In this document: positions 1-64,000 of the stretch, piece after piece | How positions within the stretch are numbered: position 1 is the first letter of the stretch | Layout of the letters: the number at the start of each line of letters is the position of its first letter | Sequence record: MT446411.1 | From: Escherichia virus TH40 | DNA: 64,000 bases | Strand: one strand, 5' to 3' | Notes under the pieces: model-generated | What the model was told of the DNA's origin: nothing | The model's input: only the letters and a program-made list of their open reading frames with translations | Database searches by the model: none | Program-made: the position numbers and the translations under genes

Positions 1-154
1 TTATGTTCATGATATCAGCATAAATCTGATGTTCAACATCAGTCTGGTCAGCAGTCATAGACCACTCACAAAGGTCTTTATCAAGTCCAGCAGTAACTGG
101 AGCTGTACCACATGATGCTACGGTAAGAATTGCCGCGATTAATAACTTTTTCAT
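1..154 (-). CDS. Partial ORF (N-terminal part only; continues past window start), lipoprotein-like signal peptide
   Basis: Hand translation from ATG at 154: MKKLLIAAILTVASCGTAPV... (lipobox LTVASC); GAGGAG SD upstream; not in ORF track because no in-window stop. Confidence 0.45.
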   Translation of the reverse strand, partial: MKKLLIAAILTVASCGTAPVTAGLDKDLCEWSMTADQTDVEHQIYADIMNI

Positions 155-211
155 TTCAATCTCCTCAGTAGTTGATAGGGATAATATACAGCATTATCCC
201 TTTGTTGTACA

Positions 212-451
212 CTATTTTAATGCATCTTTCAGATAAATTTTGCGGAATTTGCGTTTTGTCTGACGAATCTGACGCTTAGTAGGTTTCACAGGAAAATCGA
301 AGAACTCTACGTATTCTTGTTCATAATCATTGTGGCCGACTGAAAGAACTAGTTCCCAGCTGCTTACGGTGCGTTGGATAAACATATTATGCTTACCAAA
401 AGATTTATTCCAAAAAGAACTAGGGGTAGGTTTCATTAATGCGATATTCAT
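212..451 (-). CDS. Hypothetical small protein (79 aa), basic C-terminus
   Basis: ORF track; tightly packed same-strand cluster downstream of gene 41 (T4 61.x-equivalent position). Confidence 0.45.
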   Translation of the reverse strand: MNIALMKPTPSSFWNKSFGKHNMFIQRTVSSWELVLSVGHNDYEQEYVEFFDFPVKPTKRQIRQTKRKFRKIYLKDALK

Positions 452-655
452 TTAAATTTCCTCAATGCGGGCATCATATTCAAAAACTTTATTGTCATTA
501 ACAAAGGCTTTAACCAGCGCATTATTCACTTCTGCATACTGCACTGTAACCCATTCAATCATATTTTGGTCACTAACATCCAGCGCGGTTTCTTTGGTAA
601 ACATATTACCATTTTCAAACCAACCAATAAACACTACGTTCTCTAATTTATACAT
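452..655 (-). CDS. Hypothetical small protein (67 aa); positional candidate for a Dmd (61.5)-like protein
   Basis: ORF track; position in the small-ORF cluster after gene 41; no motif evidence. Confidence 0.45.
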   Translation of the reverse strand: MYKLENVVFIGWFENGNMFTKETALDVSDQNMIEWVTVQYAEVNNALVKAFVNDNKVFEYDARIEEI

Positions 656-973
656 TTAGATTTCCTCACAAAACGCCCAGGCGGCGTGATAAACTGTGGC
701 GCCTTTAGTATCATTTAAACAAACCACGTCAACAGGTGCAATCACACGATAAAGACGGGGTTCTCCTCCATATGAGCGGGCTGCTCTTCCTGCATAGATA
801 CGGGCCAAACCAATATCTTCAGTAAAAAACACACGCCCTAAATTTTTCTTGCGCCCAACTTCTGACAGAACACCAGTTGCATCAGGAGGGCAAAGCATAT
901 TTTGGATTCCAGCATTAGAGCTTGAGCCATGATAATAAACTTTGTATTCCGCCTTGCAATCAATAGTTTTCAT
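656..973 (-). CDS. Hypothetical protein (105 aa) with an H-G-S-S motif
   Basis: ORF track; preceded by type-A promoter-leader at ~980-1010; motif YYHGSSS noted but unverified. Confidence 0.5.
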   Translation of the reverse strand: MKTIDCKAEYKVYYHGSSSNAGIQNMLCPPDATGVLSEVGRKKNLGRVFFTEDIGLARIYAGRAARSYGGEPRLYRVIAPVDVVCLNDTKGATVYHAAWAFCEEI

Positions 974-1002
974 TTTATTCTCCAGTAGTTGATAGGGTCA
1001 TT

Positions 1003-1022
1003 ATAACATAAGAAAAAGGGGC
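1003..1022 (-). terminator. Intrinsic terminator-like hairpin after gene 41 (GC stem GGGGC..GCCCC with flanking U-run on both strands)
   Basis: Forward sequence aaaaaGGGGCTGTAAGCCCCtttt read directly. Confidence 0.5.
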
Positions 1023-1044
1023 TGTAAGCCCCTTTTAAAATATT

Positions 1045-2484
1045 TTAAAATTTCATTTGAGCAGCAAGGTCATCCAGGTCGCTCCTGTTGACCCTGGTTT
1101 GTCGATTCATTTCGGCCTGGCGATTCATCTCACCGGTGGCTTCTTTAACCGTAGGGCCTTGTTTAGGAGCCGAATCATCATCAACCTCATACCAGCGCTG
1201 ATTACCTTTCTTAACACCCATCTTGAATTTATTATAGTAGTTCTTATCACCATAACGAGACTTAAGCTGTTTGATTAACTGCAGCCCCATTTGAGCGAAT
1301 TCTTCGGTCTCAACAACACCCAACATAAAGTCAGCCGTGTGAGCAATACCAAAGGATTCTGCAATGTCAGCCATATCAATCTCAGCTGCAACGTTCGCGC
1401 CTCTGGTCGTCTGTGCCGCAGTCCACAGGACCACATTTTTCTCGACTGCCAGGCCACGAAGTTCTTCTGCAACCATCTTAATCAGACCGTAACTGTTTTC
1501 GGTAAACGTTTTCAGTCTTGAGCTTGCACAGATTGCCAGGTAGTCAACAATAATCACATCCGGCACAAACCCTTGCTTCAGTTTGTACTCGTTCAGTAAT
1601 GCACGGAAAGTATCCGCATGAGCACCACCAGTTGGATATTGTTTTATCTTCAGAGTCCCGAGAGTCCCGGAAGCACGCCATTTTTCCATCTTAGCTTTAT
1701 ATTCTGCCCATGATATATGACCTTCATCAATATCATCCAGAGATACATCCAGCAAGTTGGCATCAATACGTTTGGCACATACTTCTTCGGCCATTTCCAT
1801 GCTTATATAAAGAACATTATGACCAGTCTGAAGATAGTCAGCAGCTAACGAACAAAGTCCAAGGGATTTACCGACATTCGTCCCGGCCAGTAAAACGTTT
1901 TCTGTGCCATACTCAACTCCACCCTTCGTGATTTTATTCAGGATGTTAATGCGGAACGGAACCTTCTTCGATTTGTTCAGATAAGTCTGGAATCGAGCTT
2001 CGTAATCGTTTAACCAGTCATGGCCCAGGGCAGAGTCAAAACAGATAGACAATGCATCACGCATGATGTCAGGGATAGCACCGATATCCGGGATTCGTTT
2101 ATCACGTTTATCTTTAGGAAGTTCGGCATTACTCTGGATTTCGATAATCCGGGATGTGGCATTAAACATCGCAGACTTCTGTACATATTTCTCGGTTTCT
2201 TTAACCAACCATTCCTGGTCTTCTGGAGTATCAACCAGGGCTCCTAAGAGTTTCTTTGTGCCTTCATATTCGACTTCAGAAAGGTCAGAACCGTCGAGCG
2301 CGATATCAAGTGCAGTCTTAGTTGGAACTGCTTGATATTCTTTTACATGTTCGTTAATCGTATTAAAAAGGGTCTTCGCTGGACCCTTTTCAAAATATGT
2401 GCTATTCAGATATGGCCAGACTTTAACAAAATATTCCTTGTTAAAGAGTAGCTGGGATAAAATAGTTTCTACCACTTCCACCAC
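1045..2484 (-). CDS. 41: Replicative DnaB-family DNA helicase (T4 gp41-like)
   Basis: 479 aa; Walker A GTNVGKS; N-terminus and overall sequence match my recollection of T4 gp41; synteny uvsX-40-41. Confidence 0.93.
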   Translation of the reverse strand: MVEVVETILSQLLFNKEYFVKVWPYLNSTYFEKGPAKTLFNTINEHVKEYQAVPTKTALDIALDGSDLSEVEYEGTKKLLGALVDTPEDQEWLVKETEKYVQKSAMFNATSRIIEIQSNAELPKDKRDKRIPDIGAIPDIMRDALSICFDSALGHDWLNDYEARFQTYLNKSKKVPFRINILNKITKGGVEYGTENVLLAGTNVGKSLGLCSLAADYLQTGHNVLYISMEMAEEVCAKRIDANLLDVSLDDIDEGHISWAEYKAKMEKWRASGTLGTLKIKQYPTGGAHADTFRALLNEYKLKQGFVPDVIIVDYLAICASSRLKTFTENSYGLIKMVAEELRGLAVEKNVVLWTAAQTTRGANVAAEIDMADIAESFGIAHTADFMLGVVETEEFAQMGLQLIKQLKSRYGDKNYYNKFKMGVKKGNQRWYEVDDDSAPKQGPTVKEATGEMNRQAEMNRQTRVNRSDLDDLAAQMKF

Positions 2485-2813
2485 CTCTTTTTCATTTTAA
2501 TCTTATCAATTTCATCTTGTATTTGCATTGTAACACACTTTTCTACATGCACTGCAAGCTCCGCTTTGCGGTCTTCAGAAGGGGTGCCGAAATCAACTGA
2601 AACTTTTCCAGATGGTTCAATTTTAATTCCGGTTACGTACACAATGTGATTGGACCCATCAGGGAGTGATAACAGAATTTCCTGCCGTACAGTTCCCATG
2701 GATTGCCGGATAATCTCCAAACTTTTTTCGTAGTAAGGTACAGAAGGAGCCTTAGCTCCCTCCGCATCTTTCTCGAAATTATCTAAATCAGATAAATCGA
2801 TATCATTCATCAA
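2469..2813 (-). CDS. 40: gp40-like head vertex assembly protein
   Basis: 114 aa ORF between uvsX and 41, the position and size of T4 gene 40. Confidence 0.6.
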   Translation of the reverse strand: MMNDIDLSDLDNFEKDAEGAKAPSVPYYEKSLEIIRQSMGTVRQEILLSLPDGSNHIVYVTGIKIEPSGKVSVDFGTPSEDRKAELAVHVEKCVTMQIQDEIDKIKMKKRWWKW

Positions 2814-3981
2814 GGTCTTCCATCATATCTAAATCGTTTTCGATATCTGCCGCAGACGGTTTTGTCTTACCTTCAGGAGCAGAGTATTTTTCAACCTTGG
2901 AGGCAATAAGCGCATCAACTTCGGCGTCAACAACAGCATTGCTATCGATTGCACCCAGCTGGTAATGTCGTTTGATTGCATCACGGAAAGGTTCGTGCTT
3001 GAACAACGGACCCCAGAATTCGGTACAGTTAGTATCTTTTGCGCGCCATGATTTTTCTTCGCGGACCATTTCACCGGTCTCAACATCAAGATATTCACGG
3101 TTATACCAACCAACTTTCGGTTTCACCACAAATCCGATTTCCATTGCCATATCAAGCAGGCCAGAATACGGGTCAATACCACCATCGAATTTTACATCAA
3201 TGAAGAATTTACTTTTCTCTTTGACCATACGAGATTTTTCGGCGTTCAGAACAAATTGGAAACCTTCAAGTTCTTTACCGGTTTCTTTAATCTGGCGTTT
3301 GCCGATAATGAATACGGTGTCCGCAGAATACATAACACCTGTACCACCGGTCATAACGGTTTTGCTGTACATCTCAATCGTCTCGATTGTATGGTTAACC
3401 GCGACACAAGGAATATCCTTGATACTAAAATACGGGGTAACAATACGGAACAGAGATTTCAAGGATTTAGCACGAGTCATATCGCCAACGACTTTTTCGT
3501 TCATCGCATCTTCTGTTTCTTTTTTAGACGCCATGTTACCGATTGAGTCAATAAAGATAATGACTTTTTCACCGCGCTCAATTGCTTCAAGCTGGTTAAC
3601 CATATCAACTTTCAATTGTTCAACCGACTGGATTGGTGTATGGATAACACGCTCCGGGTCTACTTTCATTGCACGAAGATAAGCTTCGGTGATACCAAAT
3701 TCTGAATCATAGAACAAACAGATTGCGTCGGGGTATTTGTTCATATATGCAGAGACCATCGTTAAACCCATATTGGATTTAAAGTGTTTTGACGGACCAG
3801 CAAAAATAGTCAAACCTGACTGCATACCACCATCTAGTGCACCGCTGATTGCAATGTTCAGCATCGGGATTTTTGTACGAACTACATCTTTATCATTAAA
3901 AAACTTGGACTTAGTAAGAGTCGCAGTCATTTTGGATGTAGAAGCTTTAATCAAACGGGATTTCAAATCTGCAATAGACAT
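2803..3981 (-). CDS. uvsX: UvsX RecA-like recombinase
   Basis: 392 aa; RecA-fold ATP-binding loop GPSKHFKS; strong resemblance to T4 UvsX as recalled. Confidence 0.93.
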   Translation of the reverse strand: MSIADLKSRLIKASTSKMTATLTKSKFFNDKDVVRTKIPMLNIAISGALDGGMQSGLTIFAGPSKHFKSNMGLTMVSAYMNKYPDAICLFYDSEFGITEAYLRAMKVDPERVIHTPIQSVEQLKVDMVNQLEAIERGEKVIIFIDSIGNMASKKETEDAMNEKVVGDMTRAKSLKSLFRIVTPYFSIKDIPCVAVNHTIETIEMYSKTVMTGGTGVMYSADTVFIIGKRQIKETGKELEGFQFVLNAEKSRMVKEKSKFFIDVKFDGGIDPYSGLLDMAMEIGFVVKPKVGWYNREYLDVETGEMVREEKSWRAKDTNCTEFWGPLFKHEPFRDAIKRHYQLGAIDSNAVVDAEVDALIASKVEKYSAPEGKTKPSAADIENDLDMMEDLDE

Positions 3982-4060
3982 TCATTTTTTCCATAGGCAC
4001 CATTATATTTTTCTCACAGGTTTAAGATAGGATAATTATATCACTGTATTTTTAGAGCAA

Positions 4061-4189
4061 TTAACGATTGAATCCACGATTAATTGCACGTTCAACAATC
4101 TTCCGGGTCTGACGTTTGTCCCACCAGTACATAAAACCAATACCAAATGCAGACAACAGCCACAGACTAATCAATAGCATACCAATCAT
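4061..4189 (-). CDS. Possible 42-aa single-TM peptide (hand-called, below ORF-track cutoff)
   Basis: Hand translation MIGMLLISLWLLSAFGIGFMYWWDKRQTRK...; no clear SD. Confidence 0.25.
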   Translation of the reverse strand: MIGMLLISLWLLSAFGIGFMYWWDKRQTRKIVERAINRGFNR

Positions 4190-4216
4190 AATATTTTTCT
4201 CGCAGTTCGGAGTAAT

Positions 4217-4324
4217 TTAGTAAACGTTTCCGCGTTTCCAGTTTTCTTCAGCCAAATGCTTATTACGCTTTTCTAATAGCAGCAAACCAATTACTGTTCC
4301 AACAATCAGAAGTAATAATAGCAT
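4217..4324 (-). CDS. Possible 35-aa single-TM peptide, start overlaps lipoprotein stop (TGATG)
   Basis: Hand translation MLLLLLIVGTVIGLLLLEKRNKHLAEENWKRGNVY; 1-nt stop/start overlap suggests coupling. Confidence 0.3.
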   Translation of the reverse strand: MLLLLLIVGTVIGLLLLEKRNKHLAEENWKRGNVY

Positions 4325-4827
4325 CAGTTAATACCTTGGCGTGCTTTCTCTTTAGCTATACATTTATTAATATAGCTCAGACGGTTTTGAGCAGAACGCT
4401 GATACATATCGCGATACTCATTGGCTTTTGGAGAACCCGTCTCTGCTGCCTGATAAGCTTCCGCGCGCATGATGTTTATCTGCATATTGATGTATGACAT
4501 GCAGACCTGTGAAATCTGGTTAACAGTATCCAGGTCATTTTGGCGCTTGGTTTCTGCTTCCAGTTTAGCAATGATTTCGTCATGCTTCGCAGCTTGTTCG
4601 CGTTTGTACTCAATTTCACGTTGAGCATATTTCGCGCAGTTATTTCCACATTGATTGTTGTCGCGTTTGTAGATAAGTCCAGTACCACCTTTGAAATCAA
4701 AGGAACCATTATGCACCTGACGGTCTGCAGCAATTCGCGCTTTACCAATCTCATTGGCATTAACAACATCGCCCTGGTAAGCACAACCAGATAGCAGCAT
4801 AACAGCTGCGATAGCTAACTTTTTCAT
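4324..4827 (-). CDS. Lipoprotein with coiled-coil region (start taken at MKKLAIAAVMLLSGC)
   Basis: Signal peptide plus lipobox LLSGC; GAGGAAA SD before internal Met; ORF track gives 4324..4854. Confidence 0.6.
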   Translation of the reverse strand: MKKLAIAAVMLLSGCAYQGDVVNANEIGKARIAADRQVHNGSFDFKGGTGLIYKRDNNQCGNNCAKYAQREIEYKREQAAKHDEIIAKLEAETKRQNDLDTVNQISQVCMSYINMQINIMRAEAYQAAETGSPKANEYRDMYQRSAQNRLSYINKCIAKEKARQGIN

Positions 4828-4977
4828 TGTATTTTCCTCAATTAAAACATTCATAACGGGCTTGGAGTCCCAAAAATACCCAACCCAAAATTAAAGTTGG
4901 AATCATATGCGGAGTCATTATTGCCCAATAGATTGACATACTAAAAAATGCAATCAGTACAATAATTGTAATTATCT

Positions 4978-5220
4978 TCATTTGGTTTCCTTGATGATAA
5001 TTACATGTGCATTTGATTTACGCTCAGCAACGAGTGCCCAGATAAATGCAATAAACCATCCGACCATTGTCCAACCTAACAGGAGGTTAACAAAGAAGAT
5101 TCCGCAATTACTTTTGGTTCCTCGCAGTAGCGCGATAATCCACGGCAGAAAATATGCCAGTGCAGCCAGGAAGAAAGAACCAGCACCAAGAACAACAGTA
5201 CCTGCAATTAATGTTTCCAT
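4978..5220 (-). CDS. imm: Superinfection-immunity (Imm)-like two-TM membrane protein
   Basis: 80 aa, two hydrophobic helices, LLGWTMVGW..WAL motif; located just downstream of gene 43 as imm is in T4. Confidence 0.6.
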   Translation of the reverse strand: METLIAGTVVLGAGSFFLAALAYFLPWIIALLRGTKSNCGIFFVNLLLGWTMVGWFIAFIWALVAERKSNAHVIIIKETK

Positions 5221-5240
5221 TTTAATATCCTTAATTTAAT

Positions 5241-5290
5241 CATCAGTAGTTGATGGAGTAATCATACGGCAATCCTTTGCCGTTGTAAAC
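5241..5290 (-). promoter_or_regulatory. T4-early-type promoter plus conserved leader (type A) upstream of imm
   Basis: Minus strand reads GTTTACA ... cATAAT-like ... CCATCAACTACTGA ... AAGGA ATG; seen directly. Confidence 0.5.
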
Positions 5291-5292
5291 AC

Positions 5293-8007
5293 TTAAAAAT
5301 CAAACATATCAAAAAGAGATGCTTTTTTCTCGTAATCAACCTTAGCTGCTTCAGAGAACCCTGTTAACGGTTTGACAAAAGTCTTCTGGAACAGTGTGTT
5401 GTAGTCCATCCACTGCAGAACCTGGTCACGAATTTCAATCGGGAGTTCAATCCCTGATGGCCATGCAATCACGGTTTCGCCAAACGGGTTACCAACTTTA
5501 AGAGGAAGCACATACACCTTTTCCCCTTCCATGATTTGTGGAACAGTCTTCAGCCCTTTAGTTGCACGCATATATGCAAGCACACCTTTGATATGAGCCG
5601 GGCACTTAAATCCAGGGAAACCACCCTCATTATATTTCTGGATGTTGTTAACTGATGATACACCCGCGATGGTCATGTAGTTAAGCTCATTAAATTCCTT
5701 ATTGAATTCCTTGAAGTATGTCTGCAGAGATTCTTCACCTTCTTGCAGCATGCGACGGATACATTCTTTCAGAGCTTTCTGGCATGCTTTTGGGGTGCTC
5801 GACTTTTGAGTTTCCAGACCCATGATTTTAAGTTTCGGAACAGCATATCGTGTGCCTTCCATATCGTACACATTCAGAGCATAACGCTTCTTCGCTGTCC
5901 AGAATCCACCAACACCTTTAGAACCCAGCGGAGGGCATGCAATCGCTTCACGGTCCATAAACATAAGGTGCTGTTTGTTGTTCATGTATTCAGCCAGCTC
6001 ACGGAAAGCTTTATCGATTGCCGGTTCCAGACGGTCTTTCGCAAACTTGTCCATGAAGTCAACCAGGTGGTTTGTATCGCGGAATTTAGATTCGCCACCA
6101 ACCTTTTTAATCAGGTTATCGCACTGAATATAAATGGAGTCAGTATCGCCATAGAATACATATGTTTCACCACTTGTACCACAAACACTATCAAAATATT
6201 CGTTAACTTTACGCTCAATCCACTGCAATGCAAGTTGACCAAAAGATGTAATTGCGGTTGCATTTCGCAGGTCAAAATAACGGAACCAGATATTACCCAG
6301 AGCACCATAACAACTGTTGATAAGCAGTTTACGGTTAATCTGTGCGGTCATGCCTGCAACTTCTTCCATCTGCGCTTTGTACAACATACCATTCAGAACT
6401 GTTTGATTCAGACCATGCAAGGCTGTTTTCATATTGTCATCAAAGTCATAACGATAATCAACTTCAGGCTCGGTTGTACCAACTCCTGGATTACGCAGAG
6501 CTTCCTTAATCAGTTCACCATTACGTTGAGCCGCAAGCATATAACCTTTGTGCTCTTTACGCTGATTAAACACCTTGGTGACTTCTGTCGGAATAATACC
6601 TGCAACATCTTTAAAATACATCATACCGTTTGGAGCACAACTAAATGTATCAGATGGACGGTCAGCAGTTCCTGCGATGTATTCGTACATTGGCGCTGGT
6701 GCAAATGAGCCGGCAATCGTTTCTGGACTGATGTTAATCTGTCGGATGATGCTCGGATACAGAGATGTTAAGTCACAGCTCATAACGTATTTGTATGCGT
6801 TCGGAATCGGTTCCTTAACAAATGCACCAGGGAACGATTGGCGAACATGCGATTTGGTTTCCGGAATGACTTTGTTTTGAGTCTTCAGGCTGTTAAAGAT
6901 AATCGCATCCCAAGTTTTGATTGGGCTGAATACAGACTGAATCTGCATTTTTGCGTAATAACCCATTGACTGGCTAAGGTTAATAAACTGTCGTTTACGG
7001 TCAATCTGTACAACACGATAAACATCGATGATGTTATAAGAAATATACCGTTGGTGATTTGATTCACGCAGTTTAGAAATCGGACCATCATACGGGAGTT
7101 TACCAACACCCAGCTCAGATTCTGCAACATAATCCAACGAATAAGATGGTTGGTTTGTGAAGCTGAACTTTTTGTACAGGTCCAGATAATCCAGAACAGA
7201 GATACCCAGAATCTGAATGATTTCTTGTTCTTCACCGAAACCGTTGTTAATGACCTTAACTTTTGTACGACGATGTGGACTCAGTCGTTTTGCCGTAGCT
7301 TCACCAAATACATTTTTAAGGCGGTTGTAGATATATGGAATATCAAACTTCTCGATGTTCCAACCAGTTAACATAACCGGAGTTTTCTCGTTCCAGAATA
7401 CCAAATACTGCTGGAGCATTTCTTCTTCTGAATCGAAAGCCATATAAACAATTTTTTCCAGGATTTCTTCAGGGACTTCATCGCCGCCATCTTCTTGCAG
7501 CTTAGCAGCAATATCGATAGACCATTGCTCCACAGTGGCGTATGGTGAGCTCAAAAGGTCAAAGACATAGAATTTATCGTCTATCGAATCATAGTGCGTC
7601 AGGGCATCAATAGGGTGACGTGCTTCAGACGGCTCAGGGAACCCATCAGGAGATGTCACCTCGATATCGAAGTTAGCCACACGGATTTTACTTGAATCGT
7701 ATTTGATTTCGTGTGGGTAACGGTCGGACAAGTACGCGAGTTTAAAGTCATCCATACCCATAGCTTCGAGACCCATGTCATTCATTCGCTTCATCCACTG
7801 GGATGCATCACGCATGGAATCGAATTCTTTTTTCACACAACCTTTATTATAGATGTCTGTATACTTTGCAGCCTGGTCTTCGCGGGCATGCATAAACAGG
7901 CATGGAGCATAGGGGATTTCACGAACACGTTCATGACCATTCTTGTCAATGTATCGTTCGAGTAGGTTGTCACCGATTTGTTCGATAGTTAAATAAAATT
8001 CTTGCAT
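5293..8007 (-). CDS. 43: Family-B DNA polymerase with 3'-5' exonuclease (T4 gp43-like)
   Basis: 904 aa; exo motif FDIE, polymerase motif YGDTDS, overall T4 gp43-like. Confidence 0.96.
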   Translation of the reverse strand: MQEFYLTIEQIGDNLLERYIDKNGHERVREIPYAPCLFMHAREDQAAKYTDIYNKGCVKKEFDSMRDASQWMKRMNDMGLEAMGMDDFKLAYLSDRYPHEIKYDSSKIRVANFDIEVTSPDGFPEPSEARHPIDALTHYDSIDDKFYVFDLLSSPYATVEQWSIDIAAKLQEDGGDEVPEEILEKIVYMAFDSEEEMLQQYLVFWNEKTPVMLTGWNIEKFDIPYIYNRLKNVFGEATAKRLSPHRRTKVKVINNGFGEEQEIIQILGISVLDYLDLYKKFSFTNQPSYSLDYVAESELGVGKLPYDGPISKLRESNHQRYISYNIIDVYRVVQIDRKRQFINLSQSMGYYAKMQIQSVFSPIKTWDAIIFNSLKTQNKVIPETKSHVRQSFPGAFVKEPIPNAYKYVMSCDLTSLYPSIIRQINISPETIAGSFAPAPMYEYIAGTADRPSDTFSCAPNGMMYFKDVAGIIPTEVTKVFNQRKEHKGYMLAAQRNGELIKEALRNPGVGTTEPEVDYRYDFDDNMKTALHGLNQTVLNGMLYKAQMEEVAGMTAQINRKLLINSCYGALGNIWFRYFDLRNATAITSFGQLALQWIERKVNEYFDSVCGTSGETYVFYGDTDSIYIQCDNLIKKVGGESKFRDTNHLVDFMDKFAKDRLEPAIDKAFRELAEYMNNKQHLMFMDREAIACPPLGSKGVGGFWTAKKRYALNVYDMEGTRYAVPKLKIMGLETQKSSTPKACQKALKECIRRMLQEGEESLQTYFKEFNKEFNELNYMTIAGVSSVNNIQKYNEGGFPGFKCPAHIKGVLAYMRATKGLKTVPQIMEGEKVYVLPLKVGNPFGETVIAWPSGIELPIEIRDQVLQWMDYNTLFQKTFVKPLTGFSEAAKVDYEKKASLFDMFDF

Positions 8008-8066
8008 TTGGTTTCCTTTATAGTCGAGTGATTGACTTTTGTTTTATGACTTGATGTTATTATACT

Positions 8067-8086
8067 ACAAAAGGGACCGAAGTCCC
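8067..8086 (-). terminator. Hairpin GGGAC-TTCG-GTCCC followed by U-run, between the small ORF and gene 43
   Basis: Read directly from sequence 8067-8090. Confidence 0.45.
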
Positions 8087-8092
8087 TTTGCT

Positions 8093-8320
8093 TTAAATTT
8101 CTATTGTACGTCGTTCGATGGTTGGATTACCCTTTTCATCTTTAGTTCTAACCATAGCCTGGAAGACTCTCTGTCCAGGATGCAATAATTTCTTGAGTTC
8201 CTTTTGAAATTCTATTTGAAGTTCTTCGGAAAGGTCAAAAATGGTTTGAGTTGGGGAAAGTCCATATATTTCTTTAAGGCGTTCGCATGTTTCAATTTCA
8301 TACTTCATATCAATTACCAA
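8093..8320 (-). CDS. Hypothetical protein (75 aa) between regA and 43
   Basis: ORF track; same-strand, non-overlapping apart from a short overlap with regA. Confidence 0.45.
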   Translation of the reverse strand: MVIDMKYEIETCERLKEIYGLSPTQTIFDLSEELQIEFQKELKKLLHPGQRVFQAMVRTKDEKGNPTIERRTIEI

Positions 8321-8678
8321 TTGTATATTTGGCTACGAGCTTCCAGTCGTCTTTTTGTTTAAAGGAGATAACACGGAAGTTGTTTGTTACTGCGAACAAT
8401 TCATTACGCTCTTCTTCTTTGATAGTGATTAAGCCCCAGTCTTCGAGCAGTTGAGTGATGGAATCACGGCGCTGATAGTCTTCACCATCAATATCCACCT
8501 GGCGACCATCCATACGCAACATTTCTTTGAAGTGAACAATATAATAACGGCCTTGCTTCTGGAGGATGTGGCAGCTCTGGTACAGCACACGGTCTTTATT
8601 ATTTGCGATGCCCATACGGGTCAGAGTTTCTTTAACTTTCAGGAAGTCTTCAGGTTGCTTTAATGTAATTTCAATCAT
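8310..8678 (-). CDS. regA: RegA translational repressor
   Basis: 122 aa; position between 62 and 43; sequence resembles T4 RegA as recalled. Confidence 0.8.
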   Translation of the reverse strand: MIEITLKQPEDFLKVKETLTRMGIANNKDRVLYQSCHILQKQGRYYIVHFKEMLRMDGRQVDIDGEDYQRRDSITQLLEDWGLITIKEEERNELFAVTNNFRVISFKQKDDWKLVAKYTIGN

Positions 8679-8679
8679 T

Positions 8680-9258
8680 TTACCATTCCAATATTTGTTT
8701 TTTAATTTCTTTTTGTTCTTTCACATTACTGGTAACTGTCTTTAAGAATTCATCCGTTACCAGACCTTTTGTCTTTTTCAAAACATCTTTAAGACTACCT
8801 TTGACTTTCAATGTTTCCATATACATCAAAGCATCATCAGCATTAATTGTATAATATTTCATTAAAAGCTTTAACACAAGCTGGACGCTGACTACATCCG
8901 GTTCAGCCTTTGCCCATTTACCATAACGTTTGCCTTGTGGAACCGCATGCAGCAAATAATTATAATGCTGCTGGTCTGTTAACCCGGCACCGATTAAGTT
9001 CATCACATTGACCTGCATAATGCAATCGACATGTTGGCTCAATGCGTTTTCTAACCAGAATTTATTGTAGTTTTCCGATTGAATCAGGTTTCGTGGTTTT
9101 TTACTAACGGTTATATCATTAAGAATCGCGAACAATTCATTTTCTGCTTTCTCTTTGTATGAATCGGACAATTCCTGAATTTTGTTAAAGTCGCGTGATT
9201 TCCACGCAACCTCATGTTCGTTTAATTGAACGTCATCATCAAAGAGACTTACAGCCAT
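8680..9258 (-). CDS. 62: Clamp loader small subunit (gp62-like)
   Basis: 192 aa ORF immediately downstream of gene 44 with overlapping stop/start; synteny. Confidence 0.75.
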   Translation of the reverse strand: MAVSLFDDDVQLNEHEVAWKSRDFNKIQELSDSYKEKAENELFAILNDITVSKKPRNLIQSENYNKFWLENALSQHVDCIMQVNVMNLIGAGLTDQQHYNYLLHAVPQGKRYGKWAKAEPDVVSVQLVLKLLMKYYTINADDALMYMETLKVKGSLKDVLKKTKGLVTDEFLKTVTSNVKEQKEIKKQILEW

Positions 9259-10208
9259 TTCATTTCCCCAGCCAGTTGAGCAAACAGATAAGTCAAGTGA
9301 ACTTCGGTATTAGCTGCAATGCCATGGTACTGATTATTCTCACCCACAATCTCATACATACGGATGATGCTTGCACCAGTCAGTTTGCCGTACATTTCAT
9401 CAGCCAGCTTTGCAATGAAGTTTGAATAATCATTTGCGTGTTTAGGAGCCAGACCACGAAGAACTTTAAAGTTACGGTCCTTAAGGGCATCAATCACGTC
9501 ATCAATTGGCGTGCGATTGTTTGTCACGATGCTTAGAATACCGGAATCGATAACACCCTTTGCAGAGTAACGGTCAAGCTCATTAATTGTCTTACGCAGG
9601 TCCGGGAAGTTATGCTTAACCAGAGCAGCAACAACTTTCAGGTCTTCGATTTCAACGCCTTCGTTTTTACATATCGCGACTGCACGATGAATCATCTCTT
9701 TCATCATAGTGGTCTGGTCAGCTGGAGTTGCTTCACCAAACTTAATTACGCGACAACGAGACTGCAGCGGAGTGATGATGCCATCGATATTGTTCGCGGT
9801 CATAATGATTGAACAGTTGCTCGAATAAGCTTCCATAAAGCTACGAAGGTGTCGTTGTGATTCAGCCAGACCCGCGCGGTCGAACTCATCGATAACAATT
9901 ACCTTGCGGCGACCTTCGATTGATTTAGATGATGCAAAGCGAGTCAATTCATTACGCACAAAGTCAATTCGGCAATCGGAGCCGTTAACAAACAGCATAT
10001 CAGAATTCGTATCTGCGCACATAGCTTTTGCAACTGTTGTCTTACCAGTACCAGGGGAACTACTGACTAGAATCAAGTTAGGAATTAAACCTTTTTTAAC
10101 AATCGCCTCTAATGTTTCTTTATCATGAGCCGGGAGAATACACTCTGATAATGTACCTGGGCGGTATTTTTGTTCCCACATGAATTCTTTGTCATTAACC
10201 GTTAACAT
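9249..10208 (-). CDS. 44: Clamp loader AAA+ ATPase subunit (gp44-like)
   Basis: 319 aa; Walker A SSSPGTGKTT; Walker B VIVIDEFD; SRC motif LQSRC. Confidence 0.93.
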   Translation of the reverse strand: MLTVNDKEFMWEQKYRPGTLSECILPAHDKETLEAIVKKGLIPNLILVSSSPGTGKTTVAKAMCADTNSDMLFVNGSDCRIDFVRNELTRFASSKSIEGRRKVIVIDEFDRAGLAESQRHLRSFMEAYSSNCSIIMTANNIDGIITPLQSRCRVIKFGEATPADQTTMMKEMIHRAVAICKNEGVEIEDLKVVAALVKHNFPDLRKTINELDRYSAKGVIDSGILSIVTNNRTPIDDVIDALKDRNFKVLRGLAPKHANDYSNFIAKLADEMYGKLTGASIIRMYEIVGENNQYHGIAANTEVHLTYLFAQLAGEMKWL

Positions 10209-10264
10209 ATATTTTCCTCATATTAGTTTCTACTTTGTACTCCATGGGGCCGAAGCCCCATTTA

Positions 10265-10960
10265 TTAATCTTGGAATTCGTGGCTAGAGCCTTGTTCCAT
10301 TGCAATCACATAGCTTGCTTGTGTGCCTTCAAACTTCGTAGCAAATTTATCATCTTTCGCCCAAAGCATAACACGGTAATCAGCCGGAATCATTTTCATG
10401 TTCAGTTTGTTAATGATAAATTTAAACGCTGCATCACCTTCGTAGTCGCCGCACACCAGGGAATACAATGGACGCGCTAACTCTTTATCTTCGAGCTGAT
10501 TATAACCATGGATAACAATCTTACCGTCTTTGTTGGTGATTGCAAAAGTATCCAGAGACAAACCACCAGCCACACGCAGAAGTTGTTGCAGGTCACTACC
10601 TTTCAGGTCGAAAATAACCTTAGCTACCGGGAAAGGAATCTTCTTAGCAGGGAACACGATAGTGCTCGGGTCTGCTGCAGGCCAGTGAATCGTTGAACGT
10701 TGGTCTTTGATAATGATGTTTGATGCGTCTTCAGCCAGAGATACTTCAGCTTGGTCAGTTACCAGGCCCAGGATACTTAAGAAGCCGTTCAGGTCATAAA
10801 TTGCGGCTTCAAAGTCGATTGTATCATTGATTTCGGCTTCGCCATATGACGCTCCAGTTACGGAACGAGTCAGGATGGTATTACCTGGCTTAAGCATAAT
10901 GCCAGAGTAAATGGAAGTGAAGTTTTTCAGAACTGCGATAGTGTCTTTAGAGAATTTCAT
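10265..10960 (-). CDS. 45: Sliding clamp (gp45-like)
   Basis: 231 aa; strongly resembles T4 gp45 as recalled; synteny. Confidence 0.88.
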   Translation of the reverse strand: MKFSKDTIAVLKNFTSIYSGIMLKPGNTILTRSVTGASYGEAEINDTIDFEAAIYDLNGFLSILGLVTDQAEVSLAEDASNIIIKDQRSTIHWPAADPSTIVFPAKKIPFPVAKVIFDLKGSDLQQLLRVAGGLSLDTFAITNKDGKIVIHGYNQLEDKELARPLYSLVCGDYEGDAAFKFIINKLNMKMIPADYRVMLWAKDDKFATKFEGTQASYVIAMEQGSSHEFQD

Positions 10961-10990
10961 TTAATTACCTTTTATTCAAATCAAAATTAA

Positions 10991-11422
10991 TTAAGCAACA
11001 ACTGCCATTTGTTTGCGGATGGCTTCTGGAAGAGATTCAATATACTCTGGAAGTTGTGCAGCAATAATAGAACCAGCTTGCACCAGATGGTCGTCAGAGT
11101 TAACGCAATAATCATCTTCAAGACGTTCGGAACCATCACGGTCGATAACCAGTTTAGCACCAGCAGCTAGTGAATCGTTGTAGTGATTACGCATCAGTTC
11201 AATCCACTTATCAGATACATCAGTATCAATCACACCATACAGCATGAATTTAATTTCTTGCGGCAGAGACTGCAGACGGGTAGCAGATGCTTCATCGCAT
11301 GCCAGGACCCAGGATTTACGAACACGGTTTTGGTTATGCGGGTTAGCGTCAGTGCGGATGGTTTTAACTTGGATATCTTTAGCAGTTACGTTGTTCATAA
11401 TATTCTCTCTATTCATTATCAA
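10991..11422 (-). CDS. rpbA: RNA polymerase-binding protein RpbA-like
   Basis: 143 aa ORF in the rpbA position between 45 and 46; assignment by synteny only. Confidence 0.5.
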   Translation of the reverse strand: MIMNRENIMNNVTAKDIQVKTIRTDANPHNQNRVRKSWVLACDEASATRLQSLPQEIKFMLYGVIDTDVSDKWIELMRNHYNDSLAAGAKLVIDRDGSERLEDDYCVNSDDHLVQAGSIIAAQLPEYIESLPEAIRKQMAVVA

Positions 11423-11674
11423 TTAATCAAAGTATTCATATGCGAACCAGGCATTGTGTCTGTTCGCGATTATTTTAACATATTCTTCACCGAAAGCGTT
11501 TTGCAAGTCACGTTCAGTGACAAGGTGTTCATCTTTCGAAAAGGTATTAACTAACACATACCGTTTAATTTCAGGGACAGCCAATAAATGCTGCCCGGTT
11601 AAGAAGTCAGCCATAATAGCCTCTATTATAACATCCTTGTTTAAAGCATTATTCCATAACAGTGAATCGACCAA
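11423..11674 (-). CDS. Hypothetical protein (83 aa)
   Basis: ORF track; 45.x-equivalent position. Confidence 0.4.
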   Translation of the reverse strand: MVDSLLWNNALNKDVIIEAIMADFLTGQHLLAVPEIKRYVLVNTFSKDEHLVTERDLQNAFGEEYVKIIANRHNAWFAYEYFD

Positions 11675-13331
11675 CTTTTTTCATCTGGAGATGTTGCCCG
11701 TATGCTTCCGGGTCATGGTCTCGGTGACTGATAATAAAGATGTTGGTGTCTTCCAATTTGTTCAGGATGGTAGCAATTGCTTTAACACCCTCTACATCCG
11801 TGGCCGAGTCAAAAACTTCATCCAGAATCAAGGTGTTAATATTAACACCAGATACTTTCGCAGCAATATCACGCCATGTAAACAGCAATGCAATATCGAT
11901 ACGAGCTTTTTCACCCTGGCTAAATGATGCATAGCTGAAGTCTTCACGTCCACGAGATTTAATCGTTTCGTTGAACTCTTCATCTAACGTAAAACTATAA
12001 TCAGCTTCCATAACTTTAAGGTAAGCGTTTATCTGCTTATTAAAGATAGGAATATATTTCTTAATAATCGCGCCTTTGATACCGGAATCTTTCAACATAT
12101 CCGTTAGGATGCCACGTTGATATTTTTCCATCACAAGGTCGGATTTCTGTTTGACTATTTTATCAAGCTGGTCTTGAAGCATTTTAATGTCTGCTGCATG
12201 GTCAATAAATTCTGACTTAGCTTGCTCGATTAATGCTTTAACCTTTTTAGCTTTTTCGACAGTCTGGACTAAGGTTTGTTTCTTAGTTTGAATGTCTTGA
12301 GCTATTGTACGTTGTTTTTGTCTTGCAGCAGAATACGCATCAAATTGCTCCTGAACAGCTTTCTGGCGAGCTTTATGGTTATCAGCTGATACATTACATT
12401 CTTCAATCTTTGACTCAATCCTGGCGACAATAGGGTCTCCTGGATGCAACTGACTGGCACAAGTCTGACAACAACCACCTTTCTCGTACAGACCAACAAC
12501 CTTTCGGTAATCGTCTATCTTCGACTTAATCAGGAATGATTCCTGCTTTAACTTCGTTAGTTCATGCTCAGGGTCTTCTCCCAAGATTATCTCGGTCAGT
12601 CTTGTCGTTGCTTCTTCGATAGTTGTCTTAATTCCACGTGCTTCTGTGGCAAGTTCATCATACATCGTTTGCAGCCGCAACAGATTATCACCTGATAATT
12701 TTCTTTGACGGTCTTCGTTGTCCTGATAGATTTTAATCTGTTGAACAATACCATCATGCTGCACATCCATCACCTGGATTTGACTATTGACTTCGCGGAT
12801 AAGAGATTTGTTCAGCTTATCCATATCGGCCAGTACAGAAACCTCTAAAAGGTCTTCGACAAGTTTTCTTCTTGCAGGAGTGGATAGGCCCATAAAAGGG
12901 GTATATCCAGCTGTGCCGAGTACGACAATTTGTTTGAAACTGGCGTATGACATTCCGATAAGCTGTTCAAATTCCGCTTGGAAGTCTTTACTGCTGGCAG
13001 ATTCATCAAGACGTTTACCGCCACAAGAGATTTCAAAAACATTGGGTTTTTGCCCGCGTTTGATATAGTATTCTTTTCCATCATATTCCATCCACAATTC
13101 AACGAGCATATCTTTTTTGTTGCTCGAGTTAATCAACTGGCCTTTCTTTACATCACGGAAAGGCTTACCGAACATAGCAAAGGTAACCGCTTCAAGGAAC
13201 GTAGATTTACCTGCACCATTCTTACCGGTGACCAGAGTTTTCTGGACTTTATCCAGTTCAACAGTAATCGGTTGAGCACCAACCGACATAATATTTTTAT
13301 AGATAACTTTCTTAAGCTTAAAATTCTTCAC
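11649..13331 (-). CDS. 46: Rad50/SbcC-like recombination ATPase (gp46-like)
   Basis: 560 aa; Walker A GKNGAGKST; long coiled coil with CxxC zinc hook (CCQTC); C-terminal LILDEVFD. Confidence 0.9.
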   Translation of the reverse strand: MKNFKLKKVIYKNIMSVGAQPITVELDKVQKTLVTGKNGAGKSTFLEAVTFAMFGKPFRDVKKGQLINSSNKKDMLVELWMEYDGKEYYIKRGQKPNVFEISCGGKRLDESASSKDFQAEFEQLIGMSYASFKQIVVLGTAGYTPFMGLSTPARRKLVEDLLEVSVLADMDKLNKSLIREVNSQIQVMDVQHDGIVQQIKIYQDNEDRQRKLSGDNLLRLQTMYDELATEARGIKTTIEEATTRLTEIILGEDPEHELTKLKQESFLIKSKIDDYRKVVGLYEKGGCCQTCASQLHPGDPIVARIESKIEECNVSADNHKARQKAVQEQFDAYSAARQKQRTIAQDIQTKKQTLVQTVEKAKKVKALIEQAKSEFIDHAADIKMLQDQLDKIVKQKSDLVMEKYQRGILTDMLKDSGIKGAIIKKYIPIFNKQINAYLKVMEADYSFTLDEEFNETIKSRGREDFSYASFSQGEKARIDIALLFTWRDIAAKVSGVNINTLILDEVFDSATDVEGVKAIATILNKLEDTNIFIISHRDHDPEAYGQHLQMKKVGRFTVME

Positions 13332-13546
13332 AAAAGATTCCTTTTAATGTATCTTTTAGACCATTCTATCATATCATCATAATCTAAAAAGCATTCATCA
13401 AATTCAGCCATGCAAACAACACCTTGTGCTGCTTTTGATGTGATATAAATTATTCCAATATATCTAGAATCTTCTTCGGTATAATCAATATTTGCTACGA
13501 ATTCATCACCAAGATTAAATTCAAAAGTCTTCATCATAATAAGCAT
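13328..13546 (-). CDS. Hypothetical protein (72 aa)
   Basis: ORF track; between 46 and 47. Confidence 0.4.
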   Translation of the reverse strand: MLIMMKTFEFNLGDEFVANIDYTEEDSRYIGIIYITSKAAQGVVCMAEFDECFLDYDDMIEWSKRYIKRNLL

Positions 13547-13784
13547 CCTTGATGCATGATTCAGCCATATGAATTAATGTCTCTGGAGTATCATCTTCCA
13601 TTACATTAAAGCTAAATTCTACGGCCCAATCGGTGACTACATAGACTTTGATAAGTTGACCGGTTTCCCGGTCAGTGATAGCTTCAAACCAATACTTAAT
13701 AGTATTCGGTTGATTATCGTCGTCAACCACATCACATTCGCGGATATGTTCAAGCCCCGCTTCATTAAAATCATAAAGTCTCAT
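13521..13784 (-). CDS. Hypothetical acidic protein (87 aa)
   Basis: ORF track; between 46 and 47. Confidence 0.4.
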   Translation of the reverse strand: MRLYDFNEAGLEHIRECDVVDDDNQPNTIKYWFEAITDRETGQLIKVYVVTDWAVEFSFNVMEDDTPETLIHMAESCIKDAYYDEDF

Positions 13785-14800
13785 GGTTGCACCTCAAGAT
13801 ATAATTTGTTAGCCAATGCTTTGAGAGCTTTTGATTCTTTCTCATTGGCATCAGGCAATGCATCGATATATTCTGCCATCATATCAGTTAAGCGTTTTAT
13901 GTCTAACTCTTCTTCGGAGTCAGTCGTATCAACACTGTTATCAACCTTATTGACAACACGCAATTCATGCACACGCTTTTCTAATTCGGATTCGAACTTG
14001 GTCAGGTCTTTATCGACTTTTTCTACAATAACACGGACTGATAAGTCTTTGAAGTCGTCGTAGTTAATAGTTTCGTTTGGATAGAAAATCTTCCGATGCC
14101 AGGTGGTTTCATTCGGAATAAATTTCATCTCTTCGGTTTCGGTATCAAATTCCCAGAACCCACGCGGGTCGTTCTCATCACCCGCTGTTAATGTCCATGG
14201 TGTCCCGATGTACTTAACGTTCGCAGCTTCTGAAATGGTATGGAAGTGCCCAGACCAAACTTGTTTGTACTTCTTAAGGAAATCAGGCTCAAGCCCGTGG
14301 GATTTCAGTCCTTTATAGAAATAAAACCCGGTTAATTCCCAGTGACCGATGCAATATTCAGCCCCAGAAGTTTTGATGTGTTGATGAATGTCAGTCGCGT
14401 TCTCGTCACACATCCATGGAATCATATCAATCTGGCAACCGTCAAAATCAACAGTCGTTGGCTTATCGTAGATTTTAACATGGTCATACTTATTCAGGAG
14501 CTCAGTGATAGCATTAGGATGAATCTTATTCTTCAGATTCATGTCATGGTTCCCGACTATCGTGTGCATAGTAATTCCTGCTTCACGAAGGAGTTCCATA
14601 ATCTCACGGCTGAATTCCATCGTCTTATGCGTTACGGCCTTACGGACGTCAAAAATATCACCATACTGAATCCAGACTTTAATTCCATTCGCTTTGGAAT
14701 ATGCAATCGCCTGTAAAATACCATCACGTTGAATGTTTTGAGCCCATGGGTCGTCAGCTTTGACCCCTAAGTGCCAATCACCTAAATTTAAAATTTTCAT
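13781..14800 (-). CDS. 47: Mre11/SbcD-like nuclease (gp47-like); start taken at MKILNLGDWHLG
   Basis: Phosphoesterase motifs GDWHLG, GDIFD, GNHD; ORF track extends to 14827 but internal Met matches T4 gp47 N-terminus. Confidence 0.88.
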   Translation of the reverse strand: MKILNLGDWHLGVKADDPWAQNIQRDGILQAIAYSKANGIKVWIQYGDIFDVRKAVTHKTMEFSREIMELLREAGITMHTIVGNHDMNLKNKIHPNAITELLNKYDHVKIYDKPTTVDFDGCQIDMIPWMCDENATDIHQHIKTSGAEYCIGHWELTGFYFYKGLKSHGLEPDFLKKYKQVWSGHFHTISEAANVKYIGTPWTLTAGDENDPRGFWEFDTETEEMKFIPNETTWHRKIFYPNETINYDDFKDLSVRVIVEKVDKDLTKFESELEKRVHELRVVNKVDNSVDTTDSEEELDIKRLTDMMAEYIDALPDANEKESKALKALANKLYLEVQP

Positions 14801-15436
14801 AAGCCAAGCACCGTTATCGCAATGCAAAATAAAATTACTGAAATGAACCCGTCAGGAGTAGAAAAGAATCCTATCCAACAAGCTCTTGTGAATGTGTAGA
14901 ATGCCATGAATAGCACGACATATCCTAAAAATAATTCCATATACTCTCCTCAGTTGGTTCATTTTATCATCCCGAATATAAAGCAAAAAAGGAAGCACTA
15001 GGCTTCCTTTCCAATTAATACACCGTACAGAGGTTCGTGAGAAGACCTGAACTTGATAGGCTTATAGGTAATAGTACCTTCATTTTCTGCTTTAATACGA
15101 GCAGCTTCAAATTGAAGTATCATCTCATTTTTGTCAGATTTAATCTTATCAAAATCCGTCGAATTCGTCATTCATATAGCCTCTTAAACTTTTTCGTATT
15201 CGTCATTCATAAGTTTAAAAATCCGGGTGTTCGTCTTCAAAGCAACCGATATTCATCGCTGCCACCACTTCTTAAGTTGATGTGAATCCACCCAAACCTT
15301 GGCCACGGGCTCAATCTGAAAAATACCATCAGAATACTGCCCAACCATTTTATATTCGGTTTCGGTCTGCTTGATACAGATATTACCATATGAGCGAAGT
15401 CTGAAAGCGGCTCCAACAAGAAGCCGTTTAAAAGGT

Positions 15437-15748
15437 TTATTTACTAATGCCATTTACGATTTCCCAAATTTGTTTGCGAGTAGTTTCCCACATCAACTTA
15501 ATCAGGTCTTCCGTAACTGGTTGACGGTAAATTCCACGCAGTTTAACTAAAGCATATTTGTATGCTTCAAAATTGTTTTCCAGCACTGCGCCTTGAGCAT
15601 GTTTATTCAGACGTGCAATTTCACGAGCATTCTTTTTCAGAATCTTCGCTGCTTGACTGGTTGCTTCGAGCGCGTTCGCTTCTTCGAGACGTTCCTGTGC
15701 TTCTTCAATCTGCTTATCGGTCAGTTGAGAAATATCTGGAGCTTGCAT
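15437..15748 (-). CDS. Hypothetical protein (103 aa)
   Basis: ORF track; between 47 and 55. Confidence 0.4.
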   Translation of the reverse strand: MQAPDISQLTDKQIEEAQERLEEANALEATSQAAKILKKNAREIARLNKHAQGAVLENNFEAYKYALVKLRGIYRQPVTEDLIKLMWETTRKQIWEIVNGISK

Positions 15749-15749
15749 A

Positions 15750-16001
15750 TTAATCCTTGGGAGTTAACTCAATTGTAAAATATAGATTAGCATTATCTAC
15801 ATGATAACGGTAATCAACGTTATTATCCGGTGAAGTAAATTCCAGATTCCGGACGTTTAAAGGGTCGATATCAATTGGAAGACCTTTTATGTCTCGCAGA
15901 TAAAGTTTAATGAAATATGGGAGCGCAGTAAAGTCTTCCTCGATTTTATCTAAAAAATCGGTAATATCAAATTGATGTTCCATATAAAAAATCCAAATCA
16001 C
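15750..16001 (-). CDS. Hypothetical protein (83 aa)
   Basis: ORF track; short overlap with gene 55 end. Confidence 0.4.
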
Positions 16002-16524
16002 CTTCTTTATCTTTGGCGCTCTTATCAGACCCTGGCGCTTTAACTAAAGAGGATTCGTACTGTGTCATTTTGTCATAGATGTCCTGGATAAATGTTTCAT
16101 CAGCCAGAGCCACCATATCGTCGTCACGTGAATCATATACGTTATGGACGAAGTAGCTATATTTCTTTGCCATTTCTTTACGTTCTTTTTTGATACGCTG
16201 AACGAAAGCATTGAAGCAAGCCATTGTTATGTAAGCATGTGGATTATCGTATTTTGTTTCGTCGAAGTTGTGAAGACCTTTTATTGCGGCCTCAATTCCG
16301 TCTGCTATCATTTCTTGCTTCCAGGATTGGGTATATCCGGAGAAGTTGAAACGTTTGCTAAGACCTTCGGCTATAAGCATAATCGCCAGACCAATAACAT
16401 CGTTCTGGCGAATAATTTTGTTCGGGTTGGTGTTCGCATTCAGCTTCTGTTTCCACTCCGAAATAGCTTTCAAAAGCTCTTTATTATTTACATAGTTATT
16501 CTTGGTTAATTTAATTTCGTTCAT
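15967..16524 (-). CDS. 55: Late transcription sigma factor gp55
   Basis: 185 aa; long stretches match my recollection of T4 gp55 (e.g. [28 protein letters not shown]). Confidence 0.88.
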
Positions 16525-16572
16525 ATCGCCTCACTTAGTATATGAATATTATATCATCCTTAATACAAAGCA

Positions 16573-16839
16573 TTAGCGAAGTAAACAGTAAGCCTGAAAG
16601 ACCTTCTCCATAATTGCCTTAAATTCATGGATGTCAATATAAGGGATAACCTCGGCATCGCTAATGAATTCCATCAAACGGTCATGCTCGTTGCGGTATT
16701 GTCCTTCATTCAGCATACCGATATGGGACTCCCAAGAGCCATACCCTTCTGCGTGCGGGAAGAATGTTATTTTCATAAATTCATCCACCCAAAACGTTCC
16801 CAGGTCCTGGACGGATATCATTGTATGATTGATGTGCAT
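16573..16839 (-). CDS. Hypothetical protein (88 aa)
   Basis: ORF track. Confidence 0.4.
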   Translation of the reverse strand: MHINHTMISVQDLGTFWVDEFMKITFFPHAEGYGSWESHIGMLNEGQYRNEHDRLMEFISDAEVIPYIDIHEFKAIMEKVFQAYCLLR

Positions 16840-17105
16840 CAGTACACCATCTGGGCAGCTTCTAAAACATCGTCAAGCTTATCAAACTGGTCAACATAAT
16901 CAATCCCACCAACTTCATCTTTGGCATACAACCAATACTGATGGAATTCATATTCAATAATAAAGTGGTCACCTTCAATCTGGAGAACACCAACATCATT
17001 AAATTGAACTGCATAACCCGTCAAGCGGACATCATTCAGGAGTTCTTCTTTCATAGTAATCATTTCCAGGTTTTTATCGTAATTAGAGAGTTTTATTTTA
17101 ATCAT
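16839..17105 (-). CDS. Hypothetical protein (88 aa)
   Basis: ORF track. Confidence 0.4.
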   Translation of the reverse strand: MIKIKLSNYDKNLEMITMKEELLNDVRLTGYAVQFNDVGVLQIEGDHFIIEYEFHQYWLYAKDEVGGIDYVDQFDKLDDVLEAAQMVY

Positions 17106-17361
17106 TTAAGTAGTCCAGGAATTCGTCTAATGTCATGCCTTCCGCCCAAGCTTCCCAAGCATCGATTTTAGTGTACTTGGTTTTAGCACACATAGGATAG
17201 ATTCTGAATTCATATCCCATTGAAATGAAATAATTTAAAGTCCTTTGTAAATAGCAACCGTGACTAATTTTATGAGCTCGGCGAATTCCATTAGCATACT
17301 TATGTTTGTAAGATACTATTACCGCAACACCTTCAGGTAATTCAATAGCAGGGCACATCAT
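17098..17361 (-). CDS. Hypothetical protein (87 aa)
   Basis: ORF track. Confidence 0.4.
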   Translation of the reverse strand: MMCPAIELPEGVAVIVSYKHKYANGIRRAHKISHGCYLQRTLNYFISMGYEFRIYPMCAKTKYTKIDAWEAWAEGMTLDEFLDYLND

Positions 17362-17684
17362 TTCGCACCCTTAACAATTTTTAGGTCAACAAAACCTTTC
17401 TTGCGCTGGGACTTCATACGCTTGATGGCTTTGTCAGAAACTTCTTTGTTTTCACGTGGAAGCGGCAGGCCAAACGCTACTACATCAAATTCATTCAGGA
17501 TATACTGGACAAGGCTTTCACGAATACGCGCTTTACCCATTGTCTGACCTTCTGCAATAATCAGTTTCTGTACATCGCCTTCCCACTGGTCCAGAATCTC
17601 AGGGGTAACAAAACCAGATTTCATCAGAGTGTTAACTTTAGCAAATGCAAAATTAGCGATGATGTTAGTGATAGATGCAGTCAT
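17358..17684 (-). CDS. Hypothetical protein (108 aa)
   Basis: ORF track. Confidence 0.4.
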   Translation of the reverse strand: MTASITNIIANFAFAKVNTLMKSGFVTPEILDQWEGDVQKLIIAEGQTMGKARIRESLVQYILNEFDVVAFGLPLPRENKEVSDKAIKRMKSQRKKGFVDLKIVKGAK

Positions 17685-17757
17685 GATATATTCCTCAGTC
17701 TCATTAAATTAAAATTTTATTATCCTGGGGGTCATTATACCATGACCCCGTTGGTTT

Positions 17758-17955
17758 TTACTGCGCTTTAGCGCCTTTCCAACCTTCGTACATCAATGCG
17801 GCCGATAATAATATTGTTCCTGCACATTTTGAATAATAGAGATTCCAAAACCAGTTCAGAAAAACTTCATCATCAATACCTTGAGCTATCATATTTTCAA
17901 AGAACTGACGACGAGATTCAGCAATTCGCTGTGATAATTTAGATTCAGGATTCAT
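17758..17955 (-). CDS. Hypothetical protein (65 aa)
   Basis: ORF track. Confidence 0.35.
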   Translation of the reverse strand: MNPESKLSQRIAESRRQFFENMIAQGIDDEVFLNWFWNLYYSKCAGTILLSAALMYEGWKGAKAQ

Positions 17956-18094
17956 TTAAATTTTCCAGTTACCGTTTTCATCAATAAATTTAATCCAGTC
18001 ATTTACTGACCACTTAGTCGTATCGCCTTTTGGAGCAGAATTTAAAGCGTATAATCCTTGTTTAAAAAGCATTCGTTTGATATTCATGTTTTCC

Positions 18095-18388
18095 TCAGCT
18101 GTAACGATAACATTCGTTTGATTTACGTTTTGCAACACGATGAGAAGTATTGTAATCCAAATCATCCTCAACGTATACATCTTTTTTCAACTGACGAACT
18201 TCTTTACGCAGTTGACGATTCATCTCATTCTTGACTTCTGAATCAACGCCACAAAAACGTTTCCATTTGTCCGAACGGAAGATATTTTTATTCAAAGTTT
18301 CTTCTGATACACCGTCAGGTGCTTTACGTCTAGCTATGCAATTAAAATCTTTAGAAGACAATTCTTTACGACGGATAGTTTTACCCAT
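18095..18388 (-). CDS. Hypothetical basic protein (97 aa)
   Basis: ORF track; overlaps the 17956..18180 ORF, one of the two likely uses a later start. Confidence 0.4.
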   Translation of the reverse strand: MGKTIRRKELSSKDFNCIARRKAPDGVSEETLNKNIFRSDKWKRFCGVDSEVKNEMNRQLRKEVRQLKKDVYVEDDLDYNTSHRVAKRKSNECYRYS

Positions 18389-18390
18389 AG

Positions 18391-18645
18391 TTACCTCAAC
18401 AGTTTGTATCCAATAAGATTTTTAATGTACTGGATATCTTTGACATCCAAATCCAACTTAAGGTCTTTCAGACGGTCGCACAGGGTCAAAAAGGTTACAT
18501 GCTTCCAATTCTTCACTGGGCAGCAATAAGTCTTAGGACCATTTGCAATTTCAATATTCTTATCAGTGACGGTGAGAAAAATTAGGCGCTCATCATCCAG
18601 ATTAAGGGTAATGATATTTTTCATTGAGTGTAATTTCAGGCTCAT
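18391..18645 (-). CDS. Hypothetical protein (84 aa)
   Basis: ORF track. Confidence 0.4.
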   Translation of the reverse strand: MSLKLHSMKNIITLNLDDERLIFLTVTDKNIEIANGPKTYCCPVKNWKHVTFLTLCDRLKDLKLDLDVKDIQYIKNLIGYKLLR

Positions 18646-18818
18646 AATTTAATTTCCTTAGCTATCGAACAAAACACTCCACGGTCACAAATCATTTTAA
18701 TACCAAGGTCAATTATGGTATACCACACATCCAGGCTAGATATTTCAGTTACTAAAACAGCTTTGCCGTTGATTGAATAATACTGGTTGACTTTAATTTC
18801 TTTATCTTCAATAACCAT
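18642..18818 (-). CDS. Hypothetical protein, start taken at internal Met (MVIEDKEIKV...)
   Basis: GAGGAAA SD and type-A promoter-leader at 18829-18878 sit upstream of the internal Met; ORF track gives 18642..18896. Confidence 0.4.
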   Translation of the reverse strand: MVIEDKEIKVNQYYSINGKAVLVTEISSLDVWYTIIDLGIKMICDRGVFCSIAKEIKL

Positions 18819-18828
18819 TTTGTTTTCC

Positions 18829-18878
18829 TCATCAGTAGTTGATGGGATAATGATACACCGTTCAAAGGGGCTTGTACA
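18829..18878 (-). promoter_or_regulatory. Type-A early promoter-leader cassette overlapping a GC hairpin
   Basis: Forward cctcatcagtagttgatgggataatgatacaccg...ggggcttgtacacccc read directly. Confidence 0.45.
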
Positions 18879-18885
18879 CCCCTTT

Positions 18886-19203
18886 TTAATCTTCAATTAA
18901 GTCCTGGTCATACCCCAGGGATATCAGTTTTGTTTTAAAGGCAGGAATATTTGTCATTTTTTCATCATTGACAAAAATCACTGGGTAACGAATGTTAAGG
19001 GTAGGATATCCAGCACGCTTAGCCAAAGACACGATTAAAGGCCTGTCATAAGCGATTTCAGAGCCTTGTTTGTTAAGGACTGAATAGAATGTATAAGGAA
19101 GGTTTAAGGAGCCCAGAAGGCTCCTGACGTGCATACAACCAGGGCATCGACCGACTTCTTCGGGGATACCATAGATTTCAATCTTAGTCGAGTTTTGGCC
19201 CAC
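18886..19203 (-). CDS. Glutaredoxin/NrdH-like small redoxin (CPGC motif)
   Basis: 105 aa; CxxC after a beta-strand-like IEIYG; located beside nrdG/nrdD as nrdH is in T4. Confidence 0.45.
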   Translation of the reverse strand: MGQNSTKIEIYGIPEEVGRCPGCMHVRSLLGSLNLPYTFYSVLNKQGSEIAYDRPLIVSLAKRAGYPTLNIRYPVIFVNDEKMTNIPAFKTKLISLGYDQDLIED

Positions 19204-19483
19204 AGGAAATCACTCCTTGGTAGTTCCAGGTTTTAATAACTTCTTCATCGCTGGCGGTTGCATACGGGACATAAATCTGAATAAGGAAACCTGTGTCATC
19301 GAAAGAGAAATAAACCGTCGGTTTGATTCCATGAATCTCAGATAGAGCATAGATATCTTTAAGGTCTTCTTCTTTATCAGCAAAGAATTTCGGGTCCAGG
19401 TCACAGTCATGGAAGTACCATTCATCACCGAACTTGTCCCATGCGGTCCAATTAGTAGCTACATATTCTTCGAAACGTTTCAT
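19184..19483 (-). CDS. Hypothetical protein (99 aa)
   Basis: ORF track. Confidence 0.4.
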   Translation of the reverse strand: MKRFEEYVATNWTAWDKFGDEWYFHDCDLDPKFFADKEEDLKDIYALSEIHGIKPTVYFSFDDTGFLIQIYVPYATASDEEVIKTWNYQGVISCGPKLD

Positions 19484-19719
19484 TCTTTCACCTTCATCAT
19501 TTTAGCAATAACACTATGGACAGCCTGGATTCGTTTGTCGAACTCAGACCCTTCAAGGCCCTTTTCAGTACTCAGGGCACCAATCATCACAAACAGCAAT
19601 CCAAATGGGATAACCAGGATTAAAAGGCACACAATAAACAGGGCAAATGTAATATTGGCCAGGATATCAGAAACAGCATTACGAAATTTATTCATATTTA
19701 CCCTTAATTGATTAACCAA
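19480..19719 (-). CDS. Hypothetical membrane protein (79 aa)
   Basis: ORF track; long hydrophobic stretch. Confidence 0.4.
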   Translation of the reverse strand: MVNQLRVNMNKFRNAVSDILANITFALFIVCLLILVIPFGLLFVMIGALSTEKGLEGSEFDKRIQAVHSVIAKMMKVKE

Positions 19720-19809
19720 GCATTGATAAGCACTAAACTATATTGTGAATAAAATTCTGGACCAAAATGAAAAATCATATCATTTATAGTATCCATAATA
19801 TAATTAAAT

Positions 19810-20280
19810 TTAATCATGTTTCCACACCCCATCGGTATTTGACCAAAGTCGCTGATTATCTGACCCTCGCCACAGTTTTTTGGTCGGAAGATTTTTATCA
19901 TACTTCCCATCAATAATAACATCAACATATTTAAGCATTTCTAGTTGTTTAATATCTTCAAACTTATATCCTGTCCACATCCAAATACTTTTATTTGGAT
20001 AAAGATTTTTAACAGTTTGAACCACAGAGTGAATAACCTCTCGGTTATCGGGATAGAGAGGGTCTCCTCCAGTTATAGTTAATCCTTCTATATAATCATT
20101 ATTCAAACATTCAATTAATTGTTCTAGTGTTTCACCAGTGAATGGAACTCCATTTCTAGCATTCCATGTTGATTTATTATAACACCCTTCGCATTTATGC
20201 AAACAACCTGTGACGAAAAGAACGACCCTGCATCCAGGGCCATTAATAAAATCACAAGGATAAATTCTATCATAATTCAT
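19810..20280 (-). CDS. nrdG: Anaerobic ribonucleotide reductase activating enzyme (radical SAM)
   Basis: 156 aa; CxxxCxxC cluster motif (CLHKCEGC); directly downstream of nrdD. Confidence 0.9.
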   Translation of the reverse strand: MNYDRIYPCDFINGPGCRVVLFVTGCLHKCEGCYNKSTWNARNGVPFTGETLEQLIECLNNDYIEGLTITGGDPLYPDNREVIHSVVQTVKNLYPNKSIWMWTGYKFEDIKQLEMLKYVDVIIDGKYDKNLPTKKLWRGSDNQRLWSNTDGVWKHD

Positions 20281-22094
20281 TGGTGTTTAACCCTATGCAT
20301 GATTTCTTTATTTTTGCCGAGATTAAATCCGCGTTCGTTCGGATTTCCCAAATAACCGCAAGTTCTTCTTATTGTGTTCATCTTTTTAGGGTCAGTTTCT
20401 CCACAAATAGAACAAACAAATCCGTTTTCAGTAGGAGTCATTTCATGGGTACTTCCACACGTAAAACATTTATCTACTGGCATGTTAACACCAAAATAAT
20501 CTAAATGTTGCGCAGCATAATCCCATACAGCCTCAAGACCTTTTAAGTTATTTTTCATATCAGGAAGTTCAACATAAGAAATGTGACCACCTGTCGCAAT
20601 GAAATGATATGGAGCTTCGCGGGAAATCTTTTCAAACGGGGTGATATTTTCTTCTACTGAAACATGGAAACTATTAGTGTACCAGCCTTTATCAGTAACA
20701 TCCTTTACACTTCCATATTTTTCAGTATCAAGTTTACAGAAGCGATAACAAAGGTTTTCAGCAGGTGTAGAATACAAACTAAAAGCAAAACCGGTTCTTT
20801 CAGTCCACTGCTTAAGACGAGCATTCATTTTAGTTAAAATTTCTTGCCCAATATCACGACCGGCAAGAATATTCAATTCGTGAATACCAATGTATCCCAA
20901 AGACACTGAACTTCTACCGTTTTTAAATAACTCAATTATATCATCATCAGGTTTAAGACGAACCCCGAATGCACCTTCTTGGTAAAGAATAGGAGCAACA
21001 GTCGCTTTAACTCCTTTTAAAGAACTAATTCTACACATCAAAGCTTCAAAACACAAATCCATTCGCTCATTGAACAATTCGATAAATTTCTGTTCATTGA
21101 ACTGTGTTCCAATATAAGAATCTAACGCAATGCGAGGAAGATTCAGTGTTACAACGCCAAGATTATTACGTCCATCAAGAATTTCATTGCCAGTCGAATC
21201 TTTCCATACGCTCAAGAAACTACGACATCCCATTGGAGAAACAGGAATAGATGAGCCGGTGATAGCTTTATTGTTCTTAGCTGAAATAATATCAGGATAC
21301 ATTCTTTTGCTTGCACACTCTAGAGCAAGCTGCTTAATATCATAGTTCGGGTCGTCTTTATAAAGATTAACACCTTCTTCAACGAACATAACAAGTTTAG
21401 GGAAAATAGGAGTTATCCCATCGCGACCAAGACCTTTGATACGATTTTTCAGAATTGCTTTCTGAATCATTCGTTCAGTCCAGTCAGTTCCCGTGCCAAA
21501 CGTAATTGTCACAAAAGGCGTTTGCCCATTTGAACTAAAGAGCGTATTTACTTCATATTCATAAGCTTGGAATGCATCGTATACGTCTTTTTCTGTTTTA
21601 GATTGGGCATAATTCAATGCATCAGTGATTTGCCATTTTTCTGCATCTTCAATATGTTTTGCGTATGTACGTTTAACATAAGGAGAAAATACTTTGTCTA
21701 CATTAGCAAAAGTCGTTCCACCATATTGGTGAGAAGCAACCTGTGCAGTAATTTGTGCCATAATTGCAGTAGCAACACCAATTGATTTAGGAGTTTCAAT
21801 CTGCGCATTACCGAGCTTAAACCCGTTCTCAAGCATTCCTTTTAAATCTACTAAACAGCAATTAGTAAATGGAAGAGCAGGGGAATAATCAATATCATGG
21901 AAATGAATAATTCCACTTTCATGTGCTTTCATAATAAAAGACGCGACCATATTTTTGGCAATGTGTTTAGATACAATACCAGCCATAAGGTCCCGTTGAG
22001 TTGGAAAAACACGAGAATCTTTATTAGCATTCTCGTTTAAAAGGTCTTTATTAGTTTTATGAATCAATCCTTCAATTTCGTTTTCAATTGTCAT
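20277..22094 (-). CDS. nrdD: Anaerobic ribonucleoside-triphosphate reductase (class III)
   Basis: 605 aa; C-terminal glycyl-radical motif RTCGY and Cys-rich zinc site; uninterrupted reading frame. Confidence 0.95.
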   Translation of the reverse strand: MTIENEIEGLIHKTNKDLLNENANKDSRVFPTQRDLMAGIVSKHIAKNMVASFIMKAHESGIIHFHDIDYSPALPFTNCCLVDLKGMLENGFKLGNAQIETPKSIGVATAIMAQITAQVASHQYGGTTFANVDKVFSPYVKRTYAKHIEDAEKWQITDALNYAQSKTEKDVYDAFQAYEYEVNTLFSSNGQTPFVTITFGTGTDWTERMIQKAILKNRIKGLGRDGITPIFPKLVMFVEEGVNLYKDDPNYDIKQLALECASKRMYPDIISAKNNKAITGSSIPVSPMGCRSFLSVWKDSTGNEILDGRNNLGVVTLNLPRIALDSYIGTQFNEQKFIELFNERMDLCFEALMCRISSLKGVKATVAPILYQEGAFGVRLKPDDDIIELFKNGRSSVSLGYIGIHELNILAGRDIGQEILTKMNARLKQWTERTGFAFSLYSTPAENLCYRFCKLDTEKYGSVKDVTDKGWYTNSFHVSVEENITPFEKISREAPYHFIATGGHISYVELPDMKNNLKGLEAVWDYAAQHLDYFGVNMPVDKCFTCGSTHEMTPTENGFVCSICGETDPKKMNTIRRTCGYLGNPNERGFNLGKNKEIMHRVKHQ

Positions 22095-22564
22095 TTTAAA
22101 CTCTTTCTAAGCTGCTTCTTAAATGAAGCCATTAATTGTGTTTTTGTGTCAGATTCATTATAAGTCATACCGTTCAAAAGCATTTCCCGAATCATTTCTT
22201 CTTTCCCCAGACGGCCAAACTCTTTGGCTTTGTCTGTTACAAAATTGGGGTGAATATTGTTTTCGGTATAATCAGATTTCAGATAGACAAGCAAACTCTC
22301 CAACCATTCCAGGTAGTCAACATCACGACCTTTCAGACCCGAACGGCTGAACTTATGCTTCATTTGCCCTTCTGTTCCATTGCACAGATTGCATAGTAAC
22401 CCGCGAACCTTACCAGCTTTTGGCCCGTTCAATTCGTGGTCATGGTCAAGATGGTTGGCCTGAACATCAGAGTCCAAATCACGGTGGCAAATTGGACACT
22501 TACCAGCTTGTGCATCATAAAGTTTTTGTTTTTCTTCTTTGTATAATTTGCCAGTCAACAACAT
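22091..22564 (-). CDS. 49: Endonuclease VII (Holliday junction resolvase, gp49-like)
   Basis: 157 aa; CPICHRDL and HLDHDHE H-N-H/zinc motifs typical of T4 endo VII. Confidence 0.88.
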   Translation of the reverse strand: MLLTGKLYKEEKQKLYDAQAGKCPICHRDLDSDVQANHLDHDHELNGPKAGKVRGLLCNLCNGTEGQMKHKFSRSGLKGRDVDYLEWLESLLVYLKSDYTENNIHPNFVTDKAKEFGRLGKEEMIREMLLNGMTYNESDTKTQLMASFKKQLRKSLK

Positions 22565-22599
22565 AATAAACCCTTACCATTATTAGATAAGGGTATTTA

Positions 22600-22785
22600 T
22601 TATTTTTCAAATGTGCTATAGAACGAACGATGCAACCGTTTAAATTGACGAATCATCTTTTTGGTAGGACGAGTATACAATCCCACACAGGTGGCCATAA
22701 ACTGGTCAGTAGGGCTTCCTTTGATAAGGAGTTTCCAGACCTTGTCACCGTTTAACTTTTCGGTATAGACTAATGCAGTTTTCAT
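22600..22785 (-). CDS. Hypothetical basic protein (61 aa)
   Basis: ORF track. Confidence 0.35.
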   Translation of the reverse strand: MKTALVYTEKLNGDKVWKLLIKGSPTDQFMATCVGLYTRPTKKMIRQFKRLHRSFYSTFEK

Positions 22786-23057
22786 TAAACAATCCTAAAA
22801 CAAGGATAATGACATTCAACGTTACCATTATCAATTATCATATACTCAGTGATACAGGTCCATGACCCTTCAATTTCTATGGTATCAAAAAGGTATTCAT
22901 CTGTTTCAACAACGTCCCAAACATTACATTCAACATCAGGGTCAAAACGTTGTCTTAATGCCTGGATAACATCGCCATTTTTAAATCCTGCGTCTTGAAG
23001 CTCTTTCATAAATCCTGATTGAGCAGCCGCATGAATATTAACAATTTCTAAAAACAT
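22785..23057 (-). CDS. Hypothetical protein (90 aa)
   Basis: ORF track. Confidence 0.4.
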   Translation of the reverse strand: MFLEIVNIHAAAQSGFMKELQDAGFKNGDVIQALRQRFDPDVECNVWDVVETDEYLFDTIEIEGSWTCITEYMIIDNGNVECHYPCFRIV

Positions 23058-23248
23058 TAAAAGGCCTCATCAGAAAAGCGGAGTTGAGCTTCAAGCCAAT
23101 GAATATAGTCAGCTGCAGCAAAAATTAAAGCAGATTCTTCATCGGGTAACTTACGAGAATCTGACAATTCGTAAAGTGAATGTTCAATCAAACGGCCTTT
23201 GTGGCGGCCAACTTCAATTTTGGTACTCATATCCAAACTCCATATCAA
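23057..23248 (-). CDS. Hypothetical protein (63 aa)
   Basis: ORF track. Confidence 0.35.
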   Translation of the reverse strand: MIWSLDMSTKIEVGRHKGRLIEHSLYELSDSRKLPDEESALIFAAADYIHWLEAQLRFSDEAF

Positions 23249-23347
23249 TTAACTCATTGTTTGAAGGTTCATTATACTCTATTTCGGAATCGTTGTAAAC
23301 AGGTTCCTCTGGCTCGACGGTTTCCCATCGAGCGGTATACCATGGTT

Positions 23348-23668
23348 TTATAGCGTAATCCATTCTCTGATAGTTTGGGTTACGACACGTTCTTGGGGCT
23401 TAACCAGTTCAACAGTCGGGACCATATGGTCCCAGTCGGTATGATAAGAACCGGTACGAGTTTCGTTTACAGCCACATGCACATTATGTTTTTTGCTGAA
23501 ATAAATTGCCTGGCGATATTGGTATTTGCCGGTTTGTGTCCATTCGCCTAATTCAACCGGAACCAGGTAGTCCGAAAATTCAAACTCGTATGATTCAGTA
23601 AACGCATCATGGTCTTCAATGATTTCGCTTAAAACAGCATCAACATCTAATTCATTTTCAATAGTCAT
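23348..23668 (-). CDS. Hypothetical protein (106 aa)
   Basis: ORF track. Confidence 0.4.
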   Translation of the reverse strand: MTIENELDVDAVLSEIIEDHDAFTESYEFEFSDYLVPVELGEWTQTGKYQYRQAIYFSKKHNVHVAVNETRTGSYHTDWDHMVPTVELVKPQERVVTQTIREWITL

Positions 23669-23973
23669 TGGTCACTCCAATAGCTTGATACTTCAAAATC
23701 AGGCTCGCCGTCGTCCCAGTACCAAGGACCAACCGGATGCCAATCGCCATGCTTATCTTCTTCATATTCTTCAGATTCAAGCCCAACGTATTGCCATTGG
23801 ACTTCATAAGCAGTGCCACCAATTACGACAGTGTTTTCACCATACGGGTTAGCCACAGCAAAGTCAATGCCTTCTTCTTTCGCCAGGGCTACCATGTATT
23901 CATAGAGTTTATATTCCAGGTCGTCTTCGTTACCATCGCCCAGATAAATTGTTTGTCCACTTAATTCACTCAT
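23665..23973 (-). CDS. Hypothetical acidic protein (102 aa)
   Basis: ORF track. Confidence 0.4.
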   Translation of the reverse strand: MSELSGQTIYLGDGNEDDLEYKLYEYMVALAKEEGIDFAVANPYGENTVVIGGTAYEVQWQYVGLESEEYEEDKHGDWHPVGPWYWDDGEPDFEVSSYWSDQ

Positions 23974-24159
23974 AATTCCACCATAAATTCGTCAATCATT
24001 TAAAGTTCCAGAATGAAGCACCGACCAGAAATAAAGGCCAACAAATCATTGACGTCAGCCACCAACAAAAATCACCTGCACCGAAATCATCTAATTTAGC
24101 TAGGGTCTTAGCATAGCCAATACCAATGATAATATACAAAACACCCAACATTAATTCAA

Positions 24160-24423
24160 TCATTTGAAATATTCTCGCAGTTGGTCGAAGCCACCAATAT
24201 GACTTCCGTCAGGAGCAAACACTTGTGGCATAGTCAAACCAATTTGAGATTCGCGACCAAGTGCAGCCAGGAGTTGGGTAATCTTCTCATCATCAAACAC
24301 ACCTTTTTCTGGCATAACGTTGATGAATTCGTAAGGTTGTTTTTTAACATCCAAAAAACGTTTTGCATTATCACAGAAAACACAGCGATGGATAGATGAA
24401 TCGTAACCATATACTTTAAACAT
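24160..24423 (-). CDS. nrdC: Phage glutaredoxin/thioredoxin (NrdC-like)
   Basis: 87 aa; active-site CVFC near N-terminus; size and position match T4 nrdC. Confidence 0.8.
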   Translation of the reverse strand: MFKVYGYDSSIHRCVFCDNAKRFLDVKKQPYEFINVMPEKGVFDDEKITQLLAALGRESQIGLTMPQVFAPDGSHIGGFDQLREYFK

Positions 24424-24424
24424 A

Positions 24425-24682
24425 TTATTCCTTAATTCCTAATACTTGTTTGAAGGTCTCAGTATAATCGGGGTATTGACCGGTTTGTTCTTTATGTTTG
24501 ACCATAATACCATAAACTTCTGAACGCATATTATTATATGAACGAGTTAAAGCAGATTTCAATACTGAATAACTATCCGGAAGTTTACCGTGTTCTTTAT
24601 AATAGGCCAGAGTTAATTCACGGACCACTCTTTCAGCGGTCTCAACATATTCTTTACGCTTTGCCATTTTCTTCTCGCTCAA
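24425..24682 (-). CDS. Hypothetical protein (85 aa)
   Basis: ORF track. Confidence 0.4.
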
Positions 24683-24878
24683 ATCGGTGTTTACAATGTC
24701 TGCATTTATATTGAAGCGGAGAGCTACGCCAATAAGTCAATTGGACCTGTTCAGTTCCGCATTCAGGGCAGTTCGGAACGTTTTTAGAAGCTTGTTCACG
24801 TCGTTCGACAATTTTAATAATCGCATTCCAATCAGGAATCCCGTATTCTGCGATATCTTCTCTTAAACGTTGTTTCAT
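24654..24878 (-). CDS. Small zinc-ribbon protein (CPEC ... CRHC)
   Basis: 74 aa; two CxxC pairs. Confidence 0.4.
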
Positions 24879-25867
24879 TTCAGCAGCTCCAGAGCCTGTT
24901 CCAGTTTATCCAGACGATTGGTTGATTCTTCCCAAAGTCGCTTGGCTTTTGTATAGTCTTCCGTTGCCTTTTTATTAACAGCAAGAGCTTCATTATACGC
25001 TGTTTCCAGGGCAACAATTTCAGGCGCTTTTTGTTTCACTGGTTCATTATTCAGATTATCAATCAGGTCTTCAAGGGTGGTAACTTCTTGCGGTGTATTC
25101 ATAATTTCCTCATTTTTCTTTTTATAGATTTCTGCAATAGTTGGTTGTTTTGCGCATTTAACTTCGCGTAATGTCACCGCAATTTTCCAACCTTTCCAAC
25201 CATGAGCACTGGTGATAGGGTCTACTTTAATTTTTTCAACAGTGCGCATATAATTAAGGGCACACTGCACCTGATGAGTAAGCGTACAGGCAGCATCAAG
25301 ATACTTTTTAACATTTTCTGGAGTAGCCACCGGCGTAAAGAATTCATACTTAACTGTAATAATTACCTGGTTTTCACCAGACTCTTTAACATTTATCATG
25401 TTCTCAGCTAAATGGGAGATAGTGCGAAAATCACCGCCCATCAATTTTGTCGCTGATTTTATGATAGACATTTTGTTATCTCTGAATTCACGAGACCAGC
25501 AATTTGCGAATTCAGAAACAGCATAGCCTTGCTTATCAAGGTAGTATTTTTCAACATCACCAAACCAATGATATCCAATTGTACCTTTACCGCGTCTGGA
25601 TTCAACACCAAACTTATTAAGAAGGTCCTTATTAACCAGGTATGCCAGGACTCGGGAACCTTTAAAAGTTTTCTTGATATCATCTTTACCTGCACGATTC
25701 GCAATAGCCGCAATGTCTTTCTTGAAGCGGCCAGATGCAACAATCGTCGAGTCAATCTGATTTAACCAGAAATTGATAATTGAAATGATAGCCGATTCAC
25801 CTGTTAATGGTTTTACTTTTGTATCGATAGTGGTGTTAAAAGCCTGGATATATTCGTTACGCGTCAT
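24875..25867 (-). CDS. Hypothetical protein (330 aa) with C-terminal coiled coil
   Basis: ORF track; heptad-like C-terminus (..[13 protein letters not shown]). Confidence 0.5.
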   Translation of the reverse strand: MTRNEYIQAFNTTIDTKVKPLTGESAIISIINFWLNQIDSTIVASGRFKKDIAAIANRAGKDDIKKTFKGSRVLAYLVNKDLLNKFGVESRRGKGTIGYHWFGDVEKYYLDKQGYAVSEFANCWSREFRDNKMSIIKSATKLMGGDFRTISHLAENMINVKESGENQVIITVKYEFFTPVATPENVKKYLDAACTLTHQVQCALNYMRTVEKIKVDPITSAHGWKGWKIAVTLREVKCAKQPTIAEIYKKKNEEIMNTPQEVTTLEDLIDNLNNEPVKQKAPEIVALETAYNEALAVNKKATEDYTKAKRLWEESTNRLDKLEQALELLK

Positions 25868-25925
25868 AGTGTTCTCCTCATAAAGTAGGAATTCATTATA
25901 CTCCCTCCATCCTTGGAAGTAAACA

Positions 25926-26882
25926 TTATTTTAATGCTTTGATTGCAGCTTGCAATTTATTGCGTTGTTTTTCCATGTTCTTGATGCGATTCAGGACGTC
26001 CTGAATACCCTTTTTCTCATCTTCAATCAGACCATTTAAGCGGTTGACTGATTCCTGGATAGCATCAGCATGATGGCTCTCAATAGGTTTCATTGATGGG
26101 TTAAAGATTCCAAGAGAGCTGGATGGCTGGACATTCCATTTGTACATATTTTTAACGTCATGCGGTGAAATTTTAGTCTGGTCATAAGATTTAAACTGGC
26201 CTGCAAATGCTGGGCCATATGAGGCAGATGATGCAGTAGGGTTTTCCATTTCTGGTTCCTTTTTCTCTTCTGGTTCATTTTTCTCTTGATAAGGAGCATA
26301 AGACAAAAGATATTCTTTAGTTAATTTAATATCAATAGCTATAGTTTTGAAGAATTTTTCAGTCTGATGAATATAATTGGTATCTTCATCAAATGTATAT
26401 CCTTCAACGGCGTGCCGCATATAAAACAGTGCAATACCCATAACCTCTTTAAAGTTATGACAAAGAGCAACATCGCCCTTGGTAGTTGGTTTGAACTTAA
26501 TCTGTACACCATCATTCTTAATATTGATAATCAAGTTGTCAGAGTTAAAATTATAGTTCTTGATGTTAACCGGAGCTTTGCGAATACGAAATCCGCCGGC
26601 CAGAATTTCCTTGATACTCTTACGAACCGTGGCACCAAACAAAAACGCTGGGCGGCGGCAGTAATCATTCAGAGAGTTAATTCTTACAATACGTTGACCA
26701 TACCCCTGGGTAGCAGAACCTGATTTGATTTTGCCAAAGTTAACCAAAGAATTCATTGCGATAAGACGAGTCACACGACCGTCATGTGGTTCATAACTAC
26801 TAGCATATTCTTTACGTGTTTTAATTTTCATATCATAGTCCAAATAATTTTTCATAGAATTTAGCAATTGGCCAAAACACAA
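25926..26882 (-). CDS. Hypothetical protein (318 aa) with C-terminal coiled coil
   Basis: ORF track; C-terminus ..NRIKNMEKQRNKLQAAIKALK. Confidence 0.5.
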   Translation of the reverse strand: MCFGQLLNSMKNYLDYDMKIKTRKEYASSYEPHDGRVTRLIAMNSLVNFGKIKSGSATQGYGQRIVRINSLNDYCRRPAFLFGATVRKSIKEILAGGFRIRKAPVNIKNYNFNSDNLIINIKNDGVQIKFKPTTKGDVALCHNFKEVMGIALFYMRHAVEGYTFDEDTNYIHQTEKFFKTIAIDIKLTKEYLLSYAPYQEKNEPEEKKEPEMENPTASSASYGPAFAGQFKSYDQTKISPHDVKNMYKWNVQPSSSLGIFNPSMKPIESHHADAIQESVNRLNGLIEDEKKGIQDVLNRIKNMEKQRNKLQAAIKALK

Positions 26883-27048
26883 TCATAATTGCCAAAGCAA
26901 ACCAAAGCAGAGGCCATACTAGTGTAATGAATACTGCATCATAGCTTGATTCAATTTCGATTGGATTCCAATCACCCGATTTATGAATGATAATGGTCGT
27001 CATGAATCCTAGCACAAAGTAAAGGAGAATAAAACCTACAATTTCCAT
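26833..27048 (-). CDS. Hypothetical small membrane protein (71 aa)
   Basis: ORF track; two hydrophobic segments. Confidence 0.35.
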   Translation of the reverse strand: MEIVGFILLYFVLGFMTTIIIHKSGDWNPIEIESSYDAVFITLVWPLLWFALAIMIVFWPIAKFYEKLFGL

Positions 27049-27132
27049 ATTAACCTACAATATTTGAGAATATAAGCCACAGAATACCTGTGGCAACGAA
27101 TACATAACCAAGAACGGCGAGCCATTCCATAA

Positions 27133-27981
27133 TTAATCCTTAAGCAATTTAATAACGTTCATCAGTTTATGACGTTCAGCTTTTGCTGCACTGTTCAGTC
27201 CTGACAGGCGGAAAATTTCATCATCTTGTTGCTGGATGGTGATGTTAAGTTCTTCAATCTGTTTAGTGAAAAGCTCAATTTGCTCTGAATATTTTTCATT
27301 GCTTCGCACTGGAACAGGTTCCATTTTAGGAGCTTGTTCTGAAGGACTCTCAACTACAACTCGGTCTTTAATTTGGCATAATTTAATACGCTGGACGCCT
27401 CCAGTTTTAACATCATAGAAGGTAAGAACCCCATGATGTTCGAGTTCAGACAAAGCCAAACGGAGGTGGAATTTCCAGTTTTCGTATTGACATCCGCTAA
27501 AAGAAGAAATACTGTATTCGCCTTCATTTTGACCTTTAATAACATTAAATAGTTTGTAATCTAAAGAATTATTGGTTTTAAAGGTCATTTGTTTATCTTG
27601 ACCGCTTGCCAGACGAGCACCAAGAGCTAATAAACGTCGTTGGTTAGTATGAAGGTCTTTGACCACTTCATCAAATGTCATGGTGCTAATCGCACGACCA
27701 TAAAGGTCATAACCTTTATTATAATTTTTAAGTAAAATTTTGGCATTAGCACGAGACAACATACCCGAACGTTGAAGAGATTTCATGACTCGGTCTTCTA
27801 ATGTAAGCAAGCCCGTTGTTTTATTAAAGATTTTAGTGAATTCAGCAGAATTAGTACAAACATTGAACTTATTCCACATCATATATAAAACATTTAAAAC
27901 CACATCTTTAGTGCTCGGAATACTGTTAAATTTAACAACTTTTTTAACTTCAGAACGAATTTCATTAATTGCTTGTGACAT
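27133..27981 (-). CDS. Hypothetical protein (282 aa) with C-terminal coiled coil
   Basis: ORF track. Confidence 0.5.
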   Translation of the reverse strand: MSQAINEIRSEVKKVVKFNSIPSTKDVVLNVLYMMWNKFNVCTNSAEFTKIFNKTTGLLTLEDRVMKSLQRSGMLSRANAKILLKNYNKGYDLYGRAISTMTFDEVVKDLHTNQRRLLALGARLASGQDKQMTFKTNNSLDYKLFNVIKGQNEGEYSISSFSGCQYENWKFHLRLALSELEHHGVLTFYDVKTGGVQRIKLCQIKDRVVVESPSEQAPKMEPVPVRSNEKYSEQIELFTKQIEELNITIQQQDDEIFRLSGLNSAAKAERHKLMNVIKLLKD

Positions 27982-28043
27982 ATTATTTTCCTCAATAGAT
28001 TATCAAAGGTCAGAACCATTATACCATCCTTGGTATAAAGCGT

Positions 28044-28568
28044 TTATGCGAGAACCGTCTTTAAACGCTCTTCAAACTTCTGAAGGAGTACCTGGCGCTC
28101 TACTCTTTGTTTGGTATAGGTTTCAATACGCTCTGAAGTGAGATTGTATTGTTCATTAACTGATTCCCGCATGAATTCAGGAATCTCTTTACATGCTTTG
28201 ATTTCATTAAACTTATCAAGCACTGCTTGTTGTTCAGCAATCAGACCATCATAATATTGGATATCTGATTTGATGTTTTGTACATCAGATTCAGTAGGCA
28301 TATTTTTCTTTGCTCTTGCCGCCTGGTACTCAGCATTAGTCTCTCTTGACCAGAACAAAGAGCGGTTTTTGTTGGTGTTTTTATACACATCAACAATACC
28401 AACTGAATCAACATTCACAATCCAGTTCCAGGCGTTTTTATAAGTTTGACCACCTGATACTGTAATCTCACCCGCACAAGCAACATCATTAAAGAACTTG
28501 CTTTGTGCTTCTGATTTAAAATTACCATTATTGTAATTAATCAGATTAAAGATTGATTTAGCTTCCAT
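28044..28568 (-). CDS. Hypothetical protein (174 aa)
   Basis: ORF track; preceded by type-B promoter-leader. Confidence 0.5.
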   Translation of the reverse strand: MEAKSIFNLINYNNGNFKSEAQSKFFNDVACAGEITVSGGQTYKNAWNWIVNVDSVGIVDVYKNTNKNRSLFWSRETNAEYQAARAKKNMPTESDVQNIKSDIQYYDGLIAEQQAVLDKFNEIKACKEIPEFMRESVNEQYNLTSERIETYTKQRVERQVLLQKFEERLKTVLA

Positions 28569-28574
28569 TTTATT

Positions 28575-28634
28575 CTCCAGTATTTGGTAACTCAGTATGG
28601 GAACATTATACGTCTATCCCCATACCATGTACAC
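28575..28634 (-). promoter_or_regulatory. Type-B early promoter-leader cassette
   Basis: Forward tatttggtaactcagtatgggaacattata...tgtacac read directly; near-identical copies at 29160, 48663, 49172, 49683. Confidence 0.45.
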
Positions 28635-28636
28635 AT

Positions 28637-28939
28637 TTAATTAAAAGTTCTTTCAGTATTTTCACCACTGAACCAGGCGCTCTTAACGGCTTGCTGTGCG
28701 CGTTGTAGCTGTTCTGCCATGTAAACACTAAGGGCTTCTGCTTTTCTTGTTCTGTGAGCTTCTGCGGCGACTATTTGCAACTTATCCATCATGATAAGAG
28801 CTTTACATTTCTCCTTCAGAGCATATCGCTTCTTCTCTTCTGGGGTTTTGACCATCCCTCTTAACTTGTGCATTTTCAACTTAAAATGGTCAGCAGATTT
28901 CAGACATGCCTCAATCATGTCAAGTTCATACTTTTTCAT
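28637..28939 (-). CDS. Hypothetical protein (100 aa)
   Basis: ORF track. Confidence 0.4.
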   Translation of the reverse strand: MKKYELDMIEACLKSADHFKLKMHKLRGMVKTPEEKKRYALKEKCKALIMMDKLQIVAAEAHRTRKAEALSVYMAEQLQRAQQAVKSAWFSGENTERTFN

Positions 28940-28945
28940 AATTCC

Positions 28946-29152
28946 TCACTTGCGACGACGTTTTGGTAATGGTTTAGGGAAGAACATTGCTTTACCTGCA
29001 GGGGTCAAAGTCACATGCAAAGCATTACCAATACCAAGGGATGCTTTAACCAGACCTTTAGCTTTTAACTCACCAAATGCTTGACGTTGTTCAGGGTCAC
29101 GAGTGTTAACCATCAGACCTTTTTCACCAGCAGCTTTGATTAATTCTAACAT
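28946..29152 (-). CDS. Hypothetical basic protein (68 aa)
   Basis: ORF track; preceded by type-B promoter-leader. Confidence 0.45.
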   Translation of the reverse strand: MLELIKAAGEKGLMVNTRDPEQRQAFGELKAKGLVKASLGIGNALHVTLTPAGKAMFFPKPLPKRRRK

Positions 29153-29159
29153 TTTATTC

Positions 29160-29223
29160 TCCGTTTGTTTATTTGGTAACTCAGTATGGAATCATTATGC
29201 ATCATGACCATCTGGTTGTACAC
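29160..29223 (-). promoter_or_regulatory. Type-B early promoter-leader cassette
   Basis: Forward tttatttggtaactcagtatggaatcattatgc...ttgtacac read directly. Confidence 0.45.
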
Positions 29224-29269
29224 ATATACTAAATAAAAATACTTAATAAAACCATAAAGGAGAAAGTTT

Positions 29270-30016
29270 ATGATTTTATCCGGAAGAACTGTTGATGAAC
29301 TCAATGAAAAAGTCCAGGCTGCCTTGGCTGATAATTGGTATTTGTTTGGTTCTACTATGGTGTTGCCGAATACCCCTACAGATAGCAAAGAGCGTTTTTT
29401 CCAAACTATGTCCAGCTCGGAAACTCAGATACCGGGTCCGCCTGGTCCCAAAGGAGAACCGGGTGTACCAGGACCAAAAGGAGACCCAGGTGGGGATGGA
29501 AAATCTTCTTATCAGATATGGCTTGACTTGGGAAATACAGGAACTGTTGATGATTTTTTAACTGATACAGCAGGAAAGAGGGAAAAATCCGAGGTGTTTT
29601 GGAGTGGTATAAACGTTCTATTAACTAATGGTACGACTTCAAACATAATTAGTGTTTTAAAGGGGATTCCACCGACTGCAGGGACTCTATCTCCGTTTTT
29701 TAGAACCACTGATGATAAGTTGTGGCCATATAACCAAGACAGAAGCCTAATGTTTAAACTCAACCTTATTGGTAATTTTGCAGGAGCCTCGCAAGCTCGA
29801 AGTATAACATTAAATTTCGTTGGAACCAACGGAAACACTTATATACAGAATCGTCCGGAAAATGCTACAGATATTTTGTCTTTTACAACGTTCTTTAGCA
29901 TTGATAAAGATGGGGCAATGGCAACCAATGGTACAGCTATAACTGTTATGCCAAATGGCGGCAACTTTACAATAACCTCTGCATTGTTAGTAGCCGAACA
30001 AACAGCGACTTCATAA
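29270..30016 (+). CDS. Collagen-like repeat protein with tail-fibre-type motif (plus-strand island)
   Basis: 248 aa; GPPGPKGEPGVPGPKGDPGGDG Gly-X-Y run followed by KSSYQIWLDLGNTGTVDDFL; AAAGGAGAAAG SD; opposite strand to all neighbours. Confidence 0.6.
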   Translation: MILSGRTVDELNEKVQAALADNWYLFGSTMVLPNTPTDSKERFFQTMSSSETQIPGPPGPKGEPGVPGPKGDPGGDGKSSYQIWLDLGNTGTVDDFLTDTAGKREKSEVFWSGINVLLTNGTTSNIISVLKGIPPTAGTLSPFFRTTDDKLWPYNQDRSLMFKLNLIGNFAGASQARSITLNFVGTNGNTYIQNRPENATDILSFTTFFSIDKDGAMATNGTAITVMPNGGNFTITSALLVAEQTATS

Positions 30017-30017
30017 A

Positions 30018-30038
30018 CAAAAAAGGGCCGTATGGCCC
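30018..30038. terminator. Bidirectional terminator hairpin GGGCC-GTAT-GGCCC between convergent genes
   Basis: Forward acaaaaaaGGGCCGTATGGCCCtt; U-run is on the minus-strand transcript side. Confidence 0.45.
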
Positions 30039-30281
30039 TTAGATTGCACTCCAAAAATTATGGAATCTTATAGTATTGATAGCCCAGTTAACAAACCTGC
30101 GAGTTTGCTTGGGAGTTGGTTTGCATGTGTACTTGATATTGTCCCGACGACCAGTTTCACGACAGACTGCTTCGAGATACCAGCGGCGACCTTTATGAGG
30201 TCTTCCATACGATAAGAAGACCTTGATTTCCTGGTTATCGATAATAGGAATTGTGGTTGTCAAGATATACCTCCTCAACAA
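30039..30281 (-). CDS. Hypothetical basic protein (80 aa)
   Basis: ORF track; overlaps the end of the nucleotidyltransferase gene. Confidence 0.35.
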   Translation of the reverse strand: MLRRYILTTTIPIIDNQEIKVFLSYGRPHKGRRWYLEAVCRETGRRDNIKYTCKPTPKQTRRFVNWAINTIRFHNFWSAI

Positions 30282-31245
30282 ACTTGTCCCAGAACTTCAT
30301 GTCCACCTTCGCAGGCATACCGTTCTTATGAGCCCAGATGGCATTAGTTTCGACTTCATCAACGATAGCTTCAAGTTCAGCCTGTACATCTTTAAAAGCA
30401 TGTAGCCCTTGTTTGATTTCAAGGATAAACGGTGCTGTTCGTAAAGGATATTGAAGGTCACCGGTCATATAAATTTCCTTCAGCTGATATCCAGCACGAT
30501 AAGCATGGCTCAGAGCTTTCCAATCAATGCCTTCATTAGCTTCGGCCTTACGAGCACGTTCACCATATTCAGCATCAAGTTTATTCAGAGATTGCTTGAG
30601 CTCGATTAAGGACAAAGTGGTTTGGTATTTACGACCGAGGACAGTATAGAACGTTTGAGGACCTGTTTTCTCATGGTTATGGAATACCCATTCACAGAAC
30701 TCGTTTTCGGGGAGTCGGTGCTTAATATCTTCTACCTTAGTTCGACGTTGCTTAACAGAACCATCTTCTTGATAATCGACCCACTGTTCAGGAATCTGGT
30801 TAACTATAGCTAGTACACCACGCAGTGCAGCCAGACGAGAACCTTTAACACCATATTTGGAAGCTTGCTTACGGACGTACCCTAAATAGGCTTTCATGTT
30901 AGTTGTATAGAACCGCGAACGGTTGTCTTGAATAAACTTCCATACATCTGGTAAATCGGATTTGACTACCAGGTCAGCCGGTGTGTGAATCATATCCAGG
31001 GCAACGGTTTCACCTTCGGCTGCCAGTTTAAAGAAATATTTCAGGCTATAAAGTTCATGGTCAACATCGTCTTTTGTGTTCTTTGATGCAGTGTTATTCG
31101 TGCTCAGGTTTGTATGGTTCATCGCGGTTCCGAGCAGGATATCTCGCGGATGTGGAACAAAGATTTCTTTAAAATCGACATCAGATTCTGGAGTACTTGT
31201 TCCATAAAGGTGGGAGCCAAAATATCCCTTCATAACTGTTTTCAT
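30235..31245 (-). CDS. Pol-beta-superfamily nucleotidyltransferase-fold protein
   Basis: 336 aa; N-terminal GSHLYGTSTPESDVDF matches the G[SG]-x(9-13)-D-x-[DE] NTase signature. Confidence 0.6.
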   Translation of the reverse strand: MKTVMKGYFGSHLYGTSTPESDVDFKEIFVPHPRDILLGTAMNHTNLSTNNTASKNTKDDVDHELYSLKYFFKLAAEGETVALDMIHTPADLVVKSDLPDVWKFIQDNRSRFYTTNMKAYLGYVRKQASKYGVKGSRLAALRGVLAIVNQIPEQWVDYQEDGSVKQRRTKVEDIKHRLPENEFCEWVFHNHEKTGPQTFYTVLGRKYQTTLSLIELKQSLNKLDAEYGERARKAEANEGIDWKALSHAYRAGYQLKEIYMTGDLQYPLRTAPFILEIKQGLHAFKDVQAELEAIVDEVETNAIWAHKNGMPAKVDMKFWDKFVEEVYLDNHNSYYR

Positions 31246-32048
31246 TATTCACCTCTTTCATAGTCTTCAATAAATTGCATAATTAAACGCTGATAATTGG
31301 ATTTAGGGTATCCTAATTTACTAATATGAGTACCAAAAGCTCCACGCTTTGGCCTATTTAATTTAAGCCATAACGAGTAAAGCAAATCATAATCTTGCCA
31401 CTGTTTTCCTATTCTTTGTTTTGCTTTAGAAGCATCAGATTGTCTCTTTTTAGTCTCTGGATTATTTAAAGATTTCTTAACAGCATTCGAATGACGTTCT
31501 CTAACATCTGGCCGTTTAAATGCTTCTTTAATCGCTTTAGAAATTTTCTCTTTAACTTCAGGACGGTTTTGGGCTTCTATTTGAACAGCCGACATTTTAT
31601 CCTTTATTTTGGGCAGACTCATAGTTATAGAGCGTTTGTTTCTATATTCTTTGGTCTTCCATATTTCTTTCATTGTATTCGAATGAATTTCTGAAAATTT
31701 TTCTCTAACTAATTGGTATCCCCTAGAAGTTAATTTAAGGTTTCTTCCCAGAGAATCTTCGCCGAAGTTATAAAATGACCACCAGGCATAAATTAATCCA
31801 GAAGAATCGGAATGAATTCTAGCTAGAAGCCAGTGTGCTATAAAATGTTCTCTAGCTGTCAACAGAACCAAATTATTAGGTTCATCACTCCCGCCAATAC
31901 ATGACGGGATTATATGATGGGACTCTGTATAAAAATTTAATTTGGATTTGTCTAATCCTCTAAGTTTACCTCTTTGGATTAGACTATCATAAAGCTTGAT
32001 ATAATTCATTATGAATTTGTTTTGTTCTCGAAGTGGATTACCGGACAC
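31245..32048 (-). CDS. HNH homing endonuclease with NUMOD-like C-terminal repeats (mob-like)
   Basis: 267 aa; HHIIP..GGSDEPNNLVLL..EHFIAHW HNH core; repeated RPEVKEK / RPDVRERH / NPETKKR modules; AT-rich. Confidence 0.8.
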   Translation of the reverse strand: MSGNPLREQNKFIMNYIKLYDSLIQRGKLRGLDKSKLNFYTESHHIIPSCIGGSDEPNNLVLLTAREHFIAHWLLARIHSDSSGLIYAWWSFYNFGEDSLGRNLKLTSRGYQLVREKFSEIHSNTMKEIWKTKEYRNKRSITMSLPKIKDKMSAVQIEAQNRPEVKEKISKAIKEAFKRPDVRERHSNAVKKSLNNPETKKRQSDASKAKQRIGKQWQDYDLLYSLWLKLNRPKRGAFGTHISKLGYPKSNYQRLIMQFIEDYERGE

Positions 32049-32467
32049 ATCTTAGATTTACGAGCTTTAATATATTGAATGAAAACATTTTCTTTAATTT
32101 CCTTTCCTTCACGTTTAGCTTTAATGCGTTCCCATTCTTTTTCTTCTTTACGTAAATCGTACCAGGCCCATAAATTCATTAGACCATACATTAGACCAAA
32201 TGCTACCGTCAGAATAAGAGCCAGTGTAGCTAGTCCTAAAATAAACCCTAAGCCTAAACCGACCGGGGTGCTTAATACAAAGAAATGCTCTAATACACCT
32301 GCACCCGCGACAGTTAATCCAAAAACCATACTACCGATAAAAACGGCACAAACAAAACAAGCCCAAACCATTTTCCAGAAATAAGCACACAAAGAGTGTG
32401 GACGAGAATGACGGTCATAAAAACGGTCGTGGAAACGAGCATGCCATGAGTTTGTATTGATAATCAT
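32009..32467 (-). CDS. Hypothetical multi-TM membrane protein (152 aa)
   Basis: ORF track; several hydrophobic helices. Confidence 0.45.
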   Translation of the reverse strand: MIINTNSWHARFHDRFYDRHSRPHSLCAYFWKMVWACFVCAVFIGSMVFGLTVAGAGVLEHFFVLSTPVGLGLGFILGLATLALILTVAFGLMYGLMNLWAWYDLRKEEKEWERIKAKREGKEIKENVFIQYIKARKSKMCPVIHFENKTNS

Positions 32468-32478
32468 AATAATTTTCC

Positions 32479-33039
32479 TTAAGAGTTCATAGTTGGGATA
32501 ACAGAGTTCAGATAAGAGACTAAAACTTTTAGCTCGTCCTTAGTAAATACCACTTCATTAAAACCATCGTGTACTTGGGTAATACATAGTTGGTCACGGC
32601 CGCCATGTTGAACAACAGCCAGTTCAGTATTATAATTCAATTCTTCTTCGTCGCCATCAAAGGTTTCACTGGAGTGAATCAGCGCATCTTGACCTGGCAC
32701 TTTCCATTCAACTTCTGGCTTACATTCTTCCTGGAAGAGTTTGAAAATACAATCAAAGAATTTATCAGAATCGCTGATACTTAGACATTTTTCATCTGTT
32801 TCAATATTAAACCCGCCATCGTGCTTATAAATGCGAGCGCATACGTCATCGTTAATATCAAATACACCACTAAAACTACCGCTAAGATATTCATCTTTAT
32901 CCAAAACCTTTAAATCATAAAGTGGTTTGATATCTTGGATAGTCAGTACGATTTTATCGTCTTCTTGACAAAGCTCAATTGCGTTATTAACTACTTTAGC
33001 GGTCAGTTCGCCAAACAATTCAGTTGTTTCAATAATCAT
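32479..33039 (-). CDS. Hypothetical acidic protein (186 aa)
   Basis: ORF track. Confidence 0.45.
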   Translation of the reverse strand: MIIETTELFGELTAKVVNNAIELCQEDDKIVLTIQDIKPLYDLKVLDKDEYLSGSFSGVFDINDDVCARIYKHDGGFNIETDEKCLSISDSDKFFDCIFKLFQEECKPEVEWKVPGQDALIHSSETFDGDEEELNYNTELAVVQHGGRDQLCITQVHDGFNEVVFTKDELKVLVSYLNSVIPTMNS

Positions 33040-33051
33040 TTTAATTTCCTC

Positions 33052-33342
33052 TTAACGGTTATGTTTTAAAATACTATAAAGAGCTTCTACTTGGCTTGCA
33101 TCCAGGTAAATAACATCATCATCTTGCTCAATGGAAATACCACCAGTATTACCTGCAACAAAATTACATTCGCACACTTCAACGGGACGGTATACGTCAC
33201 CAACTGGATGCTCAGGCTCCAGAACAATAATACCATTTTCAGAATTACCACTAGGGTCATATAACATTACAGTTTCCTCGCTAACCATGAAAAGAATAAA
33301 CCAATTAAAACAGGCCCTACAGCCATTATTAACCAAGCCCAA
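33052..33342 (-). CDS. Hypothetical protein (96 aa)
   Basis: ORF track. Confidence 0.4.
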   Translation of the reverse strand: MGLVNNGCRACFNWFILFMVSEETVMLYDPSGNSENGIIVLEPEHPVGDVYRPVEVCECNFVAGNTGGISIEQDDDVIYLDASQVEALYSILKHNR

Positions 33343-33358
33343 GGTTCAAGATAGTAAA

Positions 33359-33616
33359 TCATCTCATGCTCCTATGCCAACAGTTTCTTGGTTCACGTTT
33401 AAAAACTTTATCATGCATTGATTGGCAACCAACACAATATATCACACCTTTAATCGCTTGTCTCCGCGCTTCAGGAATTTTTTCATCGCAGTCAAAACAG
33501 AATTCAGCAGACTCCCTTTCAACTGCAACCTGTGCTCTTGCATGGGTGATAGCGGCTTGTACAACCGCTTCCATCTCTAACTGTTCAGCGCCATCTTTTG
33601 CAAATCCAACAGCCAT
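33359..33616 (-). CDS. TraR/DksA-type C4 zinc-finger protein
   Basis: 85 aa; CFDCDEKIPEARRQAIKGVIYCVGCQ (CxxC-x17-CxxC). Confidence 0.5.
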   Translation of the reverse strand: MAVGFAKDGAEQLEMEAVVQAAITHARAQVAVERESAEFCFDCDEKIPEARRQAIKGVIYCVGCQSMHDKVFKREPRNCWHRSMR

Positions 33617-33798
33617 TATGCTTTCAACTCATTCAGATACTCAACCAAGGCTGCTTTAGAGTTAGCCAAATCTCGTTTACACTGCTCTATTCCGGAATAT
33701 GAATATCCTTCACAATGTTCTACTGCAATATCATAAGAATCACGTTCAATAGCAGTAGCAAGTTTAAGGATTTTTTCAATTTGTTCTAAAGTAATCAT
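33616..33798 (-). CDS. Hypothetical protein (60 aa)
   Basis: ORF track. Confidence 0.35.
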   Translation of the reverse strand: MITLEQIEKILKLATAIERDSYDIAVEHCEGYSYSGIEQCKRDLANSKAALVEYLNELKA

Positions 33799-33801
33799 AT
33801 G

Positions 33802-34005
33802 TCACCAGTATTTGTTAATGGTAGAAATTAATTCTTGGACTTGAGTATTTTTCAGTTTACACCCACAACTTTTTAATGTTTCTTTAAAAAGTTCAACATC
33901 TTTAAGTTGTTCCTTTTCCAGGCGGATTCTGTACCCCCCTGTAATCAGCAAATATACTTCTGTCATCAAATATCTTAATTTCAAGAATATGATTATTGGT
34001 TTCAT
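33802..34005 (-). CDS. Hypothetical protein (67 aa)
   Basis: ORF track. Confidence 0.35.
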   Translation of the reverse strand: MKPIIIFLKLRYLMTEVYLLITGGYRIRLEKEQLKDVELFKETLKSCGCKLKNTQVQELISTINKYW

Positions 34006-34038
34006 ATTCCAATGAAACCATGGTATTTGTAAGTTTCA

Positions 34039-34242
34039 TTATTCCACCACATATGATAATGAGAAAATTGCTGATGAAAGATGAGTAGCATCTTCTTCAC
34101 ACAGTTCAAATGGAGCTTTCTGTAAGAGTTCAACCACTTCTTCATCAGTGGCACTGTCCATAAAGATTGCATAATCATTAAGATAGATAACAACCTCATC
34201 ACCAGTATTAACTGCATCAATCTTGATATTTTTAATTCTCAT
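34039..34242 (-). CDS. Hypothetical acidic protein (67 aa)
   Basis: ORF track; type-A leader upstream. Confidence 0.4.
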   Translation of the reverse strand: MRIKNIKIDAVNTGDEVVIYLNDYAIFMDSATDEEVVELLQKAPFELCEEDATHLSSAIFSLSYVVE

Positions 34243-34341
34243 TGTGTTCTCCTCAGTAGTTGATGGGATAATAGTACACCCTTTTTATGAGGATGTAAAC
34301 CCCTAAATGAAAAAGGTCCACCCGAAGGCAGACCTTTTGAA

Positions 34342-34725
34342 TTACTCTAGTGTTAACAGATACTTAGTTTGAAAGAAAACTCCAACGATATCGTCCAGAG
34401 TCGATTGAATAGCCTTAGGTACAACTTTATAGACTCTTTCAGAGCTTTTAATCATTTCATCTAAAAACAAAATTGTATCTTTCGGCAAGTCCGAGGCGGA
34501 CGGTAATGCAGCTTTGTATTGTTTCCCACTGTAACCTAACCATTGTTCACTGAACTGGTCGAGTGGACCTTGGATTTCTGTGAAGTAGAAATCATAAGCT
34601 TTATGGCGGGCGTAACTTTTGGTTTCAAGATGGGCGGACTTAAAATATGCTAAAGAGGTTAATAGCCACCCAATGTATGAATCCACCTCAGACCCACGAC
34701 CTGTTACGAAATCATCGAATTTCAT
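34342..34725 (-). CDS. Hypothetical protein (127 aa)
   Basis: ORF track. Confidence 0.4.
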   Translation of the reverse strand: MKFDDFVTGRGSEVDSYIGWLLTSLAYFKSAHLETKSYARHKAYDFYFTEIQGPLDQFSEQWLGYSGKQYKAALPSASDLPKDTILFLDEMIKSSERVYKVVPKAIQSTLDDIVGVFFQTKYLLTLE

Positions 34726-35056
34726 CTTCCAATTTTACCTTCATTAATTTAGCGTATTCGACTGCAGCAGCCCGGCCATCAATTTGACATGTGATTTCAT
34801 TTACACATTGACTCTTATTGTTCCATTCAGTTTTAATAAAAGCCCAAAATTGTTCGGACTGCTCGACGCTGGGTTCTTTGAATTGCGAATAGATTTGCAT
34901 CGCACTATCTGCATATTGTGTAAATTTACCATCTGTAGCAGAGGACAGATTTGGGCCTAAACAGCCCATTAGTAATAGACTTAGAGAAAGTCCTCGAATA
35001 AGGTCCATAAAGGACTCCTTATTGTTGGTCATGATTACGCTTTGCAGCCTTAACAT
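34712..35056 (-). CDS. Putative lipoprotein (lipobox LLMGC); late-promoter-like TATAAATA upstream
   Basis: ORF track; LSLSLLLMGC signal; minus-strand TATAAATA at 35080-35087. Confidence 0.45.
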   Translation of the reverse strand: MLRLQSVIMTNNKESFMDLIRGLSLSLLLMGCLGPNLSSATDGKFTQYADSAMQIYSQFKEPSVEQSEQFWAFIKTEWNNKSQCVNEITCQIDGRAAAVEYAKLMKVKLEDEIR

Positions 35057-35082
35057 AGCGGAATACTAGTTAGTAACTGTAT

Positions 35083-35358
35083 TTATAATCTTTTAAACTT
35101 GAAACAATATATTGCAAATAAATCAGAAAAATGTCTATCAACCCATATTCTTTGCACTGGACTAGTAACAGTCAGCATATAATGTGCTTTTTGTAAATTT
35201 ATTCCATTTTTATTCGGGCATTCTTTATTAACAGAATGGTACGTGCTTGCTACTATTTCAATTTCCCTTTCATATCTCTCGCTATCTGTTTGTGTGGGGA
35301 TAAATGCAATTCCAGCAATAACAAAAATAGAGATATACGTCCAAATCTTATATATCAT
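35083..35358 (-). CDS. Hypothetical protein with N-terminal signal anchor (91 aa)
   Basis: ORF track. Confidence 0.4.
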   Translation of the reverse strand: MIYKIWTYISIFVIAGIAFIPTQTDSERYEREIEIVASTYHSVNKECPNKNGINLQKAHYMLTVTSPVQRIWVDRHFSDLFAIYCFKFKRL

Positions 35359-35365
35359 AAGGACC

Positions 35366-35938
35366 TCAGCTTGTCAATTCGAGCCAATGTTTCCTGCATA
35401 AAGATACGTACGATTCATTCCCACCAACTAACACTTGCTCGCCGTCCTTTACAGCAGCACCGTCGATTACTCGAGCGGTCATGGTTGCTTTCCGGCCGCA
35501 ATGGCAGACGCCCTTTAATTCAACCAGTTTATCCGAAATAGCCAGAAGTCTGGCTGAACCGGGAAATAACTGACCCCGAAAATCTGTTCTTAGCCCGTAA
35601 CACATAACGGGGATATTGTAATTATCAACCACTCGTGCTAACTGGTCAATTTGCTCTGGTAGCAAAAATTGAGCTTCATCGACCAGGACACAATGGATAT
35701 CCTTTTGAGACTCGGCCCATTTATAGAATTCAAACAGGTTCATGTCGGCCGTTACCAGGTTTGCTTCCTGGCTAATACCAATACGTGATTTAATTTCAGA
35801 TTCCGAGTCCCGATTATCAATAACAGGTTTTAGCAAAAGCACACTCATTCCACGCTCTTTATAGGAATAAGCTGCAGTCAGCAATGAAGCTGTTTTGCCT
35901 GCATTCATTGCTGCGTAATGATAAATTAAACTCGCCAT
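35366..35938 (-). CDS. tk: Thymidine kinase
   Basis: 190 aa; P-loop MNAGKT, zinc-site CHCGRKA..C, overall TK1 family pattern. Confidence 0.9.
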   Translation of the reverse strand: MASLIYHYAAMNAGKTASLLTAAYSYKERGMSVLLLKPVIDNRDSESEIKSRIGISQEANLVTADMNLFEFYKWAESQKDIHCVLVDEAQFLLPEQIDQLARVVDNYNIPVMCYGLRTDFRGQLFPGSARLLAISDKLVELKGVCHCGRKATMTARVIDGAAVKDGEQVLVGGNESYVSLCRKHWLELTS

Positions 35939-35947
35939 ATCACCTTC

Positions 35948-36133
35948 TTATTCTGTAATACTTTCCAGATAATTTTCTAAATCGTCTGAAGCCTTATTAA
36001 GGGCTTCTAGCGCTTTATAATAGTCTTCACGGGAGTAATATTCTGTATGAAGTTCTTCGTCGTATTCGCTTTTAGCATCAACAACAGTTTCAATCATATC
36101 CAGAATTTTATTTTTCTGTTCTTTAGTAATCAT
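35948..36133 (-). CDS. Hypothetical acidic protein (61 aa)
   Basis: ORF track. Confidence 0.35.
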   Translation of the reverse strand: MITKEQKNKILDMIETVVDAKSEYDEELHTEYYSREDYYKALEALNKASDDLENYLESITE

Positions 36134-36141
36134 AATATACC

Positions 36142-36327
36142 TTAAAGAGTATTCACATAAGCAATTAATTCGTTTTCTTTCTCATCAAACCGATTAGCAA
36201 ATTCTTCCTGATGTTCGGCATCTATCGGGCCGTATCCATCATAAAAAGCGTTCGCTTCCGTATGCTCGTCCAAAAGCTCATGGATAAGCTCAAACAATCT
36301 ACTTTTCTGACTAATACTTAAACTCAT
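36142..36327 (-). CDS. Hypothetical acidic protein (61 aa)
   Basis: ORF track. Confidence 0.35.
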   Translation of the reverse strand: MSLSISQKSRLFELIHELLDEHTEANAFYDGYGPIDAEHQEEFANRFDEKENELIAYVNTL

Positions 36328-36530
36328 TTCGGTTCACCTTGTTTTACAAAGTCTGGATACGGTTGAAACCCGGAATAGAAACCAGCGCCTGCATGATTCA
36401 CACACCCTTTATTAGAACAATAGCACCAATAATCAAAGTCACATATCATTTCATCGTTGCATAAAGCAAAAACAACTGGCCATTTACACTTTTCACAGTG
36501 AGCATTTTTAAGAATACTAGTTTGACTCAT
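36324..36530 (-). CDS. Cys-rich small protein (68 aa)
   Basis: ORF track; many Cys/His (CEKC..C..C..C.C..C..H). Confidence 0.4.
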   Translation of the reverse strand: MSQTSILKNAHCEKCKWPVVFALCNDEMICDFDYWCYCSNKGCVNHAGAGFYSGFQPYPDFVKQGEPK

Positions 36531-36981
36531 AATCCACCACTATCAAATCAATATCAGGAGTAAACATATCAATTAACCGGGAAACCTTATCCCAATCACC
36601 ACCTGCAATACCACAACCAATCCTGGGAATATAAATCACAGGCTTGAACAAAAGTGATTCTGCTTGTCGATTTAATTCTATCATGCAATTTACTAAAGCA
36701 CCATAATCCAGATTTGGACCCGGTTCATACTGGGTATAAAGGTTATAACACATACCAAATCCAGTTGGTTTATGTTTAAAAACGATAGACATATCACCGA
36801 GTTTTTCCCGGGAACCGTACTCAGTTGATGTCTTATCCATTTCTAAAATTTTTGGGTAAGCCTTTGCCAGTTGACCAGCAACGCCTGAACCCATTGTATG
36901 GAAGCAGTTACAGCCATGAGCTATGATGTTTCCTTCGAGAAAGAGGGCGACAATATCGCCCTTAATATAGTTAACAATCAT
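36517..36981 (-). CDS. Macro-domain protein (ADP-ribose binding/hydrolase fold)
   Basis: 154 aa; GDIV..NIIAHGCNCFHTMGSGVAGQL and later GCGIAGGDW match macro-domain glycine-rich loops. Confidence 0.65.
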   Translation of the reverse strand: MIVNYIKGDIVALFLEGNIIAHGCNCFHTMGSGVAGQLAKAYPKILEMDKTSTEYGSREKLGDMSIVFKHKPTGFGMCYNLYTQYEPGPNLDYGALVNCMIELNRQAESLLFKPVIYIPRIGCGIAGGDWDKVSRLIDMFTPDIDLIVVDYESN

Positions 36982-37337
36982 TTAGAGTTCAATCCTCTAT
37001 TATAGGAATCGACTAACCTGTCAACCATACTGGTGCAGGCCGCTTTATATTTGGCACTCGACAGAATACAATCCATTTCAAATAGTTTCTTTTCATATTT
37101 GTTGGATAAAGTACTCTTTTTCATAAGAGTGTGTTCAACATCATTTTGGCCGTCTTTATATGCCGCGGTGAGCTTGGCACTAAACCGGATTACACAATCC
37201 ACATTGCTTGATGCGCAATAATCTTTGGCCGTCCTCGTTGCATATTCTATGATGCTATTATTATCATCGCTCTGTACTGAAGCTATTCCTCCCGTGCTGA
37301 ATACTAACCCTATGGCTAAAGTTATGACTCTTACCAT
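36978..37337 (-). CDS. Hypothetical secreted protein (119 aa)
   Basis: ORF track; N-terminal signal peptide. Confidence 0.4.
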   Translation of the reverse strand: MVRVITLAIGLVFSTGGIASVQSDDNNSIIEYATRTAKDYCASSNVDCVIRFSAKLTAAYKDGQNDVEHTLMKKSTLSNKYEKKLFEMDCILSSAKYKAACTSMVDRLVDSYNRGLNSK

Positions 37338-37880
37338 TTAATCCACCATTTTTAATAGGCCTCGTGATTTTAAGTAGTTAGCTTTTTCTAGGACCTGTGA
37401 AGCATACGTATTTCCAGCTTTCACATTCCACCCTGCGTTATATGATGATAGTGTTTTTCTTATGTCCCCCTTGTGAATGTTCAACCAGTATGAAAGCTCA
37501 ATATAAGCCCAGCGCGCGCTGTTTTCTCTCTTGCTTATCATCTTGATTATTTCTTTATCTGTCATTGTCCACCCAACCTGTTTCACGCGTTCGCGCACGG
37601 TTGGAAGATAATTTTGGAATATACCATATGCATGATGCTTATCTTTATTTAATCCTGTATTAACACCAGCAGATGATTCCTGCCAGGTTAAACCAGCCAT
37701 GATATATCCCAAACCATTATGTTGGTGCGGATTTTCTTTGTACTTACCATTTTTCTGGAACTGTTCTCCAAATGCATACGCATATTGAAGATTTTCCATC
37801 TGTTCATTACTGAAAGTAGGCTCTACGCTATGGGCAGACATACTAACTGTCAATAGTAAGGTGGCGATTACTTTTTTCAT
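37338..37880 (-). CDS. Secreted lytic-transglycosylase-like (SLT domain) protein
   Basis: 180 aa; signal peptide; catalytic-region motif WQESSAG ... AYGIFQ. Confidence 0.55.
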   Translation of the reverse strand: MKKVIATLLLTVSMSAHSVEPTFSNEQMENLQYAYAFGEQFQKNGKYKENPHQHNGLGYIMAGLTWQESSAGVNTGLNKDKHHAYGIFQNYLPTVRERVKQVGWTMTDKEIIKMISKRENSARWAYIELSYWLNIHKGDIRKTLSSYNAGWNVKAGNTYASQVLEKANYLKSRGLLKMVD

Positions 37881-37890
37881 GAATTCCTCA

Positions 37891-38349
37891 TTAGATATAA
37901 ATCACTTTTGTGCTAATTTTTCCTTCCAGACGATTAGAGTTAACAAACGCCATACGACAACACATGGTCGGAGACTTCCCAGGAAGAGCCGGGTTAACTG
38001 TCATTCCTAGCCATAAGTTCTTGTCTGTGATTTCCAGACGAAGTGGACGGTAGTTCACATTCGGGTCAATTTGTGCTTCAACTTCTGGAAGCGGTTCCAT
38101 TTTTAAGAATTCAACAATTTCTTTTACATGTGGTGTGATTTTTCCAAACAAGTCAAAAACATATTGTTCGTCAATTTCACGTTGGATTGCACGGTCCAAC
38201 AGGTGCGGACTGTACTTAATGAAGAATGCTTCAAGGCCTGCTTCTTTACAAGCCTTGTTGATAGCATTATTAATTTTGAGGAACTCCGTTTCAAAAATAC
38301 GACGAAGTTTATTGCGGCGAATGTAAACACTTGAATCGATAGTAGTCAT
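37891..38349 (-). CDS. regB: RegB-like sequence-specific endoribonuclease (start at internal Met MTTIDSS)
   Basis: Resembles T4 RegB as I recall it (..VYIRRNKLRR.., ..HLLDRAIQREIDE..); AAGGAG SD before internal Met; ORF track gives 37891..38406. Confidence 0.5.
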   Translation of the reverse strand: MTTIDSSVYIRRNKLRRIFETEFLKINNAINKACKEAGLEAFFIKYSPHLLDRAIQREIDEQYVFDLFGKITPHVKEIVEFLKMEPLPEVEAQIDPNVNYRPLRLEITDKNLWLGMTVNPALPGKSPTMCCRMAFVNSNRLEGKISTKVIYI

Positions 38350-38403
38350 GATTATCTCCTTTTGTTTGATGGGATAATCATAACTCATTTCAACCTGCTT
38401 GTA
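38350..38403 (-). promoter_or_regulatory. Type-A early promoter-leader cassette upstream of regB
   Basis: Forward ctccttttgtttgatgggataatcataactc...ttgtacac read directly. Confidence 0.45.
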
Positions 38404-38405
38404 CA

Positions 38406-38753
38406 CTATTCTTTAAAACGAATTAGCTTATTTAATGACTGTGAGACTTCAGCACGAACAGCGTGTAAATTCTTAAGCTGTTCAAGGCGTTGCTCGTAGT
38501 AAGCAATTTCATCTTCTTCAAGACAGTCGTTTGAATCTTCTTTAAGATAGTTCCCGTAGTCCTGAAAGGCCTTACGAATAACTTCTTGGAAATCGTCTAG
38601 ACTTTGAATTTTTGGTTGTTTCGATGTGAATCCAAACGGATTGGAATCATTTATGCGGCGATGAGAAGCGGTTGATAACTCATAACCAAAACCAGAATTA
38701 ATCTGCGCCATTAGTATTTTTCCTCGGGTCGAAATACTGCACGACATGCCCAC
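38406..38753 (-). CDS. Hypothetical protein (115 aa)
   Basis: ORF track. Confidence 0.4.
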
Positions 38754-39031
38754 ATGCTGGCTTCTTTTAGATGTTGCTTAGCATACTTAAGAGCCTGCAC
38801 TGCATCCATATCTTCTTTGGTTTGTTGCTCTGTTTCATTTTCTTTCAAGATATATGCTTCTTCAATCAGAGCATCAAACATCAATCCAAGACGGACTTCT
38901 GCATCTTTAATAGCGTTCACTTTACCGATTTTATCATCGGTATGTGGCTTGTAACCTTTGATATCTTCAATCATTTCACTTCCTCGCCAGTTGCGATATC
39001 GTATTCTACCAAACGAAGTCCGTCGGTCCAC
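38711..39031 (-). CDS. Hypothetical protein (106 aa)
   Basis: ORF track. Confidence 0.4.
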
Positions 39032-39204
39032 CCTTGCACGGAGATATAAGTGCTAGGATAAACCAGTTCTTTACCGTTCCACTGACCACCGTCCCAAACT
39101 TCCAGAAAGTCTTGTTCGCCCGGGCCATTAAACCATTCAACGAATCTTTTCAAGGCTGCATCAGAGCCTTCAATCGTCAGTTTAGACATATTTTTTCCAG
39201 TCAC
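38971..39204 (-). CDS. Hypothetical protein (77 aa)
   Basis: ORF track. Confidence 0.4.
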   Translation of the reverse strand: MTGKNMSKLTIEGSDAALKRFVEWFNGPGEQDFLEVWDGGQWNGKELVYPSTYISVQGWTDGLRLVEYDIATGEEVK

Positions 39205-39478
39205 TAATTAATCGCACATCCTGGTCATACGTCAGGAGGCTACGAGTTATAATACCCTTACATGGTCCAGAAATAAATTCCAGAGTAAAGTAAGGAACCA
39301 ACTTCATCAAGCGAATACTCGGAGCAGTGCAACGAAATCTGGACCCAATAAAAGGTCCAGACAAAAACACATACTCAAAGAAATTAGCTTTATTAAAGAT
39401 TTCAAAATTCTTTACGAAATCCTCAGACCTAACCTTTGGAATAAAATAGATTTGGTCAAAAAGCTCTTCATGGGTCAT
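39182..39478 (-). CDS. Hypothetical protein (98 aa)
   Basis: ORF track. Confidence 0.4.
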   Translation of the reverse strand: MTHEELFDQIYFIPKVRSEDFVKNFEIFNKANFFEYVFLSGPFIGSRFRCTAPSIRLMKLVPYFTLEFISGPCKGIITRSLLTYDQDVRLISDWKKYV

Positions 39479-40023
39479 TATTGCATTCCAATCACAAAAA
39501 ATTGAGGACGAACTGTTTCACCCGTTTTAAAACAATGAGCATGACAGCAGTGTTGTACAGTTTTCATATGGATATCGTAAATCTTGTCCATATCAGGAGC
39601 TTTAATAGGTTCATCAATTATATACAATACGCGTGAAAGTGCAAGGCCACGGAATTTAGAACCTTCATTACCGATAAAGCTACGTAATGAATCATGGAAA
39701 AGCCGGTAACGAATATCTTCCGCGCTAAAACGAATAAAATCATTTTTGATAGAATCGGATGAAATTCTTGCATAAGCCGAGGTATTAGACAGGACAATTA
39801 CTGTACCTCCGTCATAAATCCAGTTAGCGGCAAAATTAGTTACTGCAGTAGATTTACCTGATTGTCGCCCGCCATCCATACGGAGTGTGCAGTATTCTTT
39901 GAGCAAGACTTCCATTGGAGGAATATAACAATCGGTCTTACAAAGTTCTTCTATTCGAGCATCAGAATGGTGGGTAAAAGCATTCATCAGGGATAGATAA
40001 GGTCCAGTTAAAAAAGTTCTCAT
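39478..40023 (-). CDS. Small P-loop NTPase
   Basis: 181 aa; Walker A GGRQSGKST; Walker B-like VLYIIDEP. Confidence 0.5.
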   Translation of the reverse strand: MRTFLTGPYLSLMNAFTHHSDARIEELCKTDCYIPPMEVLLKEYCTLRMDGGRQSGKSTAVTNFAANWIYDGGTVIVLSNTSAYARISSDSIKNDFIRFSAEDIRYRLFHDSLRSFIGNEGSKFRGLALSRVLYIIDEPIKAPDMDKIYDIHMKTVQHCCHAHCFKTGETVRPQFFVIGMQ

Positions 40024-40187
40024 ATTGTTTCTCTTAAGGTTTTGGGGCCATTCCTTGGCACATTAATTCGTCCATGTATCCGAATGTAAACCCCTTACCG
40101 CACTCGGGCTCGACCTTATTACAGGTAGGGAAAGGTCCATCACTCAGAGGACACGACGTTCATGAGGAGAGGGTCGGTTTGCCTTTA

Positions 40188-40487
40188 TTAAAAAGAACCA
40201 GAGCCTTTAATTGTGTTCTGGCGACCTTTATTTTCGAATTCAGAATGGTCGATTTCGTATGCTTGTGCTACGCCAAAGGCCTTTTTAACTTTAGCTAAAG
40301 AACCTTTAGTTGTAACAATATTAAAAGTATTGCCTTTGGTAAAATCAACCAAATCCACTTGCACCCCTTGTTTACCAAGGCTTGCTACAATAGCATCAAC
40401 ATATTGTTGGTCTAAATTGCCTTGAACCCCAATTTGAAATGCTTTAGGAACTTTGGCTTCTGTGATAAATTCTTGATATGTTTTCAT
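40188..40487 (-). CDS. Internal-protein-like (capsid-targeting N-terminus MKTYQEFITE)
   Basis: 99 aa; N-terminal 10 residues match the T4 IP capsid targeting sequence MKTYQEFIAE. Confidence 0.65.
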   Translation of the reverse strand: MKTYQEFITEAKVPKAFQIGVQGNLDQQYVDAIVASLGKQGVQVDLVDFTKGNTFNIVTTKGSLAKVKKAFGVAQAYEIDHSEFENKGRQNTIKGSGSF

Positions 40488-40500
40488 ATTGTTTCTTTAA

Positions 40501-40815
40501 TCAAGCTTTAGGGAAATCGCGCAAAAATGCATCATAAAGTTTATTACCAATGCGACGAAATGCTTTTGCTGCATGAACGTTATCTGGGTTTGCAATTTTA
40601 ATCTGCATTACATGACTACCAGCCCATGATTTAGCTTCGTCATAATAACCTTTAATTTCTTTAATAGTCTTGCGTTTTCCACCAGGACCATCAACAGTAA
40701 TTTTCCACGAACCAGTGCTTGTTTCACTTGGTGGGGTTAACTGTTCAATCCAGACATAACCACCTTCAACACGTTGTTGAGTAGATTCAGTAATAAATTC
40801 TTGATAAGTTTTCAT
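40501..40815 (-). CDS. Internal-protein-like (start at internal MKTYQEFITES)
   Basis: ORF track gives 40501..40854; conserved CTS begins at the internal Met. Confidence 0.6.
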   Translation of the reverse strand: MKTYQEFITESTQQRVEGGYVWIEQLTPPSETSTGSWKITVDGPGGKRKTIKEIKGYYDEAKSWAGSHVMQIKIANPDNVHAAKAFRRIGNKLYDAFLRDFPKA

Positions 40816-40863
40816 TTTATATTCCATTGTTTGGTTGATAAAATCATTATACAACCTTTTTAG

Positions 40864-41280
40864 TTAAGCGTACACAGCTTTCCCATAGTATTTGTACCAG
40901 GTAGGCTTTTGAGAAATTTTCTCATTCAGTCTGGCTTGACTGATTTCAATTGACCAGATTGATGGTTGATAATCATTCTTCCATTCATCAGGAATATCAT
41001 TTAAATCTTGGGTAGAAATATCTTTTATATTAAACCCTCGCTTTAAACATTCAGCAATAAGTTCTTGATGACGGTTTTTAAGGAACAAAAGCTTATCATA
41101 AAAGAAGGTGACATGACCAGTCCCTAAAAGAAAAGATGATGGGATTTTAAAGTCAGACACCTTTTTACCATTTTGTACATGCTTACGAACAGCACCAAAC
41201 ACGCGAGGAAGCTCACGATATTCAGCCATAAGGTGTTGGTCAGCAAGTTCAGATACCAGGGTTAAATTAATGCGAGTCAT
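40864..41280 (-). CDS. denV: Endonuclease V (pyrimidine dimer DNA glycosylase, DenV)
   Basis: 138 aa; N-terminus [28 protein letters not shown] and most of the length match T4 endo V as recalled. Confidence 0.88.
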
Positions 41281-41287
41281 GTTTGTT

Positions 41288-41336
41288 CTCCGTAGTTGAT
41301 AGGGTCATTATAACCCTATCGTTTGGAGATGTAAAC
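41288..41336 (-). promoter_or_regulatory. Type-A early promoter-leader cassette upstream of denV (with GTTTACA -35)
   Basis: Forward ctccgtagttgatagggtcattataaccc...gatgtaaac read directly. Confidence 0.45.
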
Positions 41337-41824
41337 TAATAAGCGTCAAAAGTTCCAGTACGGAAAGTTTCAATAACTCGTTTGGCCCGGTTCGGAGTCT
41401 GGACTTTATACCATCTTGAGTCCGCCAGTTCCTTAGCAGCAGCTTCCCATGATTTAGCCTTGAGCAATCGCATACCCTTAGGAAAACCAGCAACACCAGC
41501 TACACCCATTTGGAATACCATATTAATGAGTGCGCAACGACGAACTTCATCCAGTACATCATAAACAGGTTTTAAGACAGGATGTTTCAAGATTCCAGAT
41601 TTAGCTTTTTCGACCGAACGATTAAACAATGTTTCGGCTTCGTGCTGGGTTATACGGCCATTACAGACGCGACCCATGAGCTTATCGAGCTCGGCACGAG
41701 CAACATCTTTCGATGGGTTCTTAGTTATCAGTTGTCCGATACCAATGGTCCAATAACCTTCGGTATCTTTATACAAATCCAACTTACAACCTTCATCTAT
41801 GCGTAACATTTCGAATATATTCAT
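41336..41824 (-). CDS. e: T4-type lysozyme (endolysin e)
   Basis: 162 aa; [25 protein letters not shown].. closely resembles T4 lysozyme. Confidence 0.93.
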
Positions 41825-41850
41825 AATACCCCCTTATATAGGGGTATTTA

Positions 41851-42312
41851 TTATCCGAAAATTTGAGTCAAAACCTTATACATCGATTTACCCATTACGT
41901 ATTGCCATTGACTTGGTTTAATCAGAGCAAATGCATCAAACTCTGGGACCGAACTACCATCCGGGAAGGTATGATATGCGGAGCATTTACTATGTCTGAA
42001 TTGCTCATGCTCGACCGGAACCGTGTACAAAAACAGGTGAAGGTTTTTATTATCTGAATAACGAAACTCGCCTAGGTCTTTTAAGAATGCCGGGTCATAC
42101 TTGGTAAAACCTGTTTCTTCTTCACATTCACGCATAGCTGCTTCAATCAGGGATTCACCGGCTTCAACATGACCCTTAGGGATATCCCATTTATGCGCAG
42201 GCATACCCGGTTTGCGAGAACCAGTCACGCGCCCCATGAATAACTCTTTATCTTCAGTCATGAAAATAATACCAGCAGATAATTCTTTCGCCGCGTTTTT
42301 CTTACTCATCAT
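41851..42312 (-). CDS. nudE: Nudix hydrolase (NudE-like), start taken at internal Met
   Basis: Nudix box GHVEAGESLIEAAMRECEEETGF; ORF track gives 41851..42438. Confidence 0.75.
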   Translation of the reverse strand: MMSKKNAAKELSAGIIFMTEDKELFMGRVTGSRKPGMPAHKWDIPKGHVEAGESLIEAAMRECEEETGFTKYDPAFLKDLGEFRYSDNKNLHLFLYTVPVEHEQFRHSKCSAYHTFPDGSSVPEFDAFALIKPSQWQYVMGKSMYKVLTQIFG

Positions 42313-42538
42313 CACGTTCCCAAGATTTTTTAAAGATTTCAGCCATAATAATTTCAATGCGTGTTTCTGTTGAAGGAGATTCACTACTAGAAGTTTGAAC
42401 TCTGTATTCAGAAATCGGGCGGAACAAGTCCAGGTCAATTTCTAAATCATCTTTGATTTCAACTTCGGGTGTACCTTTATCATAGGAATACAGGTAAGAA
42501 TCACATGACTCTGATTTAATATAAATTGCAATACTCAT
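42302..42538 (-). CDS. Hypothetical acidic protein (78 aa)
   Basis: ORF track. Confidence 0.35.
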   Translation of the reverse strand: MSIAIYIKSESCDSYLYSYDKGTPEVEIKDDLEIDLDLFRPISEYRVQTSSSESPSTETRIEIIMAEIFKKSWERDDE

Positions 42539-43116
42539 TTACGACATTCCTCAATAAAAGAGTTCAATGTATTTTTCTTTGTGATATTGTCATATACCTT
42601 TTTAACTTTAGAAATACGAAAAGGTACTTCAATAATCGCAGTCCATAAAAATGAGGCGATAATACCTGCAATGGCCGCAGTCACTGCTGCCCCGAATATG
42701 CAAATTGGCAAGTCATTTTTCGTTGTCAGGAAAAACCACAGGATTGGAAAAAATAGTATTCCCATCCAGGCATAGAACCTGGAGCACACTAACTTGTCAT
42801 ATTCATCGCTCCATGTACGAAAACCATATTTTTCACTATAACAAATCAATGGGTCAGGTGTTTGTTCTTTATGTGGTTCTGGTTGCCAACCTTTAACGAT
42901 GTGCTTCATTTTATATTCCTCAATTAAAAGCTCTTTCATATGGCGATTGCATCGCGACCAATCAACGTTTTCCACCTTGATTCCTTCATCGCCATCATCA
43001 AGGTCAGCCCAATATCTTTTGGTAATCATAAATTCATCCCTTGGAACTGGAATACCTGCACATCCTTGTGGACCTTTCATATCACCCATGCAACCGGGTT
43101 CATACATCATTACCAT
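42535..43116 (-). CDS. Hypothetical membrane protein (start uncertain; alternative start at 42908)
   Basis: ORF track; TM helices in C-terminal half; ends ..SFIEECRK. Confidence 0.45.
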   Translation of the reverse strand: MVMMYEPGCMGDMKGPQGCAGIPVPRDEFMITKRYWADLDDGDEGIKVENVDWSRCNRHMKELLIEEYKMKHIVKGWQPEPHKEQTPDPLICYSEKYGFRTWSDEYDKLVCSRFYAWMGILFFPILWFFLTTKNDLPICIFGAAVTAAIAGIIASFLWTAIIEVPFRISKVKKVYDNITKKNTLNSFIEECRK

Positions 43117-43796
43117 CCCTCCATAGGGAATTCCAGATATACTTGAGCATTAACGCGGATTTCATTGGTAATATTTTTAACACGGTCAGTGTTACGAGAT
43201 ACACGACCAAACCAGCGCCAACCGTTACTTACTGCACGAGAACCTGTATGCCATGTCTGCCAATCAAACTGGAGCAACGTGCGGTCAGGAGCATCCCACT
43301 TGGTTAATTCATTGGACTCAATTTTTTCCAGAACTTCTTTATGCCACTGGCGATAGATAAGTTCGCCTTCAGGAATCTGACTAAATTGTGCAGTTCCGGT
43401 TGCAAAATAAGTAGGGCACACATCAGCGTTAACAAGACCAAGAATATGTTCAGAATGGTAACGAGGATTATCATAATCAGGTTGCCCTGCAGTAATAAAG
43501 TGTTGACCAACCGGAATATCCGGGCGTGGTACATCGTCATGATGATAGCCAGGGATAGCTGGATACCAACCAGGCATCAACATATGAACCCGAGAATCAA
43601 ACACAACATGTTGATTAGTCCAATCAATTGGGAGATTGGCAATAAAGCTACGAGTGATTGGCCCGCCATTATCCCAAGCAAAACTCAAATCACAGTTAAA
43701 GAACATTGGTTCATTTTTGATTTGGTCATTTTGTACGTTATGTGCAAAACCACCTACTGCACGAGCTTGACTATTAAAAGTTTTAGGACCGTTCAT
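43110..43796 (-). CDS. Hypothetical protein (228 aa)
   Basis: ORF track; type-A leader upstream. Confidence 0.5.
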   Translation of the reverse strand: MNGPKTFNSQARAVGGFAHNVQNDQIKNEPMFFNCDLSFAWDNGGPITRSFIANLPIDWTNQHVVFDSRVHMLMPGWYPAIPGYHHDDVPRPDIPVGQHFITAGQPDYDNPRYHSEHILGLVNADVCPTYFATGTAQFSQIPEGELIYRQWHKEVLEKIESNELTKWDAPDRTLLQFDWQTWHTGSRAVSNGWRWFGRVSRNTDRVKNITNEIRVNAQVYLEFPMEGW

Positions 43797-43855
43797 AATA
43801 TTTTCCTCATTGATTGTGGGACCATTATGTCATAGCCCCATTTGGTTGTACACAC

Positions 43856-44866
43856 TTATTTTGAAAAAGGACGAATTAAATGTTGGTTAGCCTTGAAACG
43901 TTTAACATAGTCTTCGCGACCCAGGGTGTTGTACATATTCACTACTTCCTGGTAATGTTCCCAGGCATACTCACGAAACCATCCAGAAGTAATGGAGGTG
44001 CAGACTTTTTCCAGAGCAATATGGAAGCTCACGGATGGAGAGATACTAAACTCGTTAGGAACCTGCGAACGCTCCAGAGCGAGCACACATGCTTCTTCAT
44101 AAACCCCTGCCAGTTTAATAACATCAGGGAGTGCTTCAAATTTTTCACGCGAGGTCATGACTTCCGAATCATCCTTCATATAGAACTTATATGCAGGCTT
44201 ATCAGCAAGCGCCACGGCCTCGTGGATGGAGTCATGGTCAAGGGTATAGATTGTATCATTAAAGAAAGTTTTCTTGCCCACGTCTAGTTTAGGGTGGCTA
44301 TATGACAGTGTTTCTGCCTGACGTTGTAACATAATTTTCTGCAGTTCATCATTAAGAACAACACCCTTATTACGAAGGTAATTAATATGGCTCATGGTCT
44401 TCAGGAAGAATGGATTGTTCTTCAGGTAACGATGAGACAATTTAATTGCCAGACAAATATCAGGGGTCGCCCAATAGAAACCTGTAAGACGGTCTTTCTT
44501 AATATGATTTTCAGCGTATTTCAAGAGACGATAACTTGAGGTGAAATCTTCATCTTGAAGCTCACCAGTAATTTCTCGTACGTTGGTCAGGGCACGGACA
44601 ATATAAGCTTCAAAATAGGTTTCTTTGCCATTGTACATACATTTAAAAGCTTGGACATCAGGGTTATCCACAGGAACATGAGCACCGAACATACGTGCTT
44701 TAAAGTGGTTCCATGAGCCCTGGTCAGCGATGAAGTCCCAATCAGAGTTTTCAATTTTCTGACTTTCAATCAGACCAGCGTTATGTAATGCACGAGAACC
44801 AATAACTAACATCATAATATTTTCCTCAGATAACTTAAATTTCAGCAGCAGAGATATTAGATTCAT
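43856..44866 (-). CDS. Hypothetical protein (336 aa), possible nucleotidyltransferase-like N-terminus
   Basis: ORF track; N-terminal VIGSRALHNAGL..SDWDF loosely fits the NTase GS..D.D pattern. Confidence 0.5.
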   Translation of the reverse strand: MNLISLLLKFKLSEENIMMLVIGSRALHNAGLIESQKIENSDWDFIADQGSWNHFKARMFGAHVPVDNPDVQAFKCMYNGKETYFEAYIVRALTNVREITGELQDEDFTSSYRLLKYAENHIKKDRLTGFYWATPDICLAIKLSHRYLKNNPFFLKTMSHINYLRNKGVVLNDELQKIMLQRQAETLSYSHPKLDVGKKTFFNDTIYTLDHDSIHEAVALADKPAYKFYMKDDSEVMTSREKFEALPDVIKLAGVYEEACVLALERSQVPNEFSISPSVSFHIALEKVCTSITSGWFREYAWEHYQEVVNMYNTLGREDYVKRFKANQHLIRPFSK

Positions 44867-45065
44867 CTATCATCTCGGAGGCGGACCCCTTAACGATAGG
44901 AACCAATTTGCCATAGAGGTCTTCATTATAAGGGTCGTTGATACAGTGCGCATCTTCAAAACGAACACCGTAATCAGACTTCTTATAAACGAGACCGTAA
45001 ATCTTTGTAAACTTAGCGCGACTAATTTTTACGGGCTCATCAGCCATTGGAGCATAATACCACAT
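44835..45065 (-). CDS. Hypothetical protein (76 aa)
   Basis: ORF track; type-A leader upstream. Confidence 0.4.
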   Translation of the reverse strand: MWYYAPMADEPVKISRAKFTKIYGLVYKKSDYGVRFEDAHCINDPYNEDLYGKLVPIVKGSASEMIDESNISAAEI

Positions 45066-45168
45066 AATATTTTCCTCATTAGTTGACGAGATAATGATAC
45101 TACGTTTCTTTAGGCTTGTACACTAAATTTCTGCGCATAAGTCCTCCTATCACATCCTTGTGATTAAA

Positions 45169-45396
45169 TTATTTTCCTAACGAAATACGAGTAGGTTTTT
45201 TACCGAAATATTCTTCATAGGAACCATCTAAACGGCCCGCTTTAGACCGACAGTACGAATCATACTTTTTGTAATAAGTCAACTCTGTATTGTAACGTGG
45301 ATGTCTATCAGCCATAATAATACTTAACGGCCAACCTTTGGCGTAATCACGAAGACCATTTATTTTACGAATATATCTTTTCTTTAATTTTAACAT
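45169..45396 (-). CDS. Hypothetical basic protein (75 aa)
   Basis: ORF track. Confidence 0.4.
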   Translation of the reverse strand: MLKLKKRYIRKINGLRDYAKGWPLSIIMADRHPRYNTELTYYKKYDSYCRSKAGRLDGSYEEYFGKKPTRISLGK

Positions 45397-45614
45397 GAGC
45401 TCGGATACCAGATTTTACCATCCGGGTGAGCAACAAAGGTGCGTCCAGCTTCTTCACCATAACAAGAGCTATTCAACCAGTCTTCAAGACGAACTTCACC
45501 ATCATAATCGTCGAGCTCAATACCGAAATCTTGGGCAGAAGCCATATCTTTAACTTTCTTATACAGCGCAGCCAGTTCAAGAGCTGCTTTTTCTAATTCA
45601 TTAATATCAGACAT
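45390..45614 (-). CDS. Small protein, member of W-x-S-S-x-x-C C-terminal family (ends WYPSSC)
   Basis: 74 aa; C-terminal motif shared with the three following ORFs. Confidence 0.45.
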   Translation of the reverse strand: MSDINELEKAALELAALYKKVKDMASAQDFGIELDDYDGEVRLEDWLNSSCYGEEAGRTFVAHPDGKIWYPSSC

Positions 45615-45623
45615 TTTTATTCC

Positions 45624-45821
45624 TTAGCATTCGTAAGAGGAGGACACCCAAGAGGTACCACTAATAGTAATACAACCGTTATAAAGCGTGATATGTCGTT
45701 CTAGGTCACGAACACCGTCGATATAGATATCAGCTTCTTCTCGTTCTTCTTTACAAATCTGGATAACGTTTTCAATAGCTGCGGCTGCAGTACGGATTGC
45801 ACAATCTAATTCACGAGACAT
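45624..45821 (-). CDS. Small protein, W-V-S-S-S-x-E-C C-terminal family
   Basis: 65 aa; ends SWVSSSYEC; 3' nucleotide block conserved with neighbours. Confidence 0.5.
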   Translation of the reverse strand: MSRELDCAIRTAAAAIENVIQICKEEREEADIYIDGVRDLERHITLYNGCITISGTSWVSSSYEC

Positions 45822-45830
45822 AATAATTCC

Positions 45831-46112
45831 TTAACATTCAGAAGAGGAGGACACCCAACCACCTTTTTCCAGGTCAGTTGTATAGTCATGTTGGTTAACG
45901 ATAGCGTATTGGGCTTCACCGTAGTTTTCCCAATGAGCAAGGTCAGCTTTCAGGGCGCCAGGAGAATAATAGTCACCGCCCATACCGCGAGCAGGGTATA
46001 TATTAAAATGAGTCTCATATTTGTTTGCAATTTCCTCGGCACGACGAATAGCTTTATGGATATCATTTACTGCGTTGGCCAGTTCTTTATTTTTACTGTA
46101 ATCGTTCATCAT
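45831..46112 (-). CDS. Small protein, W-V-S-S-S-x-E-C C-terminal family
   Basis: 93 aa; ends GWVSSSSEC. Confidence 0.5.
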   Translation of the reverse strand: MMNDYSKNKELANAVNDIHKAIRRAEEIANKYETHFNIYPARGMGGDYYSPGALKADLAHWENYGEAQYAIVNQHDYTTDLEKGGWVSSSSEC

Positions 46113-46121
46113 ACCATTTCC

Positions 46122-46412
46122 TTAACACATCTCAGAAGAGGAGACCCAAGCACCAACGGTAACAACACCATTTTCAACCCGACCGCCATTGGCTTCAATA
46201 TGATGGGTAAACCATTCAGAGCATTCATAACCAACTGGATGATATGTACGGCCGGTGCCGTAATCACCAGTGCTGAATTCGATACCATATTCATCTGCGA
46301 TTTCTTCACAGTGTTTTTCAATTTCAGAGGTCTTATTTAGAAGAGAATAGATAGCTTTTTCTGCAGATTTCTCATCATAATACTTGGGGATAGCAATTTC
46401 AATTTTATTCAT
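46122..46412 (-). CDS. Small protein, W-V-S-S-S-x-E-C C-terminal family
   Basis: 96 aa; ends AWVSSSEMC. Confidence 0.5.
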   Translation of the reverse strand: MNKIEIAIPKYYDEKSAEKAIYSLLNKTSEIEKHCEEIADEYGIEFSTGDYGTGRTYHPVGYECSEWFTHHIEANGGRVENGVVTVGAWVSSSEMC

Positions 46413-46762
46413 GATTTACATTCCTTAATAAAGGTTTCAAGGTCATTACGTTTTGTTTTGTCTAGGAACTTATTATACTCAGCCATTGCTGAAGCATATC
46501 TCTTATATATGGGAGCATTCAAGGCGTTTGTATAACAGATATCATACACAACCGGGATAAAATAGGCCACAACAGCCGGAGCAATTATCATAAAGAAGCC
46601 CATCTCAATAGGCATGACTCCCTCGATTGCAGCCATAACCGTGGTCATTACCAGACCAACCAGACCACCGAGCATGGCAGTGACAATCCCTAATAATAAA
46701 TTGGCACCAATATCATATTCAGCCAATTGATAAACATGTGATGCAAGACTAGGCCGTTCCAT
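46409..46762 (-). CDS. Hypothetical membrane protein (start at internal Met with AAGGAGG SD)
   Basis: ORF track gives 46409..46855; strong SD before MERPSLASH; ends ..ETFIKECKS. Confidence 0.45.
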   Translation of the reverse strand: MERPSLASHVYQLAEYDIGANLLLGIVTAMLGGLVGLVMTTVMAAIEGVMPIEMGFFMIIAPAVVAYFIPVVYDICYTNALNAPIYKRYASAMAEYNKFLDKTKRNDLETFIKECKS

Positions 46763-47108
46763 TACGAACCTCCTTAATAAATTCTTCGGCACATTTAATT
46801 TTGTGCTCTTCTTGTAGGGAAACACATTTTTGTTCCCACTCTTTAACTCGTCCACGATATCCTTTATTCATATGATTTTGATGCCACACATTTATCAATA
46901 TCATACACAAGACCGTAATAAAAGGAGCGGCGATTATTAGTGCCCAGGCAACTCCAACACTAATGATATCCATATCCCCACAAAGCACCATCATTATAAC
47001 CCCAACAATGCATATAGACAGAGCCCCAAATGGAGGCATAAGGTCTTTATCAATTTTGTCTGCGTATACAAATTTTTCTGGTTTACTTGGTAGATATAGC
47101 GTTCGCAT
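46749..47108 (-). CDS. Hypothetical membrane protein (start at internal Met)
   Basis: ORF track gives 46749..47282; SD before MRTLYLPSK; ends ..EEFIKEVRNGTA. Confidence 0.4.
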   Translation of the reverse strand: MRTLYLPSKPEKFVYADKIDKDLMPPFGALSICIVGVIMMVLCGDMDIISVGVAWALIIAAPFITVLCMILINVWHQNHMNKGYRGRVKEWEQKCVSLQEEHKIKCAEEFIKEVRNGTA

Positions 47109-47655
47109 TTTGAGCCCCTTTAGCATATTCACGACATTCAGTAATAAAACGATTAAGCTTCCGTTGTTGTTTACGACTCTCTGATGTGTATTCAGCCGCC
47201 AAATCAAGAAGTTCAGCTTTATCATAATTTTTAATATCAGCATAAGCTGGACGACGGTCAACCATTCCAAAGTGGTCACCATTTTCTAACATCAAATAAC
47301 ATACCAAATGGTCATCATCATCCGCATCAATAAGTCGTTTATAATCGCTTGGGTCGTTTAATGCATACACTGAATAACGTAGTCCAGCGAATTCCACTCG
47401 TTGGATACCCAGATTTACGTCAATAATTTCCAAGGCATCTGCAAAAGAAAGGTCTTCAGCTAAAGCAAAAATAAAAGGCAATTTTGTAGTATCACCACGG
47501 CTAGTTGTTCTTCTTAAGAAATCATTGGAATAACCTAGGTCACCACGGATTCTATAAAGAACTGTATTAGTTTCAGTGGCAAGACCACTACCGCCAAACC
47601 ATTCTACATTTGATATAAGATTATCGTATGAAGTCATAATATTCTCCTCTCCCAA
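47083..47655 (-). CDS. Hypothetical protein (190 aa)
   Basis: ORF track; contains ..NRFITECREY.. near C-terminus. Confidence 0.45.
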   Translation of the reverse strand: MGEENIMTSYDNLISNVEWFGGSGLATETNTVLYRIRGDLGYSNDFLRRTTSRGDTTKLPFIFALAEDLSFADALEIIDVNLGIQRVEFAGLRYSVYALNDPSDYKRLIDADDDDHLVCYLMLENGDHFGMVDRRPAYADIKNYDKAELLDLAAEYTSESRKQQRKLNRFITECREYAKGAQNANAISTK

Positions 47656-47681
47656 TTAAGGGGGCAAAGCCCCCTTTTATC

Positions 47682-48275
47682 TTACTTAAGTGAATTGATG
47701 TATTCTTCAATGTCAGCGGATGTGGTATCCACACCGACCTGCGGGCCTTTGAAGGTTTCAACACGCATCAGAGTGTCTTCAATATCAATCTTAGTCAATG
47801 CAGCGATTTCAACAACATCATCTGCAGTCGCAATACCCAGGGCAGATACCTTACGAGTTTCGCGGATGTATTCCAGTTTAACAGCTAGTTCCTGACGAGA
47901 ATCATCCAGCTCTTTAACTTTCAATTTAATTTCATTACGCATTTCAACATAATCATCTGCCTTCTTACGAAGTTGTTTAGCAGTGCGACGATACAGAAGA
48001 CCCAGTTTAGCATGGACTTGCACATCTGCTCCATCAGCAATCAGTTTACGGATTTCACGCTCTTTTGAAGCAGCGAGCTGGTCTTTTTCATTCGCTAACT
48101 CGCGGATGCGTTTTTCTTCATTAACAGACTTAACGTGGGCAGTCTGGAGCTCAGTAATCTTGTCAATCAGGGTAGAAGCCGCTTTGGTATACTGGTCTTC
48201 AATAGACAGGTTTTGTGCCATTGCAGTACCCAGTTTGGAGCGGATGAATTCAACAAGTTTCTTTAAAGTATTCAT
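47682..48275 (-). CDS. Hypothetical coiled-coil protein (197 aa)
   Basis: ORF track; heptad-rich, charged. Confidence 0.45.
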
Positions 48276-48351
48276 GGTATTTCCTTCAGTTGGTTAATGT
48301 TTTATTATCCAGGGAACATACTATCATGTTCCCGTTAAAGCGTACACTGAT

Positions 48352-48657
48352 TTAGATTTTATTTTCCTGCACACCATAATACAGTTCATCAGATACAATA
48401 TTCAGGATGTGGCGAACATATTCATCATGGTATTGACAGTCAAAATCAAATGCAACAGTAGTTTCCGCTTCACGAGTGAATTTAACTTGCACATTCAGGT
48501 GATTAGTAACGTGAGTTAATTTATCAGTAAAGAACTCTTTTGCTACCGCCTGCTGGACTTGCACTTTGAACTTGGTGTTGCGAATCATATTTTCAGCAGA
48601 TGCGAAATTACCAGTTTTATCAAAGTCAACAAGCGCCAGGTTGATGATGAATTTCAT
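48352..48657 (-). CDS. Hypothetical protein (101 aa)
   Basis: ORF track; type-B leader upstream. Confidence 0.45.
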   Translation of the reverse strand: MKFIINLALVDFDKTGNFASAENMIRNTKFKVQVQQAVAKEFFTDKLTHVTNHLNVQVKFTREAETTVAFDFDCQYHDEYVRHILNIVSDELYYGVQENKI

Positions 48658-48662
48658 TTTAT

Positions 48663-48726
48663 TCTCCAGTTTTATTTGGTAACTCAGTATGGAATCATTA
48701 TGCCTTAAAGCAGGGGGCTTGTATAC
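48663..48726 (-). promoter_or_regulatory. Type-B early promoter-leader cassette
   Basis: Forward ttctccagttttatttggtaactcagtatggaatcattatgc read directly. Confidence 0.45.
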
Positions 48727-48737
48727 CCCCTTTTGAA

Positions 48738-49169
48738 TTAAATTTCAAATTCTTTGCGGAAGTTGGAAGCATAAGATTGAACTGATGCTTTGTTGAATCC
48801 AAACTCACGCACAATCATATCAATAACAGCTCTGCGAGCAGCACCATTAGACATATTAACAGTTTTGAACATATCATAGCATAAATCTTTGTTGCTCATA
48901 CCGGAGCGTTTAGGTGCCTTACGCTCAGCTTTTGGTTCAGCTTTAGGAGTAGGTTTAACCTGTCCATCATTCAGACCTTTAAAAATTTTACCCGCCAGAG
49001 TTGCCAGTTTAGCAGCTTCGCCACGAGTGATACCAAATACTGCCGGGTTAAATGAAATACCTTCAGCTGTTAAACGTTTGAAGAACATACGCGCTGCGGA
49101 TTGCGCTTCAGCTTCAGAAGAGTTGTTTAATGCCAGTTTAACGTACTTAATCAGTTTTGAAGTTTTCAT
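48738..49169 (-). CDS. Hypothetical protein, paralog of 49253..49678 (shared C-terminal ..VQSYASNFRK)
   Basis: ORF track gives 48738..49220; type-B leader sits before internal Met MKTSKL. Confidence 0.45.
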   Translation of the reverse strand: MKTSKLIKYVKLALNNSSEAEAQSAARMFFKRLTAEGISFNPAVFGITRGEAAKLATLAGKIFKGLNDGQVKPTPKAEPKAERKAPKRSGMSNKDLCYDMFKTVNMSNGAARRAVIDMIVREFGFNKASVQSYASNFRKEFEI

Positions 49170-49171
49170 TT

Positions 49172-49245
49172 TATTATCCCGTTTGTTTATTTGGTAACTC
49201 AGTATGGGATAATTATACACTATCCCACCTGGAAGTAAAACACTT
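49172..49245 (-). promoter_or_regulatory. Type-B early promoter-leader cassette
   Basis: Forward cccgtttgtttatttggtaactcagtatgggataattatacac read directly. Confidence 0.45.
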
Positions 49246-49252
49246 TTCTCAA

Positions 49253-49678
49253 TTATTTTTGAGCTTTGCGGAAGTTAGAAGCATAAGACTGAACAACAGT
49301 CTTTTTGATATCATGGGTAGTAACCAGAACATCAATCAGAGCGCGGCGAGCTGCATTATCATTCATATCAATTTCTGCAAATGCCTGGAAGCAAATGTCA
49401 CGGGCGTTACCAGATTTGGACTGGATTTTTTCTTCTTTAACTTCTTCAATTGGGAATTCAATCATTTCAGCTTGGATTAATTCAATGATGGACTCTTTTG
49501 ACTGTTTGGTGTTTACCTTCAGTTCAGAATTAAGGGACTTAGCGATGGCAACAATCTGGGTTGAAGTCAGATGGATAAGGGCATCTTCACGAATGCAGAT
49601 TTCACATACTTCGTCAGCAACCATTTTGTTAGTGATGCGGGTAACAGAAAATGCAGAGGTCAGGGTCAGAAAGTTCAT
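49253..49678 (-). CDS. Hypothetical protein, paralog of 48738..49169
   Basis: 141 aa; C-terminal ..NAARRALIDVLV...VVQSYASNFRK matches neighbour. Confidence 0.45.
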   Translation of the reverse strand: MNFLTLTSAFSVTRITNKMVADEVCEICIREDALIHLTSTQIVAIAKSLNSELKVNTKQSKESIIELIQAEMIEFPIEEVKEEKIQSKSGNARDICFQAFAEIDMNDNAARRALIDVLVTTHDIKKTVVQSYASNFRKAQK

Positions 49679-49682
49679 TTTA

Positions 49683-49758
49683 TTTCTCCAAAGTTTTTGT
49701 GATTCAGTGTGTAACTCAGTATGGAATCATTATGCACCCGGTCAATTCGGATGTACAC
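49683..49758 (-). promoter_or_regulatory. Type-B early promoter-leader cassette
   Basis: Forward gtgtaactcagtatggaatcattatgcacccg...gatgtacac read directly. Confidence 0.45.
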
Positions 49759-49805
49759 TACTTTTTGAAGAAATATTAAAAATAAACCCGCCGGAGCGGG
49801 TTTGA

Positions 49806-50360
49806 TTAGTTCTTATAAAAACGGAAGGGATTGATATGAAAGGCTAACATAGCTTTCGGGATAGGACGGGACAGAAGACTTTTTAGCTTCCAACCACAAT
49901 ACACGCGCAGATAAAAGGTGATTCCACCAACTTTAAGATAAGGTACGGAAGCGAACACGCCCCATGCATTATCATTCCACATCCAGAGCCAGCCATGGTG
50001 AGCTTTATCCGGGGAGCCCGATTCAACATCAGGATTACCTTTATAATGGAATTTAGAATCACAATCGCGGCCCAGCTTATGATAAGCAAAATTGTAGGCT
50101 TTGTTTCGCCAGAGCCAGGCCACTCGCTGGAAGTAAACGCCTAACGGCCATTTTCTGATTTTTTCCCAGCGTTTAACATGACCACGGTCGCCATCAATTG
50201 GGTTGTCGTATGTCATCATCCAGTCAAATCCAAACGGAAGCTTACCAGTCTTTTTGTTATGGAACGGCACTACAAATGGTGTAAGGATAACAGCCAGAAT
50301 CATGGAGATAAAATCCAGTGGCACTAACAGAATCCAGCTTAGATATTTTAAAAGTTTCAT
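49806..50360 (-). CDS. Hypothetical membrane-anchored protein (184 aa), late-promoter-like TATAAATA upstream
   Basis: ORF track; N-terminal TM; minus-strand TATAAATA at 50387-50394. Confidence 0.45.
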   Translation of the reverse strand: MKLLKYLSWILLVPLDFISMILAVILTPFVVPFHNKKTGKLPFGFDWMMTYDNPIDGDRGHVKRWEKIRKWPLGVYFQRVAWLWRNKAYNFAYHKLGRDCDSKFHYKGNPDVESGSPDKAHHGWLWMWNDNAWGVFASVPYLKVGGITFYLRVYCGWKLKSLLSRPIPKAMLAFHINPFRFYKN

Positions 50361-50393
50361 AAATTTCCTTAGTTATGGGTACGTTATATTTAT

Positions 50394-50421
50394 AAAAAAG
50401 CCCCAACCTTTCGGAAGGGGC
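50394..50421 (-). terminator. Rho-independent terminator (GC hairpin followed by U6 on minus-strand transcript)
   Basis: Forward aaaaaaGCCCCAACCTTTCGGAAGGGGC read directly; follows the 127-aa gene. Confidence 0.55.
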
Positions 50422-50459
50422 TATACCTTGTCGGGGTTCCACCTGCAAGGCAAGTGTTC

Positions 50460-50843
50460 TTATCCGCGGGCGAATGCCATTGCAGCGCGTTCGTTGGCAC
50501 GGTCAGTGATGTTCAAGAATTTATCACGAGCGATTTCGATTGGAGCGCCAACCCAGTCAGCGGCTCCATTACCTGGAGATTGTTTAGGACGAACCATATA
50601 AGTTGAAACTTTGGAACCAGCTAGTTTAGCACCAGGTGCAGCGGCATTCTTAACGTCTTTAGCTTTGATACCAAAACCAGTTACAATGCCCCAAGAAACA
50701 CCATTAACTGGTTTCTTGAACATAACACGGTCGCCAATTGAAACCCCAGCTTTTTCTGGAGCTACTAAAGAAAATTTACCGGCTTCAGTCAGTACGGATT
50801 CGGTGATGGTATTGCGATTTAAAAATTCTGCATATGTAAGCAT
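50460..50843 (-). CDS. Hypothetical protein (127 aa) with CTS-like N-terminus MLTYAEFLNR
   Basis: ORF track; N-terminus loosely resembles MKTYQEFI; GC-richer codon usage than neighbours. Confidence 0.45.
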   Translation of the reverse strand: MLTYAEFLNRNTITESVLTEAGKFSLVAPEKAGVSIGDRVMFKKPVNGVSWGIVTGFGIKAKDVKNAAAPGAKLAGSKVSTYMVRPKQSPGNGAADWVGAPIEIARDKFLNITDRANERAAMAFARG

Positions 50844-50899
50844 TTTGTTTTTCCATTATTAGGGTTGTTGTTAATATTTATATTCCATAGTACCGGATG

Positions 50900-50985
50900 C
50901 ACCACCCGCTCGGATTTCTCATACTACCGGGCGCACCGCCCGCTCTGGAAAAACTCCGTAAAAGGTGCGCCGTTTCAGCTGTGAT
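50900..50985. repeat. GC-rich non-coding stretch with a tandem direct repeat and an 8-bp inverted repeat
   Basis: accggatgcaccacccgctc / accgggcgcaccgcccgctc direct copies; ggcgcacc ... ggtgcgcc inverted; no ORF of 60 aa or more. Confidence 0.4.
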
Positions 50986-51084
50986 ATAAGGGGCCATTAA
51001 CAAAACATAAAGATTTATTAATGTCAGTCCTTAAACAGGGAACTTCAGTCCGACGACTTACCGGTAGCGACCCGGTTTCTTGTT

Positions 51085-51160
51085 TGGTCGAGACAGTAGG
51101 AATCGAACCTACGACCCAGGACTTAGAAGGTCCTTGCTCTTCCTTCTGAGCTATGCCTCG
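51085..51160 (-). tRNA. tRNA-Arg (anticodon UCU)
   Basis: Manual fold of reverse complement: 7-bp acceptor CGAGGCA/UGUCUCG, anticodon loop CUUCUAA, T-loop UUCGAUU, encoded CCA. Confidence 0.7.
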
Positions 51161-51293
51161 TGCTTGTTCATAGCGGGGTGGACTCGAACCACCAATATTA
51201 AGTCACTCATGCTCCAAGCATGCAGGGCACTTACCCCGGACGGAATCGAACCGCATCTACAATACCTATCGCCATGATAATTTAAAATAAGTT
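51161..51293 (-). ncRNA. tRNA-like structured RNA candidate (two T-arm-like hairpins, no canonical cloverleaf)
   Basis: GGUUCGAUUCC and GGUGGUUCGAGUCCACC T-arm-like elements between two tRNAs; could not be folded into a standard tRNA by hand. Confidence 0.3.
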
Positions 51294-51367
51294 TGGTGGC
51301 CCTGGGTGGAATCGAACCACCATCCAGCGATTATGAGTCGCTCGCTTGACCGTCCAGCTACAGGGCC
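51294..51367 (-). tRNA. tRNA with CAU anticodon (Met or lysidine-type Ile)
   Basis: Manual fold: acceptor GGCCCUG/CAGGGCC, anticodon stem-loop AGCGA-CUCAUAA-UCGCU, T-loop UUCGAUU, encoded CCA. Confidence 0.7.
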
Positions 51368-51445
51368 TTAATTCTATTATGAAAGGCTCTTTGAGGGAAG
51401 AACCTTTGGTAATAGAGGGTACTTATTAATAATAACGCGTTTTTA

Positions 51446-51922
51446 TTAAAGCATATCAAGTGCTTTAACGTTCAGGATTTGGATTTCTTCTTCGATGATG
51501 TATAATTTCACCCACGAAACTACGCGTATAAAATCACTATCATATTCCACTGGCTCGCCCAGCAATTCCTGGAGAGAACACAATAATTCAAATTCCTGGT
51601 CATTGTCACCTTCAACCAGATTTTCAATACAAAGTGTTTTGTTAATGAATTCAGGAGTTAATTGACCAGATTTTACACCAGATTCAATGTGTGCGATAAT
51701 CAAGTCTTTAACTATGTCCCATTCTGAATTACCACATTTATTGCGGTTATTACAATGAGAGCCTTGAAAAAGTTCCAGGATATATTTGTACTGCTGGATT
51801 TCTTGTTCTTCTACACCAAATATTGTCTGGGTTTTATAGTTGTCACCATCATTTTCCAAGGTTTCAATTTCAATCACATAACCTTTAGGGATGGTCTGAC
51901 CAAATTTAATATTCATAATCAA
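51446..51922 (-). CDS. Hypothetical acidic protein (158 aa)
   Basis: ORF track. Confidence 0.45.
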   Translation of the reverse strand: MIMNIKFGQTIPKGYVIEIETLENDGDNYKTQTIFGVEEQEIQQYKYILELFQGSHCNNRNKCGNSEWDIVKDLIIAHIESGVKSGQLTPEFINKTLCIENLVEGDNDQEFELLCSLQELLGEPVEYDSDFIRVVSWVKLYIIEEEIQILNVKALDML

Positions 51923-52347
51923 CCTTCATCAACAATAGTATGGGTATTAGCATTAACAATCTGCCACCAGTCAAAACGGTTAGAACCATATTGAGGCTTA
52001 TTCTCGTTTTCTTTAATGATATCACGCAGTTCATCTTCGGTAGCGGCTTTTGCGATTAGGTCTGCATAACCGCCACGGGGATAATAGTTATCGCCAGCAA
52101 AGAGTAAAAAGTTTGTTTTGATATTCTTGAATTCTTCAAGAGTAATAACCGTTCCAGATGGTTGAACAATATCTACGTAACTATATCCTAATTTCTGGGC
52201 ATTATCTACCGCTTCAAGCAGGGTGTCATGTGCCCACCCAATTTGACATTCTGGTTTTTCAGATGGATTTGCCTGATAATCTGCATACACTTTATACATT
52301 TTACTCACCTTTAGAGATTTTATCCATAACGAAAGAGATTGAACCAA
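51919..52347 (-). CDS. Hypothetical protein (142 aa)
   Basis: ORF track. Confidence 0.45.
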   Translation of the reverse strand: MVQSLSLWIKSLKVSKMYKVYADYQANPSEKPECQIGWAHDTLLEAVDNAQKLGYSYVDIVQPSGTVITLEEFKNIKTNFLLFAGDNYYPRGGYADLIAKAATEDELRDIIKENENKPQYGSNRFDWWQIVNANTHTIVDEG

Positions 52348-52486
52348 TTAAGAATGCAACTACTAAAGAGATTATATTCTCAGAAGTTGAAAGCATATTC
52401 AACATAAAGCCAGCAAACATGCTAAAACCAAAAGCGGTAACAGCAACAAGGGCAGTAACATTTCTAATTAATTCGCAACGTTTCAT
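52301..52486 (-). CDS. Hypothetical small membrane protein (61 aa)
   Basis: ORF track; type-A promoter-leader immediately upstream supports expression. Confidence 0.4.
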   Translation of the reverse strand: MKRCELIRNVTALVAVTAFGFSMFAGFMLNMLSTSENIISLVVAFLIGSISFVMDKISKGE

Positions 52487-52492
52487 TTTATT

Positions 52493-52543
52493 CTCCTCAG
52501 TAGTTAATGGGATAATTATGCACTATCCCATTCAAAAGTACAC
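52493..52543 (-). promoter_or_regulatory. Type-A early promoter-leader cassette
   Basis: Minus strand reads GTGTAC -17 nt- CATAAT TATCCCATTAACTACTGAGGAG; seen directly. Confidence 0.5.
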
Positions 52544-52777
52544 TTATTTTTTACGGAAAATTGATTTATACTGTTTAGCCCATTTCTCGATAACTTCTGC
52601 CGGACCCTGGATAACAAAATAGTCCCCAAACTCTTCACCGCCGAGCTGACCGTAATTATCTAAGGCGTCGCGGAGAGTTCCATAAGGCATTTCGCCCATT
52701 TTATCTTTCTTGCCGGTGTAAATGAATTGCACTTTAACATCAGCAGTTTCATTAATAAATTCTTGATAAGTTTTCAT
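52544..52777 (-). CDS. Internal-protein-like (CTS MKTYQEFINE)
   Basis: 77 aa; T4 IP-type capsid targeting N-terminus; GGAGA SD. Confidence 0.65.
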   Translation of the reverse strand: MKTYQEFINETADVKVQFIYTGKKDKMGEMPYGTLRDALDNYGQLGGEEFGDYFVIQGPAEVIEKWAKQYKSIFRKK

Positions 52778-52778
52778 G

Positions 52779-52830
52779 TTGTCTCCAGTAGTTGATGGGA
52801 TAATTATACTGCAGTTATCCCAGCGCGTAT
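52779..52830 (-). promoter_or_regulatory. Type-A early promoter-leader cassette upstream of an ip-like gene
   Basis: Forward ctccagtagttgatgggataattatactgcagttatccc read directly. Confidence 0.45.
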
Positions 52831-52832
52831 AC

Positions 52833-53075
52833 TTATTTTAAGTCTTCCAGACGTTTTTTCATCTTGGTACCATTCTTAGCAATTTCGCCTGCATCAGAAC
52901 AAAGAGCAAGGAGAGCTTTAACTTTACCCTGGTCGCCTTTAAAAGATGATGCATCTACAGAATCAGCAAGTTCTTTGATGCGAGCAAACAGACGCTCTGC
53001 TTCAGCAAGGGCTTGACCAAGTTTAACTTCCATACCATGAGAAGATTCATTAATAAATGTTTGATAAGTTTTCAT
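52833..53075 (-). CDS. Internal-protein-like (CTS MKTYQTFINE)
   Basis: 80 aa; CTS-like N-terminus. Confidence 0.6.
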   Translation of the reverse strand: MKTYQTFINESSHGMEVKLGQALAEAERLFARIKELADSVDASSFKGDQGKVKALLALCSDAGEIAKNGTKMKKRLEDLK

Positions 53076-53083
53076 TTGAAATC

Positions 53084-53356
53084 CTATTTTAGATAAATTG
53101 CGTATTTTTTATACCCAGCTGTCTCATGGCGGAGACCCTTGTCATTGGCAAAACGCTCAATGTTATTAATTTGGTTCTGGTCAAGTTCTGAAATGTCAAA
53201 CGCGAAAAAGTTGCGTTTGTTTCCAATTGTTATATGGTCAGTTAAGTCAATGCTATACAGGTGATTGATATTGTCAATCATAGCTTTGACTGCTTTACTA
53301 ATTTTTACTTCTTCATTCAGTTGGGACTCGTTGAAAAGTTCATTAAAAGTTTTCAT
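53084..53356 (-). CDS. Internal-protein-like (N-terminus MKTFNELFNE)
   Basis: 90 aa; diverged CTS; minus-strand TATAAATA late-promoter-like box at 53366-53373. Confidence 0.55.
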   Translation of the reverse strand: MKTFNELFNESQLNEEVKISKAVKAMIDNINHLYSIDLTDHITIGNKRNFFAFDISELDQNQINNIERFANDKGLRHETAGYKKYAIYLK

Positions 53357-53364
53357 AAGAAACC

Positions 53365-53697
53365 TTATTTATACAGTTTAGCTAGTTCTTTACGTCCGCG
53401 AGCAGACATAATGAATTGTTCATCACCAATTTTGAAATAAGCCATGCCGCCGTCAACAGCGATACCAATTTCTTTAGTACCTTCTTTACCTTTCCACTTG
53501 CCACCAGATTTTAGGACAGCTTCAACTGCAGCTTTGGAATATTTGGATGTTTGAAAACGTTCATTACCAATCTGAAAGAAAACACCATCTGCATTTTTGG
53601 ATAAACCAAATTTCAGAGAGCCTTCACTATCATCAATTGATTTAGTCTCATTGATGGCGGATTCGGCTAAAAACTCATTATAAGTCTTGATGTTCAT
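53365..53697 (-). CDS. Internal-protein-like (start at internal MNIKTYNEFLAE)
   Basis: ORF track gives 53365..53730; GGAG SD before internal Met; CTS-like N-terminus. Confidence 0.55.
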   Translation of the reverse strand: MNIKTYNEFLAESAINETKSIDDSEGSLKFGLSKNADGVFFQIGNERFQTSKYSKAAVEAVLKSGGKWKGKEGTKEIGIAVDGGMAYFKIGDEQFIMSARGRKELAKLYK

Positions 53698-53757
53698 TTT
53701 AACTCCGTTTGTTCGTTGGTGTAGGAACATAATACTGTGCCTACACTCATTTGTACA

Positions 53758-54448
<691 letters not shown>

Positions 54449-54449
<1 letters not shown>

Positions 54450-55126
54450 TATATTACCTTATTAATTTTATCAAAAAGTTCTTCGAGTGTGCCATCGTTT
54501 TTAATAACAATGTCACTAGCTAGTGGTGGAAGTCCAGCTTCCGTAATGTGTGTATCAGTAGAATGATTTGCTTCATCGCGTTCTACAAAGATTATTGTAG
54601 CACCCATCGCCCGAAGCGAATCAAGTTCGTTCTTTTGGCGAACATCAGGGACAACGTAATATTTATATCCAGAATAGAGGTTGTCAAGATAATCGCACGC
54701 AAAAGTTTTAATCCAAAACATGCTGTCGAACTCTGTACAAACGATGTCAGTTCCAAGGGTCTGCATGAAACGTCTAACTGTCCAGGGCTCAACATTATTT
54801 AGTGTGTGAAATTCAATGATTTTACGAACCATATCTGGATTCGGAAGGTCAAGATTATATTGTTGTTTTAACCATTCAAGAGCATCAACCAGAAGAATAT
54901 AAGCTTCGGTATTGTTCATTATCAAGGTTTTTTCACGGTCATAACCTTGTCCATCAAAATTTTCCAGGGTCAAATTGTGTGGCAGGTCTTGACGAACCCA
55001 CGCTTTATAAAGCGCTTCTTTAATTGGACCAGCAAGTTGCCACTTTGTTCCGTTTTGACTAATAACATAATCAGCGGTCGTATCTTTACCACTGCGTTTT
55101 TTACCCACAATCGCAATTAATTTCAT
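54449..55126 (-). CDS. 1: Deoxynucleoside monophosphate kinase (gp1)
   Basis: 225 aa; P-loop GKKRSGKDT; N-terminus similar to T4 gp1. Confidence 0.8.
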
Positions 55127-55722
55127 ACGTTTCTCATAGATGGATGCATTGACTTAGACCTGATTTCCTGTTGCATTGCTGCATTACTATCAATCTGTGG
55201 TCTACCTTCTATTATTATACCATCAATTTCTACAGCAAAAGACTTAAAGTTAAAAGTTGCTGTTGCGTTGATAGCAGGGTCAGAATCTTCTTTATATGAA
55301 TACTGAATCTCTGACAGGTCGGACGGCCATGCTCCATAGTAATGGATTGACATGACAATTTTGTCCTTGTTGTTATCTAAGATATGAAGCGTGACCGCTT
55401 CGGGACGACCCTTTGGATGCCATGCCTTTGATTCGTGTGTGATGTAGTTATTAAGCGAGAGCATCCATTTATAGATATCAAGCCATGCTCTTAAGTCTTT
55501 GTCACACAGAAAGTTAACAATCAGCGGGTCGAATTCTATTGTACTACCAGGAAGGCTGGAGCGATTTATACCTTGCGTTCCGCCGGGGACATCTGTAACA
55601 GGAATGTGAACTCCTGGGAGGGTAACGTCTTGAACGTTGAGTTTAAAAGTCTGTGTGAGGTTTGAGTCGCTTACCTCTAATATAAAGTTAGTCGTGTTAG
55701 TTTGATTATATAAACCTGACAT
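55123..55722 (-). CDS. 3: gp3-like tail completion protein (start at internal Met)
   Basis: ORF track gives 55123..55887; assigned by synteny (1-3-2-4); start uncertain. Confidence 0.5.
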   Translation of the reverse strand: MSGLYNQTNTTNFILEVSDSNLTQTFKLNVQDVTLPGVHIPVTDVPGGTQGINRSSLPGSTIEFDPLIVNFLCDKDLRAWLDIYKWMLSLNNYITHESKAWHPKGRPEAVTLHILDNNKDKIVMSIHYYGAWPSDLSEIQYSYKEDSDPAINATATFNFKSFAVEIDGIIIEGRPQIDSNAAMQQEIRSKSMHPSMRNV

Positions 55723-55807
55723 AGTGCACCTTGTTTGCTTTAAACCAATCAGTGTTATAATGGTTCTAGACCTTTTGTCCTTACCAATAACACTGACCGA
55801 TAATAGA

Positions 55808-56641
55808 TTATGAATTTCTCCATACTTTCTGGGAAGAGAATCTTTTGCCTTTCGACATGAACTGCTGAAGGGGGAGTAATACCACATTTGCCCAGTCGCT
55901 GGGCTTGATTTCAGTGATACTACCTTTTATATTACCAGGTATATATGCTTTAATCATCTGGTCAGCCCCTTTAAATCCCTTCACCTTTGACCAATCAATC
56001 TTCAGATGAGTCTTGTTTGTAATCGTAGGAGTATTAGCATATTGCTTAAGAAGTTCCTCAAGGAACTCTTGACGTGCCTTCGGTGGAATATAGTGCAAGT
56101 TCAAACCGTACATCAAATTATGCTTACCTAGACCAAGATAAATGATTAACGGATATTTATCCCAGTATGGAAGAGTATCCTTATGCTTTGCATCATAGAT
56201 ATAAGCATAAAGTTTGCCTGGTTGAGGTTTAGCCGTTACGTGACCGCGAACTGATTTCTTAATTGTCTCTGCGAACCATCTGGCGGATTTGGTGTTGCTT
56301 GCAGCGCCTTCGTTAGCAATCTTATCTCTTATGCTCTTCCTAAAGCTATTCACCATTATCAGCTGGCGTTCCGCCTTCGTAAGTTTACCAGCAGGTTTCT
56401 TTTTGAGCTTAGATACTTTATAAGCAGTCTGAATTCTTGAATGATACCTCGACATGCTTTTGGTAAAGGTCGAATAGTTGATTCCTTTCTCTTCAGCAAA
56501 CTTCTTCGAGGTCATTCCTTTTTCTTTTGCTGTATAAAATTCAACCCCTATCTCAACCCATTGTTGTTCGGATTTACTGGGTTTCGGACCTGGTTTATCT
56601 GCAGATTCATTGATAAATGTAAAAATACTCATCCTTTCCAT
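55808..56641 (-). CDS. 2: gp2-like DNA end protector protein
   Basis: 277 aa; synteny between 3 and 4. Confidence 0.55.
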
Positions 56642-57078
56642 CCTAATTTTTTCAGTGAGTTTTCAGTGATTATCCTGAACGTTATACCCATCTTATCCGC
56701 GGTAGCTTGCGCAGCTTTCCATTTGTCAGAGTTAACGCTCCAGGTGTACATCTCGTTAATAAATCTCTTTTTACTCGCGGCTGTATTATTAACCGGTTTG
56801 GTTGGAGGTCTTGTTTCTTTTAATGGCTTAACTTCAAAAAAGAACTGTTGTCCTGTATCAAACTTAACCCAGAAATCCATATAATATCTGCGCTTTTTCC
56901 CTTCAGCATTGCAGAAGTATGGAATAATCACAGTCTCAGAGCCCCATTGAACAACGTTCGGATGGTTGTCGAGCCATCTCATCAACCAAGCCTCCCAGCT
57001 TGACCGGTATTGTATTTTCTTCCAGTCGCCCTTATATTTTTCTATATTAGTGGGCTTAAATTTCCCGGAGTATGCCAT
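56629..57078 (-). CDS. 4: gp4-like head completion protein
   Basis: 149 aa; synteny; TATAAATA late-promoter box upstream on minus strand. Confidence 0.6.
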
Positions 57079-57106
57079 ATAGCCTCCTAATAAATATTGA
57101 TATACT

Positions 57107-57118
57107 TATTTATAAATG
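57107..57118. promoter_or_regulatory. Overlapping divergent late-promoter boxes (minus TATAAATA for gene 4; plus TATAAATG for gene 53)
   Basis: Forward cttatttataaatgga; T4 late promoter consensus TATAAATA is established knowledge. Confidence 0.55.
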
Positions 57119-57126
57119 GAGGCTTT

Positions 57127-57729
57127 ATGCTTTTTTCATTTTTTAACCCAATTGATTATGATGCTAAAACAATCAGAAAAAACTCGGCATCATTAACGAA
57201 AGAAGATGTCTTAAGCATCCCAATGACTGACATCTTCAGAAACTATCGTGCGTATTTTGATAAGGTTGCGGTTAATTATACACCGAAAACATATTACATC
57301 GCCGGAGCTCCGAGACCTGAAGAACTTGCATATCAGCTCTATGGTAATACTCAACTCTATTGGGTTCTCCTTATGCTTAATAATATCTATGACCCGTATT
57401 ATGGTTGGATATGTTCACAAGAATCATCATATCAGGCATCAATTCAACGCTATTCGAATATAGGTGGTAATCAGGTTCTTTATCATGTAAATGAAGATGG
57501 TGAAAAATTCTGGAATCTTGTTTCTTATCCTGATAATCCATACACATGGTATGATAAAGGTGATAAGAACAAATTATACCCACAGTATGAAGGCCCATTA
57601 GCTGCAGTGGATATCTACGAAGATGCTATTCGCAAAAATGAATATAAACGAGAAATAAAGATAATCGACCCTAATGATATCGAATCATTTATTTCGGCAT
57701 TAATCCGCGAGATGGAGAAGGCGCTATGA
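57127..57729 (+). CDS. 53: Baseplate wedge protein gp53 (start at MLFSFFNPIDY)
   Basis: ORF track gives 57097..57729; internal Met with GGAGG SD matches T4 gp53 N-terminus as recalled. Confidence 0.8.
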   Translation: MLFSFFNPIDYDAKTIRKNSASLTKEDVLSIPMTDIFRNYRAYFDKVAVNYTPKTYYIAGAPRPEELAYQLYGNTQLYWVLLMLNNIYDPYYGWICSQESSYQASIQRYSNIGGNQVLYHVNEDGEKFWNLVSYPDNPYTWYDKGDKNKLYPQYEGPLAAVDIYEDAIRKNEYKREIKIIDPNDIESFISALIREMEKAL

Positions 57730-59468
57730 TTAATATGTCAGATAGTGTAAGTTGGTTCGTCGGTGTTGTCGAAGACCGAATGGACCCACTTCAACAAGGT
57801 CGTGTTCGTGTTCGGGTATGGGGTATGCATCCATATGAGAAATCACAAGGGCCTGTAAAAGGTATCAGAACTGAAGACCTACCATGGATGTCCGTACTGA
57901 TGCCAACATCATCTGCATCGGTTTCCGGTATTCAAACTGCCATGACTGGTATGGTACCAGGGACTCAGGTATATGGTCACTTTTTGGACAAGTGGAAGCT
58001 CAATGGATTAGTCCTTGGTACATATGGCTCAGCATCAAGACAGAAGGCAAACACAACAGAAGGTTTTAGTGACCCCACAGGGCAATATCCACTTTATGTG
58101 GGCAATGATGCTGCTGCGCTTAACCGAGGCGGTGAGGTCGGTTATGATGACACTTCAAACGTAATACAAGATGCAAACACTGATGTAGGTATTAATCCAG
58201 ACGGGTTAGATTTAAGCCAAGTTAAGCCTGATGATAATCCTAATTTCACAATAGAAAACATGCTTCACCGCGATGAAGGTCTTCGTCTGAAAGTATATTG
58301 GGACACTGAAGGTTATCCTACTATAGGTATAGGACACTTAATTACACCACAACCTATTAGAGATATGAATCAGATAAACAAAATATTATCTAATCAAATA
58401 GGCCGTGAAGTTAAAGGTAACCCTGGTGCAATATCAATGGACGAGGCTTCTAAGTTATTCCAAGAAGACCTTAAAAAAGTCCAAAATGATATAGGTAGAC
58501 ATAGTGTTGTAGGTCCGGTTTACAATAAAGAAAACCGTTCAAGACAAATGGCTCTTGAAAACATGGCTTTCCAAATGGGATTAGGTGGACTTGCTAAATT
58601 CCGTGGAATGCTTAGTGCAATGTTAATAGGCGATTATAAAAAGGCATTTGAAGAAGCTCGCAATTCAGTATGGTTTAACCAAACTAAAGGACGTGCATCA
58701 AGGGTATCAATGATTATCCTCACCGGTAATATGGAATCATACGGTATTATGGCCCCAAAAGAAATGGAATTTAATGGGCGTTCTTATAGGATGATTCAAA
58801 CCTTTGCAGCCCCTACAAATTCCGACCCGGCCGACCCGTGGACTCCAGAAGATACGAGGATTCTGTTTAAAGAGCCAGAATCAAGTTACAAGGGCGAATA
58901 TCCTTATGTGCAGACAATGCAAACTGAAGGCGGTCATATTCAGGAATTCGATAACACTCCAGGACAAGAACGTTATCGACTGATTCATCCGACCGGTTCC
59001 TATGAGGAAGTTGCACCAGATGGTCGTAAGACTTCGAAGACGGTAGCCGATGGCTATTATATGACCCAGGGCGATTCAAGCACTTATGTTGGTGGGAATA
59101 ATAAAGTCAACGTTGGTGGTGATGAAACCTATTACAATATGGCTAACGTTCGTCGTCAGACCGATGGAAACGAAACCATCCATATTCGTGGTAACGAAGA
59201 GAAAACTGTAGAAGGTAATGGAACACTCAGAGTTAAAGGCAACGTTACTGTTATTGTTGAAGGAAATGCTGATGTTACTGTTAAGGGTGATGCGACTACC
59301 TTAGTAGAAGGTAATGAAACTCGCACGACTAATGGTAATTTAAACTGGACTGTAAATGGTACCGTATCTTGGACTTGTGCAGGTGCTTGGTCCGAGACTA
59401 TGGCTTCAATGAGTTCTATTACATCTAGTCAATATACTATTGATGGTTCGAGGATTGACATTGGCTAA
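57726..59468 (+). CDS. 5: Baseplate hub/cell-puncturing protein with lysozyme domain (gp5)
   Basis: 580 aa; internal T4-lysozyme-like domain (HRDEGLRLKVYWDTEGYPTIGIGH); C-terminal VxGxxxxx beta-helix repeats. Confidence 0.93.
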   Translation: MINMSDSVSWFVGVVEDRMDPLQQGRVRVRVWGMHPYEKSQGPVKGIRTEDLPWMSVLMPTSSASVSGIQTAMTGMVPGTQVYGHFLDKWKLNGLVLGTYGSASRQKANTTEGFSDPTGQYPLYVGNDAAALNRGGEVGYDDTSNVIQDANTDVGINPDGLDLSQVKPDDNPNFTIENMLHRDEGLRLKVYWDTEGYPTIGIGHLITPQPIRDMNQINKILSNQIGREVKGNPGAISMDEASKLFQEDLKKVQNDIGRHSVVGPVYNKENRSRQMALENMAFQMGLGGLAKFRGMLSAMLIGDYKKAFEEARNSVWFNQTKGRASRVSMIILTGNMESYGIMAPKEMEFNGRSYRMIQTFAAPTNSDPADPWTPEDTRILFKEPESSYKGEYPYVQTMQTEGGHIQEFDNTPGQERYRLIHPTGSYEEVAPDGRKTSKTVADGYYMTQGDSSTYVGGNNKVNVGGDETYYNMANVRRQTDGNETIHIRGNEEKTVEGNGTLRVKGNVTVIVEGNADVTVKGDATTLVEGNETRTTNGNLNWTVNGTVSWTCAGAWSETMASMSSITSSQYTIDGSRIDIG

Positions 59469-60000
59469 TATACTTCCGATGAGCACTGACCTAGGAGACT
59501 CCATGGAAGGAGCCTCAATCGATGTTACGTTTACAGCTCAATTAGAAACAAACGAAACATTAGTCGAAATAAATATAACTGAATATGAGGCCACCCCTGG
59601 CGTTAATGTTGAGGGAAATCATCTTTATGGTGTTTATGAATCCGTGTTCGGATTTGCAGATGATGCACTTAAATATCGGCTTAATGATGAATTTAAAACT
59701 GCTGGTTCATGGGAAGACCTTCCTACCGATAAGAGTACTCAATTGTATCTCTGGAGGGCCCCATCGAGCCTCCAGAAGGTCTTTTCATACACGGTAACCC
59801 TAACCTATGATTTTCAAGAAGAGAGCTCTGGTGGAGACACAGGGAACTCTGGTGGCAGTAATAGCCGTACAGGTAATGAGACCGACCCACCTCCTGCTCC
59901 AGTAAGAAAGACAATGACAAAAGTTTACACAAAAACTATCGTTGGCAACTGGTCAAGATGGGCCGATAAATTGCGTTCATACGTATACGCGAGGGATTAA
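59440..60000 (+). CDS. 5.1: gp5.1-like protein
   Basis: 186 aa ORF between 5 and 5.4; synteny; start uncertain. Confidence 0.5.
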
Positions 60001-60293
60001 TGGCTGGATTAAGTTTTAATCAATGTGTTACAGCAGGCCACGAAGCATGGCCGCCGACTGTAATTAATGCAACTCAAGGTAAAGTATTCACCGGGGGAAT
60101 TCCAGTATTAGTTGCCGGAGACCCTATTACCGAGCATACCGAAATTAAAAAACCATATGAAACCCACGGCGGAGTAACACAACCGCGTACATCAAAGGTA
60201 TTCGTTACCGGTAAGAAAGCTGTTCAAATGGCAGACCCGATTTCATGTGGTGATACTGTGGCTCAAGCCTCATCAAAAGTCTTTATAAAATAG
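60000..60293 (+). CDS. 5.4: PAAR-repeat spike tip protein (gp5.4-like)
   Basis: 97 aa; position after gene 5; Gly/Pro-rich repeats consistent with PAAR fold. Confidence 0.65.
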
Positions 60294-60301
60294 GAAATAA
60301 A

Positions 60302-62248
60302 ATGGCTACTCCTACGAATTACCAATTAACAAGAACCGTTAACGCTATCCCAAAAGTATTTGTGGGAGCTACGTTTGAAGAAATTAAAAAGAACATCATC
60401 GACTGGTTATCAAGCCAGGATGAATTTAAGGATTATGATTTCGTAGGTTCGCGAATGAATATCCTGATTGACATGCTTGCATATAATACATTGTATATGC
60501 AGCAGTTTGCTAATACAGCGGTTTATGAATCATTTATCGGAACTGCAAACTTAAGGTCTTCAGTTGTTCAGGCTGCGCAGGATAATGGATATCTTCCATC
60601 TTCTCGCTCGGCTGCAAAGACTTCGGTTATGTTGACATGTTCTCATGCTCTACAACCATCGAATATTGAAATCCCACGAGGAACTAAATTCCTGGCTTAT
60701 GCTCGTGATACATCAGCTGACCCTTATGTTTTTGTTACCACGGAAAACGTTATCGCGGTTAAAGATATTAACAACCAATACCTTCCGATTGTATCTCTGG
60801 CACAGGGTCGTATTATTCGTACGGAACTTTTATATGACCCGAAACAACCTATTCTTATCCGCGACCCGGATATTGACCGCAAAGAAGTTAAGTTATATGT
60901 GAATGGTGTTGAGTGGGATGACTGGACGAACAAATCAATGGTTCACGCTGGTTCGACTTCCACCATATTTTATATGCGTGAAACAATTGATGGCTATACC
61001 GAATTTTTCTTCGGTGAAGGTGAATCCACCAAATCTGTGGCCGGTGGCGTTATGGAAGCCAACTATATTGGCGGTCTTAAACCTGTGCAAGATTCAACAA
61101 TTGTTATTGAGTATCTTCGCACTTCCGGGGCAGATGCAAACGGCGCTGTTGATTTTAGTTATGCTGATACTTTGTCTTATATTACAGTGGATAAAATTAC
61201 CGAAAACTATAATAACGACCCTGATTATGTCGGTGCTGATGGTGGCGGTGACCCAGAAGATATCGAACGTATCCGTGAACTGGCTGTTGTTAAACGTGAA
61301 GCGCAGATGCGTGCTGTCACCGGAACAGATTATGATACCTTCGTATCCGAAAGATTTGGGTCAATTGTACAAGCCGTGCAGACGTTTACAGACGCTAATA
61401 AACCTGGATATGCGTTTATATCAGTTAAGCCTAAATCGGGCTTGTATCTCACTGCAGTGCAGCGTGAGGACATCCAGAACTACCTTAGCGAGTTCAACGT
61501 ATCAACAATTACACCATCGGTAATTTCTCCGGATTATTTGTTCCTTAAACATAATATCAAAGTGTCTTATGCGCTGAACAAATTGCAAGAATCTGAACAA
61601 TGGTTGCAAGCACAAATCATTAATCAGATTGACCGTTATTATATTGATGAAGTTGAAATCTTTAACAGAAGTTTTGCTAAGTCAAAAATGCTTACATACG
61701 TGGATAATACCGACCATAGTATTCTTGGCTCGTCTGCAACCATTTCGATGGTGCGTGAAGTCCTGAACTTCTTTAAGACTCCGGAATCCGGCATTAAATA
61801 CTATAACCAGTATGGCAACCGTTCAGTCGAATCAAGCGAATTTGAATTTGTTCCGACTACGGGTGAAGCCTATAACGTTCGCATTGTTGCAACTGATAAA
61901 GATTCTCGCGGTGATGGCAAAATGGTAATTGGTCCATTCCGTCCGGGTGATGTTATCGAAAACGTAAACATCCAGCCTTACCTACAAGATGACTTTAATA
62001 AAATGGAAGCTCCGGCTGACCAAACAGTTTATTACGCAATTGGCGAAATTGACTATTACTCTGACTATATTTTTTGGGATATCGCCGCGATTGGATTGAC
62101 ATCCGAGCGCTTTGAAGTTCAATCAATCGAACTTTATGCAAGTCCCAACCAAGATAATATATACACGCAAGATGGTTCACTGATTGTATTTGAGAATGAC
62201 CTTCGTCCGCAATATACAAAGATTGACCTTGAACCGATTACACTATAA
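60302..62248 (+). CDS. 6: Baseplate wedge protein gp6
   Basis: 648 aa; synteny 53-5-6-7. Confidence 0.8.
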   Translation: MATPTNYQLTRTVNAIPKVFVGATFEEIKKNIIDWLSSQDEFKDYDFVGSRMNILIDMLAYNTLYMQQFANTAVYESFIGTANLRSSVVQAAQDNGYLPSSRSAAKTSVMLTCSHALQPSNIEIPRGTKFLAYARDTSADPYVFVTTENVIAVKDINNQYLPIVSLAQGRIIRTELLYDPKQPILIRDPDIDRKEVKLYVNGVEWDDWTNKSMVHAGSTSTIFYMRETIDGYTEFFFGEGESTKSVAGGVMEANYIGGLKPVQDSTIVIEYLRTSGADANGAVDFSYADTLSYITVDKITENYNNDPDYVGADGGGDPEDIERIRELAVVKREAQMRAVTGTDYDTFVSERFGSIVQAVQTFTDANKPGYAFISVKPKSGLYLTAVQREDIQNYLSEFNVSTITPSVISPDYLFLKHNIKVSYALNKLQESEQWLQAQIINQIDRYYIDEVEIFNRSFAKSKMLTYVDNTDHSILGSSATISMVREVLNFFKTPESGIKYYNQYGNRSVESSEFEFVPTTGEAYNVRIVATDKDSRGDGKMVIGPFRPGDVIENVNIQPYLQDDFNKMEAPADQTVYYAIGEIDYYSDYIFWDIAAIGLTSERFEVQSIELYASPNQDNIYTQDGSLIVFENDLRPQYTKIDLEPITL

Positions 62249-62267
62249 GCCTCTTCGGAGGCTTTTT
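62248..62267 (+). terminator. Hairpin AGCCTCTTCGGAGGCT followed by TTTTT between genes 6 and 7
   Basis: Read directly from sequence. Confidence 0.4.
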
Positions 62268-62277
62268 AAGGAAACCA

Positions 62278-64000
62278 TGATGAGTGTTAAAGCCCCTTAT
62301 GTAACCAGCTTACGGATTGATAAACTATCTGCTAACCAGGTTAGCATAAAATGGGATAATGTTGGCGCCAACTTTTATTATTTTGTTGAGATTGCTACGA
62401 CAAAAGAAAATGGTGTTGCTATTCCAGAAGAAAATCTGTTATGGAGGAATTTAGGTTATACTCCAGACAATGAATGGTTCGAACAAAATTTTATTCGTCC
62501 AGTATCATTTTACAAAATGCGTGTTGCTGTTGCAGCAATGGGTTTTGAACAATCTGATTGGGTTTATACCGAAGAATTTGAAACCTTTGCAACTAACGCA
62601 TATACATTTGAGCACATGCGTGAATTTACATTAACAAATAAATTCATCGAAGAAAAATTTACAAACAATAACCAAGCTTATATCAACTTTAATAATGATG
62701 CAATTATGGCATCGCTGATGTCTGAAGATTTTAGCTTTACTCCTGCGTATTCTCATTTGTCTTCAATTTCAAACTATGTATTAAAAGAAGACCAATACCA
62801 CGAAATCCAGGGTAGCATTCAGCCGGTGTGTAACGATGTTAATCGTACGATGATTGCTGAACTCGGTGGCGTACTGTATTTGTTTGAACGATTCCAGACA
62901 ACTGTCAAAGTCTCCAATGATAAAGGGCAGAACTGGTATTATGTAAAATTGTTTAATGACCGTATCGGTAACCCGGTATCGCGCACAATTTATTATCAAT
63001 CAGATACGACAACTTATGTACTCGGGTATGACCGAATTTTTTACGGCCGCAAATCAAGTGACATAAGATGGTCTGCTGATGATATTCGATTCAGTTCCCA
63101 GGATATAACATTTGCAAAAATTGGTTCGGATATCAATCTTGGATTTGATATTGAAATATTTGGCACATACGCAAGACTTCCTGCTTATATCTCGACAATT
63201 GCCGAAGCAATCACTACGACCGATTCCATGATTTACGTTGCCGGGCGCGACCGCGTGTACAAAGCTAAATCTTCTGATGCTCCAATTGATAACGACCCCA
63301 ACTCCCCAACATTCGGTGAAAAATTATTTGAAGCTGGATATAGCACAATAAGTGGTAACCCAAAAGCTGTTTGTTATAAGATGGATGCAATTGATGGTGA
63401 AGTATTTGCATTAATCACGGGGGAAGTAAAAGAAGAGCGACAAGACCCGACTAAACCTGAAAACGTTGTCGATTCGTTATCTAAGGGCGTTTATAAATTA
63501 AATGCTGACACCGATACATGGACACGAGTTTTTGGTAACACAGAGGATGAACGTCGACGTATTGAACATGGTTACACAAGCATGTCAACCGACGGAATTG
63601 AACTTTTTATCAGTTCAAGTAACTTCCGTTATTCCGTAGAGCCGGATACTGAACTCCCTGCTAAGTATCCTGAAGAAGTTAATGAAGCAGTCAAATATGT
63701 GTATGACGAACAATGGATACATGACAAGCATTATTTGATGATGAGTTTTAGGTCGAATAAAGATTCAGGTTGGGAAGAGTTTAAACCTGGCCGTATGTCA
63801 TATTACGCTGAACCGTTCTTTAACTGGTCTCGTCGTGATGATACTCGTTGTTGGATTACTACGTCAGACAGAGCTCTGGTTGTATATAATGACATGCTGT
63901 ATCAAAAGATTATCGATACCTTTGGTGGTTCATCCCCTGAACGTATTGTACACGAATACTGGAATAAAGGTCAAGTAAAAGTTACTTCTCCTAACATCGA
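62278..64000 (+). CDS. 7: Baseplate wedge protein gp7 (N-terminal part; continues past window end)
   Basis: Hand-called from ATG 62278; MMSVKAPYVTSLRIDKLSANQV.. matches T4 gp7 N-terminus as recalled; no stop before window end. Confidence 0.8.

Follow-up and report, generated by a model that had tools for sequence, protein, structure and literature searches.

A composite intergenic cassette repeated on one strand of Escherichia virus TH40, probably an early promoter of the PeSL type

The window analysed here, 64,000 nucleotides of Escherichia virus TH40 (record MT446411.1), comes from a VR7-like T4-type coliphage of the genus Gaprivervirus. It contains 21 intergenic blocks, all of them minus-strand copies of one composite cassette that runs in each case to the start codon of a gene. 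The order of elements is upstream stop codon, A-tract, G-TGTACA (-35), 17 bp, TATAAT, C-rich discriminator, A(+1)T, leader, Shine-Dalgarno sequence (SD) and ATG, with the stop codon within -12..+15 nt of position -36 in 16 of the 21. The original prediction had counted about 17 copies and located 15 of them; the described block is present on the minus strand in all 15 ranges, and the count now extends to 21 with copies at 980-1040, 25876-25937, 40832-40889 and 53719-53771 and a further leader class, type C, at 17700-17754 and 48290-48354. Parts of the cassette recur well beyond expectation: CCCATCAACTACTGAGGAG has six matches at <=3 mismatches (0.02 expected), ATCAACTAC seven exact matches (0.54 expected) and the type B core CCATACTGAGTTAC five (0.04 expected). 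A loose -35/-10 pattern matches 22 times on the minus strand and three times on the plus strand, and a profile HMM trained on the copies gives 19 strong matches (E <= 1e-5), every one of them on the minus strand, as well as some weaker matches. A generic sigma-70 scan discriminates poorly, with 58 sites versus 48.9 in shuffled sequence.

Eight copies carry a type A leader. C01 (152..224; nhmmer E=6.5e-9), before a spackle (sp)-like gene, has its -35 GTGTACA at 212-206, the -10 at 188-183, a predicted +1 at 176 and the SD GAGGAG. The others are C02 (971..1040; nhmmer E=8.6e-6), after gene 41, with GGAGAATAAAATG; C03 (5218..5305), before imm, which has a hairpin in the spacer and lacks GGAG; C05 (18816..18896; nhmmer E=2e-13), before 55.6; C09 (34240..34340), before mobD.5, which matches the type A leader exactly; C12 (41278..41342), before denV; C19 (52484..52560), before trna.4; and C20 (52775..52845), before an ip6-like internal-protein gene, where VR7 has two copies. 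Type B comprises C07 (28566..28650), before nrdC.8, and C08 (29150..29236), both with GGAGAATAAAATG, together with C16 (48655..48743), C17 (49167..49247), which carries GGAUAAUAAAAUG, and C18 (49676..49805), which has a long leader. The two type C copies, C04w (17682..17763; nhmmer E=0.17), before 55.2, and C15w (48273..48354; nhmmer E=0.18), share the leader 5' end GGAUAAUAAAA; C04w has a weak -35, TGgTATAAT and GGATAATAAAA at 17715-17725. In the remaining six the promoter is shared with type A and the leader has diverged: C06 (25865..25937), before nrdC.4, with GAGGAGAACA as SD; C10 (38347..38422), directly before regB, with AAGGAGAUAAUC as SD; C11 (40813..40889), before an internal-protein gene (MKTYQEF...) and lacking GGAG; C13 (43794..43869) and C14 (45063..45139), both profile matches; and C21 (53695..53771), which has a leader of its own.

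The cassette logo (A-rich -42..-40, G(-36)T(G/T)TAC, 17 bp, TATAAT, C at -3..-1) is the consensus published for T4-type early promoters (Nolan 2006; Hinton 2010), and the genes downstream have early genes of T4 as their orthologues, among them regB, imm, denV, ip genes and trna.4. At the level of sequence, this agreement upholds the earlier identification of the repeats as early promoters. T4 early promoters such as that of ipI-trna.4 likewise combine G(-36)TTTAC with A-rich sequence at -40..-44, with C at -3..-1 and with a GT-rich run ahead of the -10; they also have the start region ATCAACTAC(T/G)GAGGAG, hairpins enclosing the -10 and the same downstream genes, whereas in TH40 position -34 is mostly G (GTGTAC). 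Start sites (for example 176, 993, 28598, 29187, 41300, 49205 and 52508, minus strand), the strength and early timing of the promoters, and cleavage by RegB are predicted by analogy with T4.

The division into two near-identical leader classes, as first proposed, holds for type B and for about eight type A copies but not for the other type A copies, and these diverged leaders together with type C imply at least three classes and, beyond them, a graded tail. The conservation that had been noticed downstream of the promoter is present and can be refined into three separate parts, namely the discriminator and +1 region, which early promoters are known to have and which is also the 3' arm of a hairpin, an initial transcribed block, and a RegB/S1-SD block. 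Since the type A leader and the hairpins occur in T4 itself, with the leader at the same trna.4 locus (89% over 47 nt), the type A start region is ancestral. Type B, judging from the sequence matches listed, is mainly a Gaprivervirus expansion, with 8-13 places per genome in that genus and mostly one (maximum four) in distant records; no Tequatrovirus record is among the matches listed in the Blast of the type B cassette. Conservation of the 5' leader blocks AUCAACUACU and AUACUGAGUUACC beyond the SD would also suit a structured cis-regulatory RNA, such as a riboswitch, protein operator or sRNA target, unrelated to RegB. We consider this very unlikely, as the only Rfam matches are two tRNAs, the leaders are just 19-44 nt long and predicted to be largely unpaired, the linker between the conserved blocks varies in length among orthologues, and the start region is also found in T4 promoters, which fits a role in the promoter and initial transcribed sequence.

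The regB endoribonuclease gene lies at 37891..38349 on the minus strand, behind C10 (Pfam REGB_T4 PF10715, E=3.7e-72, full length), and is the orthologue of VR7 gp120. T4 regB, too, has an early promoter of the typical kind, and RegB cuts the SD of its own message. The 11-nt RegB/S1 consensus GGAGAAUAAAA (Durand 2006, PMC1702504) has the general form GGAGRAYARAA in T4 early mRNAs, with GGAU variants (Durand 2006; Uzan & Miller 2010, PMC3014915). The original prediction had linked the GGAG of the SD to a RegB encoded in the window, and both points are borne out by the sequence, the cassette 3' ends fitting the whole 11-nt consensus beyond mere GGAG. All five exact minus-strand matches to GGAGAATAAAA fall in cassettes, each 10 nt from ATG; GGA[G/T]AATAAAA has nine matches (0.26 expected), and the eight on the minus strand are all in cassettes. 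Among cassette genes 12/20 have GGAG in the SD, versus 11/107 of the others (p=3.7e-6), and 8/20 have GGAGRAYA, versus 1/107 (p=7.7e-7). The predicted sites resemble those of T4 in placing exact 11-mers in the SD of early genes, in the GGAU variant followed by a strictly A-rich tail and in the GGAG of regB's own SD, and in the modelled leaders the candidate sites are mostly unpaired; unlike the T4 sites, 8 of the 21 cassettes have an SD lacking GGAG.

A hairpin is present in 18 of the 21 cassettes and absent from three, C10 and C14 among them; the folds range from -8 to -17 kcal/mol, with z down to -5.2. It surrounds the -10 box in 10-11 cassettes, including C01 (-11.5 kcal/mol, z=-2.8) and C07 (13 bp, -16.7 kcal/mol, z=-3.0); other folds are those of C04w (-15.6 kcal/mol, z=-2.7), C12 (-14.1 kcal/mol, z=-5.2), C15w (-12.4 kcal/mol, z=-2.2), C17 (-16.1 kcal/mol, z=-3.7) and C19 (-13.9 kcal/mol, z=-3.3). 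The -35 lies in the loop of GGGG/CCCC (C02, terminator-like), AAAGGGG/CCCCTTT (C05) or GGGGG/CCCCC (C16). The arms around the -10 co-vary, with a G.U bias on the sense strand; arm changes are compensated in orthologues of C13, and C21 has the compensated hairpin GTGTAGG/CCTACAC. When arm partners were swapped among cassettes, the observed complementarity was reached 0/2000 times. Internal pairs are G.U 35 times versus A.C nine times, and folding is better for the sense than for the antisense strand (p=0.002), in both cases among orthologous, non-independent sequences.

The original PeSL proposal would make these hairpins mainly intrinsic terminators or attenuators insulating the cassettes from upstream transcription, and the sense-strand G.U bias, which fits an RNA-level role, agrees with it. 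The PeSL papers report that the RB49/phi1 stem-loop reduced lacZ read-through as much as rrnB T1, and in TH40 a hairpin plus T-run is found in C02, C18 (a canonical terminator ahead of the cassette, at 49784-49803) and nearly in C09, which a strong terminator-type hairpin precedes. However, the 10-11 hairpins around the -10 have no U-tract: the sequence behind them, AUCAACUA or ACUGAGUU, contains 0-3 T within 8 nt. None of them is recognised as a terminator, and a classical terminator role is therefore unlikely for these. Moreover, T4-type early regions are read through into downstream genes (Hinton 2010). As the main role of the hairpins, termination thus seems to us improbable.

Recombination between copies left one exact and one probable recombinant. 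A three-way alignment with VR7 shows C17 to be an exact chimera of two neighbouring cassettes of that phage, with one gene deleted and the crossover inside the type B leader; in four relatives it gives overlapping alignments of 50 nt. C02 is probably, on sequence comparison, a recombinant of the same sort: exactly there, relatives have an extra gene with its own cassette and hence a cassette on both sides. Breakpoints also lie at 218 (C01) in four relatives, at 29223 in C08 (the -36 position) in 5/6, at 41333-41340 (C12) in TH44 and TH55, and at 52557 (C19) in four; C14 has replacement breakpoints at 45079 and 45128, and VR7 has a 664-bp insertion at the upstream edge of C13. Against six relatives, 14/81 breakpoints fall at cassettes, which cover 3% (p=1.5e-7 on a random-sequence baseline), but cassette junctions are not enriched over other gene junctions (10/20 versus 41/107, p=0.33), nor among gaps >= 40 nt (10/20 versus 13/22), so that a special recombinogenic role is not demonstrated. 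The suggestion that the repeats are recombination substrates is thus upheld by C17 and not by breakpoint frequency, and the rearrangement envisaged between the type B groups at 28.6-29.2 kb and 48.7-49.8 kb has no long-range counterpart in the six relatives.

The lack of breakpoint enrichment over other gene junctions, the retention of the type A leader at trna.4 in T4 and the ~22 of ~35 variable loci that have no cassette at either end would all suit ordinary, vertically inherited promoters and ribosome sites, alike through purifying or convergent selection for the best promoter, start region and RegB/SD sequence, with recombination incidental and as frequent elsewhere. That explanation is a serious though doubtful one, since it does not readily accommodate the C17 chimera, the doubled cassette of the relatives at C02, the leader-length variants AAACAAACGG and AAAACTGG, which are common to paralogues and differ between orthologues, or the many type B places in Gaprivervirus, which suggest duplication or exchange. 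A mobile element, MITE- or transposon-like or linked to homing endonucleases, might be suspected from dispersed copies adjoining variable genes, but all copies share one orientation, are fixed between stop and start codon and lack terminal inverted repeats and target duplications, while HNH-like and MobB-like endonuclease insertions sit at junctions without cassettes; it is extremely improbable.

We consider it very probable that the repeats are sigma-70-dependent early promoters of a VR7-like phage built as PeSL-type intergenic cassettes. The sequence anatomy, its statistics, the covariation and the recombinants are observed, whereas the activity and start sites of the promoters, cleavage by RegB and the function of the hairpins are inferred. 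Each cassette occupies the whole gap between two early genes, the upstream stop codon abutting or overlapping the -35. The A-tract would serve as an UP element, and G-T(G/T)TACA, the 17-bp spacer and TATAAT would recruit host RNA polymerase right after infection. From the predicted A(+1), behind the conserved C-rich discriminator, transcription would yield a short unstructured leader whose terminal SD, 10 nt from ATG, doubles as a putative RegB/S1 site (GGAGAAUAAAA or close variants), so that RegB made from C10 could inactivate cassette messages within minutes. Where the arms flank the -10, in about half of the cassettes, the hairpin could form only in read-through RNA from upstream, which it would most likely attenuate or provide with a protected 3' end. 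The copies would be alike through constraint on functional blocks and the ancestral type A start region, and their 20-60 bp of shared sequence would support homologous exchange, by which intervening genes are lost, gained or replaced from time to time.

T4 and ES12 have cassettes of this design, which has been described as PeSLs (promoter-early stem-loops) in RB49/phi1, PST/T4 and nt-1/KVP40 (Arbiol 2010, PMC2839356; Comeau 2014, PMC4122927); as it is already known in T4-like phages, the finding is real but ordinary. By sequence, the TH40 cassettes are PeSL-type: they share the composite motif of stop codon in an AT-rich tract (its position near the promoter is also in the PeSL description), early promoter, stem-loop, SD and start codon, a variable stem-loop position, often between -35 and -10 or over the -10, stems of G-run/C-run, proximity to small or variable genes, and exchange between neighbouring copies that deletes or inserts genes. 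They differ in their promoter, which is the T4-type GTGTACA/TATAAT where RB49 has a near-perfect TTGACA, in falling into three leader classes and containing an explicit RegB/S1 11-mer, and in breakpoints that are not in excess of those at other gene junctions; the PeSL papers did not cover Gaprivervirus. Lambdoid morons are similarly single genes that come with a promoter, and in some cases a terminator, of their own, but no conserved repeat flanks them and their insertion is by illegitimate recombination (PeSL papers). Shuffling cassettes have also been described at the T-even internal-protein locus (Repoila 1994, as cited in the PeSL papers). As far as that citation conveys, the likeness concerns a subset of TH40 cassettes, and the repeat differs in running into coding sequence: C11, C20 and C21 precede internal-protein genes sharing the MKTYQEF targeting peptide, and repeats of 37-55 nt over the MKTYQEF region flank the internal-protein gene indels.

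The original prediction described two classes of near-identical early promoter-leader cassettes recurring about 17 times upstream of minus-strand genes. The repeat is real, and every range proposed to carry the block does so, on the minus strand. A profile HMM built from 17 copies, three of them new to the list (25876-25937, 40832-40889 and 53719-53771), yielded 19 strong matches (E <= 1e-5), all on the minus strand; these include an additional copy at 980-1040 and recover the one at 49172-49245, which had been listed and lay outside the seed set. The HMM also gave two weaker copies (17.7 and 48.3 kb) that have a third kind of leader in common, type C, which reads CCC(C/T)(A/T)GGATAATAAAA..., bringing the total in the window to 21 cassettes, numbered C01 to C21 along it (the weak type C copies are C04w and C15w). 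The type A leader has six matches at <=3 mismatches against 0.02 expected, its core ATCAACTAC seven exact matches against 0.54, and the type B core CCATACTGAGTTAC five exact matches against 0.04; a loose -35/-10 regular expression matches 22 times on the minus strand and three times on the plus strand. Near-identity is a fair description of type B and of about eight type A copies but not of six others, which have the common promoter followed by a differing leader. Since the genes behind the type B cassettes match no Pfam families and have unrelated N-termini, gene paralogy does not account for the common cassettes.

VR7-like coliphages match the window at 90-95% identity over 75-90% of an 8-kb test piece, and VR7 is classified in the Straboviridae, Tevenvirinae, genus Gaprivervirus. 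Synteny with VR7 places the sp/dmd/gene 41 region at the start of the window, followed by gene 43, gene 55, nrdC, mobD, tk, vs and regB, then the internal-protein genes, e and denV, the tRNA region and finally genes 53-7; everything up to about 57.1 kb is read from the minus strand. All 21 cassettes lie on that strand, 5' of and co-oriented with orthologues of T4 early genes or small ORFs; the genes behind them include sp, imm, 55.2, 55.6, nrdC.4, nrdC.8, mobD.5, regB, ip genes, denV and trna.4.

Aligned on the -10 box, the 21 copies give a logo in which A-11 and T-7 are invariant and the -35 region has G-36 in 19, T-33 in 20, A-32 in 19 and C-31 in 18. An A-rich, UP-like tract precedes that region, with A at -42 to -40 in 14-18 copies; G-13 is found in 16 copies, and C at -3 to -1 in 15-18, with 1.4-1.8 bits, an information content equal to that of the hexamers. 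The resulting consensus has A at -42 to -40, then G-36, T-35, (G/T)-34, T-33, A-32, C-31 and A-30, followed by a 17-bp spacer with G at -16 and -13, TATAAT, (G/T)AT(C/T)CC and A(+1)T. The published T4-like early consensus comprises GTTTAC at -36 to -31, an A-rich tract at -40 to -44 and a GT-rich segment before -12, and C is preferred at -3 to -1 in the early promoters of RB69, RB49 and 44RR (Nolan 2006); such sites have been named "uber" UP/-35/TGn/-10 promoters with extra regions of consensus (Hinton 2010). The cassettes thus display the -35 box, G-36, spacer and TATAAT of a T4-type early promoter together with the UP-like tract and the extra consensus, and, at the level of sequence, their consensus is the published one. 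A generic sigma-70 scan was uninformative as a promoter test (58 sites against about 49 in shuffled sequences).

The +1 positions, at which unmodified host RNA polymerase would start about 7 nt past the -10 box directly upon infection, are predictions, and they imply leaders of 19-44 nt, each ending at an ATG. An upstream stop codon lies between -12 and +15 nt from position -36 in 16 of the 21 cassettes, a TAG stop itself providing the G at -36 in four, and the intergenic length is 48-83 nt in 16. With a stop codon near -36 and a leader that ends at the start codon, the cassette makes up the entire intergenic region.

The 3' block of the leader contains the Shine-Dalgarno sequence (SD), whose GGAG had been noted as the motif cut by the phage endoribonuclease RegB. 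The gene for this enzyme (37891-38349, minus strand; PF10715, E=3.7e-72) lies directly behind cassette C10; in T4, regB likewise has a typical early promoter and its own SD is cut by RegB (Uzan & Miller 2010). Efficient cleavage in T4 by RegB/S1 requires the 11-nt sequence GGAGAAUAAAA, in general form GGAGRAYARAA, and GGAU is also cleaved when a strict A-rich tail comes next (Durand 2006). Exact minus-strand copies of GGAGAATAAAA occur at five sites, all in cassettes (C02, C07, C08, C16 and C19) and each exactly 10 nt before the ATG. The motif GGA[G/T]AATAAAA has nine matches against 0.26 expected, and all eight on the minus strand are in cassettes; of these eight, the one in the SD of C17 and those near the 5' end of both type C leaders have the GGAU form. 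GGAG is present in the SD of 12 of 20 scored cassette genes as compared with 11 of 107 other genes (odds ratio 13, p=3.7e-6), or of 13 of the 21 cassettes when C01 (GAGGAG) is added, and the longer GGAGRAYA in that of 8 of 20 as compared with 1 of 107 (p=7.7e-7). In leaders modelled from +1, the RegB/S1 sites are mostly unpaired, with a mean unpaired probability of 0.5-0.9 in most and lower values in C01 and C14. The proposed link to RegB is therefore supported well beyond the bare GGAG, by the exact 11-mers, the enrichment and the presence of regB, and the 3' block of the leader is a predicted RegB/S1 target site, exactly as known for T4. The sole plus-strand copy of GGAGAATAAAA, at 27024-27034, is antisense to a small ORF of the minus strand within the gap at 27003-27133; the copy was rejected as a RegB leader site because no start codon follows it, and is probably a chance or antisense occurrence.

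A stem of at least 5 bp with at least three G-C pairs is present in 18 of the 21 cassettes, and its position varies. In C01, C04w, C07, C12, C13, C15w, C17, C19, C20 and C21, and weakly in C11, the arms flank the -10 box, the 5' arm lying in the spacer and the 3' arm covering the discriminator and the first transcribed bases. The -35 box sits in the loop of a GGGG/CCCC stem in C02, C05 and C16, the stem lies within the spacer in C03 and weakly in C06, and a canonical terminator stands just upstream of C09 and C18; C08, C10 and C14 have no qualifying stem. The hairpins that enclose the -10 box have folding energies of -8 to -17 kcal/mol and z-scores down to -5.2, and their arms co-vary (GGGATA/TATCCC, GATAGGG/CCCTATC, GTGTAGG/CCTACAC, GGGGTCAT/ATGACCCC, GGGAACAT/ATGTTCCC). 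When spacers were re-paired with the downstream regions of other cassettes, the observed complementarity was reached in none of 2000 permutations. Among 111 distinct cassette cores from seven Gaprivervirus sequences and one Tequatrovirus, which are not independent of one another, internal G.U pairs outnumber A.C pairs by 35 to 9, and the sense strand folds better than the antisense strand (p=0.002). The internal counts replace a tally that included terminal pairs (61 against 37), which is weak because extension of stem ends inflates G.U and A.C alike. Together, the covariation of the arms and the sense-strand bias indicate structure in the sense-strand RNA and, as the 3' arm covers +1, only transcripts reading through from upstream could form the -10-enclosing hairpin.

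None of the 10-11 hairpins of this kind is followed by a T-run, so that they are not classical terminators. A G+C-rich hairpin with a direct U-run, as expected of an intrinsic terminator, is found only in C02 and upstream of C18, and nearly so at C09; an Rfam scan of the whole window at the gathering score returned two tRNAs and no cis-regulatory family. We infer that the function of the -10-enclosing hairpins may be attenuation, 3'-end protection or some other role. They might act as a barrier at the 3' end, protecting the upstream cistron from decay after RegB has cut the SD 10-35 nt downstream, or they might take part in the shut-off of early promoters a few minutes post infection, a process whose mechanism in T4 is incompletely understood (Hinton 2010; Uzan & Miller 2010). 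The same type of hairpin is present in early promoters of both Gaprivervirus and T4-type (Tequatrovirus) phages. That it is a conserved RNA element in its own right, belonging to read-through early transcripts and not a by-product of the promoter sequence, we regard as a rather improbable reading. The co-varying, sense-biased -10 hairpin, also present in T4, is nevertheless the least ordinary element of the cassettes and offers a small lead on the insulation of early messages or the shut-off of early expression.

A blast search with the type B cassette found 380 places in 46 phage records, about 30 of which have multiple places. Most Gaprivervirus-like records have 8-13 each, whereas a few records of Morganella, Providencia and other coliphages have one to four; in one of these few the site is annotated "promoter". 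As judged from these matches, type B has expanded mainly within Gaprivervirus. At trna.4, the type A cassette is conserved in place across hundreds of Tevenvirinae genomes, T4 among them, and the T4 ipI-trna.4 spacer is GTTTACATAGGGTTTTAGCTGTGATACTATTACCCTATCAACTACTGAGGAGAATAAAATG. In the Tequatrovirus ES12, many promoters have a ATCAACTAC(T/G)GAGGAG start region together with compensated -10-enclosing hairpins, and the ATCAACTAC start region is likewise found in early promoters of T4 (73348-73694); compensated pairs from ES12 and this T4 region include ATAGGGTA/TACCCTAT, GATGAGGTA/TACCTCATC and CAAGACTA/TAGTCTTG. From the conservation at trna.4, T4 included, and the start region in ES12, type A is judged ancestral to T4-type phages.

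The closest described entity is the promoter-early stem-loop (PeSL), a composite promoter/stem-loop/SD/ATG motif that starts at the upstream stop codon, has its stem-loop mostly between -35 and -10 or over -10, and has been shown to recombine, giving indels and mini-circles (Arbiol 2010; Comeau 2014). In their sequence features the cassettes correspond to it: the composite order fills the intergenic space, a stem-loop lies by the promoter, and a gene deletion or insertion between two copies is found, exactly in C17 and probably in C02. The stem-loops of PST/T4 PeSLs are drawn just upstream of the promoter (Comeau 2014, Fig. 3 legend), whereas those in ES12 and T4 lie around the -10 box. Among the papers searched, none describes PeSLs in Gaprivervirus, which is not proof of their absence from the literature.

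The window was aligned to the syntenic 73-76 kb of six relatives (VR7, TH54, TH55, TH44, TH41 and TH22). All six are colinear with it, and the long-range rearrangement that had been envisaged between the type B groups at 28.6-29.2 and 48.7-49.8 kb is thus not seen. Breakpoint clusters lie <=10 nt from a cassette in 14 of 81 cases, the cassettes and their margins being 3% of the sequence (p=1.5e-7), and breakpoints often fall exactly at the -36 edge (218, 29223, 41333, 52557). Gene junctions in general are preferred by breakpoints, and cassette junctions are not enriched relative to other junctions (10 of 20 against 41 of 107 broken; Fisher p=0.33), nor are they among junctions with a gap of at least 40 nt (10 of 20 against 13 of 22; p=0.76). 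At about 22 of the roughly 35 variable loci neither end has a cassette, and the signature of PeSL recombination is found at two. At the first, four relatives have a 320-bp extra gene (VR7ORF146c) between two type B cassettes; the left part of C17 is identical to the upstream VR7 cassette and the right part to the downstream one, the crossover falling within CCATACTGAGTTACCAAATAAA. This makes C17 an exact chimera of two VR7 cassettes from which the intervening gene has been lost, a deleted form common to the window, TH41 and TH55. At the second, gene 41 and the C02 orthologue are separated in VR7, TH41 and TH44 by an extra gene that has a type B cassette of its own, and TH54 has a 569-bp insertion there, for which no flanking cassette was detected; the C02 of the window is probably a join within AAAGGGG-TGTACA and a second case of such recombination. 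Leader-length variants are common to paralogues and differ between orthologues, a pattern that fits exchange or slippage.

The original interpretation is essentially right, and the cassettes are known biology: T4-type early promoters, RegB/S1 sites in early SDs and PeSL-type cassettes. Their description charts 21 predicted early transcription units of a Gaprivervirus together with its likely RegB targets, in a genus often isolated for phage therapy and with many unannotated genes, and extends the PeSL design to it with one base-exact, cassette-to-cassette gene loss. That cassette junctions are no more prone to breakage than other gene junctions tempers the view of cassettes as the main engine of gene shuffling. 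The -10 hairpin could bear on the insulation of early transcripts or the shut-off of their expression.

Several other variable segments were observed. A plus-strand ORF at 29270-30016 (248 aa), opposite in orientation to the otherwise all-minus early region, encodes an Sf6-type tail needle knob domain (Phage_tail_NK, E=2.6e-32) with a weak collagen-repeat match; of the seven genomes compared, the window and TH54 alone have the 791-bp segment that carries it (29224-30016), whose insertion point coincides exactly with the -36 edge of C08. A 254-aa minus-strand ORF at 31245-32026 has a weak HNH endonuclease match, and the 771-bp segment 31256-32026 is found in none of the six relatives, joins its surroundings cleanly at gene boundaries and probably represents the insertion of a homing endonuclease. 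In VR7 and TH44, about 125 bp stand in place of the minus-strand genes nrdG (radical SAM activase) and nrdD (anaerobic ribonucleotide reductase), at 19696-22095. At 45390-46412 (minus strand), four small genes follow one another with 9-nt gaps, and a stop/SD junction recurs among them (TGTTAAGGAAT...ATG). In VR7 and TH54 a 25-nt repeat at 45605-45629 flanks an indel of 212 bp, a repeat-mediated gene gain or loss that involves no promoter cassette. Six internal-protein-like genes (40188-40815 and 52544-53697, minus strand) share the capsid-targeting N-terminus MKTYQEF / MNIKTYNEF, and breakpoints at 40783, 52731 and 52748 fall just past this peptide. Indels of internal-protein genes in VR7, TH54 and TH41 are flanked by a 37-55-nt repeat at 40446-40500, which spans the 5' end of the gene at 40188-40487 and its upstream junction. 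The segment 51081-51370, around the minus-strand genes for tRNA-Arg (tct; 51085-51160) and tRNA-Met (cat; 51294-51367), is replaced by about 730 bp in four relatives. Finally, VR7, TH55 and TH22 have a 655-bp insertion at 55811, absent from the window, whose VR7 version is a MobB-like homing endonuclease between genes 3 and 2.

Follow-up and report, generated by a model that had tools for sequence, protein, structure and literature searches.

A td-slot enzyme with the residues of a dCMP methyltransferase as a candidate source of modified cytosine in Gaprivervirus coliphages lacking gene 42

Which cytosine does a phage place in its DNA when its replication genes follow those of T4, but the genes for cytosine hypermodification are missing from their places? 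The question is raised by a 64-kb window (the whole stretch of DNA analysed) of phage TH40, for which a sequence-only reading had described a T4-like replication module with neither gene 42 nor a glucosyltransferase gene at the syntenic positions, and had proposed that the phage uses either unmodified cytosine or a different modification pathway encoded elsewhere. The window is ~97% identical to Gaprivervirus phages, e.g. vB_EcoM_RZ (RZ), VR20 and SP18, and corresponds to ~30.4-94.4 kb of the RZ genome; its source is a Gaprivervirus, a T-even-type coliphage. Phages of this genus have been described as lacking gene 42 but carrying a dCTPase, denA, denB and alc, and their base was called unknown in both 2021 and 2025 (PMC8056088, PMC12115623).

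Gene content of the two modification slots

The replication genes were placed by means of an ORF map of the window and tblastn with T4 proteins, while genes outside the window were sought in the whole genome of RZ, the closest relative. The flanking T4 genes were all found, in T4 order, as a minus-strand block (uvsX, imm, 43, regA, 62, 44, 45, rpbA and 45.2, continuing with 46, 46.1, 46.2, 47, 47.1, a-gt.2, a-gt.3, a-gt.4, a-gt.5 and 55), which bears out the collinearity with T4 that had been described (Table 1). An array of internal-protein genes is also present in the window, three of which have no counterpart in JS98. The sequence-only reading had tied the missing modification to the interpretation of such proteins, T4 IPI being directed against a restriction system for glucosylated DNA, and this link is plausible.

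Table 1. Features of the window that delimit or occupy the modification slots, and associated replication genes
Feature	Position	Strand	Evidence
uvsX recombinase, left anchor of gene-42 slot	2803..3981	-	79% identity to T4 UvsX, 390 aa (tblastn)
Empty slot, ~340 bp	3982..4323	-	just two mini-ORFs, predicted hydrophobic peptides
Mini-ORF, 42 aa	4061-4189	-	ORF listing
Mini-ORF, 35 aa	4217-4324	-	ORF listing
Predicted lipoprotein, 176 aa, JS98 orf43 homologue	4324..4854	-	53% identity to JS98 orf43
47-aa ORF, JS98 orf44 / RB69 orf054c homologue	4838..4981	-	53-56% identity, JS98 orf44 locus (tblastn)
imm, superinfection immunity, right anchor of gene-42 slot	4978..5220	-	51% identity to T4 Imm, 83 aa, E=4e-23
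Gene 43, DNA polymerase	5293..8007	-	99% identity to RZ, 78% to JS98 polymerase
Gene 47, SbcD-like nuclease subunit, left anchor of alpha-gt slot	13781..14827	-	99% identity to RZ gp089, 73% to JS98 gp47
47.1 homologue	14797..14940	-	80% identity to T4 gp47.1
57-bp spacer, T4 alpha-gt and mobB position	14941..14997		ORF coordinates, T4 gene order
a-gt.2 homologue	14998-15171	-	tblastn with T4 proteins
a-gt.3 homologue	15253-15453	-	tblastn with T4 proteins
a-gt.4 homologue	15437-15748	-	tblastn with T4 proteins
a-gt.5 homologue	15750-15983	-	tblastn with T4 proteins
Gene 55, late sigma factor, right anchor of alpha-gt slot	15967..16524	-	80% identity to T4 gp55
Gene 1, dNMP kinase	54449..55126	-	Pfam DNMK, 3.8e-77

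The uvsX-imm slot of T4 holds segA, beta-gt and gene 42, and that of JS98 holds orf38-42, the arabinosyl-5-hydroxycytosine cluster of ~4.2 kb. The corresponding interval of the window contains the two mini-ORFs, the lipoprotein ORF and the 47-aa ORF, and nothing more. Homology to JS98 DNA stops ~65 bp upstream of the uvsX start and picks up again at orf43, and no remnants of JS98 orf38-42 or T4 gp42 were found in the slot by tblastn. Apart from the lipoprotein ORF, no ORF of any size lies between uvsX and imm. The translated lipoprotein carries a signal peptide and lipobox (MKKLAIAAVMLLSGC), matches phrog_1754, a family without assigned function, and resembles T4 Imm.1 at its N-terminus (E=0.002), while Pfam and NCBIfam searches returned no match; it is not a nucleotide enzyme. 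At the alpha-gt position, the a-gt.2 to a-gt.5 homologues (14998..15983) share 39-58% identity with their T4 counterparts (E 1e-12 to 1e-22), and as only 57 bp separate 47.1 from a-gt.2, neither a-gt nor mobB can fit. Furthermore, the 12.5-kb stretch measures 12.1-13.1 kb across the top 20 related records, so that no module is hidden in either slot in any of them.

The absence extends beyond these positions. With T4 gp42 as query, tblastn reached an e-value of 0.98 at best in the window and of 0.46 in RZ as a whole; beta-gt and alpha-gt gave 0.6 or worse in both, and JS98 orf38-42 (arabinosyltransferase, thymidylate synthase (TS) homologue with D169N, kinase, phosphatase and nucleotidyltransferase-kinase) gave no match with an e-value below 0.1 in either. 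No hydroxymethylase, glycosyltransferase or DNA methyltransferase is named among the 291 annotated features of RZ, and methyltransferase and glycosyltransferase domains were not found when 20 mid-size ORFs of the window were scanned. Both slots are confirmed by tblastn and the ORF map to be without cytosine hypermodification genes, and the search for gene 42 and the glucosyltransferases elsewhere, in the complete genome of the relative RZ, was likewise negative; the absence is real and genome-wide in the relatives. Compared with T4, the phage is shown to be without gene 42, beta-gt and alpha-gt, and compared with JS98, without the entire RB69-type cluster.

Cytosine exclusion and the enzyme of the td slot

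The T4-type network for the exclusion of cytosine is complete in RZ. The RZ annotation includes a gp56-type pyrophosphohydrolase, endonuclease IV (DenB), Alc, DenA, Cd, Frd and gp1; gp1 is encoded within the window, and gp56, Alc, DenA and DenB are intact in RZ. In other phages Alc and DenB are confined to those with modified cytosine (PMC8056088, PMC12115623, Petrov et al. 2010). A study on VR7, a further Gaprivervirus phage, reports from restriction digests that the cytosines of its DNA, obtained by growth on BL21, are modified and unglycosylated; the enzyme panel had the 5mC-sensitive EcoRII and SalI, and a figure legend treats T4(147) DNA separately from VR7, as hydroxymethylated (PMC6326788).

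Among 33 Gaprivervirus records, the gp1 protein, on which phosphorylation of the modified dCMP must depend, shows 98-99.6% identity, and beyond them the collection offers nothing closer than 55%. Its identity to JS98 gp1 is 47%, compared with 64-80% for the products of neighbouring genes. These identities mark gp1 as a strongly diverged lineage peculiar to the genus. RZ Alc and DenB are 49% and 43% identical to their JS98 counterparts, respectively, and the divergence of the three proteins is counted here toward a possible co-adaptation with a 5-methylcytosine pathway.

The sole TS-family gene of Gaprivervirus genomes occupies the td slot (frd-td-nrdA). It is located at ~153 kb in RZ, outside the window, and for TH40 the td allele is deduced from those of over 30 relatives. 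The lineage is carried by 32 related phage records, with one TS-like locus per genome, followed by a gap to 70% identity or less. The RZ Td sequence reads GLPFDIGSY versus GLPFNIASY in JS98, S16 and T4, and Asp replaces Asn177 (E. coli numbering; codon GAC or GAT) in all five aligned genes, namely those of RZ, VR7, SP18, P8 and CJ20. Among the 120 nearest protein clusters, Asn177 is present in 115, the five with Asp being the Gaprivervirus group (four representatives) and one metagenomic relative. Within the genus, dN/dS values of 0.04-0.16 indicate purifying selection on td.

The fold and catalytic residues of thymidylate synthases are retained in Gaprivervirus Td. Its bit scores are 428 for the T4 TS structure 1TIS and 282 for TIGR03284 (cut-off 108), and it shares 64-70% of its residues with canonical thymidylate synthases of the T4 type (~66% with that of T4 itself in the 1TIS alignment). 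R21, E58, W80, Y94, C146, H147, R166, H207 and Y209 are all kept. The Asn177 of canonical thymidylate synthases is, however, missing from the relatives' genes, which instead encode the three residues of the N177D class of dCMP C5-methyltransferases (L143/D169/D177), together with ~27 further lineage-specific substitutions, including those at positions 52, 55-57, 82, 84, 148 and 149. Where residue 143 is bulky and hydrophobic, water is kept out and the product is methylated rather than hydroxymethylated (PMC13326640). Published rules assign dUMP to Asn177 and the conversion of dCMP to 5-methyl-dCMP to Asp177, a methyl product to Leu143 and a hydroxymethyl product to Asp143 or Glu143, and 5-hydroxy-dCMP synthase activity to Asn169 (PMC8670742, PMC13326640). 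By these rules the combination of D177, L143 and D169 would convert dCMP to 5-methyl-dCMP, and the DNA is therefore probably built with 5-methylcytosine; since the rules were established with mutants and with other phage enzymes, the product of Gaprivervirus Td could differ. The residue pattern supports the prediction that the “thymidylate synthase” of Gaprivervirus is a dCMP methyltransferase.

A proposed pathway and its alternatives

We suggest, with somewhat more confidence than doubt, that cytosine is replaced at the nucleotide level by 5-methylcytosine through the Asp177 Td. Initially, gp56 would convert dCTP and dCDP to dCMP, which the td-slot enzyme would reductively methylate to 5-methyl-dCMP, the by-product dihydrofolate being recycled by the product of the adjacent frd gene. 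Phosphorylation of 5-methyl-dCMP by the diverged gp1 and by host Ndk would then give 5-methyl-dCTP, which gp43 would incorporate into DNA, and Alc, DenA and DenB would hit only the cytosine-containing host DNA. In a more speculative branch, the phage would lack an Asn177-type thymidylate synthase of its own, and dTMP may arise through the action of the phage dCMP deaminase on 5-methyl-dCMP, as in Xp12, or be supplied by host ThyA or by residual activity of Td on dUMP. Acceptance of 5-methyl-dCMP by dCMP deaminases and a “new thymidylate biosynthesis” in Xp12 have been described (PMC12088426). The different pathway encoded elsewhere, one of the two options of the sequence-only reading, thereby gains a candidate gene, the N177D/L143/D169 td-slot gene present outside the window in all Gaprivervirus genomes examined.

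A broader scenario is put forward more tentatively, at a little under an even chance. Gaprivervirus would comprise T-even coliphages with 5mC DNA, in which the ancestral module of the gene-42 slot was lost, the phage's own td orthologue was turned into a dCMP methyltransferase through N177D, and dTMP is obtained by deamination. An inhibitor of McrBC, McrA and Mrr would be required, possibly an internal protein without a JS98 counterpart, and the same switch would have occurred repeatedly in T4-like phages, including Acinetobacter phage 133 and at least two metagenomic clades.

Acinetobacter phage 133 is reported to lack gene 42 and to keep alc and denB, and its only TS-like gene is of the Asp type. 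A gene-42 allele is listed for this phage by Petrov et al. (2010), but tblastn of 150 of its 159.8 kb found no gene-42 homologue and gives the listing no support. Leu143 and Asp169 accompany Asp177 in 15/15 Asp-type sequences, which fall into at least four clades of a rough NJ tree. The Asp-type enzyme and the loss of gene 42 occur together in two cultured lineages only, Gaprivervirus and phage 133.

Fully 5mC-substituted DNA is an expected substrate of E. coli McrBC, McrA and Mrr. It counts against 5-methylcytosine that RZ was isolated on K-12 MG1655 despite the attack expected from these enzymes, and no Arn-like inhibitor was identified in this phage. Growth on McrBC+ hosts would be simpler if type IV enzymes missed the base, as they might were the modified cytosine something other than 5-methylcytosine. 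The Asp-type Td may yield another C5 product (e.g. 5-hydroxymethyl-dCMP), or an unrecognised enzyme elsewhere may make the modified nucleotide, with Asp177 incidental; taken together we regard these two possibilities as unlikely. The wording of the literature would accommodate them, speaking just of “modified cytosines” in VR7 (PMC6326788) and of an “unknown base” for the genus (PMC8056088, PMC12115623), as would the many genus-specific ORFs without known function. However, Leu143 and Asp169 speak against a hydroxymethyl or hydroxy product, the closeness of Td to canonical T4-type thymidylate synthases also counts against these possibilities, and VR7 was set apart by its authors from hydroxymethylated T4(147), according to the figure legend. 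Moreover, the ORFs without a JS98 counterpart comprise homing endonucleases, nrdD/G, a collagen-like fibre protein, internal proteins and small ORFs, with no enzyme-like candidate among them, and the domain scan of 20 mid-size window ORFs points the same way.

Ordinary cytosine, the other option of the sequence-only reading, would require that gene 42 was simply lost and that gp56, Alc and DenB were retuned or serve in other roles. It would agree with the absence of all known modification genes from the window and RZ (tblastn), with the strong divergence of Alc and DenB from JS98, and with the presence of gp56 homologues in T4 relatives that lack the hmC pathway (PMC12115623, Table 4). The retention in the relatives of gp56, DenA, DenB and Alc, a set of functions intelligible only where phage DNA is free of plain cytosine, nevertheless renders it very improbable, Alc and DenB being intact in RZ and otherwise limited to phages whose cytosine is modified. 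A phage with ordinary cytosine would, furthermore, have no obvious use for an Asp177 enzyme maintained by purifying selection, and the VR7 DNA reported to be cytosine-modified stems from BL21, as noted above. This host is dcm-negative. Post-replicative methylation by a phage DNA methyltransferase would likewise lead to a block of EcoRII and SalI and leave gene 42 unneeded, but is scarcely credible, given that the RZ annotation lists no such gene, not even a dam homologue, that the scan of window ORFs gave none either, and that a site-specific enzyme would give no protection from the phage's own DenB and Alc.

Related chemistries and implications for the T-even phages

The 5-methylcytosine pathway proposed here would share with the hmC pathway of T4 the replacement of cytosine at the nucleotide level, the accessory genes (gp1 in the window; gp56, Alc, DenA, DenB and Cd in the relatives) and the replication gene order, but differs in the genome-wide absence of gp42, alpha-gt and beta-gt from the Gaprivervirus relatives and in a product predicted to be methylated and sugar-free. 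The arabosyl-5-hydroxycytosine type of RB69, JS98 and DLP3, which employs a 5hodCMP synthase with D169N, arabinosyltransferases and UDP-arabinose genes (PMC13326640), lies between uvsX and imm in Dhakavirus, the sister genus, with orf43, orf44 and imm in common with the window. In contrast, the ~4.2 kb cluster is gone without remnant from the window, and Gaprivervirus Td has Asp169 rather than Asn.

In the Xanthomonas phage Xp12, which has a TS-family dCMP methyltransferase, 5mC takes the place of C throughout, and thymidylate arises by deamination of a 5-methyl-dC nucleotide (via PMC5175136, PMC12088426). The chemistry predicted here, in which a TS homologue turns dCMP into 5-methyl-dCMP, and the suggested origin of dTMP are the same as described for that system. 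Xp12 is, however, unrelated, and as the Gaprivervirus enzyme is orthologous to the td product of T4, the likeness would be convergent. The Gaprivervirus enzyme is also paired with T4-type Alc and DenB. The same one-residue switch, on an otherwise intact TS scaffold, has been engineered in the thymidylate synthases of E. coli (N177D) and L. casei (N229D), resulting in dCMP methylases (Hardy & Nalivaika 1992, Liu & Santi 1992, via PMC8670742, PMC13326640). The Gaprivervirus enzyme, by contrast, is a natural allele with the ~27 further substitutions and a predicted dCMP methylase.

Gaprivervirus replication has been said to need a non-canonical base for which no enzyme is known, and for this reason one of the two reports withholds a recommendation for therapeutic use (PMC8056088, PMC12115623). 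Synthesis of 5-methyl-dC by the N177D Td offers a concrete hypothesis for the base left open in this literature. The reported BREX sensitivity of the unglycosylated VR7 fits the absence of a protective sugar, and, should the hypothesis be true, methyl-dependent type IV enzymes should act on Gaprivervirus phages. Annotations of phage genes as “thymidylate synthase”, the label which pipelines all apply to Gaprivervirus Td, would then conceal dCMP-specific enzymes. A modification pathway would have been swapped through a recruited housekeeping paralogue, and 5-methylcytosine would constitute a third T-even cytosine chemistry beside glucosyl-hmC and arabinosyl-5hoC.

Cytosine-modification genes at the two T4 positions

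In T4, gene 42 and beta-gt are located between uvsX and imm, while alpha-gt and mobB are found between genes 47 and 55; the sequence-only reading of the TH40 window had reported that cytosine-hypermodification genes are missing from both positions. The 12.5-kb region containing these two intervals aligns over its full length with vB_EcoM_RZ (RZ), the closest complete Gaprivervirus genome (97.1% identity), and shares 96-98% identity with VR20, SP18, MN01, P479 and others, with 37 records covering at least 80% of the region. RZ coordinates are approximated by adding 30,444 to those of the window. Proteins from the T4 record, used as tblastn queries, identified uvsX, imm, 45.2, 46.1, 46.2, 47.1, a-gt.2, a-gt.3, a-gt.4, a-gt.5 and 55 on the minus strand in T4 order (39-89% identity), while gp42, beta-gt and alpha-gt gave chance-level matches only (E 0.46 or worse) in both the window and the complete genome of RZ (loci L001-L005 combined). 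The uvsX-imm interval instead contains mini-ORFs and a lipoprotein ORF, and a 57-bp spacer separates 47.1 from a-gt.2. The translated product of the 176-aa ORF begins with a lipoprotein signal peptide (MKKLAIAAVMLLSGC) and was ruled out as a nucleotide enzyme, since this signal marks it as an exported lipoprotein. No hydroxymethylase, glycosyltransferase or DNA methyltransferase is annotated in RZ, and Pfam domains of these enzymes are absent from 20 mid-size ORFs of the window. Furthermore, the 12.5-kb stretch measures 12.1-13.1 kb in the best 20 related records, indicating that none of them harbors a hidden module there. The absence was thus confirmed at both positions and, from the RZ search, is genome-wide in relatives. 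A 17-nt leader lies ahead of both the uvsX start region and the 42-aa mini-ORF (3982-4230, minus strand). The two copies are nearly identical (TGTGAGAAAAATATAATG and TGCGAGAAAAATATTATG) and may be a promoter or translation-initiation cassette that was duplicated at the missing-module junction.

Features of the two T4 intervals, gene 1 and td (window coordinates unless RZ is stated)
Feature	Location	Strand	Basis
uvsX	2803-3981	minus	tblastn with T4 protein
Mini-ORF, hydrophobic peptide, 42 aa	4061-4189	minus	ORF map, uvsX-imm interval
Mini-ORF, hydrophobic peptide	4217-4324	minus	ORF map, uvsX-imm interval
176-aa lipoprotein ORF	4324-4854	minus	ORF map; signal peptide; phrog_1754 (function unknown)
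47-aa ORF	4838-4981	minus	ORF map, uvsX-imm interval
imm	4978-5220	minus	tblastn with T4 protein
47.1	14797-14940	minus	tblastn with T4 protein
a-gt.2	14998-15171	minus	tblastn with T4 protein
Gene 1 dNMP kinase	54449-55126	minus	identity comparison, Pfam domain
td, annotated thymidylate synthase	RZ 152938-153798 (outside window)		frd-td-nrdA slot

JS98, a member of the sister genus Dhakavirus, carries a cytosine-modification module in the uvsX-imm interval, where the window shows a clean gap of ~4.2 kb. The JS98 interval comprises orf38-orf42 (annotated as RB69 orf047c-, 048c-, 045c-, 051c- and 052c-like), followed by orf43, orf44 and imm. The RB69 counterparts of orf38-42 are an arabinosyltransferase, a 5-hydroxy-dCMP synthase (a thymidylate synthase (TS) homologue), a nucleotide kinase, a phosphatase and a UDP-arabinose nucleotidyltransferase-kinase (PMC13326640). 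Homologues of orf43 (53% identity) and orf44 (56%) are retained in the window, while tblastn detected no trace of orf38-42. DNA homology with JS98 is interrupted from ~65 bp upstream of the uvsX start to orf43, and neither tblastn nor DNA comparison with JS98 revealed remnants of a deleted cluster in the 340-bp junction. The a-gt and mobB genes are also missing from JS98, and the empty 47-55 slot is common to the window and Dhakavirus.

The nrdG and nrdD genes for anaerobic ribonucleotide reductase (19810-22094, minus strand) are likewise present in RZ, while tblastn detected no counterpart in JS98. The minus strand also carries tRNA genes for Arg(TCT) (51085-51160) and Met(CAT) (51294-51367), where the equivalent place in JS98 holds Arg, Asn and Met. 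Small ORFs at 212-451, 22785-23057, 23348-23668, 35948-36133, 48352-48657, 50460-50843 and 51446-51922 have no tblastn match in RZ. Some of these match JS98 (e.g. 212-451 at 95% and 51446-51922 at 75%), showing mosaic exchange between Gaprivervirus and Dhakavirus.

Candidate replacement enzymes and the Asp177 allele of td

The absence of modification genes is, as a genus-level fact, already published: known non-canonical-base enzymes are missing from Gaprivervirus, yet DenA, DenB, Alc and dCTPase are present, and an unknown protein has been suggested (PMC8056088, 2021). A study based on restriction digests (PMC6326788, 2018) describes the Gaprivervirus VR7 as a phage which 'has modified cytosines' and unglycosylated DNA, and which is fully blocked by BREX. 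A figure legend in the same source gives VR5 and T4 DNA as glycosylated and describes the hydroxymethylated DNA of T4(147) separately from VR7, and the enzyme panel included EcoRII and SalI, both 5mC-blocked, and the methylation-indifferent Csp6I. Literature searches located neither a statement of the base identity in Gaprivervirus nor any mention of T4-like phages with an N177D td. The sequence-only reading had proposed either unmodified cytosine or a different pathway encoded elsewhere. The former is unlikely, while the latter is supported, and the specific proposal is that an Asp177 td orthologue may serve as a dCMP methyltransferase.

Large window ORFs without an assigned function, located in the nrdC region (nrdC.4, DUF7235, nrdC.6, nrdC.8, the nrdC.11 nucleotidyltransferase and 228- and 336-aa ORFs), were discarded as replacement enzymes as they are not genus-specific, having JS98 and mostly also T4 homologues. 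Whole-genome comparison against JS98 showed that the RZ-only ORFs encode homing endonucleases, NrdD/G, internal proteins, a collagen-repeat fibre-like protein and small products. A 248-aa ORF (29270-30016, plus strand), about the size of gp42 and absent from JS98, lies on the opposite strand within the minus-strand early-gene block and has a counterpart in RZ. It was rejected as an enzyme, its product being a 'tail needle knob' type protein that combines collagen-like repeats (GPPGPKGEPGVPGPKGDPG) with a C-terminal phrog_1030 domain. A 267-aa ORF (31245-32048, minus strand), which matches HNH endonucleases weakly, is inserted between the nrdC.11-like nucleotidyltransferase gene and the next membrane-protein gene. 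RZ and JS98 both lack the ORF at this site, and its nearest RZ relative, located elsewhere, shares 44% identity; this ORF is probably a homing endonuclease gene, polymorphic within the genus. Two adjacent paralogous ORFs of 160 aa (48738-49220) and 141 aa (49253-49678) on the minus strand cross-match phrog_18416 and phrog_9997, are of unknown function and lack a JS98 homologue.

When the nucleotide-metabolism proteins of RZ and JS98 were placed side by side, the outlier was the annotated thymidylate synthase. As td lies outside the window, the allele was read in relatives. The protein reads QRSVDVFLGLPFDIGSY in RZ versus QRSVDVFLGLPFNIASY in JS98, and the changed residue aligns with Asn177 of E. 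coli ThyA; in the ThyA sequence used, R21, E58, C146, H147, N177 and Y209 all occur at the right numbers. Asn also occupies the equivalent position in the T4 TS structure 1TIS, which aligns with the Gaprivervirus Td over its full length (~66% identity). Asp is encoded, by GAC or GAT codons, in RZ, VR7, SP18 and the P8/CJ20 sub-lineage (86% identical), and dN/dS values of 0.04-0.16 among the td genes of these five phages indicate purifying selection. The td lineage comprises 30 records of the phage collection at 95% identity or above and two at 85.7%, with the next at 70% or below (S16, T4-type td). Each genome in this lineage harbors one TS-like locus, and an Asn177-type TS is absent from the phage. 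Among the 120 closest clusters in a large protein database, position 177 is Asn in 115 and Asp in five, namely four Gaprivervirus clusters and P0073, a TS-like protein whose nearest relatives are Gaprivervirus proteins. The latter is encoded on a metagenomic contig of 5.4 kb (L016; Logan SRR24146912) that shows frd-td synteny, and has no cultured relative in the phage collection. The Asp and Asn groups are separated by 28 alignment columns, including 52, 55, 56, 57, 82, 84, 148 and 149, positions that lie next to known active-site residues in sequence. The Gaprivervirus Td nevertheless scores 282 bits against the NCBIfam thymidylate synthase equivalog (cut-off 108), which explains why annotation pipelines and comparative studies missed the allele.

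Asp-type thymidylate synthases in other T4-like phages

DenB, Alc and dCTPase are also present, and a known modification enzyme absent, in Acinetobacter phage 133 (PMC8056088). Its td (NC_015250, loci L017-L019) encodes Asp at the 177 equivalent (GKPFDIASY), and its uvsX-imm interval contains small ORFs only. Within the 150 of 159.8 kb covered, td is the sole TS-like locus and neither T4 gp42 nor the TS homologue JS98 orf39 gave a tblastn match. The gene-42 allele listed for this phage in Table 4 of Petrov et al. 2010 is unsupported by tblastn over this span and may refer to the Asp-type td. In a rough neighbour-joining tree without support values, the 15 Asp-type proteins among 240 T4-like Td relatives fall into at least four clades, with Asn-type branches between them. 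The co-occurrence of an Asp-type Td and gene-42 loss comprises two cultured lineages, Gaprivervirus and phage 133. Acinetobacter phage ZZ1 and Morganella phage MP1 have likewise been reported as gene-42-negative. 'Thymidylate synthases' with L143/D169/D177 from uncultured T4-like phages (P0122-P0124, P0163, P0171, P0173, P0176 and P0235) form at least three clades besides Gaprivervirus, and the contig encoding P0123 is 108.7 kb in size.

Predicted product and associated functions

Asn at position 177 directs TS to dUMP and Asp to dCMP, according to mutagenesis work summarised in PMC8670742, and Asp177 is a mark of modified-cytosine contigs in metagenomes. Leu143 excludes water, giving a methyl product, while hydroxymethylases have Asp or Glu at this position and Asn169 marks 5-hydroxy-dCMP synthases (PMC13326640). 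All 15 Asp-type sequences collected combine Leu143, Asp169 and Asp177, with all other catalytic residues kept, and by these published rules the predicted reaction is therefore the reductive methylation of dCMP to 5-methyl-dCMP. The td orthologue would have become a dCMP methyltransferase, leading to 5-methylcytosine DNA. The predicted methylation fits the retention of the dihydrofolate reductase gene frd directly upstream of td, and the account of VR7 DNA as modified and unglycosylated, given separately from that of the hydroxymethylated control.

The gene 1 kinase would have to phosphorylate the modified dCMP. Among 33 Gaprivervirus records its product shows 98-99.6% identity, the next best match in the phage collection reaching 55%. 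Identity to JS98 gp1 is only 47%, while neighbouring genes share 64-80%. Identities between RZ and JS98 are similarly 49% for Alc and 43% for DenB. We infer from these comparisons that the divergence of the three proteins may reflect co-adaptation to a different base. Beside its full-length alc, RZ (NC_070780) harbors a second, 88-aa ORF (146009-146275; 10-276 of locus L004), the N-terminal half of which resembles the Alc N-terminus (LITNDRVTKAYGDRNDGIYVYKG...), and which looks like a partial alc duplication. With respect to dTMP supply, 5-methyl-dCMP is a substrate of dCMP deaminases, and thymidylate has been reported to arise by deamination of 5-methyl-dC nucleotides in Xp12-infected cells (PMC12088426 and references therein). 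By analogy, the phage Cd could deaminate 5-methyl-dCMP to dTMP, a speculative route to which host ThyA and residual dUMP activity are alternatives.

McrBC, McrA and Mrr would be expected to attack DNA fully substituted with 5-methylcytosine. As RZ was isolated on K-12 MG1655 (RZ record), the phage would require an inhibitor of these enzymes; none was recognised. Four tandem ORFs of 77, 80, 90 and ~111-121 aa (52544-53730, minus strand; also 40188-40487) have the capsid-targeting starts of T4-type internal proteins (MKTYQEFINE, MKTYQTFINES, MKTFNELFNES and MNIKTYNEFLAES). The three at 52833-53730 lack a JS98 homologue and are candidate injected anti-restriction proteins, lending some substance to the earlier remark that the state of the cytosines matters for interpreting the internal proteins. 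We consider it highly probable that some cytosine replacement is made by genes outside both T4 slots, while the exact chemistry predicted from the Td residues, 5-methylcytosine DNA through the N177D td orthologue, is given slightly better than even chances.

What the first reader, a model, noticed from the sequence alone, without database searches (positions are those of the whole stretch)
4061..5220. Lipoprotein plus two mini-TM peptides beside imm, where T4 carries gene 42 and beta-glucosyltransferase
Between uvsX and 43, T4 encodes beta-gt, dCMP hydroxymethylase (42) and imm. Here only an Imm-like two-TM protein is present, followed by a 167-aa lipoprotein and two possible 35-42 aa single-TM peptides with a coupled stop/start. 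A lipoprotein next to an immunity protein is the arrangement expected for receptor-blocking or envelope-acting superinfection exclusion (as Llp and Cor do in other phages).
Basis: inference. Interest (0 to 1): 0.6.

Follow-up and report, generated by a model that had tools for sequence, protein, structure and literature searches.

The report
Small envelope genes beside phage imm
This stretch of a T4-like coliphage (VR7 group) holds five small cell-envelope genes: the known immunity gene imm, a tiny conserved membrane protein, an uncharacterised lipoprotein and two optional micro-proteins. It is a real but fairly ordinary accessory cluster whose suspected role in blocking secondary infection is untested.

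Summary
The ORFs exist as described, all on the minus strand of a Gaprivervirus (98.5% identical to phage RZ). They are imm (4978-5220), a 167-aa lipoprotein with a canonical lipobox (4324-4827), and 35-aa and 42-aa single-pass ORFs.

The lipoprotein belongs to a small family found only in T4-like phages (phrog_1754). It has no Pfam domain, no structural analogue and no similarity to Llp or Cor. It always lies just downstream of gene 43.

T4 also has a lipoprotein (imm.1) beside imm, so that contrast with T4 is partly wrong. What this genus lacks is the DNA-modification block (gene 42 and neighbours).

A lipoprotein lies next to imm in four lineages. In Mosigvirus the pair has moved to sit beside spackle. 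This supports an envelope-level exclusion role. Other genera, however, carry the lipoprotein without a detectable Imm.

The two micro-ORFs appear to be real genes but are independent cassettes. All four presence/absence combinations occur, and the 42-aa gene has a Dhakavirus homologue just upstream of uvsX. The exclusion function is plausible and unproven. Interest is modest.

The parts
5261..5289 (-). Early-promoter-like site (GTTTACA, 17 nt spacer, TATGAT) in the 72-nt gap between gene 43 and imm. A hairpin, ACGGCAAAGGATTGCCGT, lies in the spacer.
   Evidence: Consensus scan, 10 of 12 matches, and sequence. The scan as a whole does not exceed shuffles, so its function is inferred from position and from its resemblance to the T4 early -35 GTTTAC (own knowledge).
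4978..5220 (-). imm: 80-aa inner-membrane protein with two transmembrane segments, an orthologue of T4 Imm.
   Evidence: PF14373 E 9.5e-18; phrog_1039 E 7e-30; 50.6% identity to T4 Imm over 83 aa; pN/pS 0.15.
4838..4981 (-). 47-aa protein with two hydrophobic segments, of the T4 Y02C / '42.1' family. It overlaps the imm stop as ATGA.
   Evidence: phrog_3610 E 7.6e-27. tblastn finds it in 573 phage records, including RB69 ORF054c and an unannotated T4 remnant. A homologue carries PF26865 Phage_T4_Y02C. pN/pS 0.05.
4324..4827 (-). 167-aa prolipoprotein: signal peptide plus lipobox LLSG|C15, Ala at +2. The mature 152 aa has the core motif FKGGTGLIYKRxxNQCGNNC and four further conserved Cys (60, 64, 109, 156). 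It belongs to the orphan family phrog_1754.
   Evidence: Lipobox. phrog_1754 E 5.7e-47 and no Pfam hit. Only 18 representative clusters among 1.84 billion proteins. Alignments A2 and A3. AF2 model with pLDDT 77: beta-hairpin 41-55, helices 63-130 and 135-163. pN/pS 0.05.
4217..4324 (-). Optional 35-aa single-pass micro-protein gene. Its ATG overlaps the lipoprotein stop (TGATG).
   Evidence: Present in 11 Gaprivervirus records only. Intact in 7 of 7 loci examined, pN/pS 0.19. Precise presence/absence boundaries.
4061..4189 (-). Optional 42-aa single-pass micro-protein gene with a basic tail, DKRQTRKIVERAINRGFNR.
   Evidence: Found in 16 Gaprivervirus records. JS98 has an unannotated 43-aa homologue directly upstream of uvsX. 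pN/pS 0.14. The cassette is bounded by a 28-nt direct repeat, 3992-4019 and 4178-4205, 79% identical.
4035..4062 (-). Middle-promoter-like site for uvsX: MotA-box-like TTGCTCTA, 12 nt, TATAAT. It starts at the stop codon of the 42-aa ORF.
   Evidence: Sequence. Identical in all four cassette configurations. The same layout is present in JS98. Assignment as a MotA-type promoter rests on the T4 consensus (own knowledge).

Best explanation
SHOWN.
- The interval is a run of five co-oriented genes for small envelope proteins in the variable region between gene 43 and uvsX of a VR7-like (Gaprivervirus) T4-type coliphage. In order they are imm, the 47-aa Y02C/42.1 protein, an orphan lipoprotein (phrog_1754), and two optional micro-proteins.
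- The sister genus Dhakavirus has 43, imm, Y02C, lipoprotein, then a block of about 4.3 kb of DNA-modification genes (a nucleotidyl-transferase and a gene-42-type thymidylate-synthase homologue), then a 43-aa ORF and uvsX. Gaprivervirus lacks that block, so the envelope genes abut uvsX.

INFERRED.
- The five genes are probably read early, from a T4-early-type promoter just after gene 43.
- The lipoprotein is exported, lipidated on Cys15 and sorted to the inner leaflet of the outer membrane, because Ala rather than Asp follows the Cys. It faces the periplasm.
- Two disulfides form there (C60-C64 and C109-C156), stabilising a beta-hairpin/CxxxC knob and a helical hairpin.
- Its most likely job is to help make the infected cell refractory to incoming T-even phages at a periplasmic, post-adsorption step. 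It would act in parallel with, or together with, Imm, as T4 imm.1 may do. Masking one particular receptor is less likely.
- The 35-aa and 42-aa proteins are separate membrane micro-proteins (N-terminus out, C-terminus in). They are gained and lost as independent cassettes by recombination at short repeats and are not part of a lipoprotein module.
For: Identity and gene map.

Family and distribution: phrog_1754 E 5.7e-47. There are 121 phage records, all T4-like Enterobacterales phages, and the gene is always just downstream of gene 43.

Periplasmic location:
- Lipobox.
- Four conserved Cys. One member (P0021) has lost C60 and C64 together while keeping C109 and C156.
- One member (P0018) has a plain signal peptide in place of the lipobox.

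Link to imm:
- Adjacency in T4, Mosigvirus (where the pair has moved next to spackle), Serratia 92A1 (overlapping genes) and Dhakavirus/Gaprivervirus.
- A post-lipobox motif, G(D/P)VVxxx(E/D)(V/I)GK, is shared with T4 Imm.1 and the 92A1 lipoprotein.

Conserved target rather than a variable receptor: the core motif is invariant across phages of Escherichia, Enterobacter, Serratia, Edwardsiella and Kosakonia.

Loss of the modification block.

Micro-ORFs real but independent.

T4 Imm and Spackle acting together in exclusion: PMC7677548.
Against: - There is no functional evidence at all. The family has no characterised member, and sequence and fold searches return only family members.
- Adjacency to imm is not universal. 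Kanagawavirus and Winklervirus have 43, lipoprotein, arabinose-5-P isomerase with no imm within 2.5 kb.
- At most 4 Enterobacter phage records show an Imm match, against 16 that carry the lipoprotein.
- Homology to Imm.1 beyond the N-terminal motif is not significant once the signal peptide is removed: E 0.004 for 14 columns, and the C-terminal part is not significant.
- The region downstream of gene 43 is a general hot spot for accessory genes, so co-location may be historical rather than functional.
- Promoter assignments are consensus matches only.
Confidence: 0.42

Rival explanations
1. Receptor-masking lipoprotein of the Llp/Cor type. It would bind the periplasmic face of the phage's outer-membrane receptor and switch it off, preventing re-adsorption and loss of progeny on cell debris.
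For: It is predicted to be a periplasm-facing outer-membrane lipoprotein with intramolecular disulfides, probably expressed early, as Llp is (PMC9586334).
Against: - No similarity to Cor or Llp. The phrog_1119 hit covers only residues 10-26 of the signal peptide, E 0.027.
- It is 2.5 times larger than Llp.
- It is encoded between replication genes, not beside the receptor-binding-protein gene as Llp and Cor are (PMC9586334, PMC11990801).
- The core motif is invariant across phages of at least five host genera, which are unlikely to share one receptor.
- It is 96-99% identical across about 30 Gapriverviruses.
Confidence: 0.1
2. An envelope lipoprotein with a role unrelated to exclusion. Examples: stabilising the envelope of the infected cell, modulating lysis timing or lysis inhibition, or countering a periplasmic or envelope-based host defence. 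On this view its position near imm is an accident of the gene-43 accessory hot spot.
For: - The lipoprotein occurs without an adjacent or detectable imm in Kanagawavirus, Winklervirus and Enterobacter phages.
- In those phages it overlaps a sugar-isomerase gene instead.
- The locus is highly variable between genera.
Against: - Lipoprotein-imm adjacency recurs in four lineages, including co-relocation beside spackle in Mosigvirus.
- No match to PADLOC or anti-defence-like families.
- It does not look like a spanin: it is not proline-rich and small, and no i-spanin partner is adjacent.
Confidence: 0.3
3. The lipoprotein and the two micro-peptides form one functional module.
For: They share a strand and probably a transcript. 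The lipoprotein stop and the 35-aa start overlap (TGATG).
Against: - All four combinations occur among about 33 near-identical Gaprivervirus records: both micro-ORFs, the 42-aa only, the 35-aa only, or neither. The lipoprotein is present in all of them.
- In JS98 the homologue of the 42-aa gene lies 4.3 kb from the lipoprotein and is coupled to a different gene.
Confidence: 0.05
4. The 35-aa ORF, and less probably the 42-aa ORF, is a chance open frame in AT-rich spacer DNA and is not translated.
For: - They are very short, with no family hits.
- The 35-aa ORF is confined to 11 closely related records and has a low-complexity Leu-rich N-terminus.
- Divergence is too low for a robust selection test.
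Against: - Both are intact in all carriers, with pN/pS 0.14-0.19.
- The start codon of the 35-aa ORF is precisely coupled to the preceding stop.
- The 42-aa ORF is conserved at 47% identity in another genus, with the same position and architecture, and 0 of 2000 shuffles reach its alignment score.
Confidence: 0.1

Closest known systems
T4 Imm (Pfam PF14373, Imm_superinfect)
   Same: The 80-aa gene at 4978-5220 is a clear orthologue: 50.6% identity, two transmembrane segments, and the same neighbourhood downstream of gene 43.
   Different: Nothing notable. The exclusion activity of this copy has not been tested.
T4 Imm.1 (Pfam DUF5481), an uncharacterised lipoprotein encoded between 43 and imm
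   Same: - Lipobox protein encoded beside imm.
- Shares the post-lipobox motif QG(D/P)VVNxx(E/D)(V/I)GK.
- Has Cys pairs in the mature part, and a C-terminal region with two Cys in similar contexts (..YC.. and YNxC(V/I)).
   Different: - No DUF5481 hit for the window protein.
- Similarity is not significant beyond about 14 residues once the signal peptide is removed.
- 125 aa against 167 aa, and it lacks the FKGGTGLxY...NQCGxNC core.
- It lies on the other side of imm.
- Its function is also unknown.
T5 Llp and the T1/phi80 Cor superinfection-exclusion lipoproteins
   Same: Phage-encoded lipoproteins that face the periplasm from the outer membrane and carry a disulfide. Llp is expressed early.
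   Different: There is no sequence or fold similarity. Llp and Cor are much smaller, are encoded next to the receptor-binding protein, and target FhuA specifically.
T4 Spackle (gp61.3), a periplasmic inhibitor of the gp5 tail lysozyme
   Same: A small, exported, helical, disulfide-containing early protein that acts in the periplasm. In Mosigvirus, spackle sits next to the imm.1-imm pair.
T4 Y02C / gp42.1 (PF26865, phrog_3610)
   Same: The 47-aa gene at 4838-4981 is a member. It is widely conserved next to imm or the arabinose-5-P isomerase gene.
   Different: Its function is unknown. In the T4 reference genome only an unannotated C-terminal remnant matches.
Short-repeat or promoter-flanked small-ORF cassettes of T4-type plastic regions (PeSL-type modular shuffling, Arbiol et al. 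2010; recalled from memory, not read here)
   Same: The 35-aa and 42-aa ORFs are gained and lost as exact units at promoter or leader repeats. A hairpin lies inside the early-promoter-like site upstream of imm.
   Different: PeSL membership was not tested against a PeSL consensus.

Membership tests
Imm_superinfect (T4 Imm) | Pfam PF14373 match above the gathering score | tested here: met
   64.3 bits against a cut-off of 27.9, E 9.5e-18.
Imm_superinfect (T4 Imm) | Small protein with two hydrophobic membrane segments, similar to T4 Imm over its full length | tested here: met
   Hydropathy; 50.6% identity over 83 aa.
Imm_superinfect (T4 Imm) | Blocks DNA entry of superinfecting T-even phages | not testable with these tools
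   Needs expression and superinfection assays.
Bacterial/phage lipoprotein (Lgt/LspA substrate) | Basic n-region, hydrophobic h-region and lipobox [LVI][ASTVI][GAS]C near the N-terminus | tested here: met
   MKKLAIAAVMLLSGC matches a PROSITE-type rule. The Cys is conserved in 22 of 24 family members.
Bacterial/phage lipoprotein (Lgt/LspA substrate) | Actual lipidation and outer-membrane sorting | not testable with these tools
   Ala at +2 predicts Lol-dependent outer-membrane sorting (established +2 rule). Globomycin or palmitate labelling and cell fractionation are needed.
Llp / Cor receptor-blocking exclusion lipoproteins | Sequence similarity to Cor or Llp | tested here: not met
   The Cor PHROG 1119 matches only the signal peptide (residues 10-26), E 0.027. 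No Llp family appears at E<=1. No hits in BFVD or PDB fold searches.
Llp / Cor receptor-blocking exclusion lipoproteins | Gene adjacent to the receptor-binding-protein / tail-tip genes | tested here: not met
   The gene lies between DNA polymerase and uvsX. The Llp and Cor loci are described in PMC9586334 and PMC11990801.
Llp / Cor receptor-blocking exclusion lipoproteins | Small mature protein (about 60-80 aa) with one disulfide | tested here: not met
   The mature protein is 152 aa with four conserved Cys.
T4 Imm.1 (DUF5481) | Pfam PF17578 match | tested here: not met
   T4 Imm.1 itself scores E 5e-72. The window lipoprotein has no hit at E<=1.
T4 Imm.1 (DUF5481) | Profile similarity of the mature domain | tested here: inconclusive
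   hhalign probability 96% including the signal peptide. Without it, only the 14-residue motif aligns (E 0.004) and the C-terminal part is not significant.
phrog_1754 (uncharacterised T4-like phage lipoprotein family) | HMM match over the full length and conserved synteny downstream of gene 43 | tested here: met
   E 5.7e-47, residues 10-170. Synteny.
T4 Y02C / 42.1 (phrog_3610, PF26865) | HMM match over the full length | tested here: met
   phrog_3610 E 7.6e-27, positions 1-47 of 47. The homologue in L017 carries PF26865. The local Pfam copy gave no hit.
o-spanin (Rz1-like lysis lipoprotein) | Small Pro-rich lipoprotein paired with an adjacent or embedded i-spanin gene, expressed late | tested here: not met
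   The mature protein is 152 aa, helical and not Pro-rich. Its neighbours are N-out/C-in micro-proteins with no periplasmic domain, and the locus lies among early and middle genes.

The most novel reading that the evidence does not exclude
Imm-type immunity in T-even phages is normally a two-layer system. An outer-membrane-anchored periplasmic lipoprotein (Imm.1 in T4 and Mosigvirus, phrog_1754 here) would cooperate physically with the inner-membrane Imm, and perhaps Y02C, to intercept the incoming tail tube or DNA conduit across the periplasm. This would define a new family of exclusion lipoproteins and explain why Imm alone gives only partial immunity.
Probability: 0.12. Interest if true: 0.6.

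Novelty: new member of a known kind. Interest (0 to 1): 0.33.

Why it matters
How T-even phages exclude secondary infection is understood for Spackle, which inhibits the gp5 lysozyme, but not for Imm. This work shows that a periplasmic lipoprotein gene repeatedly travels with imm. That gives a concrete, cheap experiment: express imm with and without the lipoprotein and with and without Y02C. It also supplies natural isogenic-like variants, because four cassette configurations exist among sequenced Gapriverviruses. If the lipoprotein does act in exclusion, it would be a new, non-Llp/Cor family. That would be relevant to designing phage cocktails from Dhakavirus and Gaprivervirus phages, because co-administered relatives could exclude each other. 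If it does not, this is simply one more uncharacterised accessory gene in a known variable region.

Tried and rejected
1. Pfam, NCBIfam and PADLOC scans of all five proteins. Only imm is recognised. The NCBIfam hit to a 'putative T6SS immunity periplasmic lipoprotein' (NF045617) scores 17.7 bits against a cut-off of 43 and covers only residues 4-35. I rejected it as a signal-peptide match.

3. Homology to T4 Imm.1. It looked strong (hhalign 96%) but collapsed to a 14-residue motif once the signal peptides were removed.

4. Cellular homologues. An exhaustive profile search of 1.84 billion representatives found only 18 clusters, and every context inspected was a T4-like phage contig.

5. Gene 42, beta-gt, segA and JS98 orf38-42 elsewhere in the window. 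None was found.

6. An RNA element in the interval. Rfam gave nothing below E 0.45.

7. Plus-strand ORFs overlapping the genes (34-85 aa). I treated these as spurious, because substitution patterns fit the minus-strand frames.

8. Literature. There are no papers on imm.1 function, phrog_1754 or T-even exclusion lipoproteins.
Full report
**What the window is.** The interval matches Escherichia phage vB_EcoM_RZ at 98.5% identity, and other VR7-like phages of genus Gaprivervirus (Straboviridae, Tevenvirinae) at 94-99%. All genes here are on the minus strand. In order along the window they are 41, 40, uvsX (2803-3981), the finding's interval, then 43 (5293-8007), regA, 62 and 44.

**Checking the observation.** Five ORFs fill 4061-5220.
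- imm, 4978-5220, 80 aa.
  - It matches PF14373 at E 9.5e-18.
  - It is 50.6% identical to T4 Imm.
  - Its ATG overlaps the imm stop (ATGA), and it has two hydrophobic segments.
  - It matches phrog_3610 at E 7.6e-27.
  - This is the '42.1'/Y02C family, found in 573 phage records. These include RB69 ORF054c and an unannotated remnant between T4 imm and 42.
  - A metagenomic homologue carries PF26865 Phage_T4_Y02C.
- The lipoprotein, 4324-4827, 167 aa.
  - A GAGGAA Shine-Dalgarno lies 7 nt upstream of its start.
  - MKKLAIAAVMLLSGC fits the lipobox rule, and Ala follows the Cys.
- A 35-aa ORF, 4217-4324, whose ATG overlaps the lipoprotein stop (TGATG).
- A 42-aa ORF, 4061-4189.

Both micro-ORFs consist of one N-terminal hydrophobic helix and a basic tail. 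By the positive-inside rule this predicts the N-terminus outside and the C-terminus inside.

**The comparison with T4.** T4 has uvsX, segA, beta-gt, 42, imm, imm.1 and 43. Neither gene has a homologue anywhere in the 64-kb window.

T4 imm.1, however, is itself a lipobox protein (MKIAILVIALGLAGC...) sitting next to imm. A lipoprotein beside imm is thus not special to this phage.

The informative comparison is with the sister genus Dhakavirus. JS98, and a metagenomic relative L017, have this order:
- 43, imm, Y02C, lipoprotein;
- a 557-aa nucleotidyl-transferase-like gene, then orf41 and orf40;
- a thymidylate-synthase-fold gene-42 homologue, then orf38;
- an unannotated 43-aa ORF, then uvsX.

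None of JS98 orf38-42 is present in the window. Gaprivervirus is therefore the Dhakavirus arrangement minus about 4.3 kb of DNA-modification genes. Two papers report that Gaprivervirus lacks a dCMP hydroxymethylase genome-wide yet keeps alc, denB, denA and dCTPase. They call its DNA chemistry an open question (PMC8056088, PMC12115623).

**The lipoprotein family.**
- *Size and range.* It matches phrog_1754 (function unknown) at E 5.7e-47, with no Pfam domain. tblastn finds it in 121 phage records: Gaprivervirus, Dhakavirus (about 50%), and Kanagawavirus, Winklervirus and related phages of Enterobacter, Edwardsiella, Serratia, Erwinia and Kosakonia (28-40%). An exhaustive profile search of 1.84 billion representative proteins finds only 18 clusters. 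Every context inspected is a T4-like contig with the gene just downstream of 43.
- *Conserved residues.* The alignment shows invariant G48, G50, Y53, G61, C109 and C156, and a core motif FKxGTGLxYxRxxNQCGxNCxxYA.
- *Evidence for a periplasmic domain.* One member (P0021) has lost C60 and C64 together while keeping C109 and C156, which suggests disulfides C60-C64 and C109-C156. Another member (P0018) has an ordinary signal peptide instead of a lipobox. Both observations point to a periplasmic working domain.
- *Predicted structure.* AF2 with the 21-sequence alignment gives pLDDT 77. It shows a beta-hairpin (41-55), a long helix (63-130) and a return helical hairpin (135-163, pLDDT about 96).
- *No similarity to Cor or Llp.* The only Cor hit is to the signal peptide.
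- *Selection.* Within Gaprivervirus the gene is under strong purifying selection, pN/pS 0.05.

**Is it linked to imm?**

For a link, a lipobox protein lies next to imm in four lineages:
- T4: imm.1, then imm.
- Mosigvirus JK42: dmd, imm.1-like, imm, spackle. Here the pair sits in a different part of the genome, beside the other known exclusion gene.
- Serratia phage 92A1: 43, a 157-aa lipoprotein, then an overlapping 52-aa imm.
- Dhakavirus and Gaprivervirus: imm, Y02C, lipoprotein.

These lipoproteins also share a post-lipobox motif, G(D/P)VVxxx(E/D)(V/I)GK.

Against a link:
- With signal peptides removed, only that 14-residue motif aligns (E 0.004). The rest is not significant, so common ancestry with Imm.1 is unproven.
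- Kanagawavirus and Winklervirus have 43, lipoprotein, arabinose-5-P isomerase, Y02C, with no imm nearby.
- Enterobacter phages account for 16 lipoprotein records but at most 4 Imm matches with either of two Imm queries.

An obligate partnership with Imm is therefore excluded. A looser functional relation is not.

**The micro-ORFs.** Among about 33 Gaprivervirus records that carry the lipoprotein, the 42-aa ORF is in 16 and the 35-aa ORF is in 11. All four combinations occur:

| Configuration | Examples |
|---|---|
| Both ORFs | window, RZ, MN01, TH44, 212 |
| 42-aa only | VR7, VR20, VR26, DK-13 |
| 35-aa only | TH41, UPEC01, VR25 |
| Neither | EAWsc9, SP18 |

Alignment shows clean cassette boundaries. 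The 42-aa cassette is bracketed by a 28-nt direct repeat of the uvsX leader. It ends in the MotA-box-like sequence that precedes uvsX in every configuration.

Both ORFs are intact in all carriers, with pN/pS 0.19 and 0.14, though the counts are small.

The 42-aa ORF has an unannotated JS98 homologue, MLGPLLLFIGLLLFSFGALLLLVWLEKREVRKIVDKAINRGIK. It shares 20 identities, and 0 of 2000 shuffles reach the alignment score. It lies directly upstream of uvsX and is coupled to orf38, 4.3 kb from the lipoprotein.

These are therefore probably real membrane micro-proteins, but they are independent accessory cassettes and not partners of the lipoprotein.

**Expression.** Expression timing is inferred, not shown. 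A site matching the T4 early-promoter form (GTTTACA, 17 nt, TATGAT) lies in the 43-imm gap, with a hairpin in its spacer. No convincing terminator occurs before uvsX; the single terminator-like site (4901-4879) lies inside the 47-aa coding sequence. uvsX has its own MotA-type middle-promoter-like site at 4035-4062. The five genes are thus probably one early transcription unit, which argues against a late, lysis-type role.

I rank the possible roles of the lipoprotein as follows:
- A periplasmic, outer-membrane-anchored early protein that contributes to envelope-level exclusion or protection at a conserved post-adsorption step: about 0.35-0.45.
- An unrelated envelope function: about 0.3.
- Receptor masking: about 0.1.

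All five genes are already present, as 'hypothetical protein' or 'lipoprotein', in public annotations. The family is uncharacterised, so this is at most a new member of a known kind, and interest is modest.

Noticed in passing
whole window; deletion junction at about 4190-4330: No homologue of gene 42, beta-gt or the Dhakavirus/RB69-type sugar-modification genes exists in the 64-kb window. Published analyses say Gaprivervirus lacks dCMP hydroxymethylase genome-wide while keeping alc, denB, denA and dCTPase. Its DNA base chemistry is therefore an open puzzle (PMC8056088, PMC12115623). The place where the modification block is missing is exactly this interval.
   Followed up: partly
L009 2945-3076 (-) = JS98 EF469154.1, about 21944-22075: An unannotated 43-aa membrane ORF lies directly upstream of uvsX in Dhakavirus JS98. 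It is homologous to the window's 42-aa ORF, and its ATG overlaps the orf38 stop.
   Followed up: yes
T4 NC_000866.4 26230-26319 (-): The T4 reference has an unannotated remnant of the 47-aa Y02C/42.1 gene between imm and 42 (residues 18-47, 57% identity). T2 and RB14 carry the full-length gene.
   Followed up: partly
window 4967-5005: A 14-nt inverted repeat (93% complementary, 11-nt loop) spans the imm stop and the 47-aa gene start. The loop holds the AGGAAA Shine-Dalgarno. It may control translational coupling.
   Followed up: no
window 3992-4019 and 4178-4205: A 28-nt direct repeat (79% identical) links the uvsX leader and the start of the 42-aa ORF. The uvsX leader keeps ATGGTGCCTATG, which resembles the first four codons of the 42-aa ORF (ATGATTGGTATG). 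This looks like a footprint of cassette gain or loss by short-repeat recombination.
   Followed up: partly
window 34712-35008 (-): This is the only other ORF in the window with a lipobox-like N-terminus (98 aa, MDLIRGLSLSLLLMGC...). I did not check whether it is a real gene.
   Followed up: no
L020 (Mosigvirus JK42) 1495-2530; L021 (Serratia phage 92A1) 1508-2132: In Mosigvirus, the imm.1-like lipoprotein, imm and spackle are three consecutive genes beside dmd. In 92A1 a 157-aa lipoprotein overlaps a truncated 52-aa Imm. Both are natural variants useful for testing a lipoprotein-Imm link.
   Followed up: partly
public annotations of homologues: There are several evidently spurious product names. 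T4 imm.1 is called 'iduronate sulfatase' in RefSeq. The lipoprotein is called 'capsid and scaffold protein' in PSD2001, P8 and vB_EcoM_FB, and 'recombination endonuclease subunit-containing protein' in SHP1. The RZ RefSeq record uses an upstream start that gives 176 aa.
   Followed up: no
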